64,000 bases of DNA from a virus (IMGVR_UViG_3300035670_000038:67303-131302), one strand, 5' to 3'; counted from the stretch's first letter, positions 1 through 64,000 are shown. The notes: a model not told the origin generated them from the sequence alone. Program-made: numbers and translations.

Positions 1-435
1 AGTACGATATAATGGTGTTGTAAAAACTGCCGATGGTATCCGTAGACTTTCTAAAATGGCATTTCAACCATTTAAAAACGAAGCGAAGATGAAAGGTACA
101 GAAGGAAATACACGACCAGACCAAGCACAGAATGGATTTACAATTCCTGCTACAATAGAAGAAACAGCAAACGGTAACCCTTGTACACAATAATATATGG
201 AAATCAGAGAACCAGTTTTAAAACGATTACCACCTGGAGATAGATGGGTGGAAATCAAAGGTGACCAACAACGAGTATATCCGTCACTCACCGCGGCATT
301 GGAATATATGTTCCAAAAGACCAGATGTAAACAATATTTCTTTGACGCAGGAGAAGGTCGAGTATATATTGTGAAGCAGGAAGCAGACCCAGAACCAGAA
401 ATTCAAACATTTAGTATATACGGTGACATGTAATT

Positions 436-1101
436 ATGAAAGTAAAATTGGTTTCGTACACAACTCCCTCCATCGATGAACTTGGTGAAGATGGTGACAT
501 CCTTGACTTAATTGCCTATTGTGCAAGAGTCAGTAATCCAAGTAATCAACTCAATACAGAAACATCAGAAAAATTGATTAATTATCTTATCAAATGGAAG
601 CATTGGTCCCCATTTGAGATGGCAAACGTCACTCTTGAAATAGAAACAACACGAGATATTGCTCGTCAGATTCTCCGCCATCGGTCATTCACTTTCCAAG
701 AGTTCAGTCAACGATACGCTGATCCTGTGAAAGAATTGACATTTGAGACACGAGAAGCACGACTTCAAGACCAAAAGAATCGTCAGAACTCTATTCAGAC
801 TGATGATGAACTTTTACAAGACGTTTGGACGTTTATGCAGAAGAAGGTAATTGAGGAAGCCAAACTAGCATATAGTTGGGCAATTGAGAATGGTATCGCC
901 AAGGAAGTCGCAAGAGCAGTCTTACCAGAAGGTCTTACAATGTCCCGTATGTATGTCAATGGAACTATTCGTAGTTGGATTCATTATATTGAAATCCGTA
1001 GTCACGAAGCTACCCAAAAGGAACATCGTGAAATTGCAGTGGCATGTGCAGAGGTAATTGGTAAACTTTTCCCACTAATTAACAACTTCACACATAAATG
1101 A
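436..1101 (+). CDS. thyX: FAD-dependent thymidylate synthase ThyX
   Basis: ThyX motifs HWSPFE, RHRSFTFQEFSQRY, ARAVLP, TQKEHR. Confidence 0.96.
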   Translation: MKVKLVSYTTPSIDELGEDGDILDLIAYCARVSNPSNQLNTETSEKLINYLIKWKHWSPFEMANVTLEIETTRDIARQILRHRSFTFQEFSQRYADPVKELTFETREARLQDQKNRQNSIQTDDELLQDVWTFMQKKVIEEAKLAYSWAIENGIAKEVARAVLPEGLTMSRMYVNGTIRSWIHYIEIRSHEATQKEHREIAVACAEVIGKLFPLINNFTHK

Positions 1102-1222
1102 TAACCTTTTTCAGACAAATCTTTGGATGGTTGTTTTTAACCACACTTATGTTTTTTGTTGTAAGTGTGTTTACAATATCCATCGGTGTTGCTTGGTTGT
1201 GGGAACATACCGTAGGTAAATT

Positions 1223-1891
1223 ATGGCAGCTAAACGGGTAGGAACTACTAATAGAGGTAGAAAGGCGAAACCGATACTAAAGTCTGCTATTGAAGAAGCA
1301 CAAAGACACACGAATAGTAATCGGCAGGCAGCGATTTGGTTGGGGGTAAGTTATCCCACCTACAAACGATATGCCAAAATATATGGTATTTTTGACCGAC
1401 ACGCCAATCCATTAGGGTTGGGGACAACCAAAGGATTTGGTAAAAGACCAAGTACCATATCTTTACGAGACATCTTCGCTAACAAACATCCAGAATATAG
1501 TATGATACGATTAAAGTATCGTATGGTAGCTCGTAATATGTTGGACGAGAAATGTGGTGTTTGTGGATTTAACGAACGACGAATTACTGACAATAAGACT
1601 CCCTTGATGTTGACATTTAAGAACCAGATAGGGGATTTCACCAGAGACAACCTTCGCCTTTTGTGCTACAACTGTATGTTCCTCACGACAGGTGCCCCTT
1701 GGGTAGCACACCAGAAGCAAATCGTAAATAGCCTCACCAATCCAAATGCCAAACCCAGAAGAGATGACGAACCTCGTTATATGGACGCACTAGATGTAGC
1801 CGAGGACACAGAAATAGAACAAACCGTAGAAGAAAAGCGGGATGATATTCGTGACCTTCAAGCTGAAATACTTCGTGAATTGGGGAGATAG
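1223..1891 (+). CDS. HTH plus degenerate HNH/zinc-finger phage protein
   Basis: N-terminal HTH-like segment (SNRQAAIWLGVSYPTYKRYA); CGVCG...NLRLLCYNC resembles an HNH-like Zn finger without the catalytic His. Confidence 0.5.
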   Translation: MAAKRVGTTNRGRKAKPILKSAIEEAQRHTNSNRQAAIWLGVSYPTYKRYAKIYGIFDRHANPLGLGTTKGFGKRPSTISLRDIFANKHPEYSMIRLKYRMVARNMLDEKCGVCGFNERRITDNKTPLMLTFKNQIGDFTRDNLRLLCYNCMFLTTGAPWVAHQKQIVNSLTNPNAKPRRDDEPRYMDALDVAEDTEIEQTVEEKRDDIRDLQAEILRELGR

Positions 1892-2130
1892 CGTTTAATT
1901 TTTGACTTCACTATTTATAGTACCCTTTCACAATTAAACTTGGAGAATCACGATGTCCGAAAACGAAATGTTACGGGAAATCGTGGAAGAAATCTCTCCT
2001 CGCCAAGTCTTTCATCAGGATACCAAGAGGCAAGACCTCCGTGAATGGAATATCCAGATGTATTACGAAGCGATGGGAATGGATTTCCTACACGATACTG
2101 ACTACGTAGAAGAACAACAATAAGGTATTT

Positions 2131-3159
2131 ATGGCAAAATATACAATCTATTTACCACTGGGGCAATCCCAGTCTTTTCCTGTTGGAACTATATTTGAAA
2201 AACATATGTATGTCACCGATGTGTTGGCATACGAACTCAAAAAAGAATTGTATTTAATGGGACACAAGGTGGATATAGCATATGTTCCTATTAATTCTTT
2301 GGATGGTAAACGATTGTGTATAGACGAGTTAGGAATTGATATCACAAACAACATTCCTATATCAAGTAGTTTATGGATGTTAATAGCAAATAGAGATACA
2401 AACAAGTTTTCCGTAATTGATTTACAAGATGGACCAGGCACTACCTTCCTTTTACAGCAACATCACAATTTTGTAATATCTTTGGTAGGGCAATTTCGTT
2501 TAGAAAGATACTATGAAGAAAATAAAGATTTAAATCTATCCAAGCTCATTCCATTTAATTATTTCGCATACTATCCAAACTTGGTGGATTCGTTGGTTGA
2601 AGAAATACAAGACATACGCTCCAGTTCCACATTGGATGATAGGGTATTTTTCTTAGGGAATAATAGAGAAGATTACGTTCATCGTGGGCGTAGAATTCGT
2701 GAGGTTATATCTTCATTGGAATATTTTTATCCAGACGAAGTACGGGTTGGTAGTTTTGAGAAAAAATTACCACCGGAAGAATTCTGGAAAGAAGCTGCAA
2801 AACACACTATAAGTTTAGGATTACCAGGTCATCAATGGTGTTCACGTGAGCATGAATTGTGGACTTTCGGATTACCTGTGATGTTATACGAACATACACA
2901 TCATATGGGTATAGAACTTATACCGAATTATCACTATGTAGCTGTTCCTGTTGGTGAACGATTATCTATCGGTATGGCAGACAATCCAGAGGAAGCTGCC
3001 CATCAAATTATGAAAACACACCGTGAATGGATTACACCAGAAAATCGGTGGAGGCTTGACAATATAGCAAAAAATGGTCAAATTAGAATGGCAAAGCAAG
3101 CTTCACCAAAAGCATGCATTCCAAAAATGATTGAACTTTTACAATTGGGTTACTGGTAA
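2131..3159 (+). CDS. putative glycosyltransferase-like protein (GT-B C-terminal-like)
   Basis: SLGLPG..CSREHE...GLP and LIPNYHYV resemble phage exostosin/GT90-like C-terminal motifs. Confidence 0.4.
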   Translation: MAKYTIYLPLGQSQSFPVGTIFEKHMYVTDVLAYELKKELYLMGHKVDIAYVPINSLDGKRLCIDELGIDITNNIPISSSLWMLIANRDTNKFSVIDLQDGPGTTFLLQQHHNFVISLVGQFRLERYYEENKDLNLSKLIPFNYFAYYPNLVDSLVEEIQDIRSSSTLDDRVFFLGNNREDYVHRGRRIREVISSLEYFYPDEVRVGSFEKKLPPEEFWKEAAKHTISLGLPGHQWCSREHELWTFGLPVMLYEHTHHMGIELIPNYHYVAVPVGERLSIGMADNPEEAAHQIMKTHREWITPENRWRLDNIAKNGQIRMAKQASPKACIPKMIELLQLGYW

Positions 3160-3160
3160 T

Positions 3161-4057
3161 ATGCAAATTATTAAATTAGAAACACCACGTAATAACTTTA
3201 CGAATATCACATTTAAAAATCCAGCAGACGAACAACGATATTCCACGTTGATGTCAAATATTACCGGTGCATTTCTTCAAATAGAATATCTTTCTGTGAT
3301 TGAAGGAACTCGTGATGCTCATCTGATGTTTATCCGTCCAAATGAAGTAGAGCAACGTAAGGAAGAATTCAAGAAGTATGGGTTGGAAGTTATTCTACTC
3401 AATAAAGAAATGGATGATATGAGTGGTGGATATGGAAATCATTCTGCTGATTGGGATGGTAGTGGAAATTATACGTGGCGTGCTATCATCACCAGACCAC
3501 AATTTATCAACACGTGGAAAGAAATCTGGGAAGCACGAGAAAAGAAAGATGTGTTTCTTGGTGAATACTTGATTGGTAGAGCACTTGGTTATCCCGATTG
3601 TTGTTCGAAGCATTTCACCGAAGTCTGGATGCGTCGAGGTGGTGTTGATACTACGTGGCAGCAGGCAGCATGTACTGTGGCTGGAACACTTGATTATGTA
3701 GAAGCAGAAAAAACAATGGGTGATTGTAATGCAATAGAACTCCCACGCGACACACAAATTTGGGGAAGTAATCTTATCCGTTGGGCTGGGTTGAAATTCG
3801 TGACACATCTTCCGTGTTCGTTCAATTGTGTGGAAACCCGTAGAATCGCTATGGAAAATATTGCTATAGCGACAAAATATGGATTCTCTTACGAATATCA
3901 GAAATTATATGAAATGTTAGATTGGGAAACTACGTGGACGGCAGAATTCGGTGTAGCCACGATTGATACTCCAATATTCACAATTCAGACAGTTACGGAT
4001 ATTACGGCAGTTCCTTATAAAGTAATTAAAAAAGGTCATAATAATTGTATATTATAA
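3161..4057 (+). CDS. hypothetical Cys-motif protein (DUF483-like motifs)
   Basis: Long ORF with LGYPDCC and HLPCSFNC motifs. Confidence 0.4.
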   Translation: MQIIKLETPRNNFTNITFKNPADEQRYSTLMSNITGAFLQIEYLSVIEGTRDAHLMFIRPNEVEQRKEEFKKYGLEVILLNKEMDDMSGGYGNHSADWDGSGNYTWRAIITRPQFINTWKEIWEAREKKDVFLGEYLIGRALGYPDCCSKHFTEVWMRRGGVDTTWQQAACTVAGTLDYVEAEKTMGDCNAIELPRDTQIWGSNLIRWAGLKFVTHLPCSFNCVETRRIAMENIAIATKYGFSYEYQKLYEMLDWETTWTAEFGVATIDTPIFTIQTVTDITAVPYKVIKKGHNNCIL

Positions 4058-4074
4058 TATAATATATTATTATG

Positions 4075-4130
4075 ATTCTTAATGAAATCTTAATGTACGG
4101 GGACTTGTCTAAAGCAGGTTCCCGTATTAT
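4075..4130 (+). promoter_or_regulatory. 56-bp repeated promoter/hairpin element, copy 1
   Basis: Matches 11813-11868 except for 2 nt in the hairpin loop. Contains TCTTAATG x2, a 12-bp hairpin, TTGTCT (-35) and TATCTT (-10). Confidence 0.8.
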
Positions 4131-4161
4131 CTTTATAGTATAACCTCAACGAAAGGAAACT

Positions 4162-6423
4162 ATGCCGAGATACATTGACACCTACGAGCAAGAGACTCTT
4201 TCTACTCTGAACACCCGCACTGGTGTAAAGAAGAAGGACACTAACTATAGCTCGTACTGGTTGGATTTCGATGATGACCGATTTGGTTCATTCCACGATA
4301 GTGAGGCGTTTGCATCGTCCGACCCAGAGCGGATTATCAAGTTGGCGTCCGTTCGTCGAGCTATCGCTAATTTCGTCCGTATCTTGACGAACAACGATAA
4401 GATTGAGGTGGCGTTCTCATCTGGTAAGGATTCCTATACCGATGGACAGAAGGTAGTCATTGCCGCAGAGGATGATTCGAAGTATTTCGATTCGATGGTG
4501 GGACTCGCTCTGCATGAGGGGTCGCACTGTCTCCTTTCCGATTTTAATATCGGGAAGCACTTCCTTGCGAAGAATACGTGGTGGCAGGCTGTGACGGCAT
4601 TTAGTCCTGACCTCCGTAGTGTGATGCACCACAACTACTCCGATGACCGTAGTGATAATGGGTATATGAAAACCCGTAGTCAGGTCGAGGCGTTCCAGAA
4701 GATTTTGGGTACGCTGATGAACATTATTGAGGACCGCCGTATTGATAGTTTCGTCTATCAGAACGCGGGTGGGTATCGTCCGTACTATGACGCGATGTAT
4801 AGTAAGTATTTCTTTAATGATGATGTGACCAAGAATATGAAGTATAATCCCGATTGGCGGAAGCCGACTGTGGAAAACTATCTGACTTGGCTCATCCATA
4901 TCTTCCATCCCGATTTTGACCGCAATGCTCTTCCTGGTCTTTCGAAGATGGTGGATATGATTGACCTCCGAAACATTCGTCGGTTTGACTCCGACAAGCG
5001 GTTGCCGAATGATTATGCTAAGTGTGTAGTTTCTTCCCAGACTGCTCCGTGGACGGAGTATTATGCGAAGCATGGGACCAATCCGCATCAGTATTCTGAG
5101 TATAGTCGGTTTCCATATCTTCTTGATTACTCTTCTCTCCCGCAGTTGTGGCGAGTGGCGAACGATATTCTCTACACGATTATCCAGTATGTCGCCAACT
5201 ATGAGCAGGAGATGAAGCCGGAGAAGGGGGAGGGGGCCAAGACTATTCAGATTGATATGAATGGTGTTGGTTTCGATGTGGATGCTAATACGCTCCCCAA
5301 CCTTGACCTAAATCAATCTACTATGACCTCTACTCCGAAGAAGTTTAATCCGAAAAAGGCGGAGGCGTGGAAGAAGAAGATTGAGCAGGTAATGAAGGGT
5401 GAAAATCGTCGAAAGAAGCTGAAGAATAATGAGAAGCAGGATATTCAGAATCTTGAAAATGCAGATGCTCAGTTGGTCGAGGCTGGTGATAATATCGTCG
5501 GGAAGTTCCCGTGTATGGTGACGCGGAAGCTGACCAAGCAGATTATGGAGTCCAGCGTGTTTCCGTTCACCTCGACGACCTGGGAGCAGAAGAACAATAC
5601 ATATTCTCTACGGAAGGATAAGAAGGCAGAAGAGGCTGTGGTGGCTGGTGTTCGTATGGGGCAGATTCTCGCCCATCGTCTGGCGGTTCGTAATGACCCG
5701 CAGATTACGCACTTCACTCGTCAAGAGCACGGGAAGATTGACCGCCGTATCCTATCGCAGTTGGGGATGGATATTGAGAATGTATTTAAGCGGACTACTG
5801 TGGATAACTACAAGCCCGTTATGATTCATCTTTCTCTTGACGCTTCGGGTTCGATGGGTGGTAATAAGTGGTATAAGACGATGACTGTGGCTACGGCGTT
5901 GGCGTATGTGGCGAGTAAGATTAACAACGTCGAAGTGGTGATTACCATTCGTGGTGACCAGCAGATTCCGATTGTCGCGGTCATCTACGATAGTCGTAAA
6001 GACAACTTCCAGAAGGCACGGTCGTTGTTCCCGTATATCTCCCCGACTGGTTCGACTCCTGAGGGATTGTGTTTCTCCGCTACTCTTGACCTTATCACGG
6101 AATGTTCTGGTGAGTATGATGTATATTTCATCAACTTCTCCGATGGTGAACCTGGGACTTCGGTTCGTCGTGGAAATGATTACAAGTCATATAGTGGGAC
6201 TCAGGCGTATGACCACACTCGTCGGCAGGTCAAGGCGATGAAGGAAGCTGGGGTGAAGGTGTTGTCGTACTTCATTTCAGATTACGAAGTGGAACGTATT
6301 CAGTATCACTCCGCGTACTCTCCTTTCAAGAAGATGTATGGTGAAGATGCGGTGTTCGTCAACGTGAAGAACGTAACTGAGGTTCTTCGCACTCTCAATA
6401 AACTCCTAATTAAAAAGGTGTAA
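4162..6423 (+). CDS. vWA-domain protein with N-terminal HExxH metallopeptidase-like domain (CobT-like MoxR partner)
   Basis: ALHEGSH, NIIEDRRID, GKIDRR, MIDAS motif LDASGSMG, TPEG, FSDGEP. Confidence 0.85.
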   Translation: MPRYIDTYEQETLSTLNTRTGVKKKDTNYSSYWLDFDDDRFGSFHDSEAFASSDPERIIKLASVRRAIANFVRILTNNDKIEVAFSSGKDSYTDGQKVVIAAEDDSKYFDSMVGLALHEGSHCLLSDFNIGKHFLAKNTWWQAVTAFSPDLRSVMHHNYSDDRSDNGYMKTRSQVEAFQKILGTLMNIIEDRRIDSFVYQNAGGYRPYYDAMYSKYFFNDDVTKNMKYNPDWRKPTVENYLTWLIHIFHPDFDRNALPGLSKMVDMIDLRNIRRFDSDKRLPNDYAKCVVSSQTAPWTEYYAKHGTNPHQYSEYSRFPYLLDYSSLPQLWRVANDILYTIIQYVANYEQEMKPEKGEGAKTIQIDMNGVGFDVDANTLPNLDLNQSTMTSTPKKFNPKKAEAWKKKIEQVMKGENRRKKLKNNEKQDIQNLENADAQLVEAGDNIVGKFPCMVTRKLTKQIMESSVFPFTSTTWEQKNNTYSLRKDKKAEEAVVAGVRMGQILAHRLAVRNDPQITHFTRQEHGKIDRRILSQLGMDIENVFKRTTVDNYKPVMIHLSLDASGSMGGNKWYKTMTVATALAYVASKINNVEVVITIRGDQQIPIVAVIYDSRKDNFQKARSLFPYISPTGSTPEGLCFSATLDLITECSGEYDVYFINFSDGEPGTSVRRGNDYKSYSGTQAYDHTRRQVKAMKEAGVKVLSYFISDYEVERIQYHSAYSPFKKMYGEDAVFVNVKNVTEVLRTLNKLLIKKV

Positions 6424-6424
6424 A

Positions 6425-7255
6425 ATGAAAAAGATTATAATGGTTTTTTCACTTCTCACGATGGTCGCTTGTAAGGAAGTGGTTTATCTTACTGGCCCAA
6501 CCGTCACCAAGACAGATACACTTGTAGTTTCTGGTGGACTGCAAAATGTGAATATTCGTATTGATTGGGCAAAGTTCAATAAGACGAATATTAGTAAACT
6601 CACTAGTGAACTTATGGCAAATGCGGTATCCGATAGTGGTTTGAGGATTACGCATGTTGGAGCACGTCTTGTGTATCCCAACAACAATGCTTCCTTCTCA
6701 CAGTCTGCCGCTCGTGACACTACCAATACTCGTTTAATTACGATGCAGGTTCCTCCTACCGACACCGCACATCTGTATGTTCTCGCGGTCTTTGATTCTG
6801 GGAGTGTTCGTAAGGCACTTAAAATGGGTGTAAAGCGTAATATTAGTATTCCTGCAAACGGGTCGGTTCTCTTTACTCTGGATTCGTTGACGTTACTGGA
6901 TACTGAGTGGACTATTGATTCTATTGCGGACAGTACCCTTCGTATGGTCAACGATACGATTCGTGTGACTTTATCAGATACACTCAGTACTGGAAATGTT
7001 CGAGTTCGTGTAACTGACCCTTATCAGATTGGTACGCAGTTTATCGCATATTCTAATCGTATCGTGAAGTTTTATGGGTCTGGATTTGAGTATGGTAATA
7101 CCGATGGCTGGCGAAAGTTTGGTATTGTAACAAACAATCGTGACACCGCAACGTCTACAGATACATTCTGGCCTTACATTGATGGTGTATTCTTTAATCT
7201 AAATGGTGAATATCTTGTCGGTAAGAAAGGTATTATTAAAACTACTTGGCAATAA
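6425..7255 (+). CDS. putative lipoprotein
   Basis: Signal peptide with lipobox MVAC. Confidence 0.55.
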   Translation: MKKIIMVFSLLTMVACKEVVYLTGPTVTKTDTLVVSGGLQNVNIRIDWAKFNKTNISKLTSELMANAVSDSGLRITHVGARLVYPNNNASFSQSAARDTTNTRLITMQVPPTDTAHLYVLAVFDSGSVRKALKMGVKRNISIPANGSVLFTLDSLTLLDTEWTIDSIADSTLRMVNDTIRVTLSDTLSTGNVRVRVTDPYQIGTQFIAYSNRIVKFYGSGFEYGNTDGWRKFGIVTNNRDTATSTDTFWPYIDGVFFNLNGEYLVGKKGIIKTTWQ

Positions 7256-8625
7256 TGAAAGATATACGGCGTGGATTACCTTCTGTTGGTAAACTGATAG
7301 AGAAACAGGTAATTCGTGATATGATGATGTCCTCTCCGCGTTCATTAGTTATGGACGCGGTTAGGGCTGCCGTTGATGATGTACGATTGAATCCCGATAT
7401 GATTCCCGACACGGATGAAAGTTGGGGAAATCTTGTACAAAAATATCTTGATAAGATGATGACTCGTTCACTTCGCACTGTCATCAATGCTACTGGTGTC
7501 ATCGTACATACTAACTTAGGTAGAGCACCACTTGCAATACCAGCAATCAATGCAATACGAGACATCGCATATGATTTCTCTAATCTGGAATATGATATTG
7601 AGAATGGTGTTCGAGGTTCACGACATACACATTGTGCCAAACTCTTATGTAAACTAACAGGTGCAGAAGATGCCATCGTGGTAAACAACTGTGCCGCAGC
7701 ACTGGTACTCACTCTCAATACCTTATCACAGAATAAAGAAGCAATCATATCCAGAGGAGAACTGGTGGAGATTGGTGGTAGTTTCCGTGTTCCCGATATT
7801 ATGGCTCGGAGTAATGCACAATTGGTGGAAGTCGGAACCACGAATAGAACACATCTCAAAGATTATGAAAATGCTATTACACCAAATACAGGTGCAATCT
7901 TATCGGTGCATAGAAGTAACTTTGTACAAAAAGGATTTGTATCATCTGTTCTTCCCGATGAACTGGTGTTATTATCGGAGAAATATAATATCCCACTCAT
8001 TCACGATTTCGGTAGTGGATTGATGGTTGACCTATCAGAATGGGGATTGTATGGTGAACCAACGGCAACAGATGCAGTCCGTGATGGTGCATCGGTGGTG
8101 ATGATGAGTGGAGATAAATTATTAGGTGGACCCCAGGCAGGTATTATTTTGGGGAAGAAATCTATAATTAAAATGTTAAAGGAAAATCCATTGGCACGGG
8201 CATTTCGTGTAGATAAACTAACTCTCGCAGCATTGGAAGCAACATTAGAATTGTATTATGATAAAGATATAGCAGTGAATGAAATACCAGTTCTCAGAAT
8301 GATTACGATGTCTCCTTACGAATTACATACCCGTGCTGCTAACATAGTTGACAAACTGGTAGAGATGGGTTATAATGTAAATGTGGTTGATTCGGAGGCT
8401 ACGATTGGTGGGGGAGCATTTCCTGACTCTAAAATAGACTCTATCGCAATTAGTATAAATGACATAAATCCAAATGAGGTAGATAAGAAGCTACGAGCAC
8501 TTGGAACACCTATTGTTGGTCGTATAGTAGATAATACATTATTATTAGATATGCGAACAGTTCCAGCAATATACGATGATATATTATACAGTAGTTTAAC
8601 CGAAGTATTAACCCTTGACAAATAA
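7246..8625 (+). CDS. selA: L-seryl-tRNA(Sec) selenium transferase (selenocysteine synthase)
   Basis: INATGVIVHTNLGRAPL, VNNCAAAL, ISRGELVEIGGSFRVPDIM, EVGTTNRTH, PLP-lysine motif SGDKLLGGPQAG, RAFRVDK; full length (459 aa). The start may be the ATG at 7255. Confidence 0.97.
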   Translation: MAIMKDIRRGLPSVGKLIEKQVIRDMMMSSPRSLVMDAVRAAVDDVRLNPDMIPDTDESWGNLVQKYLDKMMTRSLRTVINATGVIVHTNLGRAPLAIPAINAIRDIAYDFSNLEYDIENGVRGSRHTHCAKLLCKLTGAEDAIVVNNCAAALVLTLNTLSQNKEAIISRGELVEIGGSFRVPDIMARSNAQLVEVGTTNRTHLKDYENAITPNTGAILSVHRSNFVQKGFVSSVLPDELVLLSEKYNIPLIHDFGSGLMVDLSEWGLYGEPTATDAVRDGASVVMMSGDKLLGGPQAGIILGKKSIIKMLKENPLARAFRVDKLTLAALEATLELYYDKDIAVNEIPVLRMITMSPYELHTRAANIVDKLVEMGYNVNVVDSEATIGGGAFPDSKIDSIAISINDINPNEVDKKLRALGTPIVGRIVDNTLLLDMRTVPAIYDDILYSSLTEVLTLDK

Positions 8626-9047
8626 CTTATGAACGATTATATTCTATATCTAAGCTTGATGGTGATTGGTGGAGCAATCTGGAATATTAGAAATTATGTT
8701 AAGTATCTGGAAACTAAGAACGCAATACTACTTCAAATGCTAATGGAGAATGGTTATGACGCTGACTTGGCCCTACGGACCAGAAACGCTGACTCAACAT
8801 CTGAATAGATTTTCCAAGTATCTCCACCGCAAAAGAAAGTTTGATATTCCTAATCTGTCTGTGATGACTTATAATATGTACCTTCACTACAAGACGGAAA
8901 CTGGTGTACACATTGAACTGTATGAAGATTTGGCTCGTCCGTTAAAGAATAAAGTTCACTTATGGAGCTTAGGACAATTGCAAGATGTAGCGCAATTCCT
9001 AGCTAACAAGATACAAGTTCATCTTGGCGTGACAGCCGAACAATAAG

Positions 9048-9071
9048 AAACCCACCATTCGGTGGGTTTTT
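9048..9071. terminator. bidirectional intrinsic terminator
   Basis: AAACCCACC-ATTC-GGTGGGTTTTTT between convergent genes. Confidence 0.85.
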
Positions 9072-9076
9072 TATTA

Positions 9077-9697
9077 TTACTTAATTGGTAATCCAGTTAA
9101 TCGTCGTACACTATCCAACGGCACCTTGTGCATCTCAAATGATTTACTACGTTCTGGAACATTTGGAAACACATACGATTCTACTTGGTCCTTGTAACGG
9201 AGTACTTTCCAGCAGTGCGTTGGAACAGCAACTCTCTTGATTCGTGATACTTCACCCACACATCCCGCTTGAACAAATACAGAATCATTTTCTACAGCAA
9301 GAACACGAGTCCACTCTTCCAAGTTCTTCCACTGCCCACGATTAAGTCCTGGATATTGTGGTGCCATATTTGTGAAATAGAAACTTTCTGCCATATGAAC
9401 GTCATTACAACGTGCGTCTGCTGCTGGGGAAATGTGTCCTCTGTCAAATCCAGACTTTACATAATCTTCGTCAATATCACTTTCCTTACGAACTTGTGGG
9501 TCTGGAAGAAATTTATCGGTTCTCTTTGCGGGGGTCTTACATTCTAATTCACCACGGGTCGTTCCCCATTCTACTAAGATAGGATAGTGCAGTGACTTAG
9601 AAAACACAGAGATATAATTCTTATGAACGACACGAATTGTATCTTGTGCAGTCAAAGGTGAAACAAATAATACCAACAATAATAAAATCTTTTTCAT
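9077..9697 (-). CDS. secreted DNA/RNA non-specific endonuclease (NucA/EndoG family)
   Basis: Signal peptide MKKILLLL; FDRGHISPAAD, NMAPQYPGLNRGQWKNLE, VPTHCWK. Confidence 0.92.
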   Translation of the reverse strand: MKKILLLLVLFVSPLTAQDTIRVVHKNYISVFSKSLHYPILVEWGTTRGELECKTPAKRTDKFLPDPQVRKESDIDEDYVKSGFDRGHISPAADARCNDVHMAESFYFTNMAPQYPGLNRGQWKNLEEWTRVLAVENDSVFVQAGCVGEVSRIKRVAVPTHCWKVLRYKDQVESYVFPNVPERSKSFEMHKVPLDSVRRLTGLPIK

Positions 9698-9767
9698 ACT
9701 GTCTCCAAAAAGGTCATTCATAAATAGTTTCCTCACTATTTATAGATTGGATATTTCCGGAGGATTC

Positions 9768-11135
9768 ATGTCTCAGTATAAACTGGATATAATACCAAGT
9801 CAACTCTCTGATGCATTGGTAAACATCAACCAACATGGTAAAGATGGTTGGGAGTTCATACACTTATATAATAATATGGGTGTGTTTAAAGCAGCAGCCG
9901 CAGGGTCGATAACCAGCGGTTCTTTGAACCCAACCGCGGACGCATTTGGTCGTAATCGTGTATCCGAACAATTCACACTAGGTGACTACAAACATATCTA
10001 TGGAAATATTGCGGATACCTTCATCAATAAGTTAACTGGTGACGGAGATGTTTCATATAATATAAACGAGGCATCGGTTACCTTATCTGCTACCAATAGT
10101 GGAAGTTCTGCAATTCACCAAACCAAAATGTATCATCATTATATGCCTGGCAAGAGTCAGTTCATTCTTTCCAGTTTTGTGTTTGGTGCACCAGTAAATG
10201 GATCCACAAAACGTACTGGATACTTTGATGACCATAACGGTATCTTCCTCGAACAAGATGCTACGGGAAGTTTACAATTTGTTATCCGTTCCGCAACTAA
10301 CGGTACTGGGTCTATCGTAGAAAATAGAGTCAAACAAGAAAATTGGAATGTCAATACATTGTCAAGTGGTGATTTTACTCTTGATGTCACTAAATCCGCA
10401 TTACTATATATTGATTTCCAATGGTTAGCGGTTGGTCGTGTTCGTATGGGATTTATTCATAAGGGCATTGGAGTTATTTGTCACGTATTTGACCACACGA
10501 ATTTGACCGATGTGGCATATATGCAAAACCCAAATCTTCCAGTTCGATGTGAAATTATAAATTCTACAACTGTCGCATCGTCGATGGATCAAATTTGTTC
10601 TACGGTAGTGAGTGAAGGTGGATATAACGAAGCGGGTCGTGCGTTCTCTATTTCCAATGACAGTTTCCGCTCACTTACGAGTGGGTCAACTTTACCAATC
10701 CTCGCAATCAGATTAAAAAATTCTGTGAATGGGCTACCAAATCGTGCATTCGTTCGTTTACAAGAAGCAAGTGTATTCACTGACCAACAAAGTATTCGAT
10801 TCCTATTAAGTAAGTTACCTAGTGGGTCAATGTTAACCACAGCAAGTGCATGGGTGTCGGTGAATAACAATAATTCTTTGGTAGAATACAATACAAGTGC
10901 TACTGGATACACCGATGGAACTGTGTTACTCTCTGGATTCGTTGGGGCAAATTCTTTAAACCCAACACAAGCAAATCCACTAAGTACTACTAGAGGTGGA
11001 GTAGATAATAAGCAAAACTTCATTACACAAAATTATGATAGTACAGATAGTGAAATATATGTGTTAATTGCAAAGAACATGACCGCTAGTACAACAAATG
11101 TTGGTGGATCGTTATTGTGGTCAGAAATTTATTAA
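9768..11135 (+). CDS. probable virion structural protein (beta-rich, lectin-like)
   Basis: Ser/Thr/Gly-rich; DAFGRNRVS, YMPGKSQ, IDFQWLAVGRVRMG motifs typical of phage structural proteins. Confidence 0.55.
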   Translation: MSQYKLDIIPSQLSDALVNINQHGKDGWEFIHLYNNMGVFKAAAAGSITSGSLNPTADAFGRNRVSEQFTLGDYKHIYGNIADTFINKLTGDGDVSYNINEASVTLSATNSGSSAIHQTKMYHHYMPGKSQFILSSFVFGAPVNGSTKRTGYFDDHNGIFLEQDATGSLQFVIRSATNGTGSIVENRVKQENWNVNTLSSGDFTLDVTKSALLYIDFQWLAVGRVRMGFIHKGIGVICHVFDHTNLTDVAYMQNPNLPVRCEIINSTTVASSMDQICSTVVSEGGYNEAGRAFSISNDSFRSLTSGSTLPILAIRLKNSVNGLPNRAFVRLQEASVFTDQQSIRFLLSKLPSGSMLTTASAWVSVNNNNSLVEYNTSATGYTDGTVLLSGFVGANSLNPTQANPLSTTRGGVDNKQNFITQNYDSTDSEIYVLIAKNMTASTTNVGGSLLWSEIY

Positions 11136-11138
11136 CAT

Positions 11139-11789
11139 ATGCCATTATCATTAACTAATCAAAATGATGCAGGTAGTTTCGGTTTAACTGGAACAACAGG
11201 TAGATTCGCTGCTTCGGTCACAGTTGTGGCGGATAGTATTCGTGCATTCTTAACTGGCAGTTCTTCATCCTCATACGATGCTGCAGCAGTCAACACGTGG
11301 GTAAAGGTGACCCAAGCAGAATATAATAGTGTTGCTGCAAGATTGTCCTCCGTTACAAAGGTTGGTGCAACAGACTTACAGGTTAACACTAGACTTATCG
11401 CAACAGGATATAACCTTTCACAAACAAACGATTTTACCATACCATCCGACACATACATTTTTGGTATGATAATTGAACCATGGAATACTAATAGTTCTGG
11501 TAGTGTTGGGTATACCACTACCGTTACTGGTAGTATCAGCGATTACAATACTTACTTTGGTAATAATTTCGTAGGATTAATTGGTGGTGGTCGTAATTAT
11601 TTTATTCTTAAAAAACCAACCACAGCTACAACATCTACTGTGTATCCATTCGTAACGATGAGTGCTTCTCCAAATGGTATGAATTATGAAGGATGGGGTT
11701 GGACTGGAACGATTTGGCAATATACCACCGCGGCTTCTAACACGATGGCTAAATTCCAATTACTCACCACAACAAATAAACAGTGGTAA
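11139..11789 (+). CDS. probable virion-associated protein
   Basis: Thr/Ser/Gly-rich ORF directly after the structural-like gene. Confidence 0.4.
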   Translation: MPLSLTNQNDAGSFGLTGTTGRFAASVTVVADSIRAFLTGSSSSSYDAAAVNTWVKVTQAEYNSVAARLSSVTKVGATDLQVNTRLIATGYNLSQTNDFTIPSDTYIFGMIIEPWNTNSSGSVGYTTTVTGSISDYNTYFGNNFVGLIGGGRNYFILKKPTTATTSTVYPFVTMSASPNGMNYEGWGWTGTIWQYTTAASNTMAKFQLLTTTNKQW

Positions 11790-11812
11790 TAAATAGTATT
11801 TAATATAATACA

Positions 11813-11868
11813 ATTCTTAATGAAATCTTAATGTACGGGGACTTGTCTTAGGCAGGTTCCCGTATTAT
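11813..11868 (+). promoter_or_regulatory. 56-bp repeated promoter/hairpin element, copy 2
   Basis: Near-identical to 4075-4130; lies upstream of the MoxR AAA gene. Confidence 0.8.
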
Positions 11869-11912
11869 ATTTCTAGAGTAATGAAGTCCACACACTCTCT
11901 CTATGAGGCACT

Positions 11913-13079
11913 ATGACTACTCTGGTAAAGGTTCTCGACAACTTCACTGCGATTGACCACAACGGCAACGACATCACGGATGAGATTCCGTTCACCGCTC
12001 GTAAGCGTGCATACACGAATGGTGTCGCCCTTCGTATGGTGGCGACTAAGACGGGTAAGACGCAGTGGCGTGATACGGACCTCGCGGATTTCGAGGCGCT
12101 CCGTAAGACGGCGGTTCCTACGAAGCCAATTGAGAATGTGAAGAATGAGCTGGAGAATGATGTGGTGGAGTTCTTGAAGGATTGTGAGAAGGTCAAGCCC
12201 GCACATCTTATTATGGATTCGCTGAAGTGGCGTTATCTGATGCGGTCAGTCCTTCGTGGCAAGAATATTATGATGACTGGTCCTTCGGGTTGTGGTAAGA
12301 CCCTCGCTGCGCAGACCGTGGCTAAGGTTCTTGATGGTCGGCAGTTCTTCTACTTTAACGTTGGTGCAACCCAAGACCCGCGTTCTACTCTTATCGGAAA
12401 TACCCATTACAGCAAGGACAAGGGTACCTTCGTAGCGGAGGCTCTGTTCGTCAAGGCGATTCAGACTCCGAACGCTATCGTTCTCCTTGACGAGCTGACC
12501 CGTGGACACGCCGATGCGTGGAATATTCTGATGACGGTCCTCGACGAGAACCAGCGGTATCTTCGTATTGACGAGATGCCCGATACTCCGACGATTAAGG
12601 TGGCAAAGGGTGTGACCTTTATCGCTACGGCAAACATCGGTGCCGAGTATACCGCCACCCGCGTCCTCGACCGCGCGATGATGGACCGATTCGCTTCGGT
12701 GGTCGAGATGGAACCGCTGGGTAAGGATGATGAGGTCAAGCTTCTTACGATGACGTATCCTGAGGTGTCGGCACATAATCTGTCCGCTATCGCTGAGATT
12801 GCAGACCACACTCGTACTCAGGTTCGTAGTGATGACCCGAAGGTGACTACCTCTATCTCATCCCGTATGACTGTCGAGATGGCTGGTCTGTTGAATGACG
12901 GGTTCAATCTCGCAGAGGCGGCTGAGGCGTGTATCTATCCCTTCTTCTCTCCCGCTGGTGGTAATGACTCTGAGCGGACGTATATGAGGCAGTTGGTACA
13001 GAAGTTCTTCTCCACGGATTCGAATGGAACCCAGGCGCCGTGGGAGAATATCGCTAAGGACGAGAACACTCCGTTCTAA
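11913..13079 (+). CDS. MoxR-family AAA+ ATPase (CbbQ/NirQ/CobS-like)
   Basis: Walker A GPSGCGKT, Walker B LLDE, FIATANIGAEY, LDRAMMDRF, ISSR. Confidence 0.9.
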   Translation: MTTLVKVLDNFTAIDHNGNDITDEIPFTARKRAYTNGVALRMVATKTGKTQWRDTDLADFEALRKTAVPTKPIENVKNELENDVVEFLKDCEKVKPAHLIMDSLKWRYLMRSVLRGKNIMMTGPSGCGKTLAAQTVAKVLDGRQFFYFNVGATQDPRSTLIGNTHYSKDKGTFVAEALFVKAIQTPNAIVLLDELTRGHADAWNILMTVLDENQRYLRIDEMPDTPTIKVAKGVTFIATANIGAEYTATRVLDRAMMDRFASVVEMEPLGKDDEVKLLTMTYPEVSAHNLSAIAEIADHTRTQVRSDDPKVTTSISSRMTVEMAGLLNDGFNLAEAAEACIYPFFSPAGGNDSERTYMRQLVQKFFSTDSNGTQAPWENIAKDENTPF

Positions 13080-13249
13080 TGTGTAATTGCAAGAGATACG
13101 ACCCAGAGGGTGAACGTGATAGTGGGTACGCCTGTTACTATTGTAACGGGCGTATTCCCGTTCGTTCTATTCACCAAGAAAATGTAAATGGTAAAATCTT
13201 TTATTTCTGTTCTTCCGACTGTGCGCATCTGTGGTCAAGTATAGAGTAA
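13079..13249 (+). CDS. small Cys-rich TRASH/YHS-like zinc-finger protein (56 aa, not in the ORF track)
   Basis: Manual translation MCNCKRYDPEGERDSGYACYYCNGRIPVRSIHQENVNGKIFYFCSSDCAHLWSSIE; ATG overlaps the AAA stop. Confidence 0.6.
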   Translation: MCNCKRYDPEGERDSGYACYYCNGRIPVRSIHQENVNGKIFYFCSSDCAHLWSSIE

Positions 13250-13283
13250 ATGATATGTATAGAAGTACCCACTAAGAGGTTTT

Positions 13284-13847
13284 ATGAATCCACGATATAA
13301 TGTGATTATCCCAAAAATAATAAAAGAGAAAGTTCTTGATTTCGCTATGAATTCTGGACTATCTTATTTTAATATAAACGCGGACCCTCGTAAGGAAGCA
13401 GAGAAGGGGAAGCGTAGATTTGCTATGCTTACAGAGTATCCCGAATTGGAAATATCACAAATGGTAGATGCGTTCAAAGAAATCGCATACGAAGAAATTG
13501 GTATTGCAGAAATTCTACCCGAACCACAATTCGGTAATTTTATTGGTGTAAATTTAGAAGGTGGAAGTGTGCATGAACACCAAGATGCTCGTGATGAAAA
13601 TAATAATGTTCATCTCCGTTTTAATTTTATGATTCAGAAACCAGATATTGGTGGTAATCCTATCATTAATGGAAAAGAATATTGGATTGATGAGGATACG
13701 TGTTGGATGAACTACGCATCGGAATGGAAACATGGGTCAACACCTGTGGCGGGTTCACGTGCACGTGTGGTATTGAGTATGGGTGCATGTGTACCTGAAC
13801 ATATTGTACGAGAAAAGATTTCCAAAAAAATTGGATGGGAGGCATAA
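13284..13847 (+). CDS. 2OG-Fe(II) oxygenase
   Basis: HxD motif (HEHQD), GGNP, distal His (WKHGSTPV) and R (RVVLS). Confidence 0.8.
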   Translation: MNPRYNVIIPKIIKEKVLDFAMNSGLSYFNINADPRKEAEKGKRRFAMLTEYPELEISQMVDAFKEIAYEEIGIAEILPEPQFGNFIGVNLEGGSVHEHQDARDENNNVHLRFNFMIQKPDIGGNPIINGKEYWIDEDTCWMNYASEWKHGSTPVAGSRARVVLSMGACVPEHIVREKISKKIGWEA

Positions 13848-14683
13848 TGTTAGAAAATATACAATACGACAGAATTCTACAACCACAAGAGGATGGTTAT
13901 GATGTACAAATTTTTCAAGAAATTAAAAAGAGTCAGGGGTATGTTCCTATTGACTATCCATCTTCTATGGTTAAGTTTCACGGAAAGGTTGCAGTCCTTC
14001 CTCCGTCCGAACATGCGGTAGATTATCTCAACAATATTAATTTTGAACGTATAGCTAATTACTATAGCGCTGCTTGGGGTCTTGGGTACAATAACGTTCG
14101 TCAATTAGTTGACGCGTATATTCCTAACATTGACCCCAACACAAACTTCAGTGGTCAACATGATGGTGTGGAATTTGGACATCCAGGTGCATGGGGTATT
14201 ATGTCCTCATTGGTGACACACGACCCCGCAGCTACGTTGGCAAACTTGGTGCACGAACTAATGCATTGGAAGTTAGTCGCACTAGGATTTGGACTTCGTG
14301 CGAACACGTTCTTCCCAACCACACAAGAATTTATTCTAAACCACGAAAGTGAATTGTGCTGGTCTATTGTGAATAGTTACGCAGACACTGCACAACCTGC
14401 CGTTGGAAATAAACCAACTGACAGACCTGTATCCGCATCTCTTCACGCATATCTTTCATTCCTTGGTGTGGCGTATACACATACCCAAGTGTTGAAGATT
14501 GACCCAAACAACCAAGAATCGCAATGGAGAATGACACGTTGGGGTTCACGATTTGATAAGTGTTTGGATGAAATTTTTAAGGTTGGAAAGTTTACCCCGA
14601 AGGGACAACGTTTGATGATTGGTGTTGCAAAGTGGACATCTGATTTCTTCTATGAAGCACGACAAGTAGGTTACAAACTCTAG
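13847..14683 (+). CDS. aKG-HExxH-type (peptide beta-hydroxylase-like) protein
   Basis: LANLVHELMHWKL plus downstream DRPVSASLHAYLSF, like the RPxxxxLHAxxxF motif of aKG-HExxH proteins. Confidence 0.6.
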   Translation: MLENIQYDRILQPQEDGYDVQIFQEIKKSQGYVPIDYPSSMVKFHGKVAVLPPSEHAVDYLNNINFERIANYYSAAWGLGYNNVRQLVDAYIPNIDPNTNFSGQHDGVEFGHPGAWGIMSSLVTHDPAATLANLVHELMHWKLVALGFGLRANTFFPTTQEFILNHESELCWSIVNSYADTAQPAVGNKPTDRPVSASLHAYLSFLGVAYTHTQVLKIDPNNQESQWRMTRWGSRFDKCLDEIFKVGKFTPKGQRLMIGVAKWTSDFFYEARQVGYKL

Positions 14684-15325
14684 GAGGTTATATGAACGAG
14701 ATTTTATTAGCTCTTATTGGTTCAATCGCAATGATAGGATGTTGGGGGGCAATTATTATGAATTACGAAAAGCAAAAGGTAAAACAAGCAAATAAAGAAA
14801 AGAATATGTACGAAACGTGTGTATCGTGTGGTGAAATGGTACATGTCCGAAAGGATACACCGATTGACCAGAGGTTCTACTATGTGGAAGGTGCTGGTCA
14901 ATTGTGCCACGATTGTTATGATTATACCTATCGTAGTAAATAATATTTAATATACCACTTGACAAATATATAACAATCTGTTATATTTCAAGTAACCCTA
15001 ACCGTAAGGAGAAACAAATGCCGAAGGCGCCTGTGTTCAAGCATGGAGAGATGGTGGTGATTACGCATCCGACTGATGACCATTATCTTGATATGACGGG
15101 TGTAGTGATGCAAGAAGAGTATCGTAGTTACATCAATGACTACGTGTATTACGTCCGACTTGATGAAGATGGATATGAGATGGAATTCACGGCAGATGAA
15201 CTTACACTTGAAGAGGATATGTAAAATGGGTAAGACTTGGAAGGACAAGAATAAGTGGGAAAAGAAGCAAGAGGGGAAGAATATCAAAAAGACAAAGAAA
15301 GAACATAAATATTCTTCTGGTAGTA

Positions 15326-16066
15326 ATGAGGATAGAAACATCAATTATAACCGCATCTCTAGCTTCGAATGGTATGACTACGATTACGAGAACGATTAAT
15401 TATGTAAAGGATTACGATACGTTGTCCACGATGGCTGCGGATATCGTAAGGAAGGAAATACATAGAAGCAACACAACTGTACTTGGATTACCTACTGGTG
15501 GAACTCCCATCGGTATGTATGAGAAGTTGGTGAAGGATAAGACAATTGATTGGCGATTCGTCCAGACATTTAATCTTGACGAGTATGTGGGAATTGACCC
15601 CAACCATCCAGAGAGTTATAGAAACTTTATGGCACGGCATTTCCACAATCACGTAAATATCCCAAAAGAATATATCTACTTTCCAGACCCGAATAATCCA
15701 GAGAACTATGATGACCTCATCGCACAACGTGGGGGCATTGACCTGCTCGTAATGGGTATGGGGTCAAATGGACACGTGGCGTTTAATGAACCTGGAACGG
15801 ATATGATGTCTGAAACACATATTACGGACTTAAAGGAACAAACCATAAAGGATAATTCCCGTTTCTTCAATTCAATTGACGAGGTTCCAACCCAAGCGGT
15901 CACGATGGGACTACGAACTATCTTGGGTGCACAAAAGATATTGTTGTTGGTGACGGGAAAGAAGAAGTTAAAGGTTTTGCAAAAGGCTATCTGGAAACCT
16001 GACTATAGTATCCCTGTATCTATTATTAATAGTCACAGAAAGGTGGAGATATTATATTGTGATTAA
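15326..16066 (+). CDS. nagB: glucosamine-6-phosphate deaminase
   Basis: VLGLPTGGTP, TFNLDEYVG, GMGSNGHVAFNEPG, AVTMG. The start may be 15374. Confidence 0.95.
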   Translation: MRIETSIITASLASNGMTTITRTINYVKDYDTLSTMAADIVRKEIHRSNTTVLGLPTGGTPIGMYEKLVKDKTIDWRFVQTFNLDEYVGIDPNHPESYRNFMARHFHNHVNIPKEYIYFPDPNNPENYDDLIAQRGGIDLLVMGMGSNGHVAFNEPGTDMMSETHITDLKEQTIKDNSRFFNSIDEVPTQAVTMGLRTILGAQKILLLVTGKKKLKVLQKAIWKPDYSIPVSIINSHRKVEILYCD

Positions 16067-16571
16067 TAAGTTAATGGTAGTTGCTCATCCCGACGATGAA
16101 ACGTTATTCGGTGGTGGGGAACTGATTAAGCATGCAAAAGAATATAAAGTAATTGTATTAGATTATGGAAATCATATTACCCGTCATATTGAATTCCTAC
16201 GGGCAATGCAAATGATTGGTATAGAGAAGTGGGAACATTGGGATGGGGAACCCTACAAGACCTCTGCCGCATATAATGAATCTATCCTCATCCCCCGCAT
16301 AGAACGGGTCCTGGATGAGCAGAATTGGGATATGGTGGTCACTCACAATCAAGGTGGGGAGTACGGTCACTATCGGCATGTATCCACGCATAACGTGATG
16401 GCACGGCTGTGTCCTGAGAAATTATATGTATTTAATACGGACTTGACTACTCGACTTCCCGACGATATATTACATAAGAAGCACGAGGTACTTTCTACCG
16501 CATACCAATCGCAATATAACGTATTAAAATGGTTTCGATGGGAATATGAGGTTCTAACTAAATACCAATAA
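16059..16571 (+). CDS. PIG-L/LmbE family N-acetylglucosamine deacetylase
   Basis: VVAHPDDE, VTHNQGGEYGHYRH, YQSQ. Confidence 0.85.
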   Translation: MINKLMVVAHPDDETLFGGGELIKHAKEYKVIVLDYGNHITRHIEFLRAMQMIGIEKWEHWDGEPYKTSAAYNESILIPRIERVLDEQNWDMVVTHNQGGEYGHYRHVSTHNVMARLCPEKLYVFNTDLTTRLPDDILHKKHEVLSTAYQSQYNVLKWFRWEYEVLTKYQ

Positions 16572-16593
16572 TTTTAATCTCTACGGTCAAACT

Positions 16594-17178
16594 ATGTATA
16601 GAACACGAAACGGATTATCGGAGTCACGTATGGATAAGCAATACCGTGAAATGGTCAATACGCGTAGATTATATAAGTTTGAAGGAGAATTCTTTAATCT
16701 CCTACCTTACAGATATATGACCGTACAAATGAATCTCACCACACTCAGAAATATTGCTAAAATATTGTGGAATGGGGAAAATACTACGTGGTTTTCGATC
16801 CCTGAGGTTCGTTTCGGCAAAGGATTATATCACGGCACCGCCAGAGGCAAAAAATATTATTATAGCTGGTGTGACCGACAAACTATTGAACTCGCTCCCA
16901 CTCAACGTGATATCTTGACCTTGATACACGAAATGGTACACGCATTGGGGTATGGATACCACGATACGAAATTCGTGGGGAAGTATATTGAAATGTTGGT
17001 CAAGTACGCAGGGGTTCCAAAGAAAGAACTTATCCAAGGCATGCAACACTATAAGGTCGCTCTTCCACGTAAATACAAGAGGTTATATAAATGCCAAGAC
17101 TCCCACAAGGTACCATCACGCTCACCGCGCAAAGGTGGATGGACTTCCAAACAGGGAAAGTCCAAAAAAACCCGTTAA
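16594..17178 (+). CDS. HExxH (SprT/WLM-like) metalloprotease-domain protein
   Basis: TLIHEMVHALGYGYHDTKF. Confidence 0.6.
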   Translation: MYRTRNGLSESRMDKQYREMVNTRRLYKFEGEFFNLLPYRYMTVQMNLTTLRNIAKILWNGENTTWFSIPEVRFGKGLYHGTARGKKYYYSWCDRQTIELAPTQRDILTLIHEMVHALGYGYHDTKFVGKYIEMLVKYAGVPKKELIQGMQHYKVALPRKYKRLYKCQDSHKVPSRSPRKGGWTSKQGKSKKTR

Positions 17179-18695
17179 AAGACCAATCCATCAACGAGCA
17201 GTATTACGAAAGTCTTTACGAGGAATATAAAGAACGTCAACTTAATGAGTTTACCACGACTCGTATCATTATCCCAAAAGGTACGAAAATGATGGTGTGG
17301 AACGACCACCGTTCCTTTGTTGGGGACATGCTCACTTACATAGACTATTGGACAAACCGTGGGGAACATTACTTTCGCATCCCAAGGGGTAAGGAACTCT
17401 CGGTCGAACATATATCTAATAGAGATATTGATATTCCACTTGTTGTGTGGTCAACCGTACTCAGTCATATTATTGCCGATAAGACACGTACTACTAAATA
17501 CAGTATATTAGAGGATTCCCCTATCTATGGTCTTTGGGTCAAGATGTATGAAACTCCTACCTATATTCCACAATTAGATAAAAAGATTGTTGCCTATGGA
17601 GTATGGGAACAAGATATTTCAGACATCAATATAAAGAATAATGTGGTGTTTCCTGTTGGTGGTGCTTCGATGATGAACAATCCAAAAAGAGCATATACAA
17701 ATCCCTTAACAGGCAAAACTATTGTCCCAGGGAATACTAATATTTGGGTATGTGGATATTGTGGTGGTGATACCTCCCAAATAGAATATGATTATTTAAG
17801 TGGTACGAATCATCTATCGTGTGAATTACAAAATAGTATGGGAGCTAACTGCTAACACACCTATGCCTCCATATAGTCATCCTATAAACATCCAAGACAT
17901 CTACGACTATTATAAGCTAATTAATGGTCAGTACTTGGCAAAAGAAAATGATAAGATAATAGTCTGGTATAACTACGATGGGTTACAATCTATGTTCGAT
18001 ACCGTGGTCGGACTAGAAAAAGAATATAATAGTGAAATGATAGACTTTAATGGTGTAACAGAAGGATTTACTAACTATATAACAAGTCTAGAGCATTGGA
18101 AAGAATGTAAGGTAGTCGAGGGGAAAGTAGATAATATAACATATAAAACAAAAATAAAGCAAATGGAATTAAAAACTGGAATAAGTCCATATTATCGTTT
18201 TAACTATGTCAATATCCATAATGTGATATTAGCAGAACCAAAAATCCATCCTATCTATGGGGAATATGTAGGGTGGTCAACCTCGGTAATAACCCTATGA
18301 CAAACTATATCGCACAGATGTTACATCCAAGTGATTTGGAGAATGTATCAATCCCACAAGGGGAAACTATTACCTTATTTAAAAATTACCATGGAATAGA
18401 AAAGTACTTTGAGGGAGATACTATCCCTGACACGCTTCTTCTACGGGTAACGGCGGTCAAGAAGGAAGGAGACATCTACCAACTATATAACGTAGGAAAT
18501 AAGGGATTTAAAAAGAGTTATTTAAAGGTATATGATACGGAACAATCTCACCCCCAATATGGGGCATATGTCGGATGGATGGTACACCTATGAAAACAAT
18601 ATTTTGGCTTATAGTATTAATCGTCGCTATAGTATTGGTAGCAACATCGGATAAGAACCCACCTGATGAGAATTGGTACTAAGGGATACAACAAT

Positions 18696-18796
18696 GGGAG
18701 TGCAGTGAAGCTGGTGGTTCGACTGATCTTCAAAATCAGTAAGTCTTATACCCAACTCCATAGACTGCGGGGTTCGATTCCTCGGCATTCCCGCCA
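18696..18796 (+). tRNA. selC: tRNA-Sec (anticodon UCA)
   Basis: 8-bp acceptor GGGAGTGC/GCATTCCC, ~6-bp D stem with TGGT loop, CTGAT-CT TCA AA-ATCAG, long variable arm, 5-bp T stem, G73, encoded CCA. Confidence 0.96.
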
Positions 18797-18839
18797 CATA
18801 GTAGGTAGGATAAGGCGGATATACCCCATATAGAGGTAT

Positions 18840-19460
18840 GTCCGTTTTATCATTTTTACCGCCCGTTTTATCATTTTTGTGTGCGTTTTATCATTTTTCG
18901 TGAATACGGGGTCGCGGTCATATTAATATGATATATTGGTAATATCAAAATGATATCAATTCTATAGAACTCTATATCGATAAAATAAAGGCAATTAATA
19001 GGAGCATTAGTGTTTTCGCTTCGTGAGCAAATTTTTTTATGCTTGGAAAATCGCCCCACCTCGTGAATGTAAACAAGCCTGATAAGCATGTGGATATGTG
19101 GAAAAATGATAAAACCCTAAAAGCATGATAAAACTGGATGATAAAACCATCGCCCGTATAAACCCCGAAGAATACTTTAGCTCTGAAGCAAATGTGGATA
19201 ACTCCTAATAATATGTTATATTGACACGCCCTGCTGACATTATGACATTACCCATTATTGCCCGAAGAAACACCGAAGCAATTGTAACGATTTCTCTACC
19301 CTATTGACAATAACGGCGTGGGCTATTATCTTTATATTAGGAAAGGCTACGCCTCGTTTTATCACCTTTTGGATTCGTTTTATCATTTTTTGAGGTTGGT
19401 GGAAAATATGAACCCCACCGCCCCTGCATAGTCTATGGAGCGATGGGGAACGATAAAAAT
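18840..19460. repeat. non-coding repeat-rich region (GTTTTATCA/TGATAAAAC repeats, DnaA-box-like sites)
   Basis: CGTTTTATCATTTTT x3 at 18843/18864/18884; TGATAAAAC x3 at ~19107-19147; TGTGGATAA at 19193; near-boxes at 19089 and 19097. Confidence 0.75.
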
Positions 19461-19673
19461 AGAAAAGGTTAGGCGTTTCGGGGCTTTAGGTTTCCGGTAT
19501 GTACGAAATGCACCCGCCCCTGCATATCCTCTACGTTACGGAATACCCCGCCCTTGCTTCCCCCTGGAATATTGACCACGCGGAGCAGCATCCCGTCCTT
19601 TAGGGTTGGGTTATAGGGCGACCAGCCCACCCAGCGATAGACCACGCCCTTGCGCACCCGATTTGCGCGATAT

Positions 19674-19907
19674 CTAAACATTCTGCCGCCCCCGCGTCTG
19701 CCCCATAAACTTTTGAACGGCGCCGGTGGCGAGTAGCAGCTCCTCCGCCCCATAGACGGCGTTAGCCCCGCAGCTTTCGCACTCATACTTTCGGGCGTCG
19801 GGCTCCACGCCCTCCTGCTCCTGCCCGCAACGGACGCAGATGCCGATATAGTCATCCGCCACTGCGGCGAGGATAGAGTCGAGGGTGATGCTAGGATGGA
19901 TCGCCAT
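19674..19907 (-). CDS. small zinc-ribbon phage protein
   Basis: GICVRCG...EPDARKYECESCG...VYGAEELL. Confidence 0.65.
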   Translation of the reverse strand: MAIHPSITLDSILAAVADDYIGICVRCGQEQEGVEPDARKYECESCGANAVYGAEELLLATGAVQKFMGQTRGRQNV

Positions 19908-19922
19908 TTTTTATTTTCTCCT

Positions 19923-20342
19923 TTACTTGGTAAGGTTGTAGGGCTTGGTCCAGCTTCCCACGTTTACATCGTAGTAATACGCGGTGTCGAAATAGTCGAT
20001 CTGGGCGTCGCTGTTATCGTACCAGTCCGCCGCTTTCATCGCGGGGATGATTTCGGAAAGGAACGCCAGCGACTCCCCACTATAGTGCTCCTGGAACCAG
20101 TAGGGGTTGATCGAAATCTCGTACCGCTTCCGCATCTCATCCTTGTCAATCTTGTGCGAAACATACCCAAACTGCCGCTGCTCGATCAGGTCACCGATGA
20201 AATCGATCGACCCGCTGGTCAGCTTTAGCACGATCGTGGAATGATTGCGGACGGATAGGGATCCCTTCATTCCGTACTTAGCGAGAATGGGCTTCACCTT
20301 CGCCGCCACCTTCGCCTTGCGTTCCTGATTCATATACGCCAT
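19923..20342 (-). CDS. conserved-type phage hypothetical protein
   Basis: MAYMNQERK...DNSDAQIDYFDTAYY; own RBS and sigma70-like promoter. Confidence 0.65.
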   Translation of the reverse strand: MAYMNQERKAKVAAKVKPILAKYGMKGSLSVRNHSTIVLKLTSGSIDFIGDLIEQRQFGYVSHKIDKDEMRKRYEISINPYWFQEHYSGESLAFLSEIIPAMKAADWYDNSDAQIDYFDTAYYYDVNVGSWTKPYNLTK

Positions 20343-21089
20343 CTGTCTTGCTCCGTTTGTTTGGGTTGTATTATAATATAATACAATATCGGGCAGATAC
20401 AAGCCCCCTGCGCATTTTTCTTTTTTTCGTTACAAACCGAACAAACACCGAAGCGGGGGGTTGTCAAGCCCTATAACGGGATTGTTACACAATTGTTACA
20501 ATCGTTTTATCACTCGGTTTTATCATCTTTTTCGTGTAAAAAGAAAAACCCCACGTATTAGGTGGGGCGGAGAAAGTAGAAGCTCCAGTTTTCTGTTTCG
20601 CGTCTATAGAGTTTTGCTTTCGTTCCTTTCTTTATACCTGGGATTCCTTTCACACCGAACTGCGTGAGTGCGTAGGGTTGTTTATTCTTATCTATTACGT
20701 TGACCCACCCATTAGGGCTGACCTCTACCACGGTCACATCTGCGATATATTTTTCATTCACCATTAGTGCGACTCCAGGTTTATATAGTCATCCTCACCG
20801 ACCACGCCCCAGAACATCGTGGCGATCTCTTCGGGAGTATAAAGATGCGGAAGGATATTGCGTGAAGGCTGGTCGGGATCCTCACTATTCAGCTCATCGT
20901 AATAGGTGGCGATAGAGTCCTGAATAATATGAAGTGCGTAGTTATTCCCGATAAGAGTATAGGCGGAGTCTCCCCACGATACACCGCTCAGCCCATAGTC
21001 TGCGATTGCTTCCACCTCTTCATCGCTGAACCCGATATGGTCGAGGATGTCCCAAAGGGAAATGACGGTCAAAGTCTTTTTATGAATCA

Positions 21090-21764
21090 TTATGCAGCCC
21101 TCCGAAGAATGGTGAACCCGCTGTTATCCTTTTTCGCTTTCCCCTTTGCCAGTAGACCGACCACCACGTTCTGCGGGTCGAGGAACCGAAGGTCAGTCTC
21201 GGTGCCGTCAATCACCGTGCGACCAAACCAAACATCGGGGAGACTATCGAACACAACCGCCACGTTCATATCCTGCGGGATAAGGTGTTCATTCTCTTCG
21301 CTACGGCTGAAGGTAAGGTGATAGTTAGAAGGAATGTTCCGACGATTAGGGATCTTTGTGTAGTCATAAAAGGTAAGGTTAGGAAACATTTCCATAATGT
21401 TTGCGAACCCATTCACCGCGACAGTCTCCCAGCGGATATCGCTCGTCCCGTTCAAACGGAAAACGGGAGTCATCCCCTCACGGTCCGCCTTACGAACCGC
21501 CGCGTGGATATCCTTCACCAACTGCGACATAAAGTTTTCGCGGTCCTCAAAGAAAAGCTTAGTCTTACGGATGCGAGCCTCTTGAATGGCGGTGAACCGA
21601 CCACGCCCCGCCGTATTGAGACACGCCGCGGTGCAACCCTTGCTCGCCATCGGGCAGGTATTGTATCCCGAAAGCCAGGACGGGGCGAGGTGAAGGATGA
21701 AGGTAAGATACCCCATCGCCTCGCCCTTCACCGTCTTAGTGTTGCCGATAGTCAAAAACTTCAT
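21090..21764 (-). CDS. GP88-family phage protein
   Basis: CPMASKGCTAACLNTAGRG, RLNGTSD, FYDYTK, NYHLTFSRSE, DLRFLD, GLLAKG. Confidence 0.8.
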   Translation of the reverse strand: MKFLTIGNTKTVKGEAMGYLTFILHLAPSWLSGYNTCPMASKGCTAACLNTAGRGRFTAIQEARIRKTKLFFEDRENFMSQLVKDIHAAVRKADREGMTPVFRLNGTSDIRWETVAVNGFANIMEMFPNLTFYDYTKIPNRRNIPSNYHLTFSRSEENEHLIPQDMNVAVVFDSLPDVWFGRTVIDGTETDLRFLDPQNVVVGLLAKGKAKKDNSGFTILRRAA

Positions 21765-22144
21765 TTCGTGTTTCTCCGTAGTGTAGTGGGATGATTGTAA
21801 TATAATACTATATCCCAGGACCACAAGCCCCCGATTGTAACGATTTCATTAGGGATGAGAACCATTCTCAACCGTTTTATCACGGTTTTATCATTTTGGA
21901 AAAAGCGAAAACCCCTAGACGGAGTGACTAGGGGTTTTCTATTCGTGCCGCTCGTATTAGATGAGGGTCATCAAAAGATTTCCCATCCCTACATACGTCC
22001 CATAGCGGTCACGCGTTTCGTTCGATTTTGTATAATACTTTCCCTTATATGTTCCGTTCCTATCTCGAAGCTCTTGATAGTCAGAGTAGATATAGAGGGT
22101 TCCCATCAATTGACCGTGGCGGTCACGAAGCTCTTGCGTAGACA

Positions 22145-22981
22145 TTAGACCCCCTTGGTGAGAAGGACTCGTGCGATAGACTCCCACCGCGTGGGGTTAT
22201 CCTTTGCCAGACCACACAGCTTCATCAGAGTGCGGATAGACAACTCGCGGAGTGAATCACGATGCACCTTTAGGAAGGAAAGAATTGGAGTGCGAAGATG
22301 ATTCGGGACATCCTCACGGTCGAAGATACGACCACTCGACGCGATGTGTTCCACCCACACACCCAATTCGTTTCGATTGTGGAGTCGAAGGTCAAGATAC
22401 AGACTCCGCGACATCAACGCCTCGAAGTGTTGTGCGTACTTGTTCTTACCCTCATCCACAAAAGTCTGAAAGTCAAGATTCGAAATAAAAATCATCGCAC
22501 CGTTGAACTCGAAACTCTGCGGGATGTCGTTCTCACGAAGCTGGGGAGCCTCCTTCATATACGACACCTTACGCGTCGAGGAAGTATCACACAGCGCCTT
22601 CAAGATGTTCAACGCGTCCTCATCGTTGAAGATAGAGTCTGCATCGTCGAGGACGATAACATTCCCTGGCTTACGATACTGATACGCCAACATATAGAGA
22701 TGAAGGGCGGACATAGACCCACGAACAATCTCGTGCGGAACATCGGCGTGTTCCAGAATGTTCTCGACGGTGTAGGTCTTACCGACACCAGGTGCGCCCG
22801 TCACCACCATCGCCCGAATGTTCTTGGCGATTGCACCCTTGGTCAAGAGTGAGAGGATATCGAACCGCTCCTTCAAATCGGTAAGAATCTGAGAATCACT
22901 ACGAACCTTCGGCTTCGACGCCTCACGGGCGGCGATGTCCGCCTTAGAGGGGCGACCACGCTTCACGACACGAATAGACAT
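22145..22981 (-). CDS. phage P-loop ATPase
   Basis: Walker A GAPGVGKT, Walker B IVLDDAD, FISN, ALMSR. Confidence 0.8.
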   Translation of the reverse strand: MSIRVVKRGRPSKADIAAREASKPKVRSDSQILTDLKERFDILSLLTKGAIAKNIRAMVVTGAPGVGKTYTVENILEHADVPHEIVRGSMSALHLYMLAYQYRKPGNVIVLDDADSIFNDEDALNILKALCDTSSTRKVSYMKEAPQLRENDIPQSFEFNGAMIFISNLDFQTFVDEGKNKYAQHFEALMSRSLYLDLRLHNRNELGVWVEHIASSGRIFDREDVPNHLRTPILSFLKVHRDSLRELSIRTLMKLCGLAKDNPTRWESIARVLLTKGV

Positions 22982-25900
22982 TTAGAAATCTCCGTTGGGA
23001 TTGGGAATTTGTAATATAACTAACTTACCTACGAAAGTCAAGCCCCTGCGACCTCTCCCACCTCGCCATCTCCTCGCGGTCGAGGTCGGAACATTCCACC
23101 GAACAGAACATCGCTTCCGAATGGTCGGGGAGTGGGGTCTTACAATGTTCACACTTCTTTTTCATTTTCATTTCCGATTAGACGTTAGACCAGAACACTT
23201 GATTCCCACGACGAACCTTCTTGAAGAACCCGTGACGAACCCCATAGTTGAAGAGGTAGGTACCCCAACCAGAGGTGACGTAGTTAGTACCAGTATGGGG
23301 ATAGTAGGTGTGTGAGTTGTCGAGGATACGACCAAACACATCTCGAAGGATTTCCGCCTTAGTCGCCTCACCCTTCACCGAAAGGTAATCACGAACACGA
23401 TTTAAACGGGAATTCGGATTGTAAATAGACTTGGAAAAATTCAAACCGTTGGGGGCGGTCAGATGGGAAGGGACCGACGAAAGGGAACGACCATAACCAT
23501 AACCAAACATTTTGAAACTCCGTAGAAAAGGGATAAAGGTAATATAACACAATATCCCCAAACCACAAGAGGAAACCCGCCCCGTTACAATTCCGTTACA
23601 ATTGGACAAGAGCTGGACAAGTTATCCACATCACAAATATTAAAACGTGGAAAACTATGTGGATAAGTTTTATCATCATTTCTTGTAGTTTTATCATCCG
23701 CGCAAATTTAAACCCCCCCTGCGGATTTGCAGGGAGGGTTCCCGTATCGTGGGGAACGTCGAGGTTTTTTATTAGAGGGAACCTGGAACGGAAACCCTCG
23801 TTAGCGTTAACTGGTGGGGGAGGTTCTGTGACCCTTACGCGCCCACCACAACGCCCGTATCTTTTTTACCGATGGGTGAAAGACATATGCACCCCATTGG
23901 TGTCCCACTTTAGTTTGCGGAGGCTTCGGAACCTACGCTTTGCACCATTTCGATTAGGTTCCACCTTGCGGCGGTTGTCGGTCAGACTCCCAACGGGGGA
24001 GGTGTTCCCGCGGGACGGCTGACGGGTCGGGAGGCTGTCGTACATCTCGTCCAAATCGTCGTAGTTAATCATAAAAGGAAATCTAATGGGTTGTGGTGTG
24101 TTTGTCAAGCCTGCGAGGCAAATTCGTTGATGAACGAAAGCTGGTCCTCATTCACATGCGGCAGTCTTGCCACCGACACCAACCCAAAAGTCTCCCGCGT
24201 TGCGTCAAGGTCAAGAAGCTCCGGCCAATCCCAATAGTCGGGACCATTCGACATATCCTCTGTGGTGGTGTATTCCAGTACGATGCGATAGGTCTTAGCC
24301 ATTAGACATTCTCCAAAAGGTCGGGGTAAACATCCTTCACATCAGAATACAACTGCTCGTCGGTCAACTCATTCAACTGCTCATCCAACGTATCGAACGC
24401 GTACTGCACCAAATCCTTGATGTCCATAGTATCCACGATACGGGAGATGTACGCTTCCTGCAACTTGTGCCGATAGGGGCGGTTATCCATATACTGCTCG
24501 AAGGCGTTGGTCATCTTACTTCCCCTCTTGGATGTTGGTGATAGACGTTAGAAGGAGGCGGTCATAGTAGTCCGCCATCTCCGTCATCTGCTTCCCACCG
24601 CGGGTGCGCATCTCGAAAATCATACCCGAAACCATAGAACCGAAATACCCTGCGGCGTAGGAGTAGTCCCCATATCGCTCGCGGGAAACATCGGTCATCT
24701 TGGTCACTGCATCATAGGTGTTGCTCATCATTTTCTCCGTTTGGTGTGTATTGTAATATAACCTTTTATTAGGTCGGTGTCAAGCGTCGAACCCCGCGTA
24801 CTCGTACCCGTCCAGGTCGTGCCCGTACATCCACTCCGATTCCCGCTCCATGCGGTCGGTGTCGATGGGGGAACCCGAATCCTCCTCATACGCGAGGTCA
24901 TCGTAATCCGCGTCATACTTAAAACGAAACGCCTCCATCTCCGCCTGCGCCTCCGCCTCACACACAGCGGAACAGAAGAACTCGGAACCGATGAACGAGC
25001 CAACCTCGTTCTCGTTGCAGACGGGGCAAATCGGGATGTGGTAGGACATTTTGTTCTCCATTGAAGTTATACTAAATATAACCCTATATCTGGGGGACAC
25101 AAGGGGGCAGGGGGTCTGTTACAATTCCGTTACAATTGGACAAGATTGGACTATGGGTACAACCCTTGTCCAGCGTTTTATCACGCGGTTTTGGGCATAA
25201 AAAACCCCACCTTCGGAGGGTGGGGAAATCCCATAGGGTTTTTTTAATTCTGAATTGCGGTCAAAAGCTTCGTTAACTGTAACTTCTCCCAGCTCAACTC
25301 CGCATGCTTCCTATTCAATGCGTCCAGCTCATCGTCAATCGCCTTGATACGGACGGGGGCGTGTTCCTCAACAACCTTGACGATGTTAAACCCATGACCC
25401 AACCCCTCTTGCGGGTCAAAGTGGGGAAGGGGAAGAGAGTGAATAGGATTCTCTGCTGTGATTGACTCCATCACCCTTTCCCTACTGACGGGCTTCTTCT
25501 TACCGAAGAGTGGGGTCATTACGCGACCACCTTACGCGGACGGCCACGCTTCTTGTACCCAGCCGTAATCTGAGCCTCAGCCTCCAGGTGGGCCTTCTCA
25601 GCATCGGTCCCAGCCTTGGGGGAACCCGTATAACCAGACCAATCATACTGCGACACCGTATCAAGAGTACCAAAGGTACGCCGCGGGTTAATCTGAGCCC
25701 ACGACTTGATGCCGTAGATGATCCACGAATTGCGGTCAACCATATACCGACCAAGCTTCTGTACATCCGTCTGCACGTAGACCTTATCGAACTTACGACC
25801 AGTCTCTACCTGCCACTTGTCACCCTTGACGCCAACGTTCTGAGTCATAAGAGCCTTAACGAAAGCCTCAACCTTCTGCGAATACTCGACAGCCTTATCC

Positions 25901-27084
25901 ATTTTAGTTTGCCTCCCACAAGTTATTAAAGAACTTGTATAGTGTTTTCCTACTCTAGTGAATAACCTTCGTGTTATTACACTTTTCCTAACATACTAAA
26001 TATACCCACTAAATACCAGTTTGTCAAGCCCCTACAATTTCTTTTACCTTTTCGTACTTATACCACATTAGGGCCATCTGGTAACCAGCGTATAACTCAC
26101 CCTCAATTAAATCTTTATATTCATCAATCTGCTTTAGGTTCAGCGGTGTCTCTTCACCCTCAAACATCACCGATTGCCCGTTGGTCAACTTGGTATGCAT
26201 CTGTTCCAGCATCGGCATCAGAGTCAAGGTGTTGGTCACGACCTCTTCGAATTCATCTTTATACTTCGGGTCACTATCCAACTTGTCCCAGCAAATCTGT
26301 ATCTGCTCTGGGTCATTGATAGCCATCTCTTGGATTTCACGTAGTCGGGTCACTGCTTGTTCTCCTTGTCTGAGTGCTTACACATTCTGCGGAAGGAATA
26401 CCCTGCGCAGCTACACATCCACTTCCCGTTCGGTTGTCGGGTCAAGGTATAGGTTGCACCCCTCGACCCCTGTACCTTCTTCTGCTCTACCTTGACCTTC
26501 TCCACCTTGGGACGGTTCCACGATATCTGGCTCAACGTGGTCCCGTGGGGAACCTCTTTCCAATCTGGCATGATGTAGAGCTTATTTCCAATCTTTGCTA
26601 GTGCGGGACTATGTATCCCATTCGATGTATACTTCATACACCGACCGTTACGGTGACCTTCCCCTCAATGCGAAGCAGAGTAGTGATAATCTTTCGGAGA
26701 TTGTCCACCTGCTTCTGATTCTCTACGGTGACCTTCGTATACTGCGTAGTTCCAGTAGGGAAGGTCAGATGCCGGCGTCTTGCCGCCAACACCTTCGGTC
26801 TAGCATTGTAGAGTTTCGCAAACTTCTTGAATCCCTTCTGTTCGTAGTAGTGATGTCCGTTTTCAAGCATATGACTCTTTGCCAGAATGTCGTGCAGCTT
26901 GTCGGTCACCTCCACACCCTGTAAGTCCCAATATGCCTTTGCATCCGCGGCGTCTCGACGATACTTGAGCGTGGCGGGGTCCACCCCCAACACCTCGGCC
27001 GCCTCTGGGGTTGTGTAGTACCCCGTGATGCGAGCGGGTGCCCGCTTGGTCTTACGGCTGATGGTTGGATTATAAAGTTTCATA

Positions 27085-27264
27085 TTAGAGGTCACGGTTA
27101 GAAGGATTCTCCTCAACCCACCCCATCCAAGCGATAAGGGCATCTCGTGCCTCTCGACGCTCTAGACCTAGTGCGGCCTGAAGGTAGGGAGCCGCCCCGT
27201 ACATGTTGACCTCACCAGACTCGCGGAGGCGATTGAGAAACTCGAACTCAGGACGAATAGCCAT
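27085..27264 (-). CDS. small phage protein (59 aa, not in the ORF track)
   Basis: Manual translation MAIRPEFEFLNRLRESGEVNMYGAAPYLQAALGLERREARDALIAWMGWVEENPSNRDL; GGAG RBS upstream. Confidence 0.65.
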   Translation of the reverse strand: MAIRPEFEFLNRLRESGEVNMYGAAPYLQAALGLERREARDALIAWMGWVEENPSNRDL

Positions 27265-27266
27265 TT

Positions 27267-27659
27267 TTAGTTTTCTCCCGTAATCTTAAAGGTCTGCCAC
27301 TCACCATTCACTCGAAGGTACCCATACTCACACCACGAACCCTTACGGAACCCCAACCACTCTTCAACGTTGGTGTGGACAAGGGCGGACACCCCATTCT
27401 CACCGCGGTCCCGACCATAGAAGGTAGTCATACCCTCCGTGCGGTCATCAAACGGGTTGCGTTCCGTGGGGGAACCGATTTGCTGGTCAATCGAAGAAAT
27501 ATCACCCATATCCAGAAGGCGGTCCAGCTTGTCCTCATCAGAATAGAAATCTCGAAGGATAGTTCCCGCGTGTTCGGGATACCCGTCCCAATGTCCGTAG
27601 ACAGAACGAACCGTCACCCCATCCTCCTGCACCTTACCAACCGTCCATCGCGTAGCCAT
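27267..27659 (-). CDS. conserved-type phage hypothetical protein
   Basis: SVYGHWDGYPEHAG...LLDMGDISS...FYGRDRGE; own promoter. Confidence 0.65.
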   Translation of the reverse strand: MATRWTVGKVQEDGVTVRSVYGHWDGYPEHAGTILRDFYSDEDKLDRLLDMGDISSIDQQIGSPTERNPFDDRTEGMTTFYGRDRGENGVSALVHTNVEEWLGFRKGSWCEYGYLRVNGEWQTFKITGEN

Positions 27660-29256
27660 CGTGTGTCTCCTTAAGTGGTGTTTAGGTAATATAACCTATT
27701 ATCGGTCAGAAGTCAAGGGGGCGTCCCCCATCGTCTTGACCATATCGTTATAGTCATCCGCCAACCCCGCCATCTTCCGTAGCTCAGCGATGGCGACACT
27801 CTTATCCCCAAACTCGTAGACCGCGAGAAGGACAGGGAGGATACCGGTCCAGGTGGGGGTCAGGTCGATAGTCTCAACCTTTTTCGTCTTTTTAGCCATT
27901 AACGAACCCCCCGCTCTTCCAGACACTGCGACACATACTCTAGGTCGGCGGAAGCACAGTCATACTCATACGACCCGAACTCCATCTCTTCCATCATCTC
28001 ATCCAGCTCCTTGTACCACGCCAACATCTCATCCGTGGACATCTGCTTGACCGTCTTAACTTCTAACATTCTGTGTCTCCTTTAGTGGTGTGTATCTAAT
28101 ATAACCTTATTAGTCAGCGTAGTCAAGGGGGTCAAACTGAAAGAACCCCTCAACCCCATCTGGGAACTCTACCGACTGGATCATCTCATCGGTGATAGTA
28201 TCCATATCCCGATAGTCCCATTCGGTATAGTCATTCAGCTCATCCTCACGGATGACCCATTCCCAGTTGTGGTACTTCCCATTCGTGTGAGTGTTGATGA
28301 CAAGGAAGCGGTCACAGGTGGACCAATAGACGATGTTTTTTAGTGTGTTGTTCATATAGGTAATATAAGCTAATAACCCCCCACCCACAAGGGGCGGAGG
28401 GTATTATAACGTAATTGTTACAATTGGACAGGGTTAGGACTAGAAGCTGGACAGGTACACACTCATCCCCAACTGGAAGAGGATAACCCCATAACAGACC
28501 GCCAGCATCTTGTGACCGAATCGGTTGTCAAGGGACGCGGAATGATTGACGGCTGAAAGGAACTCATGGACGTACTTGGTCATGCTGGTCACCTCAAAGA
28601 GAAAGAAAGGAAAAGATACCACCAAAGATGTTCTTCAAGATGAATGACCACATCAGATAGGGAATCATCTTGGTCACTACCTCAAAGACCAACCAACCCA
28701 ACCAGCCTATCAAGAGAAACCAACGGGCTTTCCAGATAAACTCCGTGACTACTTTCACACTCTCTGGGATGTCACGGAACATCTCACCCAGAAAGGCTTG
28801 GAGGGACTTGACTACTGCGTTGAAGGTATATCTCCTTGTTGAAGTGTACCTTTAATATAACCTATTATCGGTAGAACACAAGGGTGTGAATGTAACGAAT
28901 ATGTAACACCGCTGCCCTGCCCCCATCCCATAGACCCCCCTTGACTTTTTAGGGACTAAGGGGGGCGGGGGCGATGAAAGGCGGGGCGGGGAGCCTCTTT
29001 CCGATCCGAGGTCAATTTTTTTCCCTATAGCCCTTTTTTCTATAAAGTATTTAATAGAAAATCCCTAAGCCTTTATTGACTTAGGGATTTCTTTTTTAAC
29101 TTTCTGCTAGGATATCTAGGAGTTCTTCATAGGTGAATTCACACGTACATTTCCCATCTCCGATATCTTCTTTTCGTAAGACAAGTTCTCCATCAATGAC
29201 ATCTCGGAACATTTCAAAATGCTCGTCACAATAGGGACATAGAAAGGTTTGTATAG

Positions 29257-29742
29257 TCATAGTTCAAAATACTCCCATGTATAATACTCTAGGAAATGCT
29301 CTTTGTACCCAACGCTGGTTTTAATAATTCTATTATAGAATTCCTCACGAATGGTAATATTGCGAAGTAGTACACACGCAGTAGCTTCCTTATTAATCTG
29401 GACAAAGATTGCCTCACTATCCTTTGGAAGCCAGTATCCTGCCTTTCTTATCGGGATACGAACTGTCTTAAAGGTTTGCGGACGTTGATGTGAATTCCAC
29501 GATAGTGACCGTTCTACCTCAATAGCAAAGTTTGGATTTTCAACACCAATTAAATCAATCCCATAAATGTTATCGTTCTCTTTGACCGTGTTTGTGGGAT
29601 TGTTCTTGTTCCACCACGTTAATACCTTATTACGAACAAAGGTATCATCGTAATCCTTTTGCAGAGTGTTGCAGCTCTCCTTTTCCTCATTGGAGAGCTG
29701 CTTGCTCGGTTGGTAGGTTTGCGTTGACATATTAATCATCAC
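29257..29742 (-). CDS. putative PD-(D/E)xK nuclease-fold protein
   Basis: YGIDL...IEVE motif spacing. Confidence 0.45.
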   Translation of the reverse strand: MMINMSTQTYQPSKQLSNEEKESCNTLQKDYDDTFVRNKVLTWWNKNNPTNTVKENDNIYGIDLIGVENPNFAIEVERSLSWNSHQRPQTFKTVRIPIRKAGYWLPKDSEAIFVQINKEATACVLLRNITIREEFYNRIIKTSVGYKEHFLEYYTWEYFEL

Positions 29743-31114
29743 TCTTTAAGAGATTAGCCTTCTTGTAGACCAACTGGAGATTGTCTCGCGTGGTCTGACC
29801 ACCCTTCGAGTGGGCGGTGATGTGGTCCAGATGGGTCTTGTTCCCATCAAGAACCTCAATCCACGGGATATCCTTCCCCGTCAGCGGACACCGATGCTCC
29901 TGCACGTTCCAGCAGTAGATGCGGTCACTCCAATCCCCAAACCGCTTCTTGTCCTTCGGAACACTCAACGTTCCCTCAGGGAGTCGGTCGAGTTGCGCAA
30001 TGAGCTGCGACAGTCTGGCCTCACGCACCTCCGCCGTGGTATTACGCTGCGCACCGTAGTAGGTACGTCCGTCCTTACCAAAGGTGATGAAGGTTTTGGT
30101 ATCCTCACGGAGAGCGTTAATCGTGACCACAAACCACTCAAAGAAATCCGACTCATTGATAATCGAAATATTCTGATTGTGGAGATAATCAATTAACATA
30201 ATGAGGTCGAAGAGTGACGCCTTCGACGGAATCCCGCGGGTAGTCCCCGTCTTGGACTCGTACTGACAGATGGCGTCCAAATCCTTCAAGACCTCCTTCA
30301 AGCGACCAAGCTTCTTGGTTTCAAGGGAGTTGTCATCATACGCCGCATCACGATCCTCACGCATGATGTTACTATCGAACCCCTTCGCAATATGGACCAG
30401 AGCTGACACAAGGAATTCCTCGTGAATACGCCGCTGGCAGTTCGGGTCGCTAAAGTAGAGGCGGAGCATCTTCTTGTACTTGTCACCAAGACTCCGAATG
30501 CTGTCCGCCACCTTACACACGATAGCGTTCCGCTTCTCCTGCGGATTAAGAGAAACACCGTTGTTCACCGCAATGAACATATCGTGCAGTTCCTGTCGCG
30601 TGGCGGCGTGCACAATAAACATCGGGATTTCGATGTTACGAATGTGCTCCTTCAACTTGTCAGGAATCCCCTTGAAATTAACATTACTTGAAGGGGTAAA
30701 TGTCATATACTCAGGAATAGTCATTCCCGACATACGATATGAATGGTTCTGCTTCAACTGAAGCAGGTTGTTAAAGTATCGCATGAGAGTGCGAGTACGG
30801 TTATTGCCGTCCACACTAATGTACTTGAAACCCTTGGAATGGAGGTCCGCAAAGTACTTGTAATCGTTACTATCCTTCCCCAAAACTTCCTCGCAATACT
30901 TCATACACGATTCAACGTGTGCAAGGATAACGGGGTTCGGAGTAAATCCGCTAAACACGGAATTAAGATAGGCAAGCATTGCCTGTTTCGACCAACGCTC
31001 AGAGGACTGGAATCCCAGGTCAAGAAAAATCTCTTCCTCATCCTGTCTGGTAGCGAGGTCATTGATGGTCCACGTAGTGGACTCGGTGGTGCTACGCTGT
31101 AGCATCATCATCAT
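29732..31114 (-). CDS. DUF262/ParB-like (GmrSD N-terminal) plus C-terminal HNH protein
   Basis: FQSSERW, SVDGNNR, FIAVNNGVSLNPQEKRNA; C-terminal CPLTG...HLDHITAHSKGGQTTRDNLQL...N. Confidence 0.75.
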   Translation of the reverse strand: MMMMLQRSTTESTTWTINDLATRQDEEEIFLDLGFQSSERWSKQAMLAYLNSVFSGFTPNPVILAHVESCMKYCEEVLGKDSNDYKYFADLHSKGFKYISVDGNNRTRTLMRYFNNLLQLKQNHSYRMSGMTIPEYMTFTPSSNVNFKGIPDKLKEHIRNIEIPMFIVHAATRQELHDMFIAVNNGVSLNPQEKRNAIVCKVADSIRSLGDKYKKMLRLYFSDPNCQRRIHEEFLVSALVHIAKGFDSNIMREDRDAAYDDNSLETKKLGRLKEVLKDLDAICQYESKTGTTRGIPSKASLFDLIMLIDYLHNQNISIINESDFFEWFVVTINALREDTKTFITFGKDGRTYYGAQRNTTAEVREARLSQLIAQLDRLPEGTLSVPKDKKRFGDWSDRIYCWNVQEHRCPLTGKDIPWIEVLDGNKTHLDHITAHSKGGQTTRDNLQLVYKKANLLKSDD

Positions 31115-31276
31115 ACGTAATTCTCCTTTGATTCCCACTTTAAGTATTAGGGAATCATTTGGGTATGTTGTCCGTCACAAGCTCAAGTTGTCGTGACGGC
31201 GTTGGTAACGTACCAACATATGAAGTATACTATATGATAGTTCTGTTGTCAAGTTACCCAAAAAGATTGTTGGGTA

Positions 31277-32311
31277 TTAAATAATTTTTATTAGGGAATC
31301 CCCTTCATTATACTCCCGTACTTCCCCAATAATAGTAGCCGTGGGGACATACGTAATATATTGTTTTACCTTATCACGAGGAACACACACCAATAATCCC
31401 CCCGATGTTTGCGGGTCGGTTAACAACCGAATCATTCGTTCATCAATTCTATCCCATTCCACCTTATCATCTAACCATTTTCTATTTCGTTTCCCCCCAC
31501 CTGTCACAAACTCATCCGTATCCCAGAAGTCAACTACCCCAGGTAGAGTCGGGATATCGTGGATAGTACCCACCTTGATACAGAGTTGCACCTTACTGGC
31601 CCGTGCGATGTGAGAAGCATGCCCAAGGAGACTGAATCCTGTGATATCGGTAGCACACTTAAATCCTAATTCGACTGCCCATCGTGACGCGTTATCATTT
31701 AAGGTAATCATACTTTCGTACATTGTGTCAAGATACTCAGGGATCAAACGACCCCGTTTTGCTGCTGTAGAAAGAATACCTGTACCCAATTTCTTAGTTA
31801 ACACCAACACATCACCCACCTGTGCTCCCTTATTTGACAGAATCTTATCTGGGTGTACAGTACCAGTGACCGACAATCCATATTTCGGTTCTTCGTCAAT
31901 TACCGTATGACCACCCACCAACTTTGCCCCCGCAGCGTGGACCGCATCTTGCCCACCACGGAGAATCTCAGTTAAGACTTCAAGGGGTAATGACTTTTCT
32001 GGAAAGGCGACCACGTTCATCGCAGTGATAGGGGTGCCACCCATAGCATACACATCGGAGAGGGCATTGGTGGCAGCGACTCGACCGAATCGGTACGGGT
32101 CATCCATAATAGGAGCAAAGAAATCTACAGTCTGGACGATGGCGATATCATCGGTCAGCTTATAGACCGCCGCATCGTCAAAGGTTTCTCGACCTACAAG
32201 AAGTCTAGGGTCACTATCTTTTGGAAGTGAGGAAAGGGCCGTGGAGAGTTCTCCAGGCCCCATCTTCGATGCACATCCTGCACATTTTGCATATTCGGTT
32301 AATTTAATCAT
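31277..32311 (-). CDS. selD: selenide, water dikinase (selenophosphate synthetase), Cys form
   Basis: LTEYAKCAGCASK, DDAAVY, QTVDFF, NALSDVYAMGG, GGHT, EPKYGLSVTG, TDITGFSLLGH, DPQTSGGLL. Confidence 0.97.
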   Translation of the reverse strand: MIKLTEYAKCAGCASKMGPGELSTALSSLPKDSDPRLLVGRETFDDAAVYKLTDDIAIVQTVDFFAPIMDDPYRFGRVAATNALSDVYAMGGTPITAMNVVAFPEKSLPLEVLTEILRGGQDAVHAAGAKLVGGHTVIDEEPKYGLSVTGTVHPDKILSNKGAQVGDVLVLTKKLGTGILSTAAKRGRLIPEYLDTMYESMITLNDNASRWAVELGFKCATDITGFSLLGHASHIARASKVQLCIKVGTIHDIPTLPGVVDFWDTDEFVTGGGKRNRKWLDDKVEWDRIDERMIRLLTDPQTSGGLLVCVPRDKVKQYITYVPTATIIGEVREYNEGDSLIKII

Positions 32312-33319
32312 ATCTTGCGTCCTCTGGAATACATCCACGAATTACACCATTTGGTGCAGTTGTATTACTGTCTCCCCACATTGGGTATTTTTTCTGGTCC
32401 AATGTCCACCCGTAAGTAAAGTTCGGAGTAGTACCATACGCACGGGTCATGCCAATAGTTTCGGTTTGTTTAATCTCCCAACACACACCAGGGCGGTTGA
32501 CTGTGAACCACTTGATAGAATCACCACTTACGGTGAACGTATCAATCTTACCAGCCCAACTGGTGTTGGATTCGACGATGACCAAAAACCCCTGCGACTT
32601 AATAATCTCAGGAGCAAAGATGTCCTTACAACCAACAAGTGTAGTGAGTGCAAGGATGATACCAAGTTTCTTCATAAGTGTGACCTCGGTTAATGTGGTG
32701 TATGTAATATACTATAAGATAGTCTCGAAGTCAATGGGCATAAAAATACCCTATATTTTATTATAGGGTATTTATTAATTATTATGGATTATTTAGAATT
32801 CGTTGTCTCTTTTTAATAAATTCTTGACGAAGTTTAAACAATTGTGTTTTTTGCTTTTCCGTTAAGTTGTTCAATCGTTCATTACGACGATATACCATTC
32901 GTGCACGAGGTGGGCGACGATTTCTATCCATACGTTGTCTGTTATTGAATTCGAGTTCTAGTCCAATCCACGGACCCATTCCACGACATTCCCATCGGTT
33001 CCAACAAGGACCACCCACAACAACTGGTGGGTTCATAGGTCTGACACCTGGTGGTCCCATAGGTGGTCTATCTACAGGAGGACGTTGTGGTTCTACTGGT
33101 CTTGGTTCTGCCTTTCGTTGTTCAATGACAACGGGTGGTGGAGATTGACGATTTGGTTCAGGACGTTCAACTCGTTGTTCTCTACGTTCTTCCCCACGTT
33201 GTGGTGCACGAACTTCTTGTGCTCCTGCAATAGTGGTGACCAACATTAAACTAATTAATAATTTCATAGTTTCTCCTATGATTAAGATTTATACGTTAGA
33301 CTATTTTGTACAAGAAACG

Positions 33320-33847
33320 TTAAATCTTAAATAACTTAAACGCCAAAGACATTCGTAAGTCTTTTGTCCATTTGTTCGGTCCCATCCCACGATGCCAGAT
33401 GCGACCATCAAATATTACCGCTGTGTTGGTGAATGGATACACGTGATACATTTCCCCATCATCTTGTAAGAATTGCGTTTCACCACCATACTCATACACA
33501 TCAAGAGGATCTAATTCGGTCGGGTAATATAGGAACGTGTGTGCGTTTGGGTCGTTTTCATCCGTATGATATACACCATCTTGACCGAAGGATTGCCCAT
33601 TTCCATAAATACGTTCAGCGTTATATCTATTACCTGTTAATTCTTCAATTCTTTTTACTAGTCCTTGGAAAAACGGTTGTTTTTCTAACTCCCACAACGA
33701 CCAGCATAAAATACCCTTATCAGCTTCATGTGCTGCCCAGTTATCGAAACTCCACCCACGACCTTTCAAAATTCTAAGTATTTCTTGATGTTGCTCTGGT
33801 GTGAATACGTTGGTGAATTTTTTAAAATATTTGTTTCCGAAATTCAT
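33320..33847 (-). CDS. 2OG-Fe(II) oxygenase
   Basis: YHTD, TFLYY, GGET, FDGRIWHRG, RMSLAFK. Confidence 0.85.
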   Translation of the reverse strand: MNFGNKYFKKFTNVFTPEQHQEILRILKGRGWSFDNWAAHEADKGILCWSLWELEKQPFFQGLVKRIEELTGNRYNAERIYGNGQSFGQDGVYHTDENDPNAHTFLYYPTELDPLDVYEYGGETQFLQDDGEMYHVYPFTNTAVIFDGRIWHRGMGPNKWTKDLRMSLAFKLFKI

Positions 33848-33957
33848 AAAACCCTCGTAATAAAAACAATTTAGTACAAATTAATCAGTTACATTATAAA
33901 TGTCAAGTCCCTTCTATACTTATATATATCAACTAAAACACCTAATTGGAGATAGGT

Positions 33958-34779
33958 ATGTTACTCAAAGTCGGTTCGAAGGGTGATGATGTAAAGAAGT
34001 TACAAGAAAAACTCGGCTTGACCGCCGATGGTTCCTTTGGTCCTGGCACTGAGAAGGCTGTTAAAGAATGGCAAAGTAAGAATGGATTGACCGCCGATGG
34101 TGTTGTTGGTGAAGGTACTTGGGCAAAGATGTTTGGTGCAGTACCAGTTGCAGCAGCACCAGTACCCTCAGGTGGTCCTATGGACATTAGTAAGTTGAAG
34201 GGACACGTACCCGATGCAGTTATTGCACAACTTCCAGAGGTGATGGAAAAATTTCAAATCAATACTCCGGTTCGTATTGCTCACTTCCTTTCACAATGTG
34301 GACACGAATCTGGTAACTTCAAGGTCGTAAATGAAAACTTGAACTACGGCGCAAAGGGATTACTTGGATTGTTCAAGAAGTATTTCCCAACTGAAGCTAA
34401 GGCATTGGAATACGAACGTAAGCCAGAAAAGATTGCAAATCTCATCTATGGTGGTCGTATGGGTAATGGACCAGAGGCAAGTGGTGAAGGATATAAGTTC
34501 CGTGGCCGTGGATATATTCAACTCACAGGTAAGGACAACTATTCAGCATTTGATAAGGTTGTTGCCGAAGATATCGTTGCAAATCCAGACCTCGTAGCAA
34601 CCAAGTATCCATTATTATCAGCAGCATGGTACTGGAACTCTCGTAAGATTAACGCAGTATGTGACCAAGGTGCAACTGATGAAGTGGTCAAGAAGGTCAC
34701 CAAGTTGGTGAATGGTGGTGAAATTGGATTAGCAGATCGTCAAAAACATTTCAAGGAATTTCATTCACTCTTGGCATAA
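33958..34779 (+). CDS. endolysin: peptidoglycan-binding domain plus GH19 lysozyme/chitinase
   Basis: LKVGSKGDDVKKLQ..LG..ADG.FGP.T; AHFLSQCGHESG, ENLNY, FRGRGYIQLTGKDNY, VNGG. Confidence 0.92.
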   Translation: MLLKVGSKGDDVKKLQEKLGLTADGSFGPGTEKAVKEWQSKNGLTADGVVGEGTWAKMFGAVPVAAAPVPSGGPMDISKLKGHVPDAVIAQLPEVMEKFQINTPVRIAHFLSQCGHESGNFKVVNENLNYGAKGLLGLFKKYFPTEAKALEYERKPEKIANLIYGGRMGNGPEASGEGYKFRGRGYIQLTGKDNYSAFDKVVAEDIVANPDLVATKYPLLSAAWYWNSRKINAVCDQGATDEVVKKVTKLVNGGEIGLADRQKHFKEFHSLLA

Positions 34780-34841
34780 GTTTGATATTTATAATATTAG
34801 AAGGGTTCTTTATAAGGTCTATGTAATTTAATGGAGACTTT

Positions 34842-35330
34842 ATGAAGAACTCTTTTTATGCTGCGGCGTGGGGAGCATTTTGGTTATTGGCTGCCCCCGT
34901 GGACGCACAAGAAAAGTCCATCTTTGTTGAAAAGGTGACCAACTCAGTTGTAATCGGTCCTGTTGCTGGTAATCGTGGATTGGAATTTGGTGTCAAAAAT
35001 ATTCTTGAAGAATTTTTGTTAGAAAAAGAATATGACCTTGATCCAAAATCTACAACTAGATTACAAGTAGAAATTATCTTTTTAGATGTATTAACTACAA
35101 AAAAGAATGTCTCTGTGTTCCACTCGAACGCAGAAACGGTTGTGATTCGTATGCGTGGAACAATGGTTGTTAATGGTAAGAAGGGGAAACCCGTGGTTGT
35201 TGAGGAAAGCTCGTCAGAAATTTCCATGTCTACTTTGTTGATTGACGAAGGCGGCAAATTCAACCAAACAAGTCTCTCAAACGCCTTAAAAAAATCTTGT
35301 GAGAGCTTGATTAACAAACTATCGGAGTAA
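34842..35330 (+). CDS. secreted hypothetical protein
   Basis: Signal peptide; first gene of the envelope-protein cluster. Confidence 0.5.
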   Translation: MKNSFYAAAWGAFWLLAAPVDAQEKSIFVEKVTNSVVIGPVAGNRGLEFGVKNILEEFLLEKEYDLDPKSTTRLQVEIIFLDVLTTKKNVSVFHSNAETVVIRMRGTMVVNGKKGKPVVVEESSSEISMSTLLIDEGGKFNQTSLSNALKKSCESLINKLSE

Positions 35331-35331
35331 T

Positions 35332-37377
35332 ATGAAACACCTATTAGCAGCAGTACTTCTACTACTGCCAATTTTTCAAGTAGAAGCACAACCCGCCTTA
35401 TGGTGGGGAACTAACACCATCACCACCAATATGAATGGTGGTAACATTGTCAAGAATGATACAATTGTTATGGAAGTGAAGCTGAACCCCAACTTCTCAA
35501 CCATTCGTTCTGTATTCTTTGATTTCCAACATCAGAAAGATGCCATTCAATTATTAGATGTGCAACGTGGGGTGGGTATTCCTGCCAACGCAAGTTTCAG
35601 TTACACCAACAATTATTATCCTAATTGTAAATTTAACAGAAACGGTAACAACACCACGACAAATGGTTGGAACAATTATGTAAATGCCAATTACACTTGT
35701 AATAGCACCACCGTTCCATATCACGCCATTAATCGTATCATGGTGAACGTGTCTAGTGCAACTAACATGGAACACGCCACTTACATCAAGTTACGATTCA
35801 AAATCACCAATACTGACGCAGGGTTCCCATACGATTCAGTATACATGAACTTTGCCATCGGGTACGATGCAAACGGTGGTACAATGACGAACACAGAAAA
35901 CGTGGGTGCCAAGGGTGTATGGATTCAACTTGCACCAACTGCCAACAATCTTGTGGTGGGTGAAGTGAAACATAGTGCCAACACATCGGCAGCATTAAAG
36001 GCAACTATGCGTTTGTCCGTGACCGATACATCAACCCCACCTGTTGAAACAACTAATGCATTGGTCGGTGGTAATGGTGCCTTCAGTTTCGCACAACAAT
36101 TAACCACGAACACACCATATCGTTTTAGATTAGCCATCCCAGGTGATAGCATGGCACCATTAAGTTTGGCTGCTACAACTATTTCTGATTACACGATGGC
36201 GGTACAAGAATTCATCACACAAAATCTTGATAAGACATACGCAAACAACAACATCAACAAGGGCATGAAGTATTGGGCCGCTGATGTGAACAATAGTGGT
36301 GATTTCGAAGGTGGGGACTTACAAGTATTGTTTAATGCTGTAACAGGTCTTGATACTATTATGGTGGCACCAGCACAATGTGGAGCAGGATGTTACTATT
36401 CACTTCCTGTGTTTATGGGACATGAATATGATAATATGCCACTCACCAACTGGAATGGTGTCATCAATGGTAAGACCAGTATCATCACCCCAGGTCAAAC
36501 TGAATGGGTTGTAATGACACCAAATGGATATTCAGCAGGTCAAAGTAGATTGTTGATTGATATGAGACAATTTCCAAATGGTGTTACACCTGATGCCATC
36601 AAGGCAGTCACCATTCTTGATGTGTATAGTGGACCAGTCACCTTCATGTCAAATGATGGTGCATGGGCATTCTACAAAGTACCTTCCAATGTTGTGAAGG
36701 TAACTAACGGGTCATCAGCATATAACGGTAGTATCAGAAACATCAACAATCAAAACGTGGATTGGGCAATTGCATCTACTGTCAGTTTCACTGATAAAAA
36801 CTTTGGGTCAGTATTTGCACGTACCACAACAAGTGAACAAACATTAGACCTACGTTACGCCTTGAAGGGTGATGTCAACTTGTCTCACTCATCATTGGTT
36901 ACTGACCAACAAGGTGCAAGTATTATGATGGGCAACTTGGTGGTTCCAGATGGACGTAGTATTGATACCAAGTTAAGTAATGTTGTTGTAACTGGTGACA
37001 CCATCACCATTCCATTCAATATAGATACCAAGGGTATTGAATTGTCTGGATTACAATATGAATTAAAGTATGACCCAACAATGGTCAAGTTTGATAAGAT
37101 GTTTATTGATACGCCAAGTTGGGTATCATTCGTACACCCAATGCCAGACGGAACCATTCGTTTCGGTGCATTAGACAAAGATTTAAAGAACCCAGTAACA
37201 GGAGCAAATCTCACCCCATTCAAGTTACGTTTCGTAGCGGTGAAGGCTGGTGTAGACCTCAACACCTCTGTGGTTATGTCACAGGTTATGGATGCAGCAG
37301 ACAATAAGGGTAATCAGGTTGGCATTAACCTTTCCTCTACTGTAATCCGTTTGGTCGGTATCAGTAACTTCCGATAG
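35332..37377 (+). CDS. secreted protein with dockerin-like and cohesin-like domains
   Basis: Signal peptide; ADVNNSGDFEGGDL dockerin/EF-hand-like loop; C-terminal GDTITIPF...LSGLQYELKYDPTMVKF cohesin-like pattern. Confidence 0.6.
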   Translation: MKHLLAAVLLLLPIFQVEAQPALWWGTNTITTNMNGGNIVKNDTIVMEVKLNPNFSTIRSVFFDFQHQKDAIQLLDVQRGVGIPANASFSYTNNYYPNCKFNRNGNNTTTNGWNNYVNANYTCNSTTVPYHAINRIMVNVSSATNMEHATYIKLRFKITNTDAGFPYDSVYMNFAIGYDANGGTMTNTENVGAKGVWIQLAPTANNLVVGEVKHSANTSAALKATMRLSVTDTSTPPVETTNALVGGNGAFSFAQQLTTNTPYRFRLAIPGDSMAPLSLAATTISDYTMAVQEFITQNLDKTYANNNINKGMKYWAADVNNSGDFEGGDLQVLFNAVTGLDTIMVAPAQCGAGCYYSLPVFMGHEYDNMPLTNWNGVINGKTSIITPGQTEWVVMTPNGYSAGQSRLLIDMRQFPNGVTPDAIKAVTILDVYSGPVTFMSNDGAWAFYKVPSNVVKVTNGSSAYNGSIRNINNQNVDWAIASTVSFTDKNFGSVFARTTTSEQTLDLRYALKGDVNLSHSSLVTDQQGASIMMGNLVVPDGRSIDTKLSNVVVTGDTITIPFNIDTKGIELSGLQYELKYDPTMVKFDKMFIDTPSWVSFVHPMPDGTIRFGALDKDLKNPVTGANLTPFKLRFVAVKAGVDLNTSVVMSQVMDAADNKGNQVGINLSSTVIRLVGISNFR

Positions 37378-38169
37378 GAGTAATATGAAAAACTATTTAC
37401 GATATGGGATTATCTCCCTTCTAGTAATTGGTTGCTACGATAACAATATTTTGAGTCCAGATATGAGTAAACCACTTGATTTGGGGGTTGAATCAAAATC
37501 AACACTATTCAGAACACAACGAGTTGTAACAACAGATGGTCGTGCAACAGTATTAATGGAAGTTACACCAGGTGCATTATATAGTTTACAACTTACTGGT
37601 ATTGATGGCAAGATTCTCGCAGTACAAGGATTTACCGCAGAACGTGTCAGTACCCAAGTGGAACTTGATTATACAAAGATTAAAAATGGTTCTTATGACT
37701 TAAACCTACTGGATGTCTCTGGCAATATTGTCAAGATTCCAGTAATCATCAACAAACAATAGGAGAACGTTATGTCAGAAGAAAGTTCAGGTGGTGGATT
37801 AAAGAACGCAATCATTGGTTTAGTAACCATTATTGTGACCGCAATCGCAGGTGTTATTGGTAAAAATATTATGGGTGGTGACGAAGCAGCAACAACACCG
37901 CCACCAGCCGCAGCACCAGTAATCAACCTCAATGTTGAAAACAACAACTCTGTAAAGGGTGGTTCAGGCGGTGCAGCAGCACCAGCCCCAGCACCAAAGA
38001 AGAAGGATGATTGGACGAAAGAAGAACCAAAGTGGTAATCGTTTATGACTCCAGAGCAAGTTAAAGATTACGGTGAACGAGTAGAACAGATGGCAAAAAA
38101 AGAACCTGCTTATCCAGGTTGGGGTTTCTTTTATTATGAATCGGTCTATAACAAGGAGCAAACAGAATT

Positions 38170-38580
38170 ATGCGAAACGAAGAAGAAATTACAACATTTG
38201 ATGCGACTGAAGCATCGGTACTAGACGAAACCCCAATAGAGGAAACCTCAATGACTACATCAGAAGAAACAAAACCAGTATCACAAGAAAGTAAGTTCCA
38301 AGAAATGTTATTTAAGATGATGGCTCGTCGTTGGAATATCACCGCAATCGTTCTTGTCACATTTATGATGATTGTTGCTGGTATCACCATGGCAGTATAT
38401 AATCAAACCGCTATTGACGGTGAATGGAAGGAATTACTTCTTCTTATGTTAGGTGCCTTTATTGGTTCTTATGGTAAGATTATTGACTACTGGTTCTCAG
38501 ATACCGATAAGGACAAGATGTTAGTACAAAAGATGGATGAAGAAGATGGTCAATCCTTCTCAAACACACTAGGAGGTTAA
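38170..38580 (+). CDS. membrane protein (two TM segments)
   Basis: Two hydrophobic helices; WKELLLLMLGAFIGSYGKIIDYWF. Confidence 0.55.
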   Translation: MRNEEEITTFDATEASVLDETPIEETSMTTSEETKPVSQESKFQEMLFKMMARRWNITAIVLVTFMMIVAGITMAVYNQTAIDGEWKELLLLMLGAFIGSYGKIIDYWFSDTDKDKMLVQKMDEEDGQSFSNTLGG

Positions 38581-38843
38581 TATGGATGCAAAGAAAATTC
38601 AACAAGGATTATTAACAAAGTTTGGTCAAATATTTCAAGATAATAATCATTACAATGAAAAAACTATTATTGGATTTATGTCATTTGCAGTAATGACTCT
38701 TTATTCATTAGTAGATTTGATTACTGGTATTTACGGCATTCCTCTTGAAATTCACGAATTCGTGTATGAATCATTTATGATTATCACATTGGGTTCATTC
38801 GGTATCGCAGGATTGGAAAAATTCTCACCAACATCAGTGAAGC

Positions 38844-39578
38844 GTGCAGAACAATCTGGTGAAGAAGATGCGTAAACTATTAACATTACTATTCATTCCA
38901 AGTATCTTATCTGCCCAAGTCGTAGGTAAGACACAAACCGAACAATACCGTGCATCATTTGAACAAAAGAGTGATTGGGAAGCATTGATGGATTATGATG
39001 GTCCAACCATCCCTATTCAAATCTTATCATTGGGTATCGGTGAAGAAGTATATGCGATGTACCCAGAACTCAAAGATAATCGTGTTGGATTGGGTGTCAC
39101 CAACATTGTTATTGAATTCTTGGAAGAAACTAATCGTTTTACCTTCACAGAAGATAAGACAGAAATCAAGAATCGTATGGTAAAGCAGTTTCAAGCATCA
39201 CAATCAGGTATTACTGCTAACAAATTAGATGGTCGTGGTAAGATTATGTTGGCACGATATTTCGTATATATCGAAGTATACGATTATTCTGTAAGTGAAG
39301 ATGAAACTATCAATATGAAGGATGGAGTCAAGAATACGGTAGTGACTCGTCTAGGTTTACAAGTTCGTTTCGTAGACGCAGAAACAGGTCAATTCTTCAC
39401 TGGTTCGGGATTAGGTGAAGCCAAGACTGTTCGTGAATTGACCCTTATGAATGATGACAACTTTGGTGAAGTGAAATTCAATCAAAGTACCATCGGTACA
39501 TCAACCAAGAAGGCATTGGAAGATGCAGCAGCAAAGATTGTTACCCGTATGATTAAACGAGAAATATTTAAATCATAA
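38844..39578 (+). CDS. CsgG/HfaB-family curli-secretion-like protein
   Basis: GLGVTNIVIEFLEETNRF, ARYFVYIEVYDYS, LGLQVRFVDAETGQ. The start is probably 38868, with a signal peptide. Confidence 0.65.
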   Translation: MQNNLVKKMRKLLTLLFIPSILSAQVVGKTQTEQYRASFEQKSDWEALMDYDGPTIPIQILSLGIGEEVYAMYPELKDNRVGLGVTNIVIEFLEETNRFTFTEDKTEIKNRMVKQFQASQSGITANKLDGRGKIMLARYFVYIEVYDYSVSEDETINMKDGVKNTVVTRLGLQVRFVDAETGQFFTGSGLGEAKTVRELTLMNDDNFGEVKFNQSTIGTSTKKALEDAAAKIVTRMIKREIFKS

Positions 39579-40978
39579 TGAAATATATAAAAACCGCAGT
39601 AATACTACTACTGTTTACAGCAACAAGTTGTGGAAAAGCACAATCTGTAGTACAGACTTGGGTTGACCCATGCACAAACACAGTTCAGTCTGCCACGTTT
39701 CCTATTAATGGTCCTGGTGTGATGATTATGTATCGTGGTCAATCCAAAGTTTTTACTGCACAACAAGCACAAGCGGGTGAAGTATTGGCGTGGATTAATC
39801 AAATTACAGTAAATGTTCCGTGTCCAGTAACCAGTAATCCCGTAGTCACCCAAGCAGCGACACAGGCGGCTACACAAGCAGCAACTCAAGCCGCATCTGC
39901 GGCAGCAAGTGCAGCAGCATCGTCTGCTGCATCTTCGGCAGCATCAAGTGCGGCATCATCAGCAGCAAGTAGTGCAGCATCAAGTGCCGCAGGTAGTGCA
40001 GCAACATCCGCAGCAACATCAGCAGCTCCACCACCATCGGCACCTGCCGCTCCTGCGGCACCTGCACCATCATCAAGTAGTTCATCTACTCCTGCTCCAA
40101 GTAGTTCGTCATCGGAACCAGCACCAAGTAGTTCTGGTGGGGGTGGTGGAGAATCTAAACCAACAGAAACTAAAACTGAATCGTCCTCATCAGAAACAAA
40201 ATCAGAATCTTCTTCGGAATCTAAATCAGAATCCAAGTCAGAAGAAAGTAAGTCGGAATCTAAATCTGAAGAAAAATCTGAAGAAAAGAAAGAAGAGAAA
40301 AAGGAAGAAAAGAAGAAAAGTGAAGCACGAGTTAATCCGTTAATGGTGGCATCGGATTTAACCACGGGTCAAAACCCCGATGGTAGCTTGTCAGCCTTAT
40401 TTACCACGGGCGTATCACAATCATCACTAGCGGGTGATAAGAGTTATGGTGCAACAGCAATCGTATGGTTGACGTTTGACCAAGGTGCAATAAGTGCAAA
40501 CTATTCCAAGATGAAGTTTGATAAAGGAAAGTTAAAGTACATTGTGTCATACGCAAATACTGCGGCATATCTCAAAGGTACGTGGATGAATATGTCGGGT
40601 GCTACGATTGTTAAACCAGACCCAAAGTGGGGTGTAATGGGTATTAGTGCAAACGTGATTTTGTTAGCAATTCCAGCGGACTCTGGTAAGAGAAATGTAA
40701 GTTACGCTACCTCGGTCGCTGGATTCTGGATGCACAACCCAATACAAATAAATGAACGTGCCACGTTATCTCCACAAATATTTATTATGGGAGCACCCGT
40801 ATCCTATAATGATTTCACCAAATTCACATTTAATAAAGAATTAAGTGCGATGGTTGGTAATTCAGTAGATTATAAAATTACCAAACGATTTGGTATGACG
40901 GGAGCGCATCGTGTAATGATACCATCAACGGGTAAACCGATGCATTTTATATTAGTAGGTTCACGAGTTACTTTATAG
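39578..40978 (+). CDS. exported protein with long Ala/Ser and Ser/Glu/Lys low-complexity stalk and C-terminal beta-barrel-like region
   Basis: (AATQ)n, (AASS)n, (SESK)n and (EEKK)n repeats; amphipathic beta C-terminus. Confidence 0.6.
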   Translation: MKYIKTAVILLLFTATSCGKAQSVVQTWVDPCTNTVQSATFPINGPGVMIMYRGQSKVFTAQQAQAGEVLAWINQITVNVPCPVTSNPVVTQAATQAATQAATQAASAAASAAASSAASSAASSAASSAASSAASSAAGSAATSAATSAAPPPSAPAAPAAPAPSSSSSSTPAPSSSSSEPAPSSSGGGGGESKPTETKTESSSSETKSESSSESKSESKSEESKSESKSEEKSEEKKEEKKEEKKKSEARVNPLMVASDLTTGQNPDGSLSALFTTGVSQSSLAGDKSYGATAIVWLTFDQGAISANYSKMKFDKGKLKYIVSYANTAAYLKGTWMNMSGATIVKPDPKWGVMGISANVILLAIPADSGKRNVSYATSVAGFWMHNPIQINERATLSPQIFIMGAPVSYNDFTKFTFNKELSAMVGNSVDYKITKRFGMTGAHRVMIPSTGKPMHFILVGSRVTL

Positions 40979-40986
40979 GATTATTT

Positions 40987-41769
40987 ATGATTAAAAATTT
41001 AAGTTTTGCAGAACAAAGCGCTTTCTTTGCACGGTTGAGTAATCTTGCATATCAAGAACCAAAAGAAGCACAAAAATCATTTAAAAAAGCTGGATTTAAA
41101 GACATCGTATATTATGGAAATGATGGTAGTAATGCATATGTTGTCGAGAGTGATACAGATGTTGTAATAGTATGCCGTGGTACAGAAGTAAAAGAATGGA
41201 GTGATATTAGAGCTGACCTAAGTATTGCATTAGCTCCATCACGTACTGGTATCGGTAGAGTACATCGTGGGTTTAGAACCTATACCGATAAAATTTGGGA
41301 ACCAATCAAAGGTCATATAGCAAACGTTAAAGGTAAAGAATTGTGGATAACAGGTCATAGTTTAGGTGCAGCTATGGCAACATTGATGGCACGTAGATGT
41401 GTATTAGATGTTTCTTTACGAGTTCCACAAGCATTATTTACATATGGTAGTCCACGTGTAGGTGATAGAGATTATATTAATGAATTTAATGGTCAAGTCA
41501 TACATCATCGTTGGGTTAATGATGGTGACATTGTAACCAAAGTTCCATTTGCTCCACTTTACTATCATTGCGGTACCATGCATCATATTGCTGGTAATGG
41601 TAAGATAGTAGTTGAGTACGATAGAAAAATTAGTTGGACTCGTATTTTATCTCTACTATTACCACACGGAATTTTTAAGTTGATTGCAGGTGATGCAAAA
41701 GATCACTCATCACAGTTTTACACAGAGAAATTAACTTTCTGGGCACTGAACGATGTTTCTAACGTCTAA
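40987..41769 (+). CDS. class 3 lipase
   Basis: CRGT, VHRGF, ITGHSLGAAMA, TYGSPRVG, DIVTKVP, DH. Confidence 0.92.
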   Translation: MIKNLSFAEQSAFFARLSNLAYQEPKEAQKSFKKAGFKDIVYYGNDGSNAYVVESDTDVVIVCRGTEVKEWSDIRADLSIALAPSRTGIGRVHRGFRTYTDKIWEPIKGHIANVKGKELWITGHSLGAAMATLMARRCVLDVSLRVPQALFTYGSPRVGDRDYINEFNGQVIHHRWVNDGDIVTKVPFAPLYYHCGTMHHIAGNGKIVVEYDRKISWTRILSLLLPHGIFKLIAGDAKDHSSQFYTEKLTFWALNDVSNV

Positions 41770-41844
41770 TAAAATTTAATAATATTTATTTAAAGTGGGG
41801 GTTGACAAAATCAATCCCCACTTTATATTTTTAAGGAGGTGTGT

Positions 41845-42348
41845 ATGATTAAAACTTTACTATTGGTTTTGGCATTACAAGCACCAAAAATCACGAAACT
41901 CCCATTACCCGCAAAGACGATACGAGACACTACAAGAAACTTTATCGTAATACATAATGATGGAGCGAATATGAGTGCGGTCAATACACGCAACGTATTA
42001 CGTAGACGAAGGTTGGCATATCATTATTTTATTGACAGAAGTGGAAGGATATATCAATTTGTAGATCCGAAATATGTCGCAAAACACGCAGGTGTGTCAC
42101 TTCACGATGGAATGATGAGTTGGAATGATTTTAGTATTGGTATTTGTTTACAAGGAATGAACGGGTTAACATACTCCGATAAACAATATGAAAGTTTACA
42201 AATGATGGTTGACCATTTGAAGCAACGATATAGAAATATTGGTCACCAACTATACACACATTCAGAAGTTGCGTTTCCTTGGGGACGTAAGAAAGACCCT
42301 GGTGACACGTTTGATATAACACGAATTAGAATAGATACACTTATTTAG
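41845..42348 (+). CDS. N-acetylmuramoyl-L-alanine amidase (Amidase_2)
   Basis: IVIH, YHYFIDRSGRIYQ, AKHAG, SIGICL, HSEV, KKDPG. Confidence 0.88.
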   Translation: MIKTLLLVLALQAPKITKLPLPAKTIRDTTRNFIVIHNDGANMSAVNTRNVLRRRRLAYHYFIDRSGRIYQFVDPKYVAKHAGVSLHDGMMSWNDFSIGICLQGMNGLTYSDKQYESLQMMVDHLKQRYRNIGHQLYTHSEVAFPWGRKKDPGDTFDITRIRIDTLI

Positions 42349-42357
42349 ATAAGGATA

Positions 42358-43380
42358 ATGGTTATGATTATTTACGCCGATGTTATTGTAGATTTACAAG
42401 CGGGTGATACTGGAAAGGGTAAGGTAGCTCACGCTATTGCCAAAGACTACGACCTCGTAGTTCGGTATAACGGTGGAGCAAACGCCGGTCATACTGTATA
42501 TCACGATGGTAAAAAGGTTGTAACTCACCTTGTTCCTATCGGTGTATTGTTTGGTATACCAAGTGTTATTGGTTTGGGTTGTGTAGTAAACATCAAGAAG
42601 TTAGAACAAGAAATTAAAGATTTAAATGACGCGGGATTCAATACCGATGGGTTAATCTTTGTTGATGAACGTGCACATTTAGTACAAGATAAGCACATCG
42701 AAGAAGATAGTACAGAAAGTAAAATTGGAACTACCCGTCAAGGAATTGGTCCAGCGTATCGTGATAAGTATAACCGTACTGGTGTTCGTATGAAGGACTT
42801 AGGTATTCAACCTTCTCCGTTGTTCTCGGTTATTGATACTTACGAGTTGTTTCATAATAGAGGAAACGATTGGCGGGTTCTTTGTGAGGGTGCACAAGGA
42901 TTCCAGATTGATATTGATTGGGGTGACTATCCATATGTCACCAGTTCACACTGCACAGTTGGGTCGGCAATCTTGAATGGTATTCCACCAAAAAAGATTG
43001 ATACGATATTTGGAATTATGAAGGCGTACGAAACCTATTCGGGGTTCAAGACTACTTTTCAAGATGAATCTGACCCTGACCTCGAAAAAATCCAAGAAGC
43101 GGGTGGTGAGTTCGGAGCCACTACTGGACGTAAGCGGAAGGTTCGGTGGTTAAATCTTGATGGGGTTATTAAAGCTATTAACATCAACGGGGTCACGAAC
43201 CTTATCATTAATAAAGCAGATATATTACAAGAAGTAAATGTATTTAAATATGTCTATCAAGATGTCTTATATGAATGTTCTTCATTAGATGAGTTTATGA
43301 GTGAAATAAACGATATCATATATGAAGATACTTCATCAATATTTGATATTACTTGGTCAATGACGCCTAACGGAATTTAA
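42358..43380 (+). CDS. purA: adenylosuccinate synthetase (short form)
   Basis: GDTGKGK, GGANAGHT, IGTTRQGIGPAY, EGAQG, YPYVTSS, GATTGRKR, NKAD. Confidence 0.9.
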   Translation: MVMIIYADVIVDLQAGDTGKGKVAHAIAKDYDLVVRYNGGANAGHTVYHDGKKVVTHLVPIGVLFGIPSVIGLGCVVNIKKLEQEIKDLNDAGFNTDGLIFVDERAHLVQDKHIEEDSTESKIGTTRQGIGPAYRDKYNRTGVRMKDLGIQPSPLFSVIDTYELFHNRGNDWRVLCEGAQGFQIDIDWGDYPYVTSSHCTVGSAILNGIPPKKIDTIFGIMKAYETYSGFKTTFQDESDPDLEKIQEAGGEFGATTGRKRKVRWLNLDGVIKAININGVTNLIINKADILQEVNVFKYVYQDVLYECSSLDEFMSEINDIIYEDTSSIFDITWSMTPNGI

Positions 43381-46300
43381 TCACTATTTACTATAGTAGT
43401 ACTTGACAAAAGTTTAACCGAGAGTTAAGATGAACAAGTTAGAAAAATTTGTTGTACCCGTAAATGTAATTGTTTATGGTGAAGATGCGGATGATGCAAT
43501 AACTTATGTAGAAGAAGCATTGGATAGTAGTTCCTTTATCACAGAAGATGGTCTAATTGGTGCCGAAGTAATGGCAGATGATGTAGAACTTTTTGAAGAG
43601 GATTACGACGATGATGATGATGCAGACTATGAGAACGAAGATTAATTGGGGTAATGTTAAGTTTTGGATGTTACTAATCGGTATTATTGGATTTACCGTT
43701 TGGAGTATAAACGTTGATGTTACAACAAATGAAGAGTATAAACAAGTAGCATGTCCTTCATTACTTAGTATCGCACGTTCTTCTCGTGATACACTTATTG
43801 TTATGAAGAATGTAGATGCTTGTAATGAATATATGATGGAAAACTTGAAATGAGGTTATTATGGACTCTACAGAATACGAGAAGCAAGGATTTTTTATAG
43901 GAGCTGGAGCCACTATTAAAACTTCTGGTTTACGAGTTGTGTTAGTGTCCAATCCAAAAACAGATGAAGTGGACGGACAAACTCGTGCATGGGTAGCTAT
44001 GGAGTTTGACACGCATGTTAGATATTTAGCTATATTGGATGATTTAAAACTAAACTAATAAGTTATATCAACAAATTACCTATTAGTAGTATGAAACAAA
44101 GTACCGCAACAGACGCATTGTGTATCACCGTATTTATTTTTGGTGTACTGGTTGGAACGTTTATGCATGGACACATTTCGTGGCATGACATAATTGCAGC
44201 CTTAACAGCAGGAAGTATATTTGGTATAATTAGAATGACCAAATTTAAACTACTTATTAGAAAGGTTTTGCGTAAATTTAGCAAGACACACTAATGCCAG
44301 AAATAAATATTTTTTCAACCGAGGCTGCAGCCGCAGGTGGTGCAGCGATAGTAGGTGGTATATTCTTTAAGTTGATTGAAAAACTATGGTTAAGTAAAAC
44401 CGTAGTTGATGAACACGCTGTTCTTCGCAAGGAATTACGTGAAGAGTTAGATGCGGTGAAGGATGAAATCGCGTCCCTTCGTGATGAAGTTGACGAATGG
44501 CGTGAAAAGTATTATAGTCAAGTAGAAACAACCAATGAGTTGTTGTTCGAAGTCAGTGTATTAAAAACTCGTCTACGTAAGTACGAATCCGATTCGGGCG
44601 AGTTTAATCAAGATGATTTCTAGTATAATATATACCGTTACGGTAATTGACCTTCGTAACTTACTTCCTTTGGGAATACGAAGAACACCGCTAATTTGTA
44701 CTGATTTAGAAGATGCTATATACGCGGTAAAAAATAATTTACGAGATTTGGCGGATGGATCGTCATATCAATATGCAGTAATTGAACGTAATGTTTTAAA
44801 TGAAGTTCGTCCCAATCTTGAACACGATAGTATGAGATTGTGGTATAAATACAATTCTGTGATTGATGAGTTTGAATCGTGTGAGGCACCTGCTGCACTA
44901 CGTAATCAAACAGGATTCGGAATTGGTTAACTAAGAGGTGAATGTGCAAAATTTTATAATTGGTTTATTGGCAGGTGGCTTTTTAGTTGGAACAATAGCA
45001 GTGGTAGTAATGATGGCAAAAGCTATATCAATATTAGCAGAGACATTAACTATCATCAAAACCATCTATATTGAAGGAAACAAAACACAACAGATGGTAC
45101 AAGCGACAATGGAAGCTTCCGAAAATTTTGTGGACGCTTTAAACTCTGCTACATTAGAAATGGAAAAGCAGCAACAACAGCAACAGGGATTCTTTCAAGT
45201 ATTTAGAACCCAAGATGGTAAGCATGTCGCACCATCGTTTGAAAAGTTAATAGAAAAAATGAAAAACGATCCTGACTACAGTAAAATTACTGAGAAGGAT
45301 ATGGAAGAGCTTCGTCGTTTATTTGAGGAAAACTCAAACGATGATGAGGACGATAGTGATGAAGAACCTAAAGAACCCTGGAAAGGGGAGGACGAATGAT
45401 TCCATCTGATAAGGAAATCGCACGTTTGGTAAAGAAGTTGAGTGGAAAGCATCCACAGAAGCAACAGAAAATTAAAGTAGAAAAAGAAGAACACGATGAA
45501 GAAATTCGCCGTGCATCAGCAGACGATATTTTTCGTGAAATGAAGAAGCTGCCGTTTTCGGGCTGATAGTCACTACATATAATACAAATCCCGCATGAGC
45601 GCTCGTGCGGTCAATAATACATTTTAAGAACTGCATACTTAGTTTTTAAGGGGCTTTCTCCTGCCCATAGATGCAGTTGTAAAGAAAAGAAAAAGAAGCA
45701 AAAAGAAAAGAAAGAAAAACTAAAATAAAACATGAATAAAGAAAAAGCAAAAGAAAACATAAAGTCAGGATGGCATAGCCTGTTAGATAAGGTTTATGAC
45801 ATAGCAGACGTATTGCCTTTTGCTAAAATAGCAGATATTAAGTTAAGATATTCTATGCTGCAAATTATTTTCGAATCATCCCTTGACAAATCACAGCAGT
45901 ATGTATTAGATTCTATAGCGTATAAGATAGAAAGAGAATCAGCAAGAATATGTCAGGAATGTGGTAAGAGTGGTAACAGAAGAAAAGATATAGCTGAATC
46001 ACCCTGTCTATGTACAACGTGTTATGCAATACAGTATAACGAAATGATGGAGTCCGTGTCACCACAGGTGACGAATCAAGAACCTCAATAACGAGGTGTT
46101 TATGTTCTGGCAAGCAGAAGATGTACAACCAGCAGTAAAGGTAGTCACAGAAGTTTTTGGTCCCGTAGGTCGTATGGAAACAGGTAAAAATGTTCTGTAC
46201 AATGTTTCTATCTTCTCCAGGCAATATGGTAAGCTCTGGTATGGAGATTTGGTCAATGAAGGAATTTCCGAAAAGTTGACCACCCTCAGCACTAAGTTGG

Positions 46301-46525
46301 GAATGTCGTTGTCAGTAGTAGATGATAATTTTGAAACTGTCTCTACTAACTAAAAAATATTTAATACCCAACAATCTTTTTAAGGGTATTGACATTACTG
46401 ACAAGATGGTGTATCATTAATGAGTACTGAGTAAGACAGTTCCGAAGCCCACCCACTATCGCGGTGACGCTCGTACAAATATCGGATATCTTACAGAAGA
46501 AAACTTTTTTAAAGAGGTTACTTTT

Positions 46526-46846
46526 ATGGCAAAGCGCAACAGCACGACCCGTAACGATTTCTCGAAGAACCGTTACTTCAACACGACTGAGTTCGAGGCT
46601 ACCGCTCGTCGGATGACTTCGTACCTTCGTTCACTCTCCAACCGCCGTTCGTCTGGTGTTGTCACCGCTGACGATGTTCACGCGTACCTCACCCGTGAGG
46701 GCGTGCATCAGAAGCAGACCCGCACCCGTCTTTCGTTCATCAACGCTGTCCTCGCTGGCAGTGGTGAGTTCGAGCAGGATGGCATGGTTGCTTCGACCCG
46801 TCCTGAGGCTAAGGGTCGTTCCATCACCGCTTGGATGGCTGCGTAA
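46526..46846 (+). CDS. basic hypothetical protein, monocistronic, highly biased codons
   Basis: Promoter TTGACA(46389)-N17-TATCAT, GAGG RBS, downstream terminator. Confidence 0.6.
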   Translation: MAKRNSTTRNDFSKNRYFNTTEFEATARRMTSYLRSLSNRRSSGVVTADDVHAYLTREGVHQKQTRTRLSFINAVLAGSGEFEQDGMVASTRPEAKGRSITAWMAA

Positions 46847-46872
46847 TCTACGCTAAATCCAAAAAAACATTG

Positions 46873-46906
46873 ACGGGAGAGCTAAAAACTCTCCCGTTTT
46901 TGTTTT
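46873..46906 (+). terminator. intrinsic terminator
   Basis: ACGGGAGAG-CTAAAAA-CTCTCCCGT followed by a T-run. Confidence 0.85.
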
Positions 46907-47101
46907 TATACTAGATATGTATATTAGTAAGGTTATTCACAAGGAGTTAGGTTATGGCATCACAATTTCATGGTAATGAAGTATTTTTACGCTCACTATC
47001 CAGAGAGCAATTAGAATCTATTAAATTAGAAGCTGCAAGTTTATCTAGAGCACACGAAGCAGCATTAAAAGAACAATTAGAGAGATTGGGTATAAACTAA
47101 T

Positions 47102-48238
47102 ATGCGGTTGCATCTATTAGGTATTCCGCATACTCAAACTACTTACGAGTTTAGCCATTGTGCGTTTACTGGTAAGGTGAAACGGTTTGCTCCTATGATG
47201 CAATCCGTTGGATATGACGTTATTCATTATGGTGTAGAAGGAGCACACAGTGGTGCTACGTATGATGTAAATTTAATATCGTTTGATGAATGGACTGGTA
47301 TTCGTACAAAGTTATTTAAAGAAATTTATGGTGACCGTGATTCTATGCCATCAGACTTTATCGGTGACTTGGCAAATACTGGTAACGAATTATACCAAAC
47401 GTTTAATTCGAGATTGAAAATACAATTGGGTAGAAATCTTGATAAGCATGATATCATTTGTTTACCATTTGGATTTGCTCACGACACAGCAATCAAAGAC
47501 TTTCCGAATCCAAAAGTAGAAACTGGTATTGGCTATCCGAATTCATATCAAGATTTTAGAATATTCGAAAGTAACGCATGGTATCATTACGAAATTGGTC
47601 GTGAAGGAAGAAGTGGTCACGATTACCATTGGGTGATACCAAATTACTTCAAGGTCGATGATTGGGACTTTAATCCCACACCAGAAAACTATATAGCATA
47701 TTTTGGTAGACTTTCACACATCAAGGGTGTTAACATAGTAGCTGAGCTGGCAGAAGCTCGTCCAGATATCCAATTTAAGATTTGCGGTCAAGGTGACCCT
47801 AAACCGTTTTTGACATCTCCAAATATCGAATACGTTCCACCAATTCACGGACGGGAACGTTCGAAGTTTTTAAATAATGCTATGGCAGTAATTATGCCAA
47901 CACGATACGTAGAACCTTTCGGTGGTGTAACTGTAGAAGCAGAACTTTGTGGGACACCCGTACTAGGTTCATCGTTTGGTAGCTTTACTGAAACAATAGA
48001 ACACGGAAAAACAGGATATCAGTGTAGGACACTTGGTGACTACTTGGCAGGTATAGAACAAATAGAAAATGGTGCAATATCTCGTGAATATGTACGAGAA
48101 TTTGCAGTAGAACATTTTGATATGTACAAGTTAGCACATAAATACGATGCAGCGTTCAGACAGATAAATGATATATCAACTGATAAAGGATGGTATAGTA
48201 GACGGTCAGGAATAGGTCCGGTGACGAGGGCAAAATAG
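47102..48238 (+). CDS. GT4 (GT-B) glycosyltransferase
   Basis: YFGRLSHIKG, PTRYVEPFGGVTVEAELCGTPV, ETIEHGKTG. Confidence 0.88.
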   Translation: MRLHLLGIPHTQTTYEFSHCAFTGKVKRFAPMMQSVGYDVIHYGVEGAHSGATYDVNLISFDEWTGIRTKLFKEIYGDRDSMPSDFIGDLANTGNELYQTFNSRLKIQLGRNLDKHDIICLPFGFAHDTAIKDFPNPKVETGIGYPNSYQDFRIFESNAWYHYEIGREGRSGHDYHWVIPNYFKVDDWDFNPTPENYIAYFGRLSHIKGVNIVAELAEARPDIQFKICGQGDPKPFLTSPNIEYVPPIHGRERSKFLNNAMAVIMPTRYVEPFGGVTVEAELCGTPVLGSSFGSFTETIEHGKTGYQCRTLGDYLAGIEQIENGAISREYVREFAVEHFDMYKLAHKYDAAFRQINDISTDKGWYSRRSGIGPVTRAK

Positions 48239-48333
48239 TATAACACTATTAGTCAATAGTATATATTAAGACCGACTTGACAAATCAATTCGGTCTTTTT
48301 ATATTTAAGTGTAGATATTTATGGTAGTTATAC

Positions 48334-48672
48334 GGGCCTGTCATGGTTTCGACGGGATGTGGATGATTGAACGTTGTGCCTCGTTTGGTAATACGAGTAA
48401 AACAGACCAAAAAATCTAACTGGCACACAAGAATTTGCCCTCGCTGCTTAATGCAGCCTGACGATTTGACCTGACCCATATACGGTCACTTCGTTCATAA
48501 CATATGGTGTAGTATTGGAGAGGGGAGTTAGTATCCAATATCAAATTTACAAACTCTTGTCTACGTGGTTTCGCTGATTATTCAAAACGTAGAGACACCT
48601 TACAATCAGCTACGCACATAAACACTCAGTAGAAAGCAGACTCGGACGCGGGTTCGACTCCCGCCAGGTCCA
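48334..48672 (+). ncRNA. ssrA: tmRNA, tag peptide (A)GTQEFALAA
   Basis: Ala-type acceptor GGGCCTG/CAGGTCC-A with G3:U70; GGTTTCGAC 5' motif; T arm GCGGGTTCGACTCCCGC; tag ORF 48422-48451 after TAACT. Confidence 0.95.
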
Positions 48673-48995
48673 TAAAAATTGAAGGTTGTGTTAATAATTT
48701 ATAGGAGGTAGAGATGTATGTGTTCAAAATTATTAAACGCATCTTTGATTATGTATATTCTCCAATGTCAGTAGAAACTACCCAACTTTTACTAGAAGAA
48801 GCTGACATAATAATGAAGAACATCAAACTTGCAAAGACGTTGGCTGCGTTGTTAGAACAAAAAGCAATATTACAAAAGTTTCGTGGTGCAGTAAAATTAG
48901 CTGGTACACCACCTGAAGTAAAGAAGAAGTTGGTGTTTCTCGAAGCACAATGGAACCGCCAGTTTAGGATTTGGAAAACAAAAGGATAAGTTTGT

Positions 48996-49625
48996 ATGTT
49001 GATTAATTCCAAAATATCTGATGAAAAATACATTTGGTTGAGAATACCAAGAACTGCTTCAAAGACATACGGCAGAGTATTTTTTCCAGAAGGGAATTAT
49101 GAACACAGACATAACAATTATTATCACGAAACGTATACTTACGGTGAGTTACCCGCGTTTTCCGTTGTTCGGCATCCGTACACACGATTTGTATCGGCTA
49201 TAAAATTTATCAGTAAACAGCAACGACTAAACAGTAATAATAGTAAATTTAAATTTGTCTTTCCGTATCAAAATATTGAAGTTTTGTGTGAGTTTTTAAA
49301 TGAAAACATCTCTAAGTTACAAAATGTGTTTTCACAAGGTGTATTTGAAGAGGTATTTAAAACAGATGACGTTAGTTACATAAAAATGTTTTTTATTCCA
49401 CAACATCATTACGTAGGGTTTCCACCTGTAAAAATTTTTAGGTATGAAGCATTAGATGAATTTAATAAGTGGATTGAATCTACGTTGGGTTTTGATACTA
49501 GTAAAACAACGAAGCACAATAGCTCAGCGGATGAATTACCACACATAAACTTTGAGCATCCTGAATTTATAAGCATTACACAAAGGTTATTTGAAGAAGA
49601 TTACAAATTTTTTGGTTACGTTTAA
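48996..49625 (+). CDS. sulfotransferase family 2-like protein
   Basis: RIPRTASKT (5'-PSB-like), VRHPYTRFVS (3'-PB-like), FRYE, EDYKFFGY. Confidence 0.8.
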   Translation: MLINSKISDEKYIWLRIPRTASKTYGRVFFPEGNYEHRHNNYYHETYTYGELPAFSVVRHPYTRFVSAIKFISKQQRLNSNNSKFKFVFPYQNIEVLCEFLNENISKLQNVFSQGVFEEVFKTDDVSYIKMFFIPQHHYVGFPPVKIFRYEALDEFNKWIESTLGFDTSKTTKHNSSADELPHINFEHPEFISITQRLFEEDYKFFGYV

Positions 49626-49643
49626 CCTTAACTTGGAGGCACT

Positions 49644-50255
49644 ATGGACGAGAACAATTCCCATGAAGCGGAACCTATCGTTATTGGTATCCCACCAAAA
49701 CCAGGTGAAGAACACTTACCAGCAGAATTAAGAACATATGGTATCATGGAGTCCAATGGATACAAGATTCTTACTGGTATGGGTATGCATGGTGGTGGTG
49801 GTATCACATCAGAAGGATTCGACTGACCAATGTTGCGTAATTGGGTAGTCCAGTTTGGACACGCCCCGGGAATTCGCGCAGGAGATGAACGGCTTACACC
49901 AGATGAACGAGGAAAGTACATTGACCAAATCGGCCGTTTTTATGGATGGAACCCTCCGCCAACTATGAGTTGGGTGGTGGAGATTACCAAAGATTTACAC
50001 GGTAAACATCCTGGAAAGTATATCGCTTGTTTCATGCGCTACGTAACAGATGCGGAAGCTGACAAGCTTCTCGGTACACGTTATGATGAATATAGTCATC
50101 TTAATGCACAATACGAACATCTCGCAGCAGATAATGTTGGTGCAGGATGCAGTATTGAGCCAGCAGTTGAACCAGAAGTAGTAGAAGTTGTAAACACAAG
50201 TGAAGAATCATCTGCGACTACTGAAGATATCTTTAGTTTGTTAAACATTAAATAA
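49644..50255 (+). CDS. candidate selenoprotein (203 aa, Sec at codon 61, TGA 49824-49826)
   Basis: ORFs 49644-49826 and 49830-50255 are in the same frame, separated only by TGA-CCA; SECIS-like hairpin at 49834-49880; selA/selC/selD in the same genome. Confidence 0.8.
49834..49880 (+). promoter_or_regulatory. bacterial SECIS-like hairpin
   Basis: TGCG/CGCA, AATT/AATT, GGGT/GCCC and GTCC/GGAC stems; AGTTT apical loop 25 nt after the TGA. Confidence 0.72.
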
Positions 50256-50613
50256 CACACGAGGTTCGTATGTTAAAGAAAAAGGTTACGAAATACACGG
50301 GCGGTAAATTGAAAGCGATGGAACGTAAAACTCTTATTTGTAGAGAGTGTAATATTACATCAGTTACCGTTTCAAATGACATTGGTGCAGTAGTCTGTGC
50401 ATATTGTGTTCAGCGACAAGTTGCCCCACCAGAAAATATCAAACCAAAACCAGAAGGTGAGAAGTTTCCTCGTGGATGGCATTTTAAGCAACGGTATGTA
50501 CATACCGATGGCCGTGTGTTCTGTAAAGGTGTAGAAACTGGTGAGACAGATACACCAGAACCTAAAAAGAAAAAGGTTGTCAAGAAAAAGACACCAAAGA
50601 AAAAGGGGAAATA

Positions 50614-50949
50614 ATGTTAAATCTACCACCGAAACCATTTCCAGTAATACAAAAGTTTTTGCATGAAAATAAATTGACTGTTTACAAGTATCTTGTGAAA
50701 CAAGTACGGAAAGGTATTCGGGAGGATTTAGATAAGGTAGAGTTATTTCAAATCAATCCGATTCATAGCCATCAGAAGCACACAGCTGTGGTCAAACAGA
50801 AGGATTATGAACAAGTTTTACAAGATGCAATGCAGTATGCAATTAAAGAAGAGGATTATGAAACAGCTGCAAAAGCAAGAGACACTTTACAATTGTACAA
50901 AGATAAAAGTATAATTAAACTCTTAAACGATATAAAACCTCAGGAGTAA
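50614..50949 (+). CDS. UVR (UvrB/UvrC motif)-domain protein
   Basis: LQDAMQYAIKEEDYETAAKARD. Confidence 0.6.
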   Translation: MLNLPPKPFPVIQKFLHENKLTVYKYLVKQVRKGIREDLDKVELFQINPIHSHQKHTAVVKQKDYEQVLQDAMQYAIKEEDYETAAKARDTLQLYKDKSIIKLLNDIKPQE

Positions 50950-50954
50950 ATTTT

Positions 50955-51488
50955 ATGGCTATGGCGTTGGATTCAACTAAATGTGTTGTCCTAAATGCCA
51001 CGTATGAGCCCATAACAGTTGTGACCTCTAAGAGAGCACTTCTGTTATTTTTGGAAGGAAAAGCTATTATAGTAGAGGAACATCCAGAGTTGGTGGTGCG
51101 GTCACCAAAACAGACATTCCCAGTTCCGCTAATGATTGCATTAGTGCGATACATCAAGGGCCGCCGTGTGTTTAGAACACCAGCTTTACTGACACAAAAA
51201 AATCTATTCATCCGTGATGCGTATACGTGTCAATACTGTGGACGGCATAAGAGTGCATTCCGTTCAACTGAATTCTTGACTCGTGACCACGTACATCCTG
51301 TTGCAAAGGGTGGTAGAGATGTATGGGAAAATGTTGTGACTAGTTGTAGTACATGTAACAACAAAAAAGCAGATAAACTTTTGGAGTCAACTACAATGAC
51401 TCTGTTGAAAGTTCCTGTGGTTCCTACTATATTTGAACTATGGACAAAGCAACAAGCAAAATTATATAAATCTGTAATAGTTTCGTAA
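50955..51488 (+). CDS. HNH endonuclease (McrA-like)
   Basis: VLNATYEP, RDAYTCQYCG, TRDHVHPVAKGG, WENVVTSCSTCNNKK. Confidence 0.9.
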   Translation: MAMALDSTKCVVLNATYEPITVVTSKRALLLFLEGKAIIVEEHPELVVRSPKQTFPVPLMIALVRYIKGRRVFRTPALLTQKNLFIRDAYTCQYCGRHKSAFRSTEFLTRDHVHPVAKGGRDVWENVVTSCSTCNNKKADKLLESTTMTLLKVPVVPTIFELWTKQQAKLYKSVIVS

Positions 51489-51490
51489 AT

Positions 51491-52186
51491 ATGTTGATTA
51501 CATCAAAAACTGACTACAAAAAATGGTTATGGGTAAACGTTCCCAAAACTGCCTCAACAGCAGTTATGAGGACGTTTTTCCCTTCTATGGAAATAAATGA
51601 ACAAAATCATAACACCTATAGACACTTGATACACACGTATGGTGAATATGACGCGTTCACTACGATTAGAAACCCGATTACACGTTTTAAATCTGCGTTG
51701 AATCATACGTTGAGTGTATGTGCGTGTGGCAAATGCAAGATTATAGACAGACCTGTAGATAAAATGGATGTTATATACTTTCTCAGCGATATGCTAAAAT
51801 TAAAAAGTCAAAGAAAAGACTTCTTTAGAGCAGTATATATGAATGGAGAAAGTGATTACGAAATGAACGTAGCGAGTATTATGAGTAACAGGTTCTCAAA
51901 ATATATTGTACCAAACGGAATCATATGTTTACGAATTCCTGCTTACGTATCACAAACGTTTATATTAGAAGGACCGCAAGAAAAACTTCGTATATTCAAA
52001 TATGAAAACCTACAAGAATTGTCGGGATTCATTAAGAATACATTAGGATATGAAATGGATAATACTTTATATCGAAAATATCCTAATAAATTGGGGGTTG
52101 ACTTTTTAGACCCTACCCTGTTAGATTTAGTCCACGAGCTATATCGTGAAGATTTCACTAACTTTAACTATGGAAAACGGTTATGA
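51491..52186 (+). CDS. sulfotransferase family 2-like protein
   Basis: NVPKTASTA, IRNPITRFKS, FKYE, YREDF; paralog of 48996-49625. Confidence 0.8.
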   Translation: MLITSKTDYKKWLWVNVPKTASTAVMRTFFPSMEINEQNHNTYRHLIHTYGEYDAFTTIRNPITRFKSALNHTLSVCACGKCKIIDRPVDKMDVIYFLSDMLKLKSQRKDFFRAVYMNGESDYEMNVASIMSNRFSKYIVPNGIICLRIPAYVSQTFILEGPQEKLRIFKYENLQELSGFIKNTLGYEMDNTLYRKYPNKLGVDFLDPTLLDLVHELYREDFTNFNYGKRL

Positions 52187-52806
52187 TTGACTACGAAGAG
52201 AAGGCACAGAAGAACCTAGAGAAGTTCAATGCATATCTCGCAGAAGATCCACGTGTGGAAAAGCTTAATGCGATGTACGAGGTGTTTGGTGACCAACTTA
52301 TCACCGCACCTGCATCGGGTAAAGTACATTATCACAACGCATTTCCTGGTGGATATCTGGACCACGTAGTTCACGTTGCTGATGCTGCGATGAAGGTGGC
52401 TACTGCCTATAAAGCAATCGGTGGTGAGATTGACTTTACGAAGCAAGAAATGATTTTTGCCGCACTTCATCACGACCTTGGTAAGTTGGGTAGTGAATCT
52501 GGACCATATTATCTAGACCAAGACTCAGATTGGCACCGCAAACGTGGTGAGATGTATACGCACAACGAAAACATTCAGTATATGACTGTTACCGACCGTG
52601 CATTGTACCTCCTACAGAAGTTTGAGATTCCTGTTACGGAAAAGGAATGGTTGGCTATCAAGTTGTCTGACGGTATGTATGATGATAGTAACAAATCGTA
52701 TCTTAAGAGTTTTGGTAAGTACCCTATGAAAACAAATCTTCCTTATGTTGTTCATTGGGCTGACCATATGGCATGTACAGCAGAACGTGATGCTAGTATG
52801 TTCTAA
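52183..52806 (+). CDS. HD-domain phosphohydrolase (YhaM-like)
   Basis: APASGKVHYHNAFPGGYLDH, ALHHDLGK, HWAD. Confidence 0.85.
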   Translation: MIDYEEKAQKNLEKFNAYLAEDPRVEKLNAMYEVFGDQLITAPASGKVHYHNAFPGGYLDHVVHVADAAMKVATAYKAIGGEIDFTKQEMIFAALHHDLGKLGSESGPYYLDQDSDWHRKRGEMYTHNENIQYMTVTDRALYLLQKFEIPVTEKEWLAIKLSDGMYDDSNKSYLKSFGKYPMKTNLPYVVHWADHMACTAERDASMF

Positions 52807-52815
52807 GTAGTAGTT

Positions 52816-52898
52816 GCACTTGTGGCGGAATTGGCAGACGCGCACGCCTTAGGAGCGTGTTCCCAAGCGGAGTGTGGGTTCGACCCCCACCGAGTGCA
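52816..52898 (+). tRNA. tRNA-Leu(TAG)
   Basis: Cloverleaf; CACGC-CT TAG GA-GCGTG; long variable arm. Confidence 0.93.
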
Positions 52899-52903
52899 TA
52901 TAT

Positions 52904-52977
52904 GGTGACTGTAGCTCAGCTGGCAGAGCAGCGGATTGTGGTTCCGCGGGTCGCGGGTTCGAGCCCCGTCAGTCACC
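52904..52977 (+). tRNA. tRNA-His(GTG)
   Basis: G-1/C73; GCGGA-TT GTG GT-TCCGC. Confidence 0.93.
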
Positions 52978-53000
52978 CCTCACACCAACACGGAGTGTCT

Positions 53001-53195
53001 ATGAAACGAGTATATTTGAGTAGTGCAGATAATAAAATCGCCGGAGTATGTGGTGGATTTGCAGAAGCGTTACAAATTGACCCAACACTTATCAGACTAC
53101 TTTTCGTCGCAGCATTTCTTTCACCACTTCCCGCAGTAATCTTTTATCTCTTGTGTTGGATGGTCATACCAAGAGACCCTGGATATACAAAGTAA
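53001..53195 (+). CDS. PspC-domain membrane protein
   Basis: KIAGVCGGFAEALQIDPTLIRLLFV...YLLCWMVIP. Confidence 0.88.
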   Translation: MKRVYLSSADNKIAGVCGGFAEALQIDPTLIRLLFVAAFLSPLPAVIFYLLCWMVIPRDPGYTK

Positions 53196-53199
53196 TAAT

Positions 53200-53272
53200 G
53201 CTTACATAGCTCAGTCGGTAGAGCACCACTTTGGTAAAGTGGAGGTCACCAGTTCAATCCTGGTTGTAAGCT
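53200..53272 (+). tRNA. tRNA-Thr(GGT)
   Basis: CCACT-TT GGT AA-AGTGG; cloverleaf. Confidence 0.93.
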
Positions 53273-53275
53273 TAA

Positions 53276-53349
53276 GCCTCAATAGCTCAACTGGATAGAG
53301 CACCTGACTTCGGATCAGGGGGTTGTGGGTTCGAGTCCTTCTTGGGGCG
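53276..53349 (+). tRNA. tRNA-Arg(TCG)
   Basis: CCTGA-CT TCG GA-TCAGG. Confidence 0.92.
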
Positions 53350-53352
53350 TTT

Positions 53353-53426
53353 GCTCTTGTGGCGCAATTGGATAGCGCAGCTGATTTCTACTCAGCGGGT
53401 TGGGGGTTCGAGTCCCTCCAAGAGCG
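53353..53426 (+). tRNA. tRNA-Arg(TCT)
   Basis: GCTGA-TT TCT AC-TCAGC. Confidence 0.93.
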
Positions 53427-53429
53427 TAT

Positions 53430-53514
53430 GGTGCGGTGGCCGAGTGGCTGAAGGCACGGGTCTGCAAAACCCTTGGAGTAACATCCCGCGTCAGTTCGAA
53501 TCTGACTCGCACCT
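53430..53514 (+). tRNA. tRNA-Cys(GCA) with long variable arm
   Basis: GGGT-CT GCA AA-ACCC; U73; 16-nt variable region. Confidence 0.88.
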
Positions 53515-53530
53515 TTTATAAGGAGAGTTT

Positions 53531-54136
53531 ATGTCGTTTAGAGTAACTACCAGAGTACATAGCGTAAAAAAAGATGTATTGCCATATGCTTATGTTGATA
53601 ATATATTTACAACCGATGAACTAGAAAAATTAAAAAATTATTGTAATCAACTTACACTGGAAAACGCTACCGTAGGTTTGGGTGAACTAAAACCAAAATA
53701 TAGAAAATCAAAGGTTAGTCAATTTAAGGTCGATAAAGAAAATGAATGGATATTTGATAGACTGCAAATTGCCACCGACTATGTAAACAATGAATTTTTT
53801 AGATTTGATTTAATTGGGTTCGACCAAATTCAATACACAGAATACAGAGATGATAACGATTTATATGATTTTCACGTAGATTGCTATATGGGTCAGGGAG
53901 TTCCACTAGAACACTCATACCCAAGAAAATTATCATTTAGTCTTGTATTATCAGATAGTACAGAATACGTTGGTGGGCAATTTGAAGTAATGTACTCAAA
54001 AGATCCTGAACAAGTACAACAAAAACTTGGAAGATTGTTGGCATTTCCATCGCATATGCTACATAGAGTTACACCTGTTACAAAAGGTATTCGTAAATCG
54101 TTGGTGTTTTGGGTTATTGGTCCGAAATTTAAATAG
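53531..54136 (+). CDS. 2OG-Fe(II) oxygenase (prolyl 4-hydroxylase/PKHD-like)
   Basis: YDFHVD, RKLSFSL, YVGG, FPSHMLHRVTPVTKGIRKSLVFW. Confidence 0.9.
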   Translation: MSFRVTTRVHSVKKDVLPYAYVDNIFTTDELEKLKNYCNQLTLENATVGLGELKPKYRKSKVSQFKVDKENEWIFDRLQIATDYVNNEFFRFDLIGFDQIQYTEYRDDNDLYDFHVDCYMGQGVPLEHSYPRKLSFSLVLSDSTEYVGGQFEVMYSKDPEQVQQKLGRLLAFPSHMLHRVTPVTKGIRKSLVFWVIGPKFK

Positions 54137-54577
54137 GAAATTATATGAAAGAAAATGACAAGCTACCAACTATTATCGCAGTAATAGCAACAATCATATT
54201 TATTGTATTCGTCCTACTTATTAGTCAGCCAAATGAAACGAAAGAAGTCAGCGAATTACAAATTTTGGAAAGTGGAAATATTCAGAACGCTATAGAAACT
54301 GGTCAATACTAATGAAAACACTTTTCACGGCAAAACCAATTACATTATCGGATACAGCTGAGCACAGAATCCATAAACGTAAGTGGTGGGCAATTCTCAT
54401 TTTAGTTGTTGGTGGTCTTTTACTAGCAGGTCGTGTATCAATTCCAATGTCGTTTAGTTACACCTTGTTGTTCTTTGGTCATGCCGGAATGTTACATAGT
54501 TTTTGGGAAAAGCGGGATTACCCTATGGTTATCGTTAACCTTGTCTGGCTTGGTGTAGATGCCTTGGGATTCATCAG

Positions 54578-54775
54578 ATGGTGGAATATGTAATCAAATC
54601 TCCATGCATAAAAGTGTGTAAGTTACATAAAAATTCATGCATTGGATGTGGTAGGACTATAGAAGAAATCAAAAAATGGAATAAATATTCACGCTTGACA
54701 AAAGTATGGATATGGATTAAACTATATATAAGACGATATGACAAGAACTTGCGGAACTTGTACAAAATGTTGTGA
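54578..54775 (+). CDS. DUF1289-like Cys-rich protein
   Basis: SPCIKVC...CIGCGRTIEEIKKW. Confidence 0.7.
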   Translation: MVEYVIKSPCIKVCKLHKNSCIGCGRTIEEIKKWNKYSRLTKVWIWIKLYIRRYDKNLRNLYKML

Positions 54776-55157
54776 TGGGTGGCTAGGAGTACAAGTGCAT
54801 GGGCATTGGGTGACAGATGGTAATCCGTGTTTATTCAAAAAAGAAAAGTGTGGATGTTCGATATACCAAGCACGACCACAAACTTGTCAAGATTTCTTGT
54901 GTGGTTGGTTACGAGATGACGGTACGTTATTCGAAGAATGGATGAAACCCGAAATAGTTAATTTTATTTTGGTATACTTTAAAATAGAAGAAATAAAGTG
55001 GTACAAGCTAATAACCACAGGACAAAAATTGTCACCACTAATGTTAAGTTATGTCATACAAAAAGCAATACGACAAAATATAAATCTAGAATACTGGATA
55101 GAAAATACGCAATTTTTAATAGGCACAGAAGAATTTAAAAAATGTGTAAAAGTATAA
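54738..55157 (+). CDS. YkgJ-like cysteine-cluster protein
   Basis: CGTCTKCC, PCLF, CSIYQARPQTCQDFLC. Confidence 0.7.
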   Translation: MTRTCGTCTKCCDGWLGVQVHGHWVTDGNPCLFKKEKCGCSIYQARPQTCQDFLCGWLRDDGTLFEEWMKPEIVNFILVYFKIEEIKWYKLITTGQKLSPLMLSYVIQKAIRQNINLEYWIENTQFLIGTEEFKKCVKV

Positions 55158-55158
55158 C

Positions 55159-55232
55159 GGCAGGGTAGCTCAGTTGGTGAGAGCGCACGACTCATAATCG
55201 TGAGGTCGAGGGTTCGAATCCCTCCCCCGCTA
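55159..55232 (+). tRNA. tRNA-Met or Ile2 (CAT), non-initiator
   Basis: CACGA-CT CAT AA-TCGTG; lacks the three G-C pairs of initiator tRNA. Confidence 0.88.
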
Positions 55233-55424
55233 TAATATGGAGAATGTATGTTTATTATTAAGTTTAATGATATAGAAACACCAACTCAATATGCAACACG
55301 AGAAGATGCATTGCGAGAATTGGAAAGTATGTTTGGTGATATTCAATTAGATGAAATGAATATCGCATTCTGGCCAAGTATATCGGCACGAGGATATACG
55401 AAGATAGAGATTGTAGAACAATAA

Positions 55425-55508
55425 GGGAGTGCCGCAGAGTTGGAGGACTGCATCAGACTGTAAATCTGACGCCAATAGGCCTAGTAGGTTCGAATCCTTC
55501 CACTCCCA
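55425..55508 (+). tRNA. tRNA-Tyr(GTA)
   Basis: TCAGA-CT GTA AA-TCTGA; long variable arm. Confidence 0.9.
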
Positions 55509-55511
55509 TAT

Positions 55512-55585
55512 AGGCGTGTAGCTCAGGTGGTTAGAGCACTGCTCTGATAAAGCAGGGGTCGCTGGTTCAACTCCAGCCATGCCTA
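55512..55585 (+). tRNA. tRNA-Ile(GAT)
   Basis: CTGCT-CT GAT AA-AGCAG. Confidence 0.93.
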
Positions 55586-55589
55586 TTTC

Positions 55590-55662
55590 GCACCGTTAGC
55601 TCAATTGGCAGAGCATGTGACTCTTAATCACCAGGTTGAAGGTTCGATTCCTTCACGGTGCA
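55590..55662 (+). tRNA. tRNA-Lys(CTT)
   Basis: GTGA-CT CTT AA-TCAC. Confidence 0.92.
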
Positions 55663-55667
55663 TAGAC

Positions 55668-55740
55668 GCCAAGATAGCTCAGTTGGTAGAGCGCCAGCCT
55701 GAAGAGCTGGGCGTCGGGGGTTCGACTCCCTCTCTTGGCA
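55668..55740 (+). tRNA. tRNA-Phe(GAA)
   Basis: CCAGC-CT GAA GA-GCTGG. Confidence 0.93.
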
Positions 55741-55753
55741 TGTAGTTTAAAAT

Positions 55754-55825
55754 GCGTCCTTGGTGTAATGGTAGCACAGCAGCCTCCAAATCTGCTAGGT
55801 GTGGGTTCGAGTCCTACAGGGCGTG
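55754..55825 (+). tRNA. tRNA-Trp(CCA)
   Basis: GCAG(C)-CT CCA AA-(T)CTGC; G73. Confidence 0.88.
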
Positions 55826-55831
55826 TAATAT

Positions 55832-55905
55832 TCCCAGGTAGCTCAGTTGGTTAGAGCATCTGACTGTTAATCAGAGGGTCGTGGGTTCAAGTCCCACCCT
55901 GGGAG
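55832..55905 (+). tRNA. tRNA-Asn(GTT)
   Basis: TCTGA-CT GTT AA-TCAGA. Confidence 0.93.
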
Positions 55906-56602
55906 CTTTGTAGTAATAACAAACGAGGGAAGTATGAACACTGAAGAACAGTATAAAACTATACAACGGGTCATAGCATACTTACAGCAGAATGGTATAT
56001 TTGATAGGTTGTCTCAAAACTGCATAGCAGCAACAGAAATAATTTCTTCTATGCTATTGCACGAGGGTATAGTGTCAAAAACTGTGGAGTGTTGTTTAAC
56101 TGTTAGAAATAATACTACCACACCAGCTTCGTATACATTAATTGGATATGATGGTATTGCACAACAATCACAAATTGATGTACACTTGGTTCTAGTAACC
56201 GAAACAGAAACACCATTACTTATTGACGCATCTATACAATATGCTTTACCTGAAGATACCCACTATATAATAGCACCAATAAGTAAAGACAATACGGAAG
56301 TACTAGCAGAGTTTTCGAAAGATGGATTTGAATTACGTTATACCGAAAAACGAAGTCCAAAAATACCTGCACTTCATCAAAAATCTATTTTGCAAAAAAT
56401 AAAGAACGATGAAATTGTAAAAGAAAAATTAAAACTTCTACAAACTGGTGTTTTTGTTATTGGTGGTTTTGCATTGGTTAATTTTACATTAAATATGATA
56501 GCAATAGTTTTAAAAATTATTTATCCATAATATATTATTTAAATACTTGACAAAGTAGATATGGTATGATAGATTTAAGTTGTCTTAACTAACGAGGTTA
56601 TT

Positions 56603-56860
56603 ATGAATTTGACACCGAACGACAAGTTGAAGTTAGAAGCAGCGTTGAAAGATATGGCAACGTCTATGACGCGAGTAGCAGCAGAACGTGACCTACAGAA
56701 GAACGTAATTGGTGATATCTGTGAAGAACTTCAACTCAATAAGAAAGTTTTCCGTAAGCTAGCACGTGTGTATTATAAGCAGAACTTTGATGATGAAGTA
56801 GCAACACACCAAGAATTTGAAACCCTTTACGAAACTGTTACACAAACTAATAAGCCCTAA
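56603..56860 (+). CDS. T4 DsbA-like dsDNA-binding protein
   Basis: SMTRVAAERDLQK...KKVFRKLARVYYKQNFDDE...FETLYE pattern. Confidence 0.65.
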   Translation: MNLTPNDKLKLEAALKDMATSMTRVAAERDLQKNVIGDICEELQLNKKVFRKLARVYYKQNFDDEVATHQEFETLYETVTQTNKP

Positions 56861-57335
56861 GAGGTGACTTATGAATCGGTTATGGATGTTGTTGTTCCTA
56901 GTGGGATGCGCATCACCAACTGAACCACAAGAAGTAAGTTACAACTTACAGTTTGTAAAAGATGTTGACACGATATTCGTAGATATGTCAGACAAACAGG
57001 CAACAGAAACACAGGTCACCAAGCACATTGGTGCGGTGACAAACATTCGTAGTAGACGAATTGTGTTGATTAAGGGAAACATCTATGTACAAGTTAATTC
57101 TGGATTTGGTCACATAGATACTGTAGCAACGGTAAATTCCATTTCGTATACTAACAACGGATATGTTGGAACTGTGTTCGGTGCATTCCCTAATATGGTG
57201 GGTATGACTGCAACAATAGTTGCAAATGTTGTTGATGACATACGAACAAAAGAAGAATACCAGTATCCGCATCTCAGAAAAGTATTGGCTACCGATACTA
57301 TGCGAATTGTCATTCTTCCCCGAAGGTAGTTGTTT

Positions 57336-57409
57336 GGGGTGGTAGCTCAGCTGGTTAGAGCATCCGACTGTCACTCGGAAGGTCGTGGGTTCGAGCCCCA
57401 TCCATCCCG
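57336..57409 (+). tRNA. tRNA-Asp(GTC)
   Basis: TCCGA-CT GTC AC-TCGGA. Confidence 0.93.
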
Positions 57410-57427
57410 TTTATTTTGGAGACACAC

Positions 57428-58552
57428 ATGAAATTGTTATTTTTATCAACTTGCGGTAGAACAAAACAAGCAGAAGATGTTAGTTATATAAATCTTTATC
57501 TTGCGTCACTAAAGAAACACGTAGTTCCACATTACGATGTAAAAGTCATTTTGTTTAATAACGCATTAAACCAACATTCTAGTGAAAGTTTGACTTGGCA
57601 ACGAGTTAAAGAATACGGACTAGAAAACGTAGTTGAAGTTAAAAATATGTATGAAATGGGATTACCACAAAAATCGGTAGAGTTTCTTGATAATATGCAT
57701 TGGTTTTCTAAAATCGGAATCAATATGAATATGTTGTTTGATTATTCAAGAAATAATGGATTTTTTGATGCAGATTGGATATTCCATTTTGATACTGATA
57801 TGGAGTTCTTACCTAATTTTCAATCGGTGTTTTCAAAAATACATCCCATTACCGAAGTTAATCCTGAAGTAATGATTACTGTTGCTGGTGACACATATCC
57901 ATATAATATACGATATCAAGATGTAGAATTCGTATTCGACGAACCAGACCGCGTGTATATGTACGATGAATCAACAATTGATACTAACTTTTCATTACGA
58001 CAACTAAAAGTAAATCGTAGAAGTACACAAGCAACAGATGCATCTAGATACACAGGAAGTGAAAAGTTATTTTTTAATTTACAACAACAAAAGATAAGAA
58101 ATGACTTTGTAGGATATTCTAGACAAGCAGCAAATCAACATACGTTTAATTGGATATCCTGCCATTACCCAAATAACTATGCAGCCGTGGGTAAGTTACA
58201 AGATAATGAAGATGCACAATTATTAAAAAAACTATGGGACGAAAAATCTAGTCCAAATTTTGAATTAGTGGTTAATCACGATAAAGGTTCATTACCACAA
58301 TTCTTTTTACAAGGGTCAAGCCATAACGTTGTCAAAGTACAGCTTCGTGGATATATGGATATGGCAAAACACTATAGTTCCGGATGGTATGAAGAAACAC
58401 CATTCGGTCCATACGCAGAACAAAGGTTGAAAGAAGATTACACCGATACGCAGCATATTTGGGAAAAAGATTATTTGACAAAGGAAGAAATAGAATCTAG
58501 AATTTCAAATTTACAAAATGAAATTCAACGATTACAAGCAATGTTAAATTAG
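57428..58552 (+). CDS. putative GT-A glycosyltransferase-like protein
   Basis: DxD motif (DWIFHFDTDMEF) after a Rossmann-like N-terminus. Confidence 0.45.
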   Translation: MKLLFLSTCGRTKQAEDVSYINLYLASLKKHVVPHYDVKVILFNNALNQHSSESLTWQRVKEYGLENVVEVKNMYEMGLPQKSVEFLDNMHWFSKIGINMNMLFDYSRNNGFFDADWIFHFDTDMEFLPNFQSVFSKIHPITEVNPEVMITVAGDTYPYNIRYQDVEFVFDEPDRVYMYDESTIDTNFSLRQLKVNRRSTQATDASRYTGSEKLFFNLQQQKIRNDFVGYSRQAANQHTFNWISCHYPNNYAAVGKLQDNEDAQLLKKLWDEKSSPNFELVVNHDKGSLPQFFLQGSSHNVVKVQLRGYMDMAKHYSSGWYEETPFGPYAEQRLKEDYTDTQHIWEKDYLTKEEIESRISNLQNEIQRLQAMLN

Positions 58553-58558
58553 TTATTG

Positions 58559-58643
58559 GGAAGCGTGGCTGAGTGGTCTAAAGCAGGCGATTACTAATCG
58601 CTCGTACTTAAAGGTACCGTGGGTTCGAATCCTACCGCTTCCG
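58559..58643 (+). tRNA. tRNA-Ser with ACT anticodon
   Basis: GGAAGCG/CGCTTCC-G73; long variable arm; GGCGA-TT ACT AA-TCGCT. Confidence 0.88.
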
Positions 58644-58730
58644 TTATACAATATTTTTAGTATTAACCCCTATATATTAAGATGGGGGTTGACAAACTGA
58701 CCCGACTGTGTTAGATTATAGGTGTGGTGA

Positions 58731-58805
58731 GCGCCCGTAGTGTTTAACGGTTAGCACAAGAGACTTTTAATCTCTACAGTCTGGGTTCGAATCCCAGCGG
58801 GCGTA
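58731..58805 (+). tRNA. tRNA-Lys(TTT)
   Basis: AGAGA-CT TTT AA-TCTCT; TTGACA/TAGATT promoter upstream. Confidence 0.92.
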
Positions 58806-58828
58806 TGTTGATTAACAATAGAAGGTCA

Positions 58829-59020
58829 GTTGTAGAGCTTACCCGTGGTAAGAGTATTCCCACGCCACACGATATAAGTGACCCTTACGTGAGACACCGC
58901 TACAACGGTGCAGGGGAAGATTCCGTAAGAAGCAGTCCTCGTATGTGGACAAACGTTAGTGAGGATGGCACTAACGATAATAGGTAAGTTCTTCTCAATA
59001 AAACGAGAGGATACTACAAC
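58829..59020 (+). ncRNA. unidentified multi-branched structured RNA
   Basis: Closing GTTGTAG/CTACAAC; internal stems CTTACC/GGTAAG, CTTACG/CGTAAG, CACCG/CGGTG, GTCC/GGAC, CGTTAGTG/CACTAACG; lies between two tRNAs. Confidence 0.6.
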
Positions 59021-59032
59021 ATCCATCCATAC

Positions 59033-59115
59033 GCCCTGGTGGTGGAATGGTATACACAGCAGACTTAAAATCTGCCGGCCTCACGGTCTTGCGAGTTCGA
59101 GTCTCGCCCTGGGCA
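59033..59115 (+). tRNA. tRNA-Leu(TAA)
   Basis: GCAGA-CT TAA AA-TCTGC; long variable arm. Confidence 0.92.
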
Positions 59116-59137
59116 TTTACGTTAAAATGAAGTTAAT

Positions 59138-60310
59138 ATGCAAGTAAAAAATTTTGTAGAATTGTTTGGTGAATTGTGTGAAGTATATCCTGAATTAATT
59201 GAGCAAGCGGACAAATGTTTTTCATTACCAGCAAATTTTGCAAGCTTCGGTATATCAAAAGTAGAATTAAGAAATACGATACTGGAACAAATAGCATTAG
59301 ATAAAAAAATAATTTTTCATGGTAGTAAAGAAACTTTTGATTTAACCTTAATTAATAATTTACAAGATATTGTTGATTCAATTCCTGTTGTAACCAATAG
59401 ACTTTTTTATACTATAGGTTGCAAAGATTATCAACAAGCATATGATAAGTTTAAGATGTCTCGTAGTATTAAAAATAAATTTATTTTTATTTCTTACAAC
59501 TATTGGGAACATTGGACAATATCAACGCACAGACATACGGAATATATTCCATACGATGTACGAATAAAAGAAAAGAAGTTTTTTTGTTTGAATAGAACTG
59601 AACGTTTACATAGACTTTATTTGTACGCACATTCTATAAAACACAATTGGTTTTCTGATAGTTATTTTTCATTTGTAGGTACGTCACAAGATTACATTTC
59701 GTATTTTGTTAAGATGGCAAATGATATACTACATCACGCAGAAAAGGATAGTTCTTTTAGTAAACCACCCTTGATACAAAACTGGGTAGCTGATGAAATA
59801 GAAAAAACAAAACATTATTTTCCTATTTTATTGGACGAGAACAACGTTTATATCAAAGTAAATGAGCGAAAAGCAGAGCTGTTTAACAATAGTTATGTAT
59901 CTATAATCACAGAAACTTTGTTTGAAGATACAATTATATCTCCGTTTTTTCAATATCATTATATCGGTGGATATAACTTTCTAACAGAAAAAACTTTTAA
60001 ATGTATTGTATCGAAGCATCCGTTTATATTAGTTTCGAGAAACGGTAGTTTGGAGTATCTTAAAAGTTTAGGATATAAAACTTTTCATCCATATATAAAC
60101 GAATCTTATGACGAAATTGTAGATGACAAACTACGAATGGATGCAATAACTACAGAAATATTAAGATTAAATAATTTTAGTGATTCCGAATGGTTGATAT
60201 TTCAAAAAAACGTAAAAGACATTATAGAGCATAATTACAAGGTACTTAGCAGCAAGACAGATTTTAGAATTACCAAAATAAACGATACTTGGTTTGGTGA
60301 CAAGATATGA
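59138..60310 (+). CDS. phage glycosyltransferase-like hypothetical protein
   Basis: FFCLNR..RLHR, SYVSIITET, FLTEKTFK, HPFI, GYKTF..YINESYD. Confidence 0.5.
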   Translation: MQVKNFVELFGELCEVYPELIEQADKCFSLPANFASFGISKVELRNTILEQIALDKKIIFHGSKETFDLTLINNLQDIVDSIPVVTNRLFYTIGCKDYQQAYDKFKMSRSIKNKFIFISYNYWEHWTISTHRHTEYIPYDVRIKEKKFFCLNRTERLHRLYLYAHSIKHNWFSDSYFSFVGTSQDYISYFVKMANDILHHAEKDSSFSKPPLIQNWVADEIEKTKHYFPILLDENNVYIKVNERKAELFNNSYVSIITETLFEDTIISPFFQYHYIGGYNFLTEKTFKCIVSKHPFILVSRNGSLEYLKSLGYKTFHPYINESYDEIVDDKLRMDAITTEILRLNNFSDSEWLIFQKNVKDIIEHNYKVLSSKTDFRITKINDTWFGDKI

Positions 60311-60476
60311 CAAAGTATTTAGTAAAGATGTATTTCGAAGGTGGTGTTGCATCGTTTGTATATTACACAGAAGAAGCAACGGCAGCAATCACAGCATTTC
60401 GTAATGACCCAGATGCACAAAAACAATTAGAAGGAAAAGTGTTGACACATTATGAAGTAGGACCAGTCTGATGTTT

Positions 60477-60548
60477 GCGGGTGTAGCTCAGTGGTAGAGT
60501 CCGTGCTTGCCAAGCACGTTGTCGTGGGTTCGAATCCCATCGCCCGCT
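60477..60548 (+). tRNA. tRNA-Gly(GCC)
   Basis: CGTGC-TT GCC AA-GCACG. Confidence 0.93.
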
Positions 60549-60565
60549 CTTAGTTTGGAGAATCT

Positions 60566-61147
60566 ATGTTTTCTTGGTTTAATCCGATAATCTCACGACG
60601 AGGTTATACAAGTTATTTAGAAATCGGTGTTAGTAACGGTGGAACATTTTATAATGTAGAATGCGAAACCAAGCATGGTGTAGATCCACACAATTGTGAT
60701 ATGCTTTACCCAATGACATCGGATAAGTTTTTTGAAAATTGCAATCATATGTATGATTTGGTTTTTATTGATGGTGACCACGAATGTAATCAAGTTTTGA
60801 GAGACATTGATAATAGTATCAAACATTTGTCACCCAACGGTATTATTTTTATACACGATACAAAACCGCATACAGAATTAATGCAACGTTCACCAATGCC
60901 AGACTCTTCGGAGTTATGTGAAAATGGTTTGTGGACGGGTGATGTATGGAAAGCGATTGCAAAGTTTAGAAGTAGTAGAAAGGATTTTTCTGTTAAAACA
61001 CTTGACATACAACTTGGTTTGACTATATTAGAACGTGGCGAAGGAACGCTAATAGAAGTACCAGACGAATTAACATACGATTGGTACTTGACAAATCAAG
61101 ATTATGTGTTAAATTTAGTTCCACAAGAGTACATTACGGGCCTGTAG
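60566..61147 (+). CDS. class I SAM-dependent methyltransferase (Methyltransf_24-like)
   Basis: YLEIGV, GVDP, DLVFIDGDH, GIIFIHD, WTGDVWK. Confidence 0.88.
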   Translation: MFSWFNPIISRRGYTSYLEIGVSNGGTFYNVECETKHGVDPHNCDMLYPMTSDKFFENCNHMYDLVFIDGDHECNQVLRDIDNSIKHLSPNGIIFIHDTKPHTELMQRSPMPDSSELCENGLWTGDVWKAIAKFRSSRKDFSVKTLDIQLGLTILERGEGTLIEVPDELTYDWYLTNQDYVLNLVPQEYITGL

Positions 61148-61210
61148 CTCAGCTGGGAGAGCGCCTGATTTGCATTCAGGAGGTCATCGGTTCGATCCCG
61201 TTCAGGTCCA
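61138..61210 (+). tRNA. tRNA-Ala(TGC)
   Basis: G3:U70; CCTGA-TT TGC AT-TCAGG; overlaps the methyltransferase stop. Confidence 0.93.
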
Positions 61211-61366
61211 TTGGAGGAAACAATGATACAAATTTTATCTGCATTGATGGTTGCCTTTGTTCTTTACAAAATATATACGCAAGATGAAAGTAGATAATGA
61301 AACCAAACAATCTGCATTAGTCCTATTGACAGGTATTCTGTTTGGACTAATCATTCAGATGGTCAC

Positions 61367-61440
61367 GGGTGGTTAGCTCAGCTGGTTAGAGCATCGGTTT
61401 TACACACCGAGGGTCGGGGGTTCGAGTCCCTCACTACCCA
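61367..61440 (+). tRNA. tRNA-Val(TAC)
   Basis: TCGGT-TT TAC AC-ACCGA. Confidence 0.93.
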
Positions 61441-61868
61441 TCATTAGGAGGTTATATGCCAAAGCAAACAAAGATAAATGAAAGTTGGAATGTACAATAT
61501 TACGCACGTGATCATCAAACCAACGACGATGTTCTCAGTCTACAAATGAATTGGGAAAATCGTAATGTTGAAGAAGTGATGAAAAATTTGAACACATGGC
61601 TAACAGCCATTAATATTCCACTAACAGTGGTAAATAAATAAGAGAGGTTATTATGAGACAACGTGTAATTGATATGTTGCGGTCACAAGCAGAAGCAGAA
61701 CGGCAGAAGGCTTTACTGTCACTTGATTTACTTATGGAACGTTCGGTAGGTATTGGTGACCATTCTACGGGTGATTTCTACAAGAATGCAGAAGAAGCAT
61801 TACAGATGCTTGTTGACGCAGACGATAAGATTGAAGCATTAAATAGATATTTCGGTCAATAGTAGTTT

Positions 61869-61939
61869 GCGGGTATCGTATAGTGGTAATACCCAACACT
61901 TCCAATGTTGTGCGAGGAGTTCGATTCTCCTTACCCGCT
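61869..61939 (+). tRNA. tRNA-Gly(TCC)
   Basis: CAACA-CT TCC AA-TGTTG. Confidence 0.92.
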
Positions 61940-61996
61940 CTCTCGCTTTTGATGTCGGTGGTCTGCGAGAAGCCATAACGTTGACCGACATCATTC

Positions 61997-62079
61997 GCTC
62001 TTGTGGTGGAATGGTATACACGACAGTCTCAAAAACTGTTTCCCATTAGGGATTGTGAGTTCGAGTCTCACCGGGAGCA
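61997..62079 (+). tRNA. tRNA-Leu(CAA)
   Basis: ACAGT-CT CAA AA-ACTGT; long variable arm. Confidence 0.92.
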
Positions 62080-62082
62080 TAA

Positions 62083-62155
62083 CGGGATGTAGCTCAATTG
62101 GCAGAGCACACGCTTTGGGAGCGTGGGGTTGCTGGTTCAAGTCCAGTCATCCCGA
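62083..62155 (+). tRNA. tRNA-Pro(TGG)
   Basis: CACGC-TT TGG GA-GCGTG. Confidence 0.93.
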
Positions 62156-62170
62156 CTGAAAGGAGAATAT

Positions 62171-62494
62171 ATGGAAAAGATTATTGAAGAATATTTTGAA
62201 GCATTTGTAAGAAAAGATTTACGAAAATTAGCGGAGTTATACGACGAAGATATTCAATTATCCGAATGGGATGAAAACATCTTTGTTGGTAAAGAAGCTG
62301 TTTTAAAAGCGAATGAAGAATTGTTTAATAAGTTTGAAAACATCGGTGTCGTTGTAAAAGCACGAGCATCGGAAAACAATCGTTCACTGAACGAAATTGT
62401 TGTTCATTTGGATGATGTAGAAGTTAAGGTGGTAGACAGCATCAAAGTGATAAACGACAAAATTGTGTATATAATGGCGTATCGTGGTTTTTAA
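62171..62494 (+). CDS. SnoaL/NTF2-like protein
   Basis: IEEYFEAF..KDL..LAELYDED...GKEAV pattern; AGGAG RBS. Confidence 0.65.
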   Translation: MEKIIEEYFEAFVRKDLRKLAELYDEDIQLSEWDENIFVGKEAVLKANEELFNKFENIGVVVKARASENNRSLNEIVVHLDDVEVKVVDSIKVINDKIVYIMAYRGF

Positions 62495-62543
62495 TAGTTA
62501 TATTTATATTATAAGAGTTTCGTAAACTTTTTTGGGGAACCAT

Positions 62544-63230
62544 ATGAGATACGCAGTATTTTCAACGTATAGAACAGCCAGTACTTTTTTACACGACATC
62601 GTAAGAAATCACTTTAATATAACAGGATTAGAAGAGCTTACAGGTGAGTCTCCACTAGACATACGTGGAGATGACACATTACGACACCAATATATAAATG
62701 AACGCATTGCTGGTGACAATTATGTTGTTAAATTGTGGTCATCCGATTTTACCCCAAACAATTATTGGTTCAATAGAGAAACATTTGATTGGTCAATCTT
62801 TGATAAAATCATCATCAGTACAAGAACTAATGTAACCGATCAACTTGCAAGTGTATATTATATGGGAGTATTTAGAACAGGCCGTCAGACTTTGGTTCCA
62901 ATTAATAATACGCCTGAATCCATAGATTTTTCTAATGAAAATTGGATGAAAGTTATGGAATTTATGAGAAAATCTTTACTAAGACTACATAGTATGAAAG
63001 ATGATTTATTGACAGCGTATCCAACAAAAGCAGTGGTTGTCCCATCTGAAATATTTCATAATACATCAGCAGAATATTTACCGATACTGAACTCATTAAC
63101 TGGCATTGAGTTTGTGGAATCAGATTTAACACCAACATCTACATTCACCACTGGATTAAATTACGCAGAAAAATACACCAACTATAATGATTTAAAAGCA
63201 ATCGTTGATTCTTGGGGTATTCCGAACTAG
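62544..63230 (+). CDS. sulfotransferase-like P-loop protein
   Basis: STYRTAST; RTNVTDQLAS (Stf0-like). Confidence 0.55.
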   Translation: MRYAVFSTYRTASTFLHDIVRNHFNITGLEELTGESPLDIRGDDTLRHQYINERIAGDNYVVKLWSSDFTPNNYWFNRETFDWSIFDKIIISTRTNVTDQLASVYYMGVFRTGRQTLVPINNTPESIDFSNENWMKVMEFMRKSLLRLHSMKDDLLTAYPTKAVVVPSEIFHNTSAEYLPILNSLTGIEFVESDLTPTSTFTTGLNYAEKYTNYNDLKAIVDSWGIPN

Positions 63231-63247
63231 AGAGAAGAGAACTGTAA

Positions 63248-63901
63248 ATGAAAGTAGCTGTATTTTCAACACCCAGAACGTGTAGCACTTTGATGTGTAA
63301 TATAATCGCTAATCGGTTTGATTTGTTCAACTACAATGAAAGTATATACGCTCATTTACCACCAAACTACAGTAAAAAAGACAACATACATTTTTTAAAA
63401 ACTGAAAATCAATATGTTACAAAATTATTCGCATCATATTTTTATGACAATCAGTATATAGAGTTGGAAACATTTGATTGGGGTATGTTTGATTATATTT
63501 TCATAACGGAACGCAAAAACATCATAGACCAGATGGCTAGTTTGTACACTATACGGTATAATAATAAATGTGTTGATACCTATATAAATTTATCTAATGA
63601 AAAAGTGATAAAAATGTACAATCTACATCAAGAATATATGAAATTATTTTATAAAATAAAAAATAATTTATTGTGTAATTATAAAAACGTATATGTTGTT
63701 GAATATGAAAAAATGCAAGAAAATATGTTGAAATATTTAAACGATATCACCGACATATCATTCGCAGATGAGCATATACCAAAAACAAAACCAGAGCAAG
63801 TAAATTATAGTAAACAATATACCAATTATAATGATTTAAAAGCAATTGTTGATTCCTGGGATATTCCGACACTTTGGGGCTTGACAAACGAAACAGAATA
63901 G
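63248..63901 (+). CDS. sulfotransferase-like P-loop protein (paralog of the previous gene)
   Basis: STPRTCST, RKNIIDQMAS, VEYE; shares the C-terminal YTNYNDLKAIVDSW. Confidence 0.6.
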   Translation: MKVAVFSTPRTCSTLMCNIIANRFDLFNYNESIYAHLPPNYSKKDNIHFLKTENQYVTKLFASYFYDNQYIELETFDWGMFDYIFITERKNIIDQMASLYTIRYNNKCVDTYINLSNEKVIKMYNLHQEYMKLFYKIKNNLLCNYKNVYVVEYEKMQENMLKYLNDITDISFADEHIPKTKPEQVNYSKQYTNYNDLKAIVDSWDIPTLWGLTNETE

Positions 63902-63926
63902 ATTATATTAGTAGTATAGGTTACAT

Positions 63927-63998
63927 GCCGCGTTCGTCTATCGGTTAGGACATAGCCCTTTCAAGGCTAGAAGGCGGGTTCGATTCCCGCACGCGGTA
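63927..63998 (+). tRNA. tRNA-Glu(TTC)
   Basis: TAGCC-CT TTC AA-GGCTA. Confidence 0.92.
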
Positions 63999-64000
63999 CT

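What the first reader, a model, noticed from the sequence alone, without database searches (positions are those of the whole stretch)
7246..50255. Phage-encoded selenocysteine synthesis and UGA-recoding system (selA + selC + selD + its own SECIS-bearing target)
Seen: full-length selA (7246-8625), selD (31277-32311) and an 8/5 tRNA-Sec(UCA) (18696-18796). They sit at three separate loci among clearly phage genes, not as a host operon fragment, and there is also an in-frame-TGA gene with a SECIS-like hairpin (49644-50255). Known: SelD makes selenophosphate, SelA converts Ser-tRNA(Sec) to Sec-tRNA(Sec), and SelB delivers it at UGA+SECIS. Inference: this virus supplies its own Sec-tRNA and makes its own selenoprotein(s), which is highly unusual for a phage. 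The scattered positions and phage-like AT-rich codon usage suggest long-term retention. selB is not in this window, so it is either elsewhere in the genome or borrowed from the host.
Basis: partly seen in the sequence, partly recalled or inferred. Interest (0 to 1): 0.95.

Follow-up and report, generated by a model that had tools for sequence, protein, structure and literature searches.

The report
Phage carrying its own selenocysteine machinery
A large uncultured T4-like phage carries genes for making selenocysteine (selA, selD and a selenocysteine tRNA) plus a small conserved phage gene whose internal UGA "stop" most likely encodes selenocysteine, a combination not described for a bacterial virus in the papers that could be searched.

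Summary
The window is the second half of a 131-kb IMG/VR virus record (about 67% complete).

- **SelA** (7255-8625) and **SelD** (31277-32311) score far above NCBIfam's equivalog cut-offs.
- **tRNA-Sec(UCA)** (18696-18796) has the 8/5 form and passes Rfam's threshold.
- **Gene 49644-50255** has an in-frame TGA at codon 61. All 12 related viral loci keep that TGA in frame. One natural homologue has Cys there. The hairpin that follows is kept by two compensatory base-pair changes.

TGA is otherwise an ordinary stop (55 of 186 ORFs). A chimera is unlikely. selA has phage-like composition and overlaps the phage gene upstream. A contig from another study bridges both selA junctions. selD sits in a 2-kb insertion between genes shared with a relative.

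A sister phage carries a different selA at another locus, and an AU test rejects a single origin. The nearest cellular SelA and SelD are from Gemmatimonadaceae. Those SelD proteins contain Sec, whereas the phage's has Cys.

No SelB or any EF-Tu-type GTPase was found in this contig or in three relatives' records, so host SelB is inferred. The selenoprotein's function is unknown.

This scan noted phage selenoproteins before on other DNA, but none with SelA plus SelD.

The parts
7255..8625 (+). selA, L-seryl-tRNA(Sec) selenium transferase, 456 aa. An alternative TTG start lies at 7246.
   Evidence: TIGR00474 gives 555.9 bits against a cut-off of 267.9. Pfam SelA and Se-cys_synth_N both hit. It aligns full length to 3W1H, including the GDK(PLP-Lys)LLGGPQAG block. 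The ATG overlaps the upstream stop as TAATG. GC is 0.396 and GC3 is 0.289.
6425..7255 (+). 276-aa ORF of unknown function, translationally coupled to selA
   Evidence: ORF list. No Pfam or PHROG hit. Its stop overlaps the selA start. A contig from another study keeps the same order (record 26).
18696..18796 (+). selC, tRNA-Sec with anticodon UCA, bacterial 8/5 form, encoded CCA
   Evidence: RF01852 gives 57.7 bits against a gathering score of 47, covering model positions 1-91. The fold shows an 8-bp acceptor stem, 6-bp anticodon stem, 5-bp T stem and long variable arm. ARAGORN did not call it.
31277..32311 (-). selD, selenide, water dikinase, Cys type, 344 aa from the ATG. An alternative GTG start lies at 32338.
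   Evidence: TIGR00476 gives 377 bits against a cut-off of 125, and NF002098 gives 341.9 against 299. It aligns to E. coli SelD 3U0O with Cys and Lys kept. The start region was read.
31286..33328 (-). A 2-kb stretch (selD plus ORFs 32304-32675 and 32782-33267) that relative G001 lacks. G001 has about 111 bp at this place.
   Evidence: blastn synteny: window 29730-31285 matches G001 2326-3872, and window 33329-36407 matches G001 3984-7082. Neither small ORF has a Pfam hit.
49644..50255 (+). Candidate selenoprotein gene, 203 codons, Sec at codon 61, motif GITSEGFD-U-PMLRNWVVQFG
   Evidence: Translation with TGA=U. GGAGG lies before the ATG. All 12 related viral loci keep the in-frame TGA. The Cys homologue is P0135.
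49824..49826 (+). In-frame UGA (Sec codon), always followed by C
49841..49869 (+). SECIS-like hairpin. The lower helix pairs 49841-49845 with 49865-49869. The apical helix pairs 49848-49852 with 49856-49860. The loop GUU is at 49853-49855.
   Evidence: RNAalifold consensus. The apical helix is paired in 100% of cells, with two compensatory pairs and one wobble. 95% of all cells are paired, against at most 62% for slid controls.

Best explanation
This T4-like phage, whose host is probably a member of Gemmatimonadota, carries three of the four bacterial selenocysteine genes.

Inferred pathway:
- SelD (Cys type) makes selenophosphate.
- Host SerRS charges the phage tRNA-Sec(UCA) with serine.
- Phage SelA converts Ser-tRNA(Sec) to Sec-tRNA(Sec).
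- Host SelB brings it to the UGA at codon 61 of phage gene 49644-50255, guided by the hairpin that starts 14 nt downstream of the UGA.

The product would be a 203-residue phage selenoprotein of unknown fold and function.

Shown here: the genes and the tRNA are present, intact and of phage context, and the UGA gene has the comparative signature of a selenoprotein.

Inferred: the activity of each part, the use of host SerRS and SelB, and the host.

Related phages keep the UGA gene, but no sel genes were found in their recovered parts. So the selenoprotein looks like the older trait, and the sel genes look like add-ons that secure Sec-tRNA supply during infection.
For: Family membership:
- SelA, SelD and tRNA-Sec each exceed the curated thresholds of their families.
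- Each aligns full length with key residues kept.

TGA gene:
- TGA ends 55 of 186 greedily chosen ORFs, so it is a normal stop here.
- The other same-frame ORF pairs separated by TGA are ordinary gene borders.
- 12 of 12 related viral loci keep the TGA in frame.
- The codon after it varies only at its third base (CCA, CCG, CCC).
- The residues on both sides are the best conserved part of the protein.
- Gene callers split the family. In one search, 7 of the 11 hits are pieces that begin at residue 63, 2 are pieces that end at residue 60, 1 spans the site and 1 is a spurious repeat protein.
- The one spanning homologue, P0135, has Cys aligned with the TGA.

Hairpin:
- The apical helix keeps pairing through G-C to A-U, U-A to C-G and C-G to U-G changes.

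Phage identity and assembly:
- PHROG hits and synteny support a phage. Gp23 is present in collinear G003.
- A 4,182-nt contig from a different study covers 5769-9788 at about 92% identity, across both selA junctions.

Selection:
- Sister phage L111 has neighbouring proteins 72-97% identical to this phage's, apart from one diverged neighbour (42%) and one extra gene. Its selA is 53% identical and sits at another locus.
- The AU test rejects one origin for the two selA genes (p 3.8e-5).

Host side:
- The five nearest species-representative SelA genes are all from Gemmatimonadaceae MAGs.
- All five of those genomes encode SelB above the cut-off.
- All five have a selD with one in-frame TGA.
Against: - No SelB, no EF-Tu-type GTPase and no SelB winged-helix domain above cut-off was found in the 131 kb. 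No GTPase was found in G001, G003 or G006 either. The delivery step therefore rests on an unidentified host.
- The contig is only about 67% complete.
- The covariation comes from 6 distinct sequences in two clades. It amounts to about one evolutionary event, and the pairs-with-double-change measure is not exceptional against shuffles (122 of 500).
- On the single sequence the 67-nt fold is not unusually stable (z -0.99).
- The hairpin has a 3-nt loop that starts 29 nt after the UGA. The selD hairpins of the nearest cellular lineage have a 5-nt loop about 19 nt after it and a different sequence.
- ARAGORN missed the tRNA, and cmscan marks three non-standard pairs in it.
- selA and selD were found in none of the 9 tested records that carry the UGA gene. 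No tRNA-Sec above the gathering score was found in the 8 of them tested (G005 was not). All are fragments (4-72% complete).
- The protein has no Pfam, PHROG or NCBIfam hit and no fold match.
- Only one Cys homologue is known.
Confidence: 0.75

Rival explanations
1. The sel genes are auxiliary metabolic genes that serve the host's own selenoproteins or other selenium chemistry during infection. They would not serve the phage's UGA gene specifically. This overlaps with the best explanation rather than excluding it.
For: The three genes are scattered and none is adjacent to the UGA gene. Relatives keep the UGA gene without sel genes in their recovered parts. The nearest cellular lineage has a Sec-dependent SelD, which a Cys-type phage SelD could bypass.
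Against: A phage tRNA-Sec and SelA make only Sec-tRNA, and the one recognisable UGA/hairpin gene in the contig is the phage's own. No selU was found, so a selenouridine role is not supported.
Confidence: 0.1
2. 49644-49826 and 49830-50255 are two separate genes. One encodes a 60-residue peptide and the other a 141-residue protein, coupled by termination and re-initiation at the conserved TGA-CCN-ATG.
For: An ATG two codons after the TGA is kept in 12 of 12 related viral loci. Every gene caller annotated the 141-residue piece on its own.
Against: The two parts are in the same frame in 12 of 12 related viral loci. The CCN between them varies only at its third base. There is no ribosome-binding site before the inner ATG. 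The natural homologue P0135 is one uninterrupted protein with Cys at the TGA position and Leu in place of the Met. The co-varying hairpin sits inside the second part.
Confidence: 0.05
3. The sel genes are recent passenger genes that are inactive or decaying in the phage.
For: selD lies in a 2-kb insertion absent from G001, inside a block of higher GC.
Against: Both ORFs are full length with catalytic residues kept. The SelA clade holds 28 clusters at 66-100% identity on a long stem, and SelD has relatives at 77-92%. This suggests a lineage under purifying selection, although only two of those contexts were seen. selA's composition matches the phage's.
Confidence: 0.05
4. The UGA is read by a suppressor or read through as an ordinary amino acid, or the phage reassigns TGA. 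Under this reading the tRNA(UCA) is a general opal suppressor.
For: Some large phages are known (recalled) to recode stop codons. The tRNA has the anticodon UCA.
Against: TGA ends 55 of 186 ORFs. Only one gene needs read-through. The tRNA fits the Sec model (8/5 form, 6-bp anticodon stem, long variable arm) above the gathering score. SelA and SelD co-occur with it.
Confidence: 0.03
5. The contig is a host-phage chimera or is contaminated with host DNA at the sel loci.
For: The selD region is richer in GC than the rest of the contig. The sel genes' nearest cellular relatives are bacterial.
Against: Each sel gene is a single gene flanked on both sides by phage genes. A contig from a different study bridges both selA junctions. 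The selD flanks are shared with an independent viral contig. A sister phage also has a selA. Identity to any cellular SelA or SelD is at most about 66%.
Confidence: 0.02

Closest known systems
Bacterial selenocysteine system selA-selB-selC-selD with an in-ORF SECIS (prototype E. coli, fdhF)
   Same: The SelA and SelD families match. The tRNA-Sec(UCA) has the 8/5 form. The UGA is followed within the ORF by a hairpin with G first in the loop.
   Different: The system is encoded by a virus. No selB was found. The genes lie at three separate loci among phage genes. The target is a phage-specific protein of no known family.
SelA and SelD of Gemmatimonadaceae (nearest cellular relatives)
   Same: SelA is about 51-60% identical and SelD about 60-66%. 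The phage SelA clade nests among them. The local SelD motif is the same, CAG-x-ASKMGPG.
   Different: The cellular SelD genes have an in-frame TGA (Sec) in 5 of 5 genomes, whereas the phage has Cys there. The phage genes have phage-like base composition.
Huge wastewater phages reported with tRNA genes 'for selenocysteine' (PMC10747093; passages read)
   Same: A large phage with many tRNA genes, including one assigned to Sec.
   Different: The passages read name no selA, selD, SECIS or selenoprotein gene. The paper's tRNA table is a supplement that could not be opened.
Selenoproteins of viruses of eukaryotes (glutathione-peroxidase homologues of poxviruses; recalled. Only the start of the abstract of PMC8310308 was seen.)
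   Same: A virus gene whose UGA is redefined as Sec by the host's machinery.
   Different: Those viruses carry no synthesis genes or tRNA-Sec, use the eukaryotic 3'-UTR type of SECIS, and encode a known enzyme family.
Earlier notes of this scan on phage selenoproteins, some with a phage tRNA-Sec (e.g. e1-6025666, e1-6084864)
   Same: An in-frame UGA with a co-varying hairpin in a small phage gene, with Cys in distant relatives.
   Different: The protein family is different. These notes are unchecked leads.

Membership tests
SelA (TIGR00474 / PF03841) | Whole-protein score above the equivalog cut-off | tested here: met
   555.9 bits against 267.9. Pfam SelA gives 476.3 bits.
SelA (TIGR00474 / PF03841) | N-terminal tRNA-binding domain and the PLP-lysine block | tested here: met
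   PF12390 gives 31.3 bits against 22. The GDKLLGGPQAG block is identical to that of 3W1H in the alignment. That this Lys binds PLP is recalled.
SelA (TIGR00474 / PF03841) | Converts Ser-tRNA(Sec) to Sec-tRNA(Sec) | not testable with these tools
   Needs an enzyme assay or complementation.
SelD (TIGR00476) | Score above the equivalog cut-offs | tested here: met
   377 bits against 125, and NF002098 341.9 against 299.
SelD (TIGR00476) | Cys or Sec, and Lys, in the N-terminal glycine-rich loop | tested here: met
   The phage CAGCASK aligns with E. coli GAGCGCK. The residue numbering (Cys17, Lys20) is recalled.
Bacterial tRNA-Sec (RF01852) | Score above gathering, 8-bp acceptor plus 5-bp T stem, UCA anticodon, long variable arm | tested here: met
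   57.7 bits against 47. Three non-standard pairs are marked, and ARAGORN did not call it.
Bacterial selenoprotein gene with in-ORF SECIS | In-frame UGA conserved among homologues, with Cys in some | tested here: met
   12 of 12 related viral loci, and the window, have the UGA. One natural homologue, P0135, has Cys.
Bacterial selenoprotein gene with in-ORF SECIS | Hairpin shortly after the UGA, G among the first loop bases, supported by covariation | tested here: met
   The loop GUU starts 29 nt after the UGA, and there are two compensatory pairs. The numeric bSECIS criteria (16-37 nt, loop of 3-14 nt) are recalled. Support is modest (6 sequences).
Bacterial selenoprotein gene with in-ORF SECIS | Selenium is incorporated at the UGA | not testable with these tools
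   Needs 75Se labelling or mass spectrometry.
Complete Sec-decoding system | SelB elongation factor available | tested here: inconclusive
   None was found in G000, G001, G003 or G006. All are fragments. SelB is above cut-off in 5 of 5 of the nearest cellular genomes. The host is not identified.
T4-like tailed phage | Gp23-type major capsid protein and a T4-type replication module | tested here: met
   Gp23 scores 243 bits in collinear relative G003. G000 itself has no hit in its recovered part. DNA polymerase, DnaB, UvsX and RNR are present in G000.

The most novel reading that the evidence does not exclude
A lineage of freshwater and subsurface T4-like phages depends on a phage-specific selenoenzyme of a new fold. 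It has repeatedly captured host genes, at least two independent selA captures plus selD and selC, to run its own Sec-tRNA supply line. The phage SelD has changed from Sec to Cys. The phage can therefore start selenophosphate synthesis without any pre-existing Sec, unlike its presumed Gemmatimonadota host. This would be the first virus-borne pathway for making a non-standard genetically encoded amino acid.
Probability: 0.45. Interest if true: 0.92.

Novelty: new variant of a known kind. Interest (0 to 1): 0.88.

Why it matters
Selenocysteine decoding is treated as a cellular trait. Viruses are known to borrow it for single genes, but no paper in the library searched describes one that carries its synthesis enzymes.

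A phage with selA, selD, selC and its own UGA/SECIS gene would show that viruses invest in expanding the genetic code for their own proteins.

It also provides:
- a compact, naturally co-adapted selA, selC and Cys-type selD set, which is of interest for engineering Sec incorporation;
- a new selenoprotein family that standard gene calling hides, since every database entry seen except one is a split piece;
- a lead to the host (a Sec-using Gemmatimonadota) for an abundant uncultured phage group.

Two independent selA captures in sister phages argue that Sec-tRNA supply limits these phages in nature.

Tried and rejected
**Function of the selenoprotein.**
- It has no Pfam hit (E up to 1), no PHROG hit and, for its C-terminal piece, no NCBIfam hit.
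- The first AlphaFold model, built on 8 sequences, was poor (pLDDT 48.9).
- The core model on 25 sequences reached pLDDT 70.2 and pTM 0.62, but confidence is low around the Sec loop.
- Foldseek against the PDB gave no match at E <= 0.001. VIA-align wide gave a best Z of 3.0.
- The Atlas gave no usable hit for the Cys homologue P0135.
- The neighbours give no lead: two sulfotransferase-like ORFs, an HNH endonuclease, a UVR-motif protein and an HD-like protein.

**Close relatives of the phage SelA.**
- The single-protein scans of viral contigs found none for SelA or SelD.
- The 228,277-bp contig that carries P0143 could therefore not be fetched.
- The genome-contig scan gave no relative above 54%.

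**Other selenoprotein candidates.** The same-frame ORF pairs across a TGA at G000 84-2231, 37499-38902 and 92402-91818 are ordinary gene borders with their own ribosome-binding sites, or are separated by an extra gene in L111.

**Other absences.** No serS, no selU and no Terminase_6C hit were found. None of these shows absence from a 67%-complete genome.

**Other negative or unhelpful results.**
- No RNA holder is listed among the sequencing runs.
- Phage megablast of window 1-20000 found no match.
- tblastn of SelA against the phage collection found only hits at 48% identity or less, in unannotated or bacterial records filed there.
- The SelD genes in the metagenome loci were distant (42-48% in the full-length hits). 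L018 showed no selB next to selA.
- One search was a wasted placeholder query (20 aa).

**Literature.** Six searches found no paper describing phage selA, phage selD or a phage selenoprotein. The library lacks most subscription journals, and supplements were closed.

Full report
**What the window is.** The window is bases 67303-131302 of a single 131,302-bp IMG/VR virus record, classed linear and about 67% complete by CheckV.

The contig carries phage genes throughout:
- DNA polymerase (phrog_262, E 8e-186)
- DnaB-type helicase
- UvsX-like recombinase
- ribonucleotide reductase
- an amidase/endolysin and a DNA helicase
- inside the window, a virion structural protein (phrog_1645, E 9e-92, 9747-11135) and a CobT-like protein

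It also holds 24 tRNA genes and a tmRNA.

Relative G003 (148 kb) is collinear with both ends of the contig at about 67-88% nucleotide identity. It covers the part that G000 lacks, and there it has a T4-type Gp23 capsid gene (243 bits). The contig is therefore a T4-like phage of roughly 200 kb.

- SelA scores 555.9 bits on TIGR00474 against a cut-off of 267.9. It has the N-terminal Se-cys_synth_N domain. It aligns over residues 5-446 with Aquifex SelA 3W1H, including the GDKLLGGPQAG block.
- The likely selA start is ATG 7255, not TTG 7246. It overlaps the stop of the upstream 276-codon ORF as TAATG, and the database copy has 456 residues.
- SelD scores 377 bits on TIGR00476 against a cut-off of 125. 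It aligns with E. coli SelD 3U0O and keeps the Cys and Lys of the N-terminal loop.
- The tRNA at 18696-18796 scores 57.7 bits on Rfam tRNA-Sec against a gathering score of 47. It has an 8-bp acceptor stem, a 5-bp T stem, a 6-bp anticodon stem, anticodon UCA, a long variable arm and an encoded GCCA end.
- ARAGORN did not report the tRNA, and cmscan marks three non-standard pairs in it.

**The UGA gene.** ATG 49644 follows GGAGG. A TGA stands at codon 61, and the same frame runs on to 50255.

TGA is not reassigned in this phage. It ends 55 of 186 ORFs in a greedy ORF set. The other same-frame ORF pairs across a TGA are plain gene borders.

Databases hold this family almost only as split pieces:
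- All 11 hits of the word-index search are 132-150-residue C-terminal pieces that begin at the Met two codons after the TGA.
- In the exhaustive search, 7 of the 11 hits are such pieces and 2 are N-terminal pieces ending at residue 60. One is a spurious repeat protein. One, P0135, spans the site.
- P0135 is an uninterrupted 117-residue protein, 46% identical to the query. It has Cys exactly where the phage genes have TGA (...ATD-C-RLLRNWVTQFG...).

Profile scans of IMG/VR found 12 related loci, 5 close and 7 at 41-54% identity. All 12 keep TGA in frame at the same place within GITSxGFD-U-PMLRNWV[VT]QFG. The Pro codon that follows varies only at its third base. A ribosome-binding site precedes the upstream ATG, not the inner one.

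**The hairpin.** The six distinct nucleotide versions fold into a common structure:
- a lower helix (columns 18-22 with 42-46);
- a 5-bp apical helix (columns 25-29 with 33-37) closing a GUU loop.

Between the two phage groups the apical helix changes G-C to A-U and U-A to C-G. One sequence has C-G to U-G. All apical cells stay paired. Overall 95% of cells pair, against 17-62% when the 3' partners are slid. Three of 500 shuffles reach the observed covariation score.

This support is real but thin. It comes from two clades, so essentially from one evolutionary event, and the count of double-change pairs is not exceptional (122 of 500). On the single sequence the 67-nt fold is not unusually stable (z -0.99).

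**Not a chimera.**
- selA has GC 0.396 and GC3 0.289. ORFs of at least 450 nt (n = 104) average 0.392 and 0.343. Its codon-usage correlation with the rest of the genome is 0.77, against a mean of 0.76.
- A 4,182-nt contig from a run of a different study lies on 5769-9788 with 309 differences. It bridges both selA junctions. Contigs of run X1 bridge 6237-7357 and 18265-18830 without any difference, but X1 may be the source sample.
- selD (GC 0.465, GC3 0.424) lies with two small ORFs in a 2-kb stretch that relative G001 lacks. The flanking GmrSD/HNH gene and the 175-codon ORF are adjacent in G001, about 111 bp apart. selD is thus an insertion between phage genes.

**Where the genes came from.** The window's SelA belongs to a well-supported clade of 28 database clusters (66-100% identical) on a long stem. 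That clade nests among SelA named as Gemmatimonadota.

The five best species-representative genomes are all Gemmatimonadaceae MAGs (51-54% identity). SelD gives the same picture: relatives at 77-92% on short contigs, then 59-66%, including Gemmatimonadota-named proteins.

IMG/VR yielded only one other viral contig with a selA, L111. Most of its neighbouring proteins are 72-97% identical to those encoded at 34-49.5 kb of this contig. One is more diverged (42%), and L111 has one extra gene. Its selA is only 53% identical and sits between the homologues of G000 43035-43655 and 43625-43867.

Holding the two phage SelA groups together costs 92.4 log-likelihood units (p-AU 3.8e-5). I named that group after seeing the first tree. 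Two separate captures of selA by sister phages point to selection for the function.

**SelB and the host.**
- TIGR00475, PF00009 and PF09107 find nothing above cut-off in the contig.
- PF00009 finds nothing in G001, G003 or G006. G003 covers the region missing from G000.
- All five Gemmatimonadaceae genomes with the nearest SelA have SelB above cut-off (310-380 bits).
- All five have a selD with one in-frame TGA. My pattern showed the motif CAG-U-A[SA]K in four of the five loci and missed L213.

The phage SelD has Cys at that very position (CAG-C-ASK). The phage enzyme does not itself need Sec, whereas the presumed host's does.

The cellular selD hairpins differ from the phage one in sequence, loop size and spacing. 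This neither supports nor excludes use of the same SelB.

**How it most likely works.**
- SelD makes selenophosphate.
- Host SerRS charges the phage tRNA-Sec. No serS is in the contig.
- SelA converts it to Sec-tRNA(Sec).
- Host SelB delivers it at UGA-61, guided by the hairpin.

Presence, integrity and the comparative signature are shown here. Every biochemical step is inferred.

selA and selD were found in none of the nine tested records that carry the UGA gene. No tRNA-Sec above threshold was found in the eight of them tested. All are fragments. G001 does lack selD at the syntenic place. The selenoprotein therefore seems to be the older, shared trait, and the sel genes a supply line added in some lineages.

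**What is known.**
- Six full-text searches found no description of phage selA, phage selD or a phage selenoprotein.
- One paper reports tRNA genes assigned to selenocysteine in three huge wastewater phages. The passages read do not name selA, selD, a SECIS or a selenoprotein gene (PMC10747093). Its tRNA table is a supplement and could not be opened.
- PMC5389517 (abstract and passages) reports 8/4 tRNA-Ser and tRNA-His in phages, not tRNA-Sec.
- PMC9402790 (passages) says selenoprotein families have few or no viral sequences in the GOS data.
- This scan holds 58 notes in at least 52 genomes on phage selenoproteins, some with a phage tRNA-Sec. None has SelA with SelD. They are unchecked leads.

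**Recalled, not tested.** These points come from memory and from no call: the bSECIS numeric criteria, the residue numbers of the catalytic Cys, Lys and PLP-Lys, the weak termination at UGA-C, and the poxvirus selenoproteins.

Noticed in passing
L111 9986-11320 (record G006): A sister phage has most neighbouring proteins 72-97% identical to this one's. It carries a different selA (53% identical) at another locus. An AU test rejects a common origin of the two.
   Followed up: yes
L211-L215 (Gemmatimonadaceae MAGs G011-G015): All five nearest cellular genomes have a selD with one in-frame TGA at the position where the phage SelD has Cys. All five also have selB.
   Followed up: partly
window 48334-48675: A phage-encoded tmRNA (RF00023, 109.4 bits, full model) lies about 1 kb upstream of the UGA gene.
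   Followed up: no
window 52815-63999: An array of 24 tRNA genes is interspersed with ORFs and runs to the end of the contig. It is collinear with the arrays of G001 and G003.
   Followed up: no
window 42358-43380: A short (340 aa) adenylosuccinate-synthase-like gene scores below every PurA cut-off and gets 122.6 bits on the PurZ model (cut-off 300). It may be a PurZ-like enzyme.
   Followed up: no
window 18840-18900: Three direct copies of a 15-nt motif lie at about 20-nt spacing just after the tRNA-Sec. This is where the + and - gene blocks meet and GC rises (0.49-0.51 over 20-28 kb).
   Followed up: no
window 29732-31138: A phage gene with a GmrSD_N-like domain (below the Pfam cut-off) and an HNH nuclease domain lies next to the selD insertion. 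It is shared with G001.
   Followed up: no
window 4162-6423 and 11913-13079: A CobT-like protein and a MoxR/CbbQ-type AAA ATPase flank the selA region.
   Followed up: no
window 47102-48238, 48996-49625, 51491-52186: A GT4-like glycosyltransferase and two Sulfotransfer_2-like ORFs surround the UGA gene.
   Followed up: no
L117, L119, L120, just downstream of the UGA gene: In the distant group the next ORF shows a CxxxCxxC stretch like a radical-SAM enzyme. This was seen in the translation only.
   Followed up: no
window 9077-9736 (-), 15326-16066, 16059-16571: Between selA and selC lie a non-specific DNA/RNA endonuclease, a glucosamine-6-phosphate isomerase/6-phosphogluconolactonase-like gene and a PIG-L deacetylase-like gene.
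   Followed up: no
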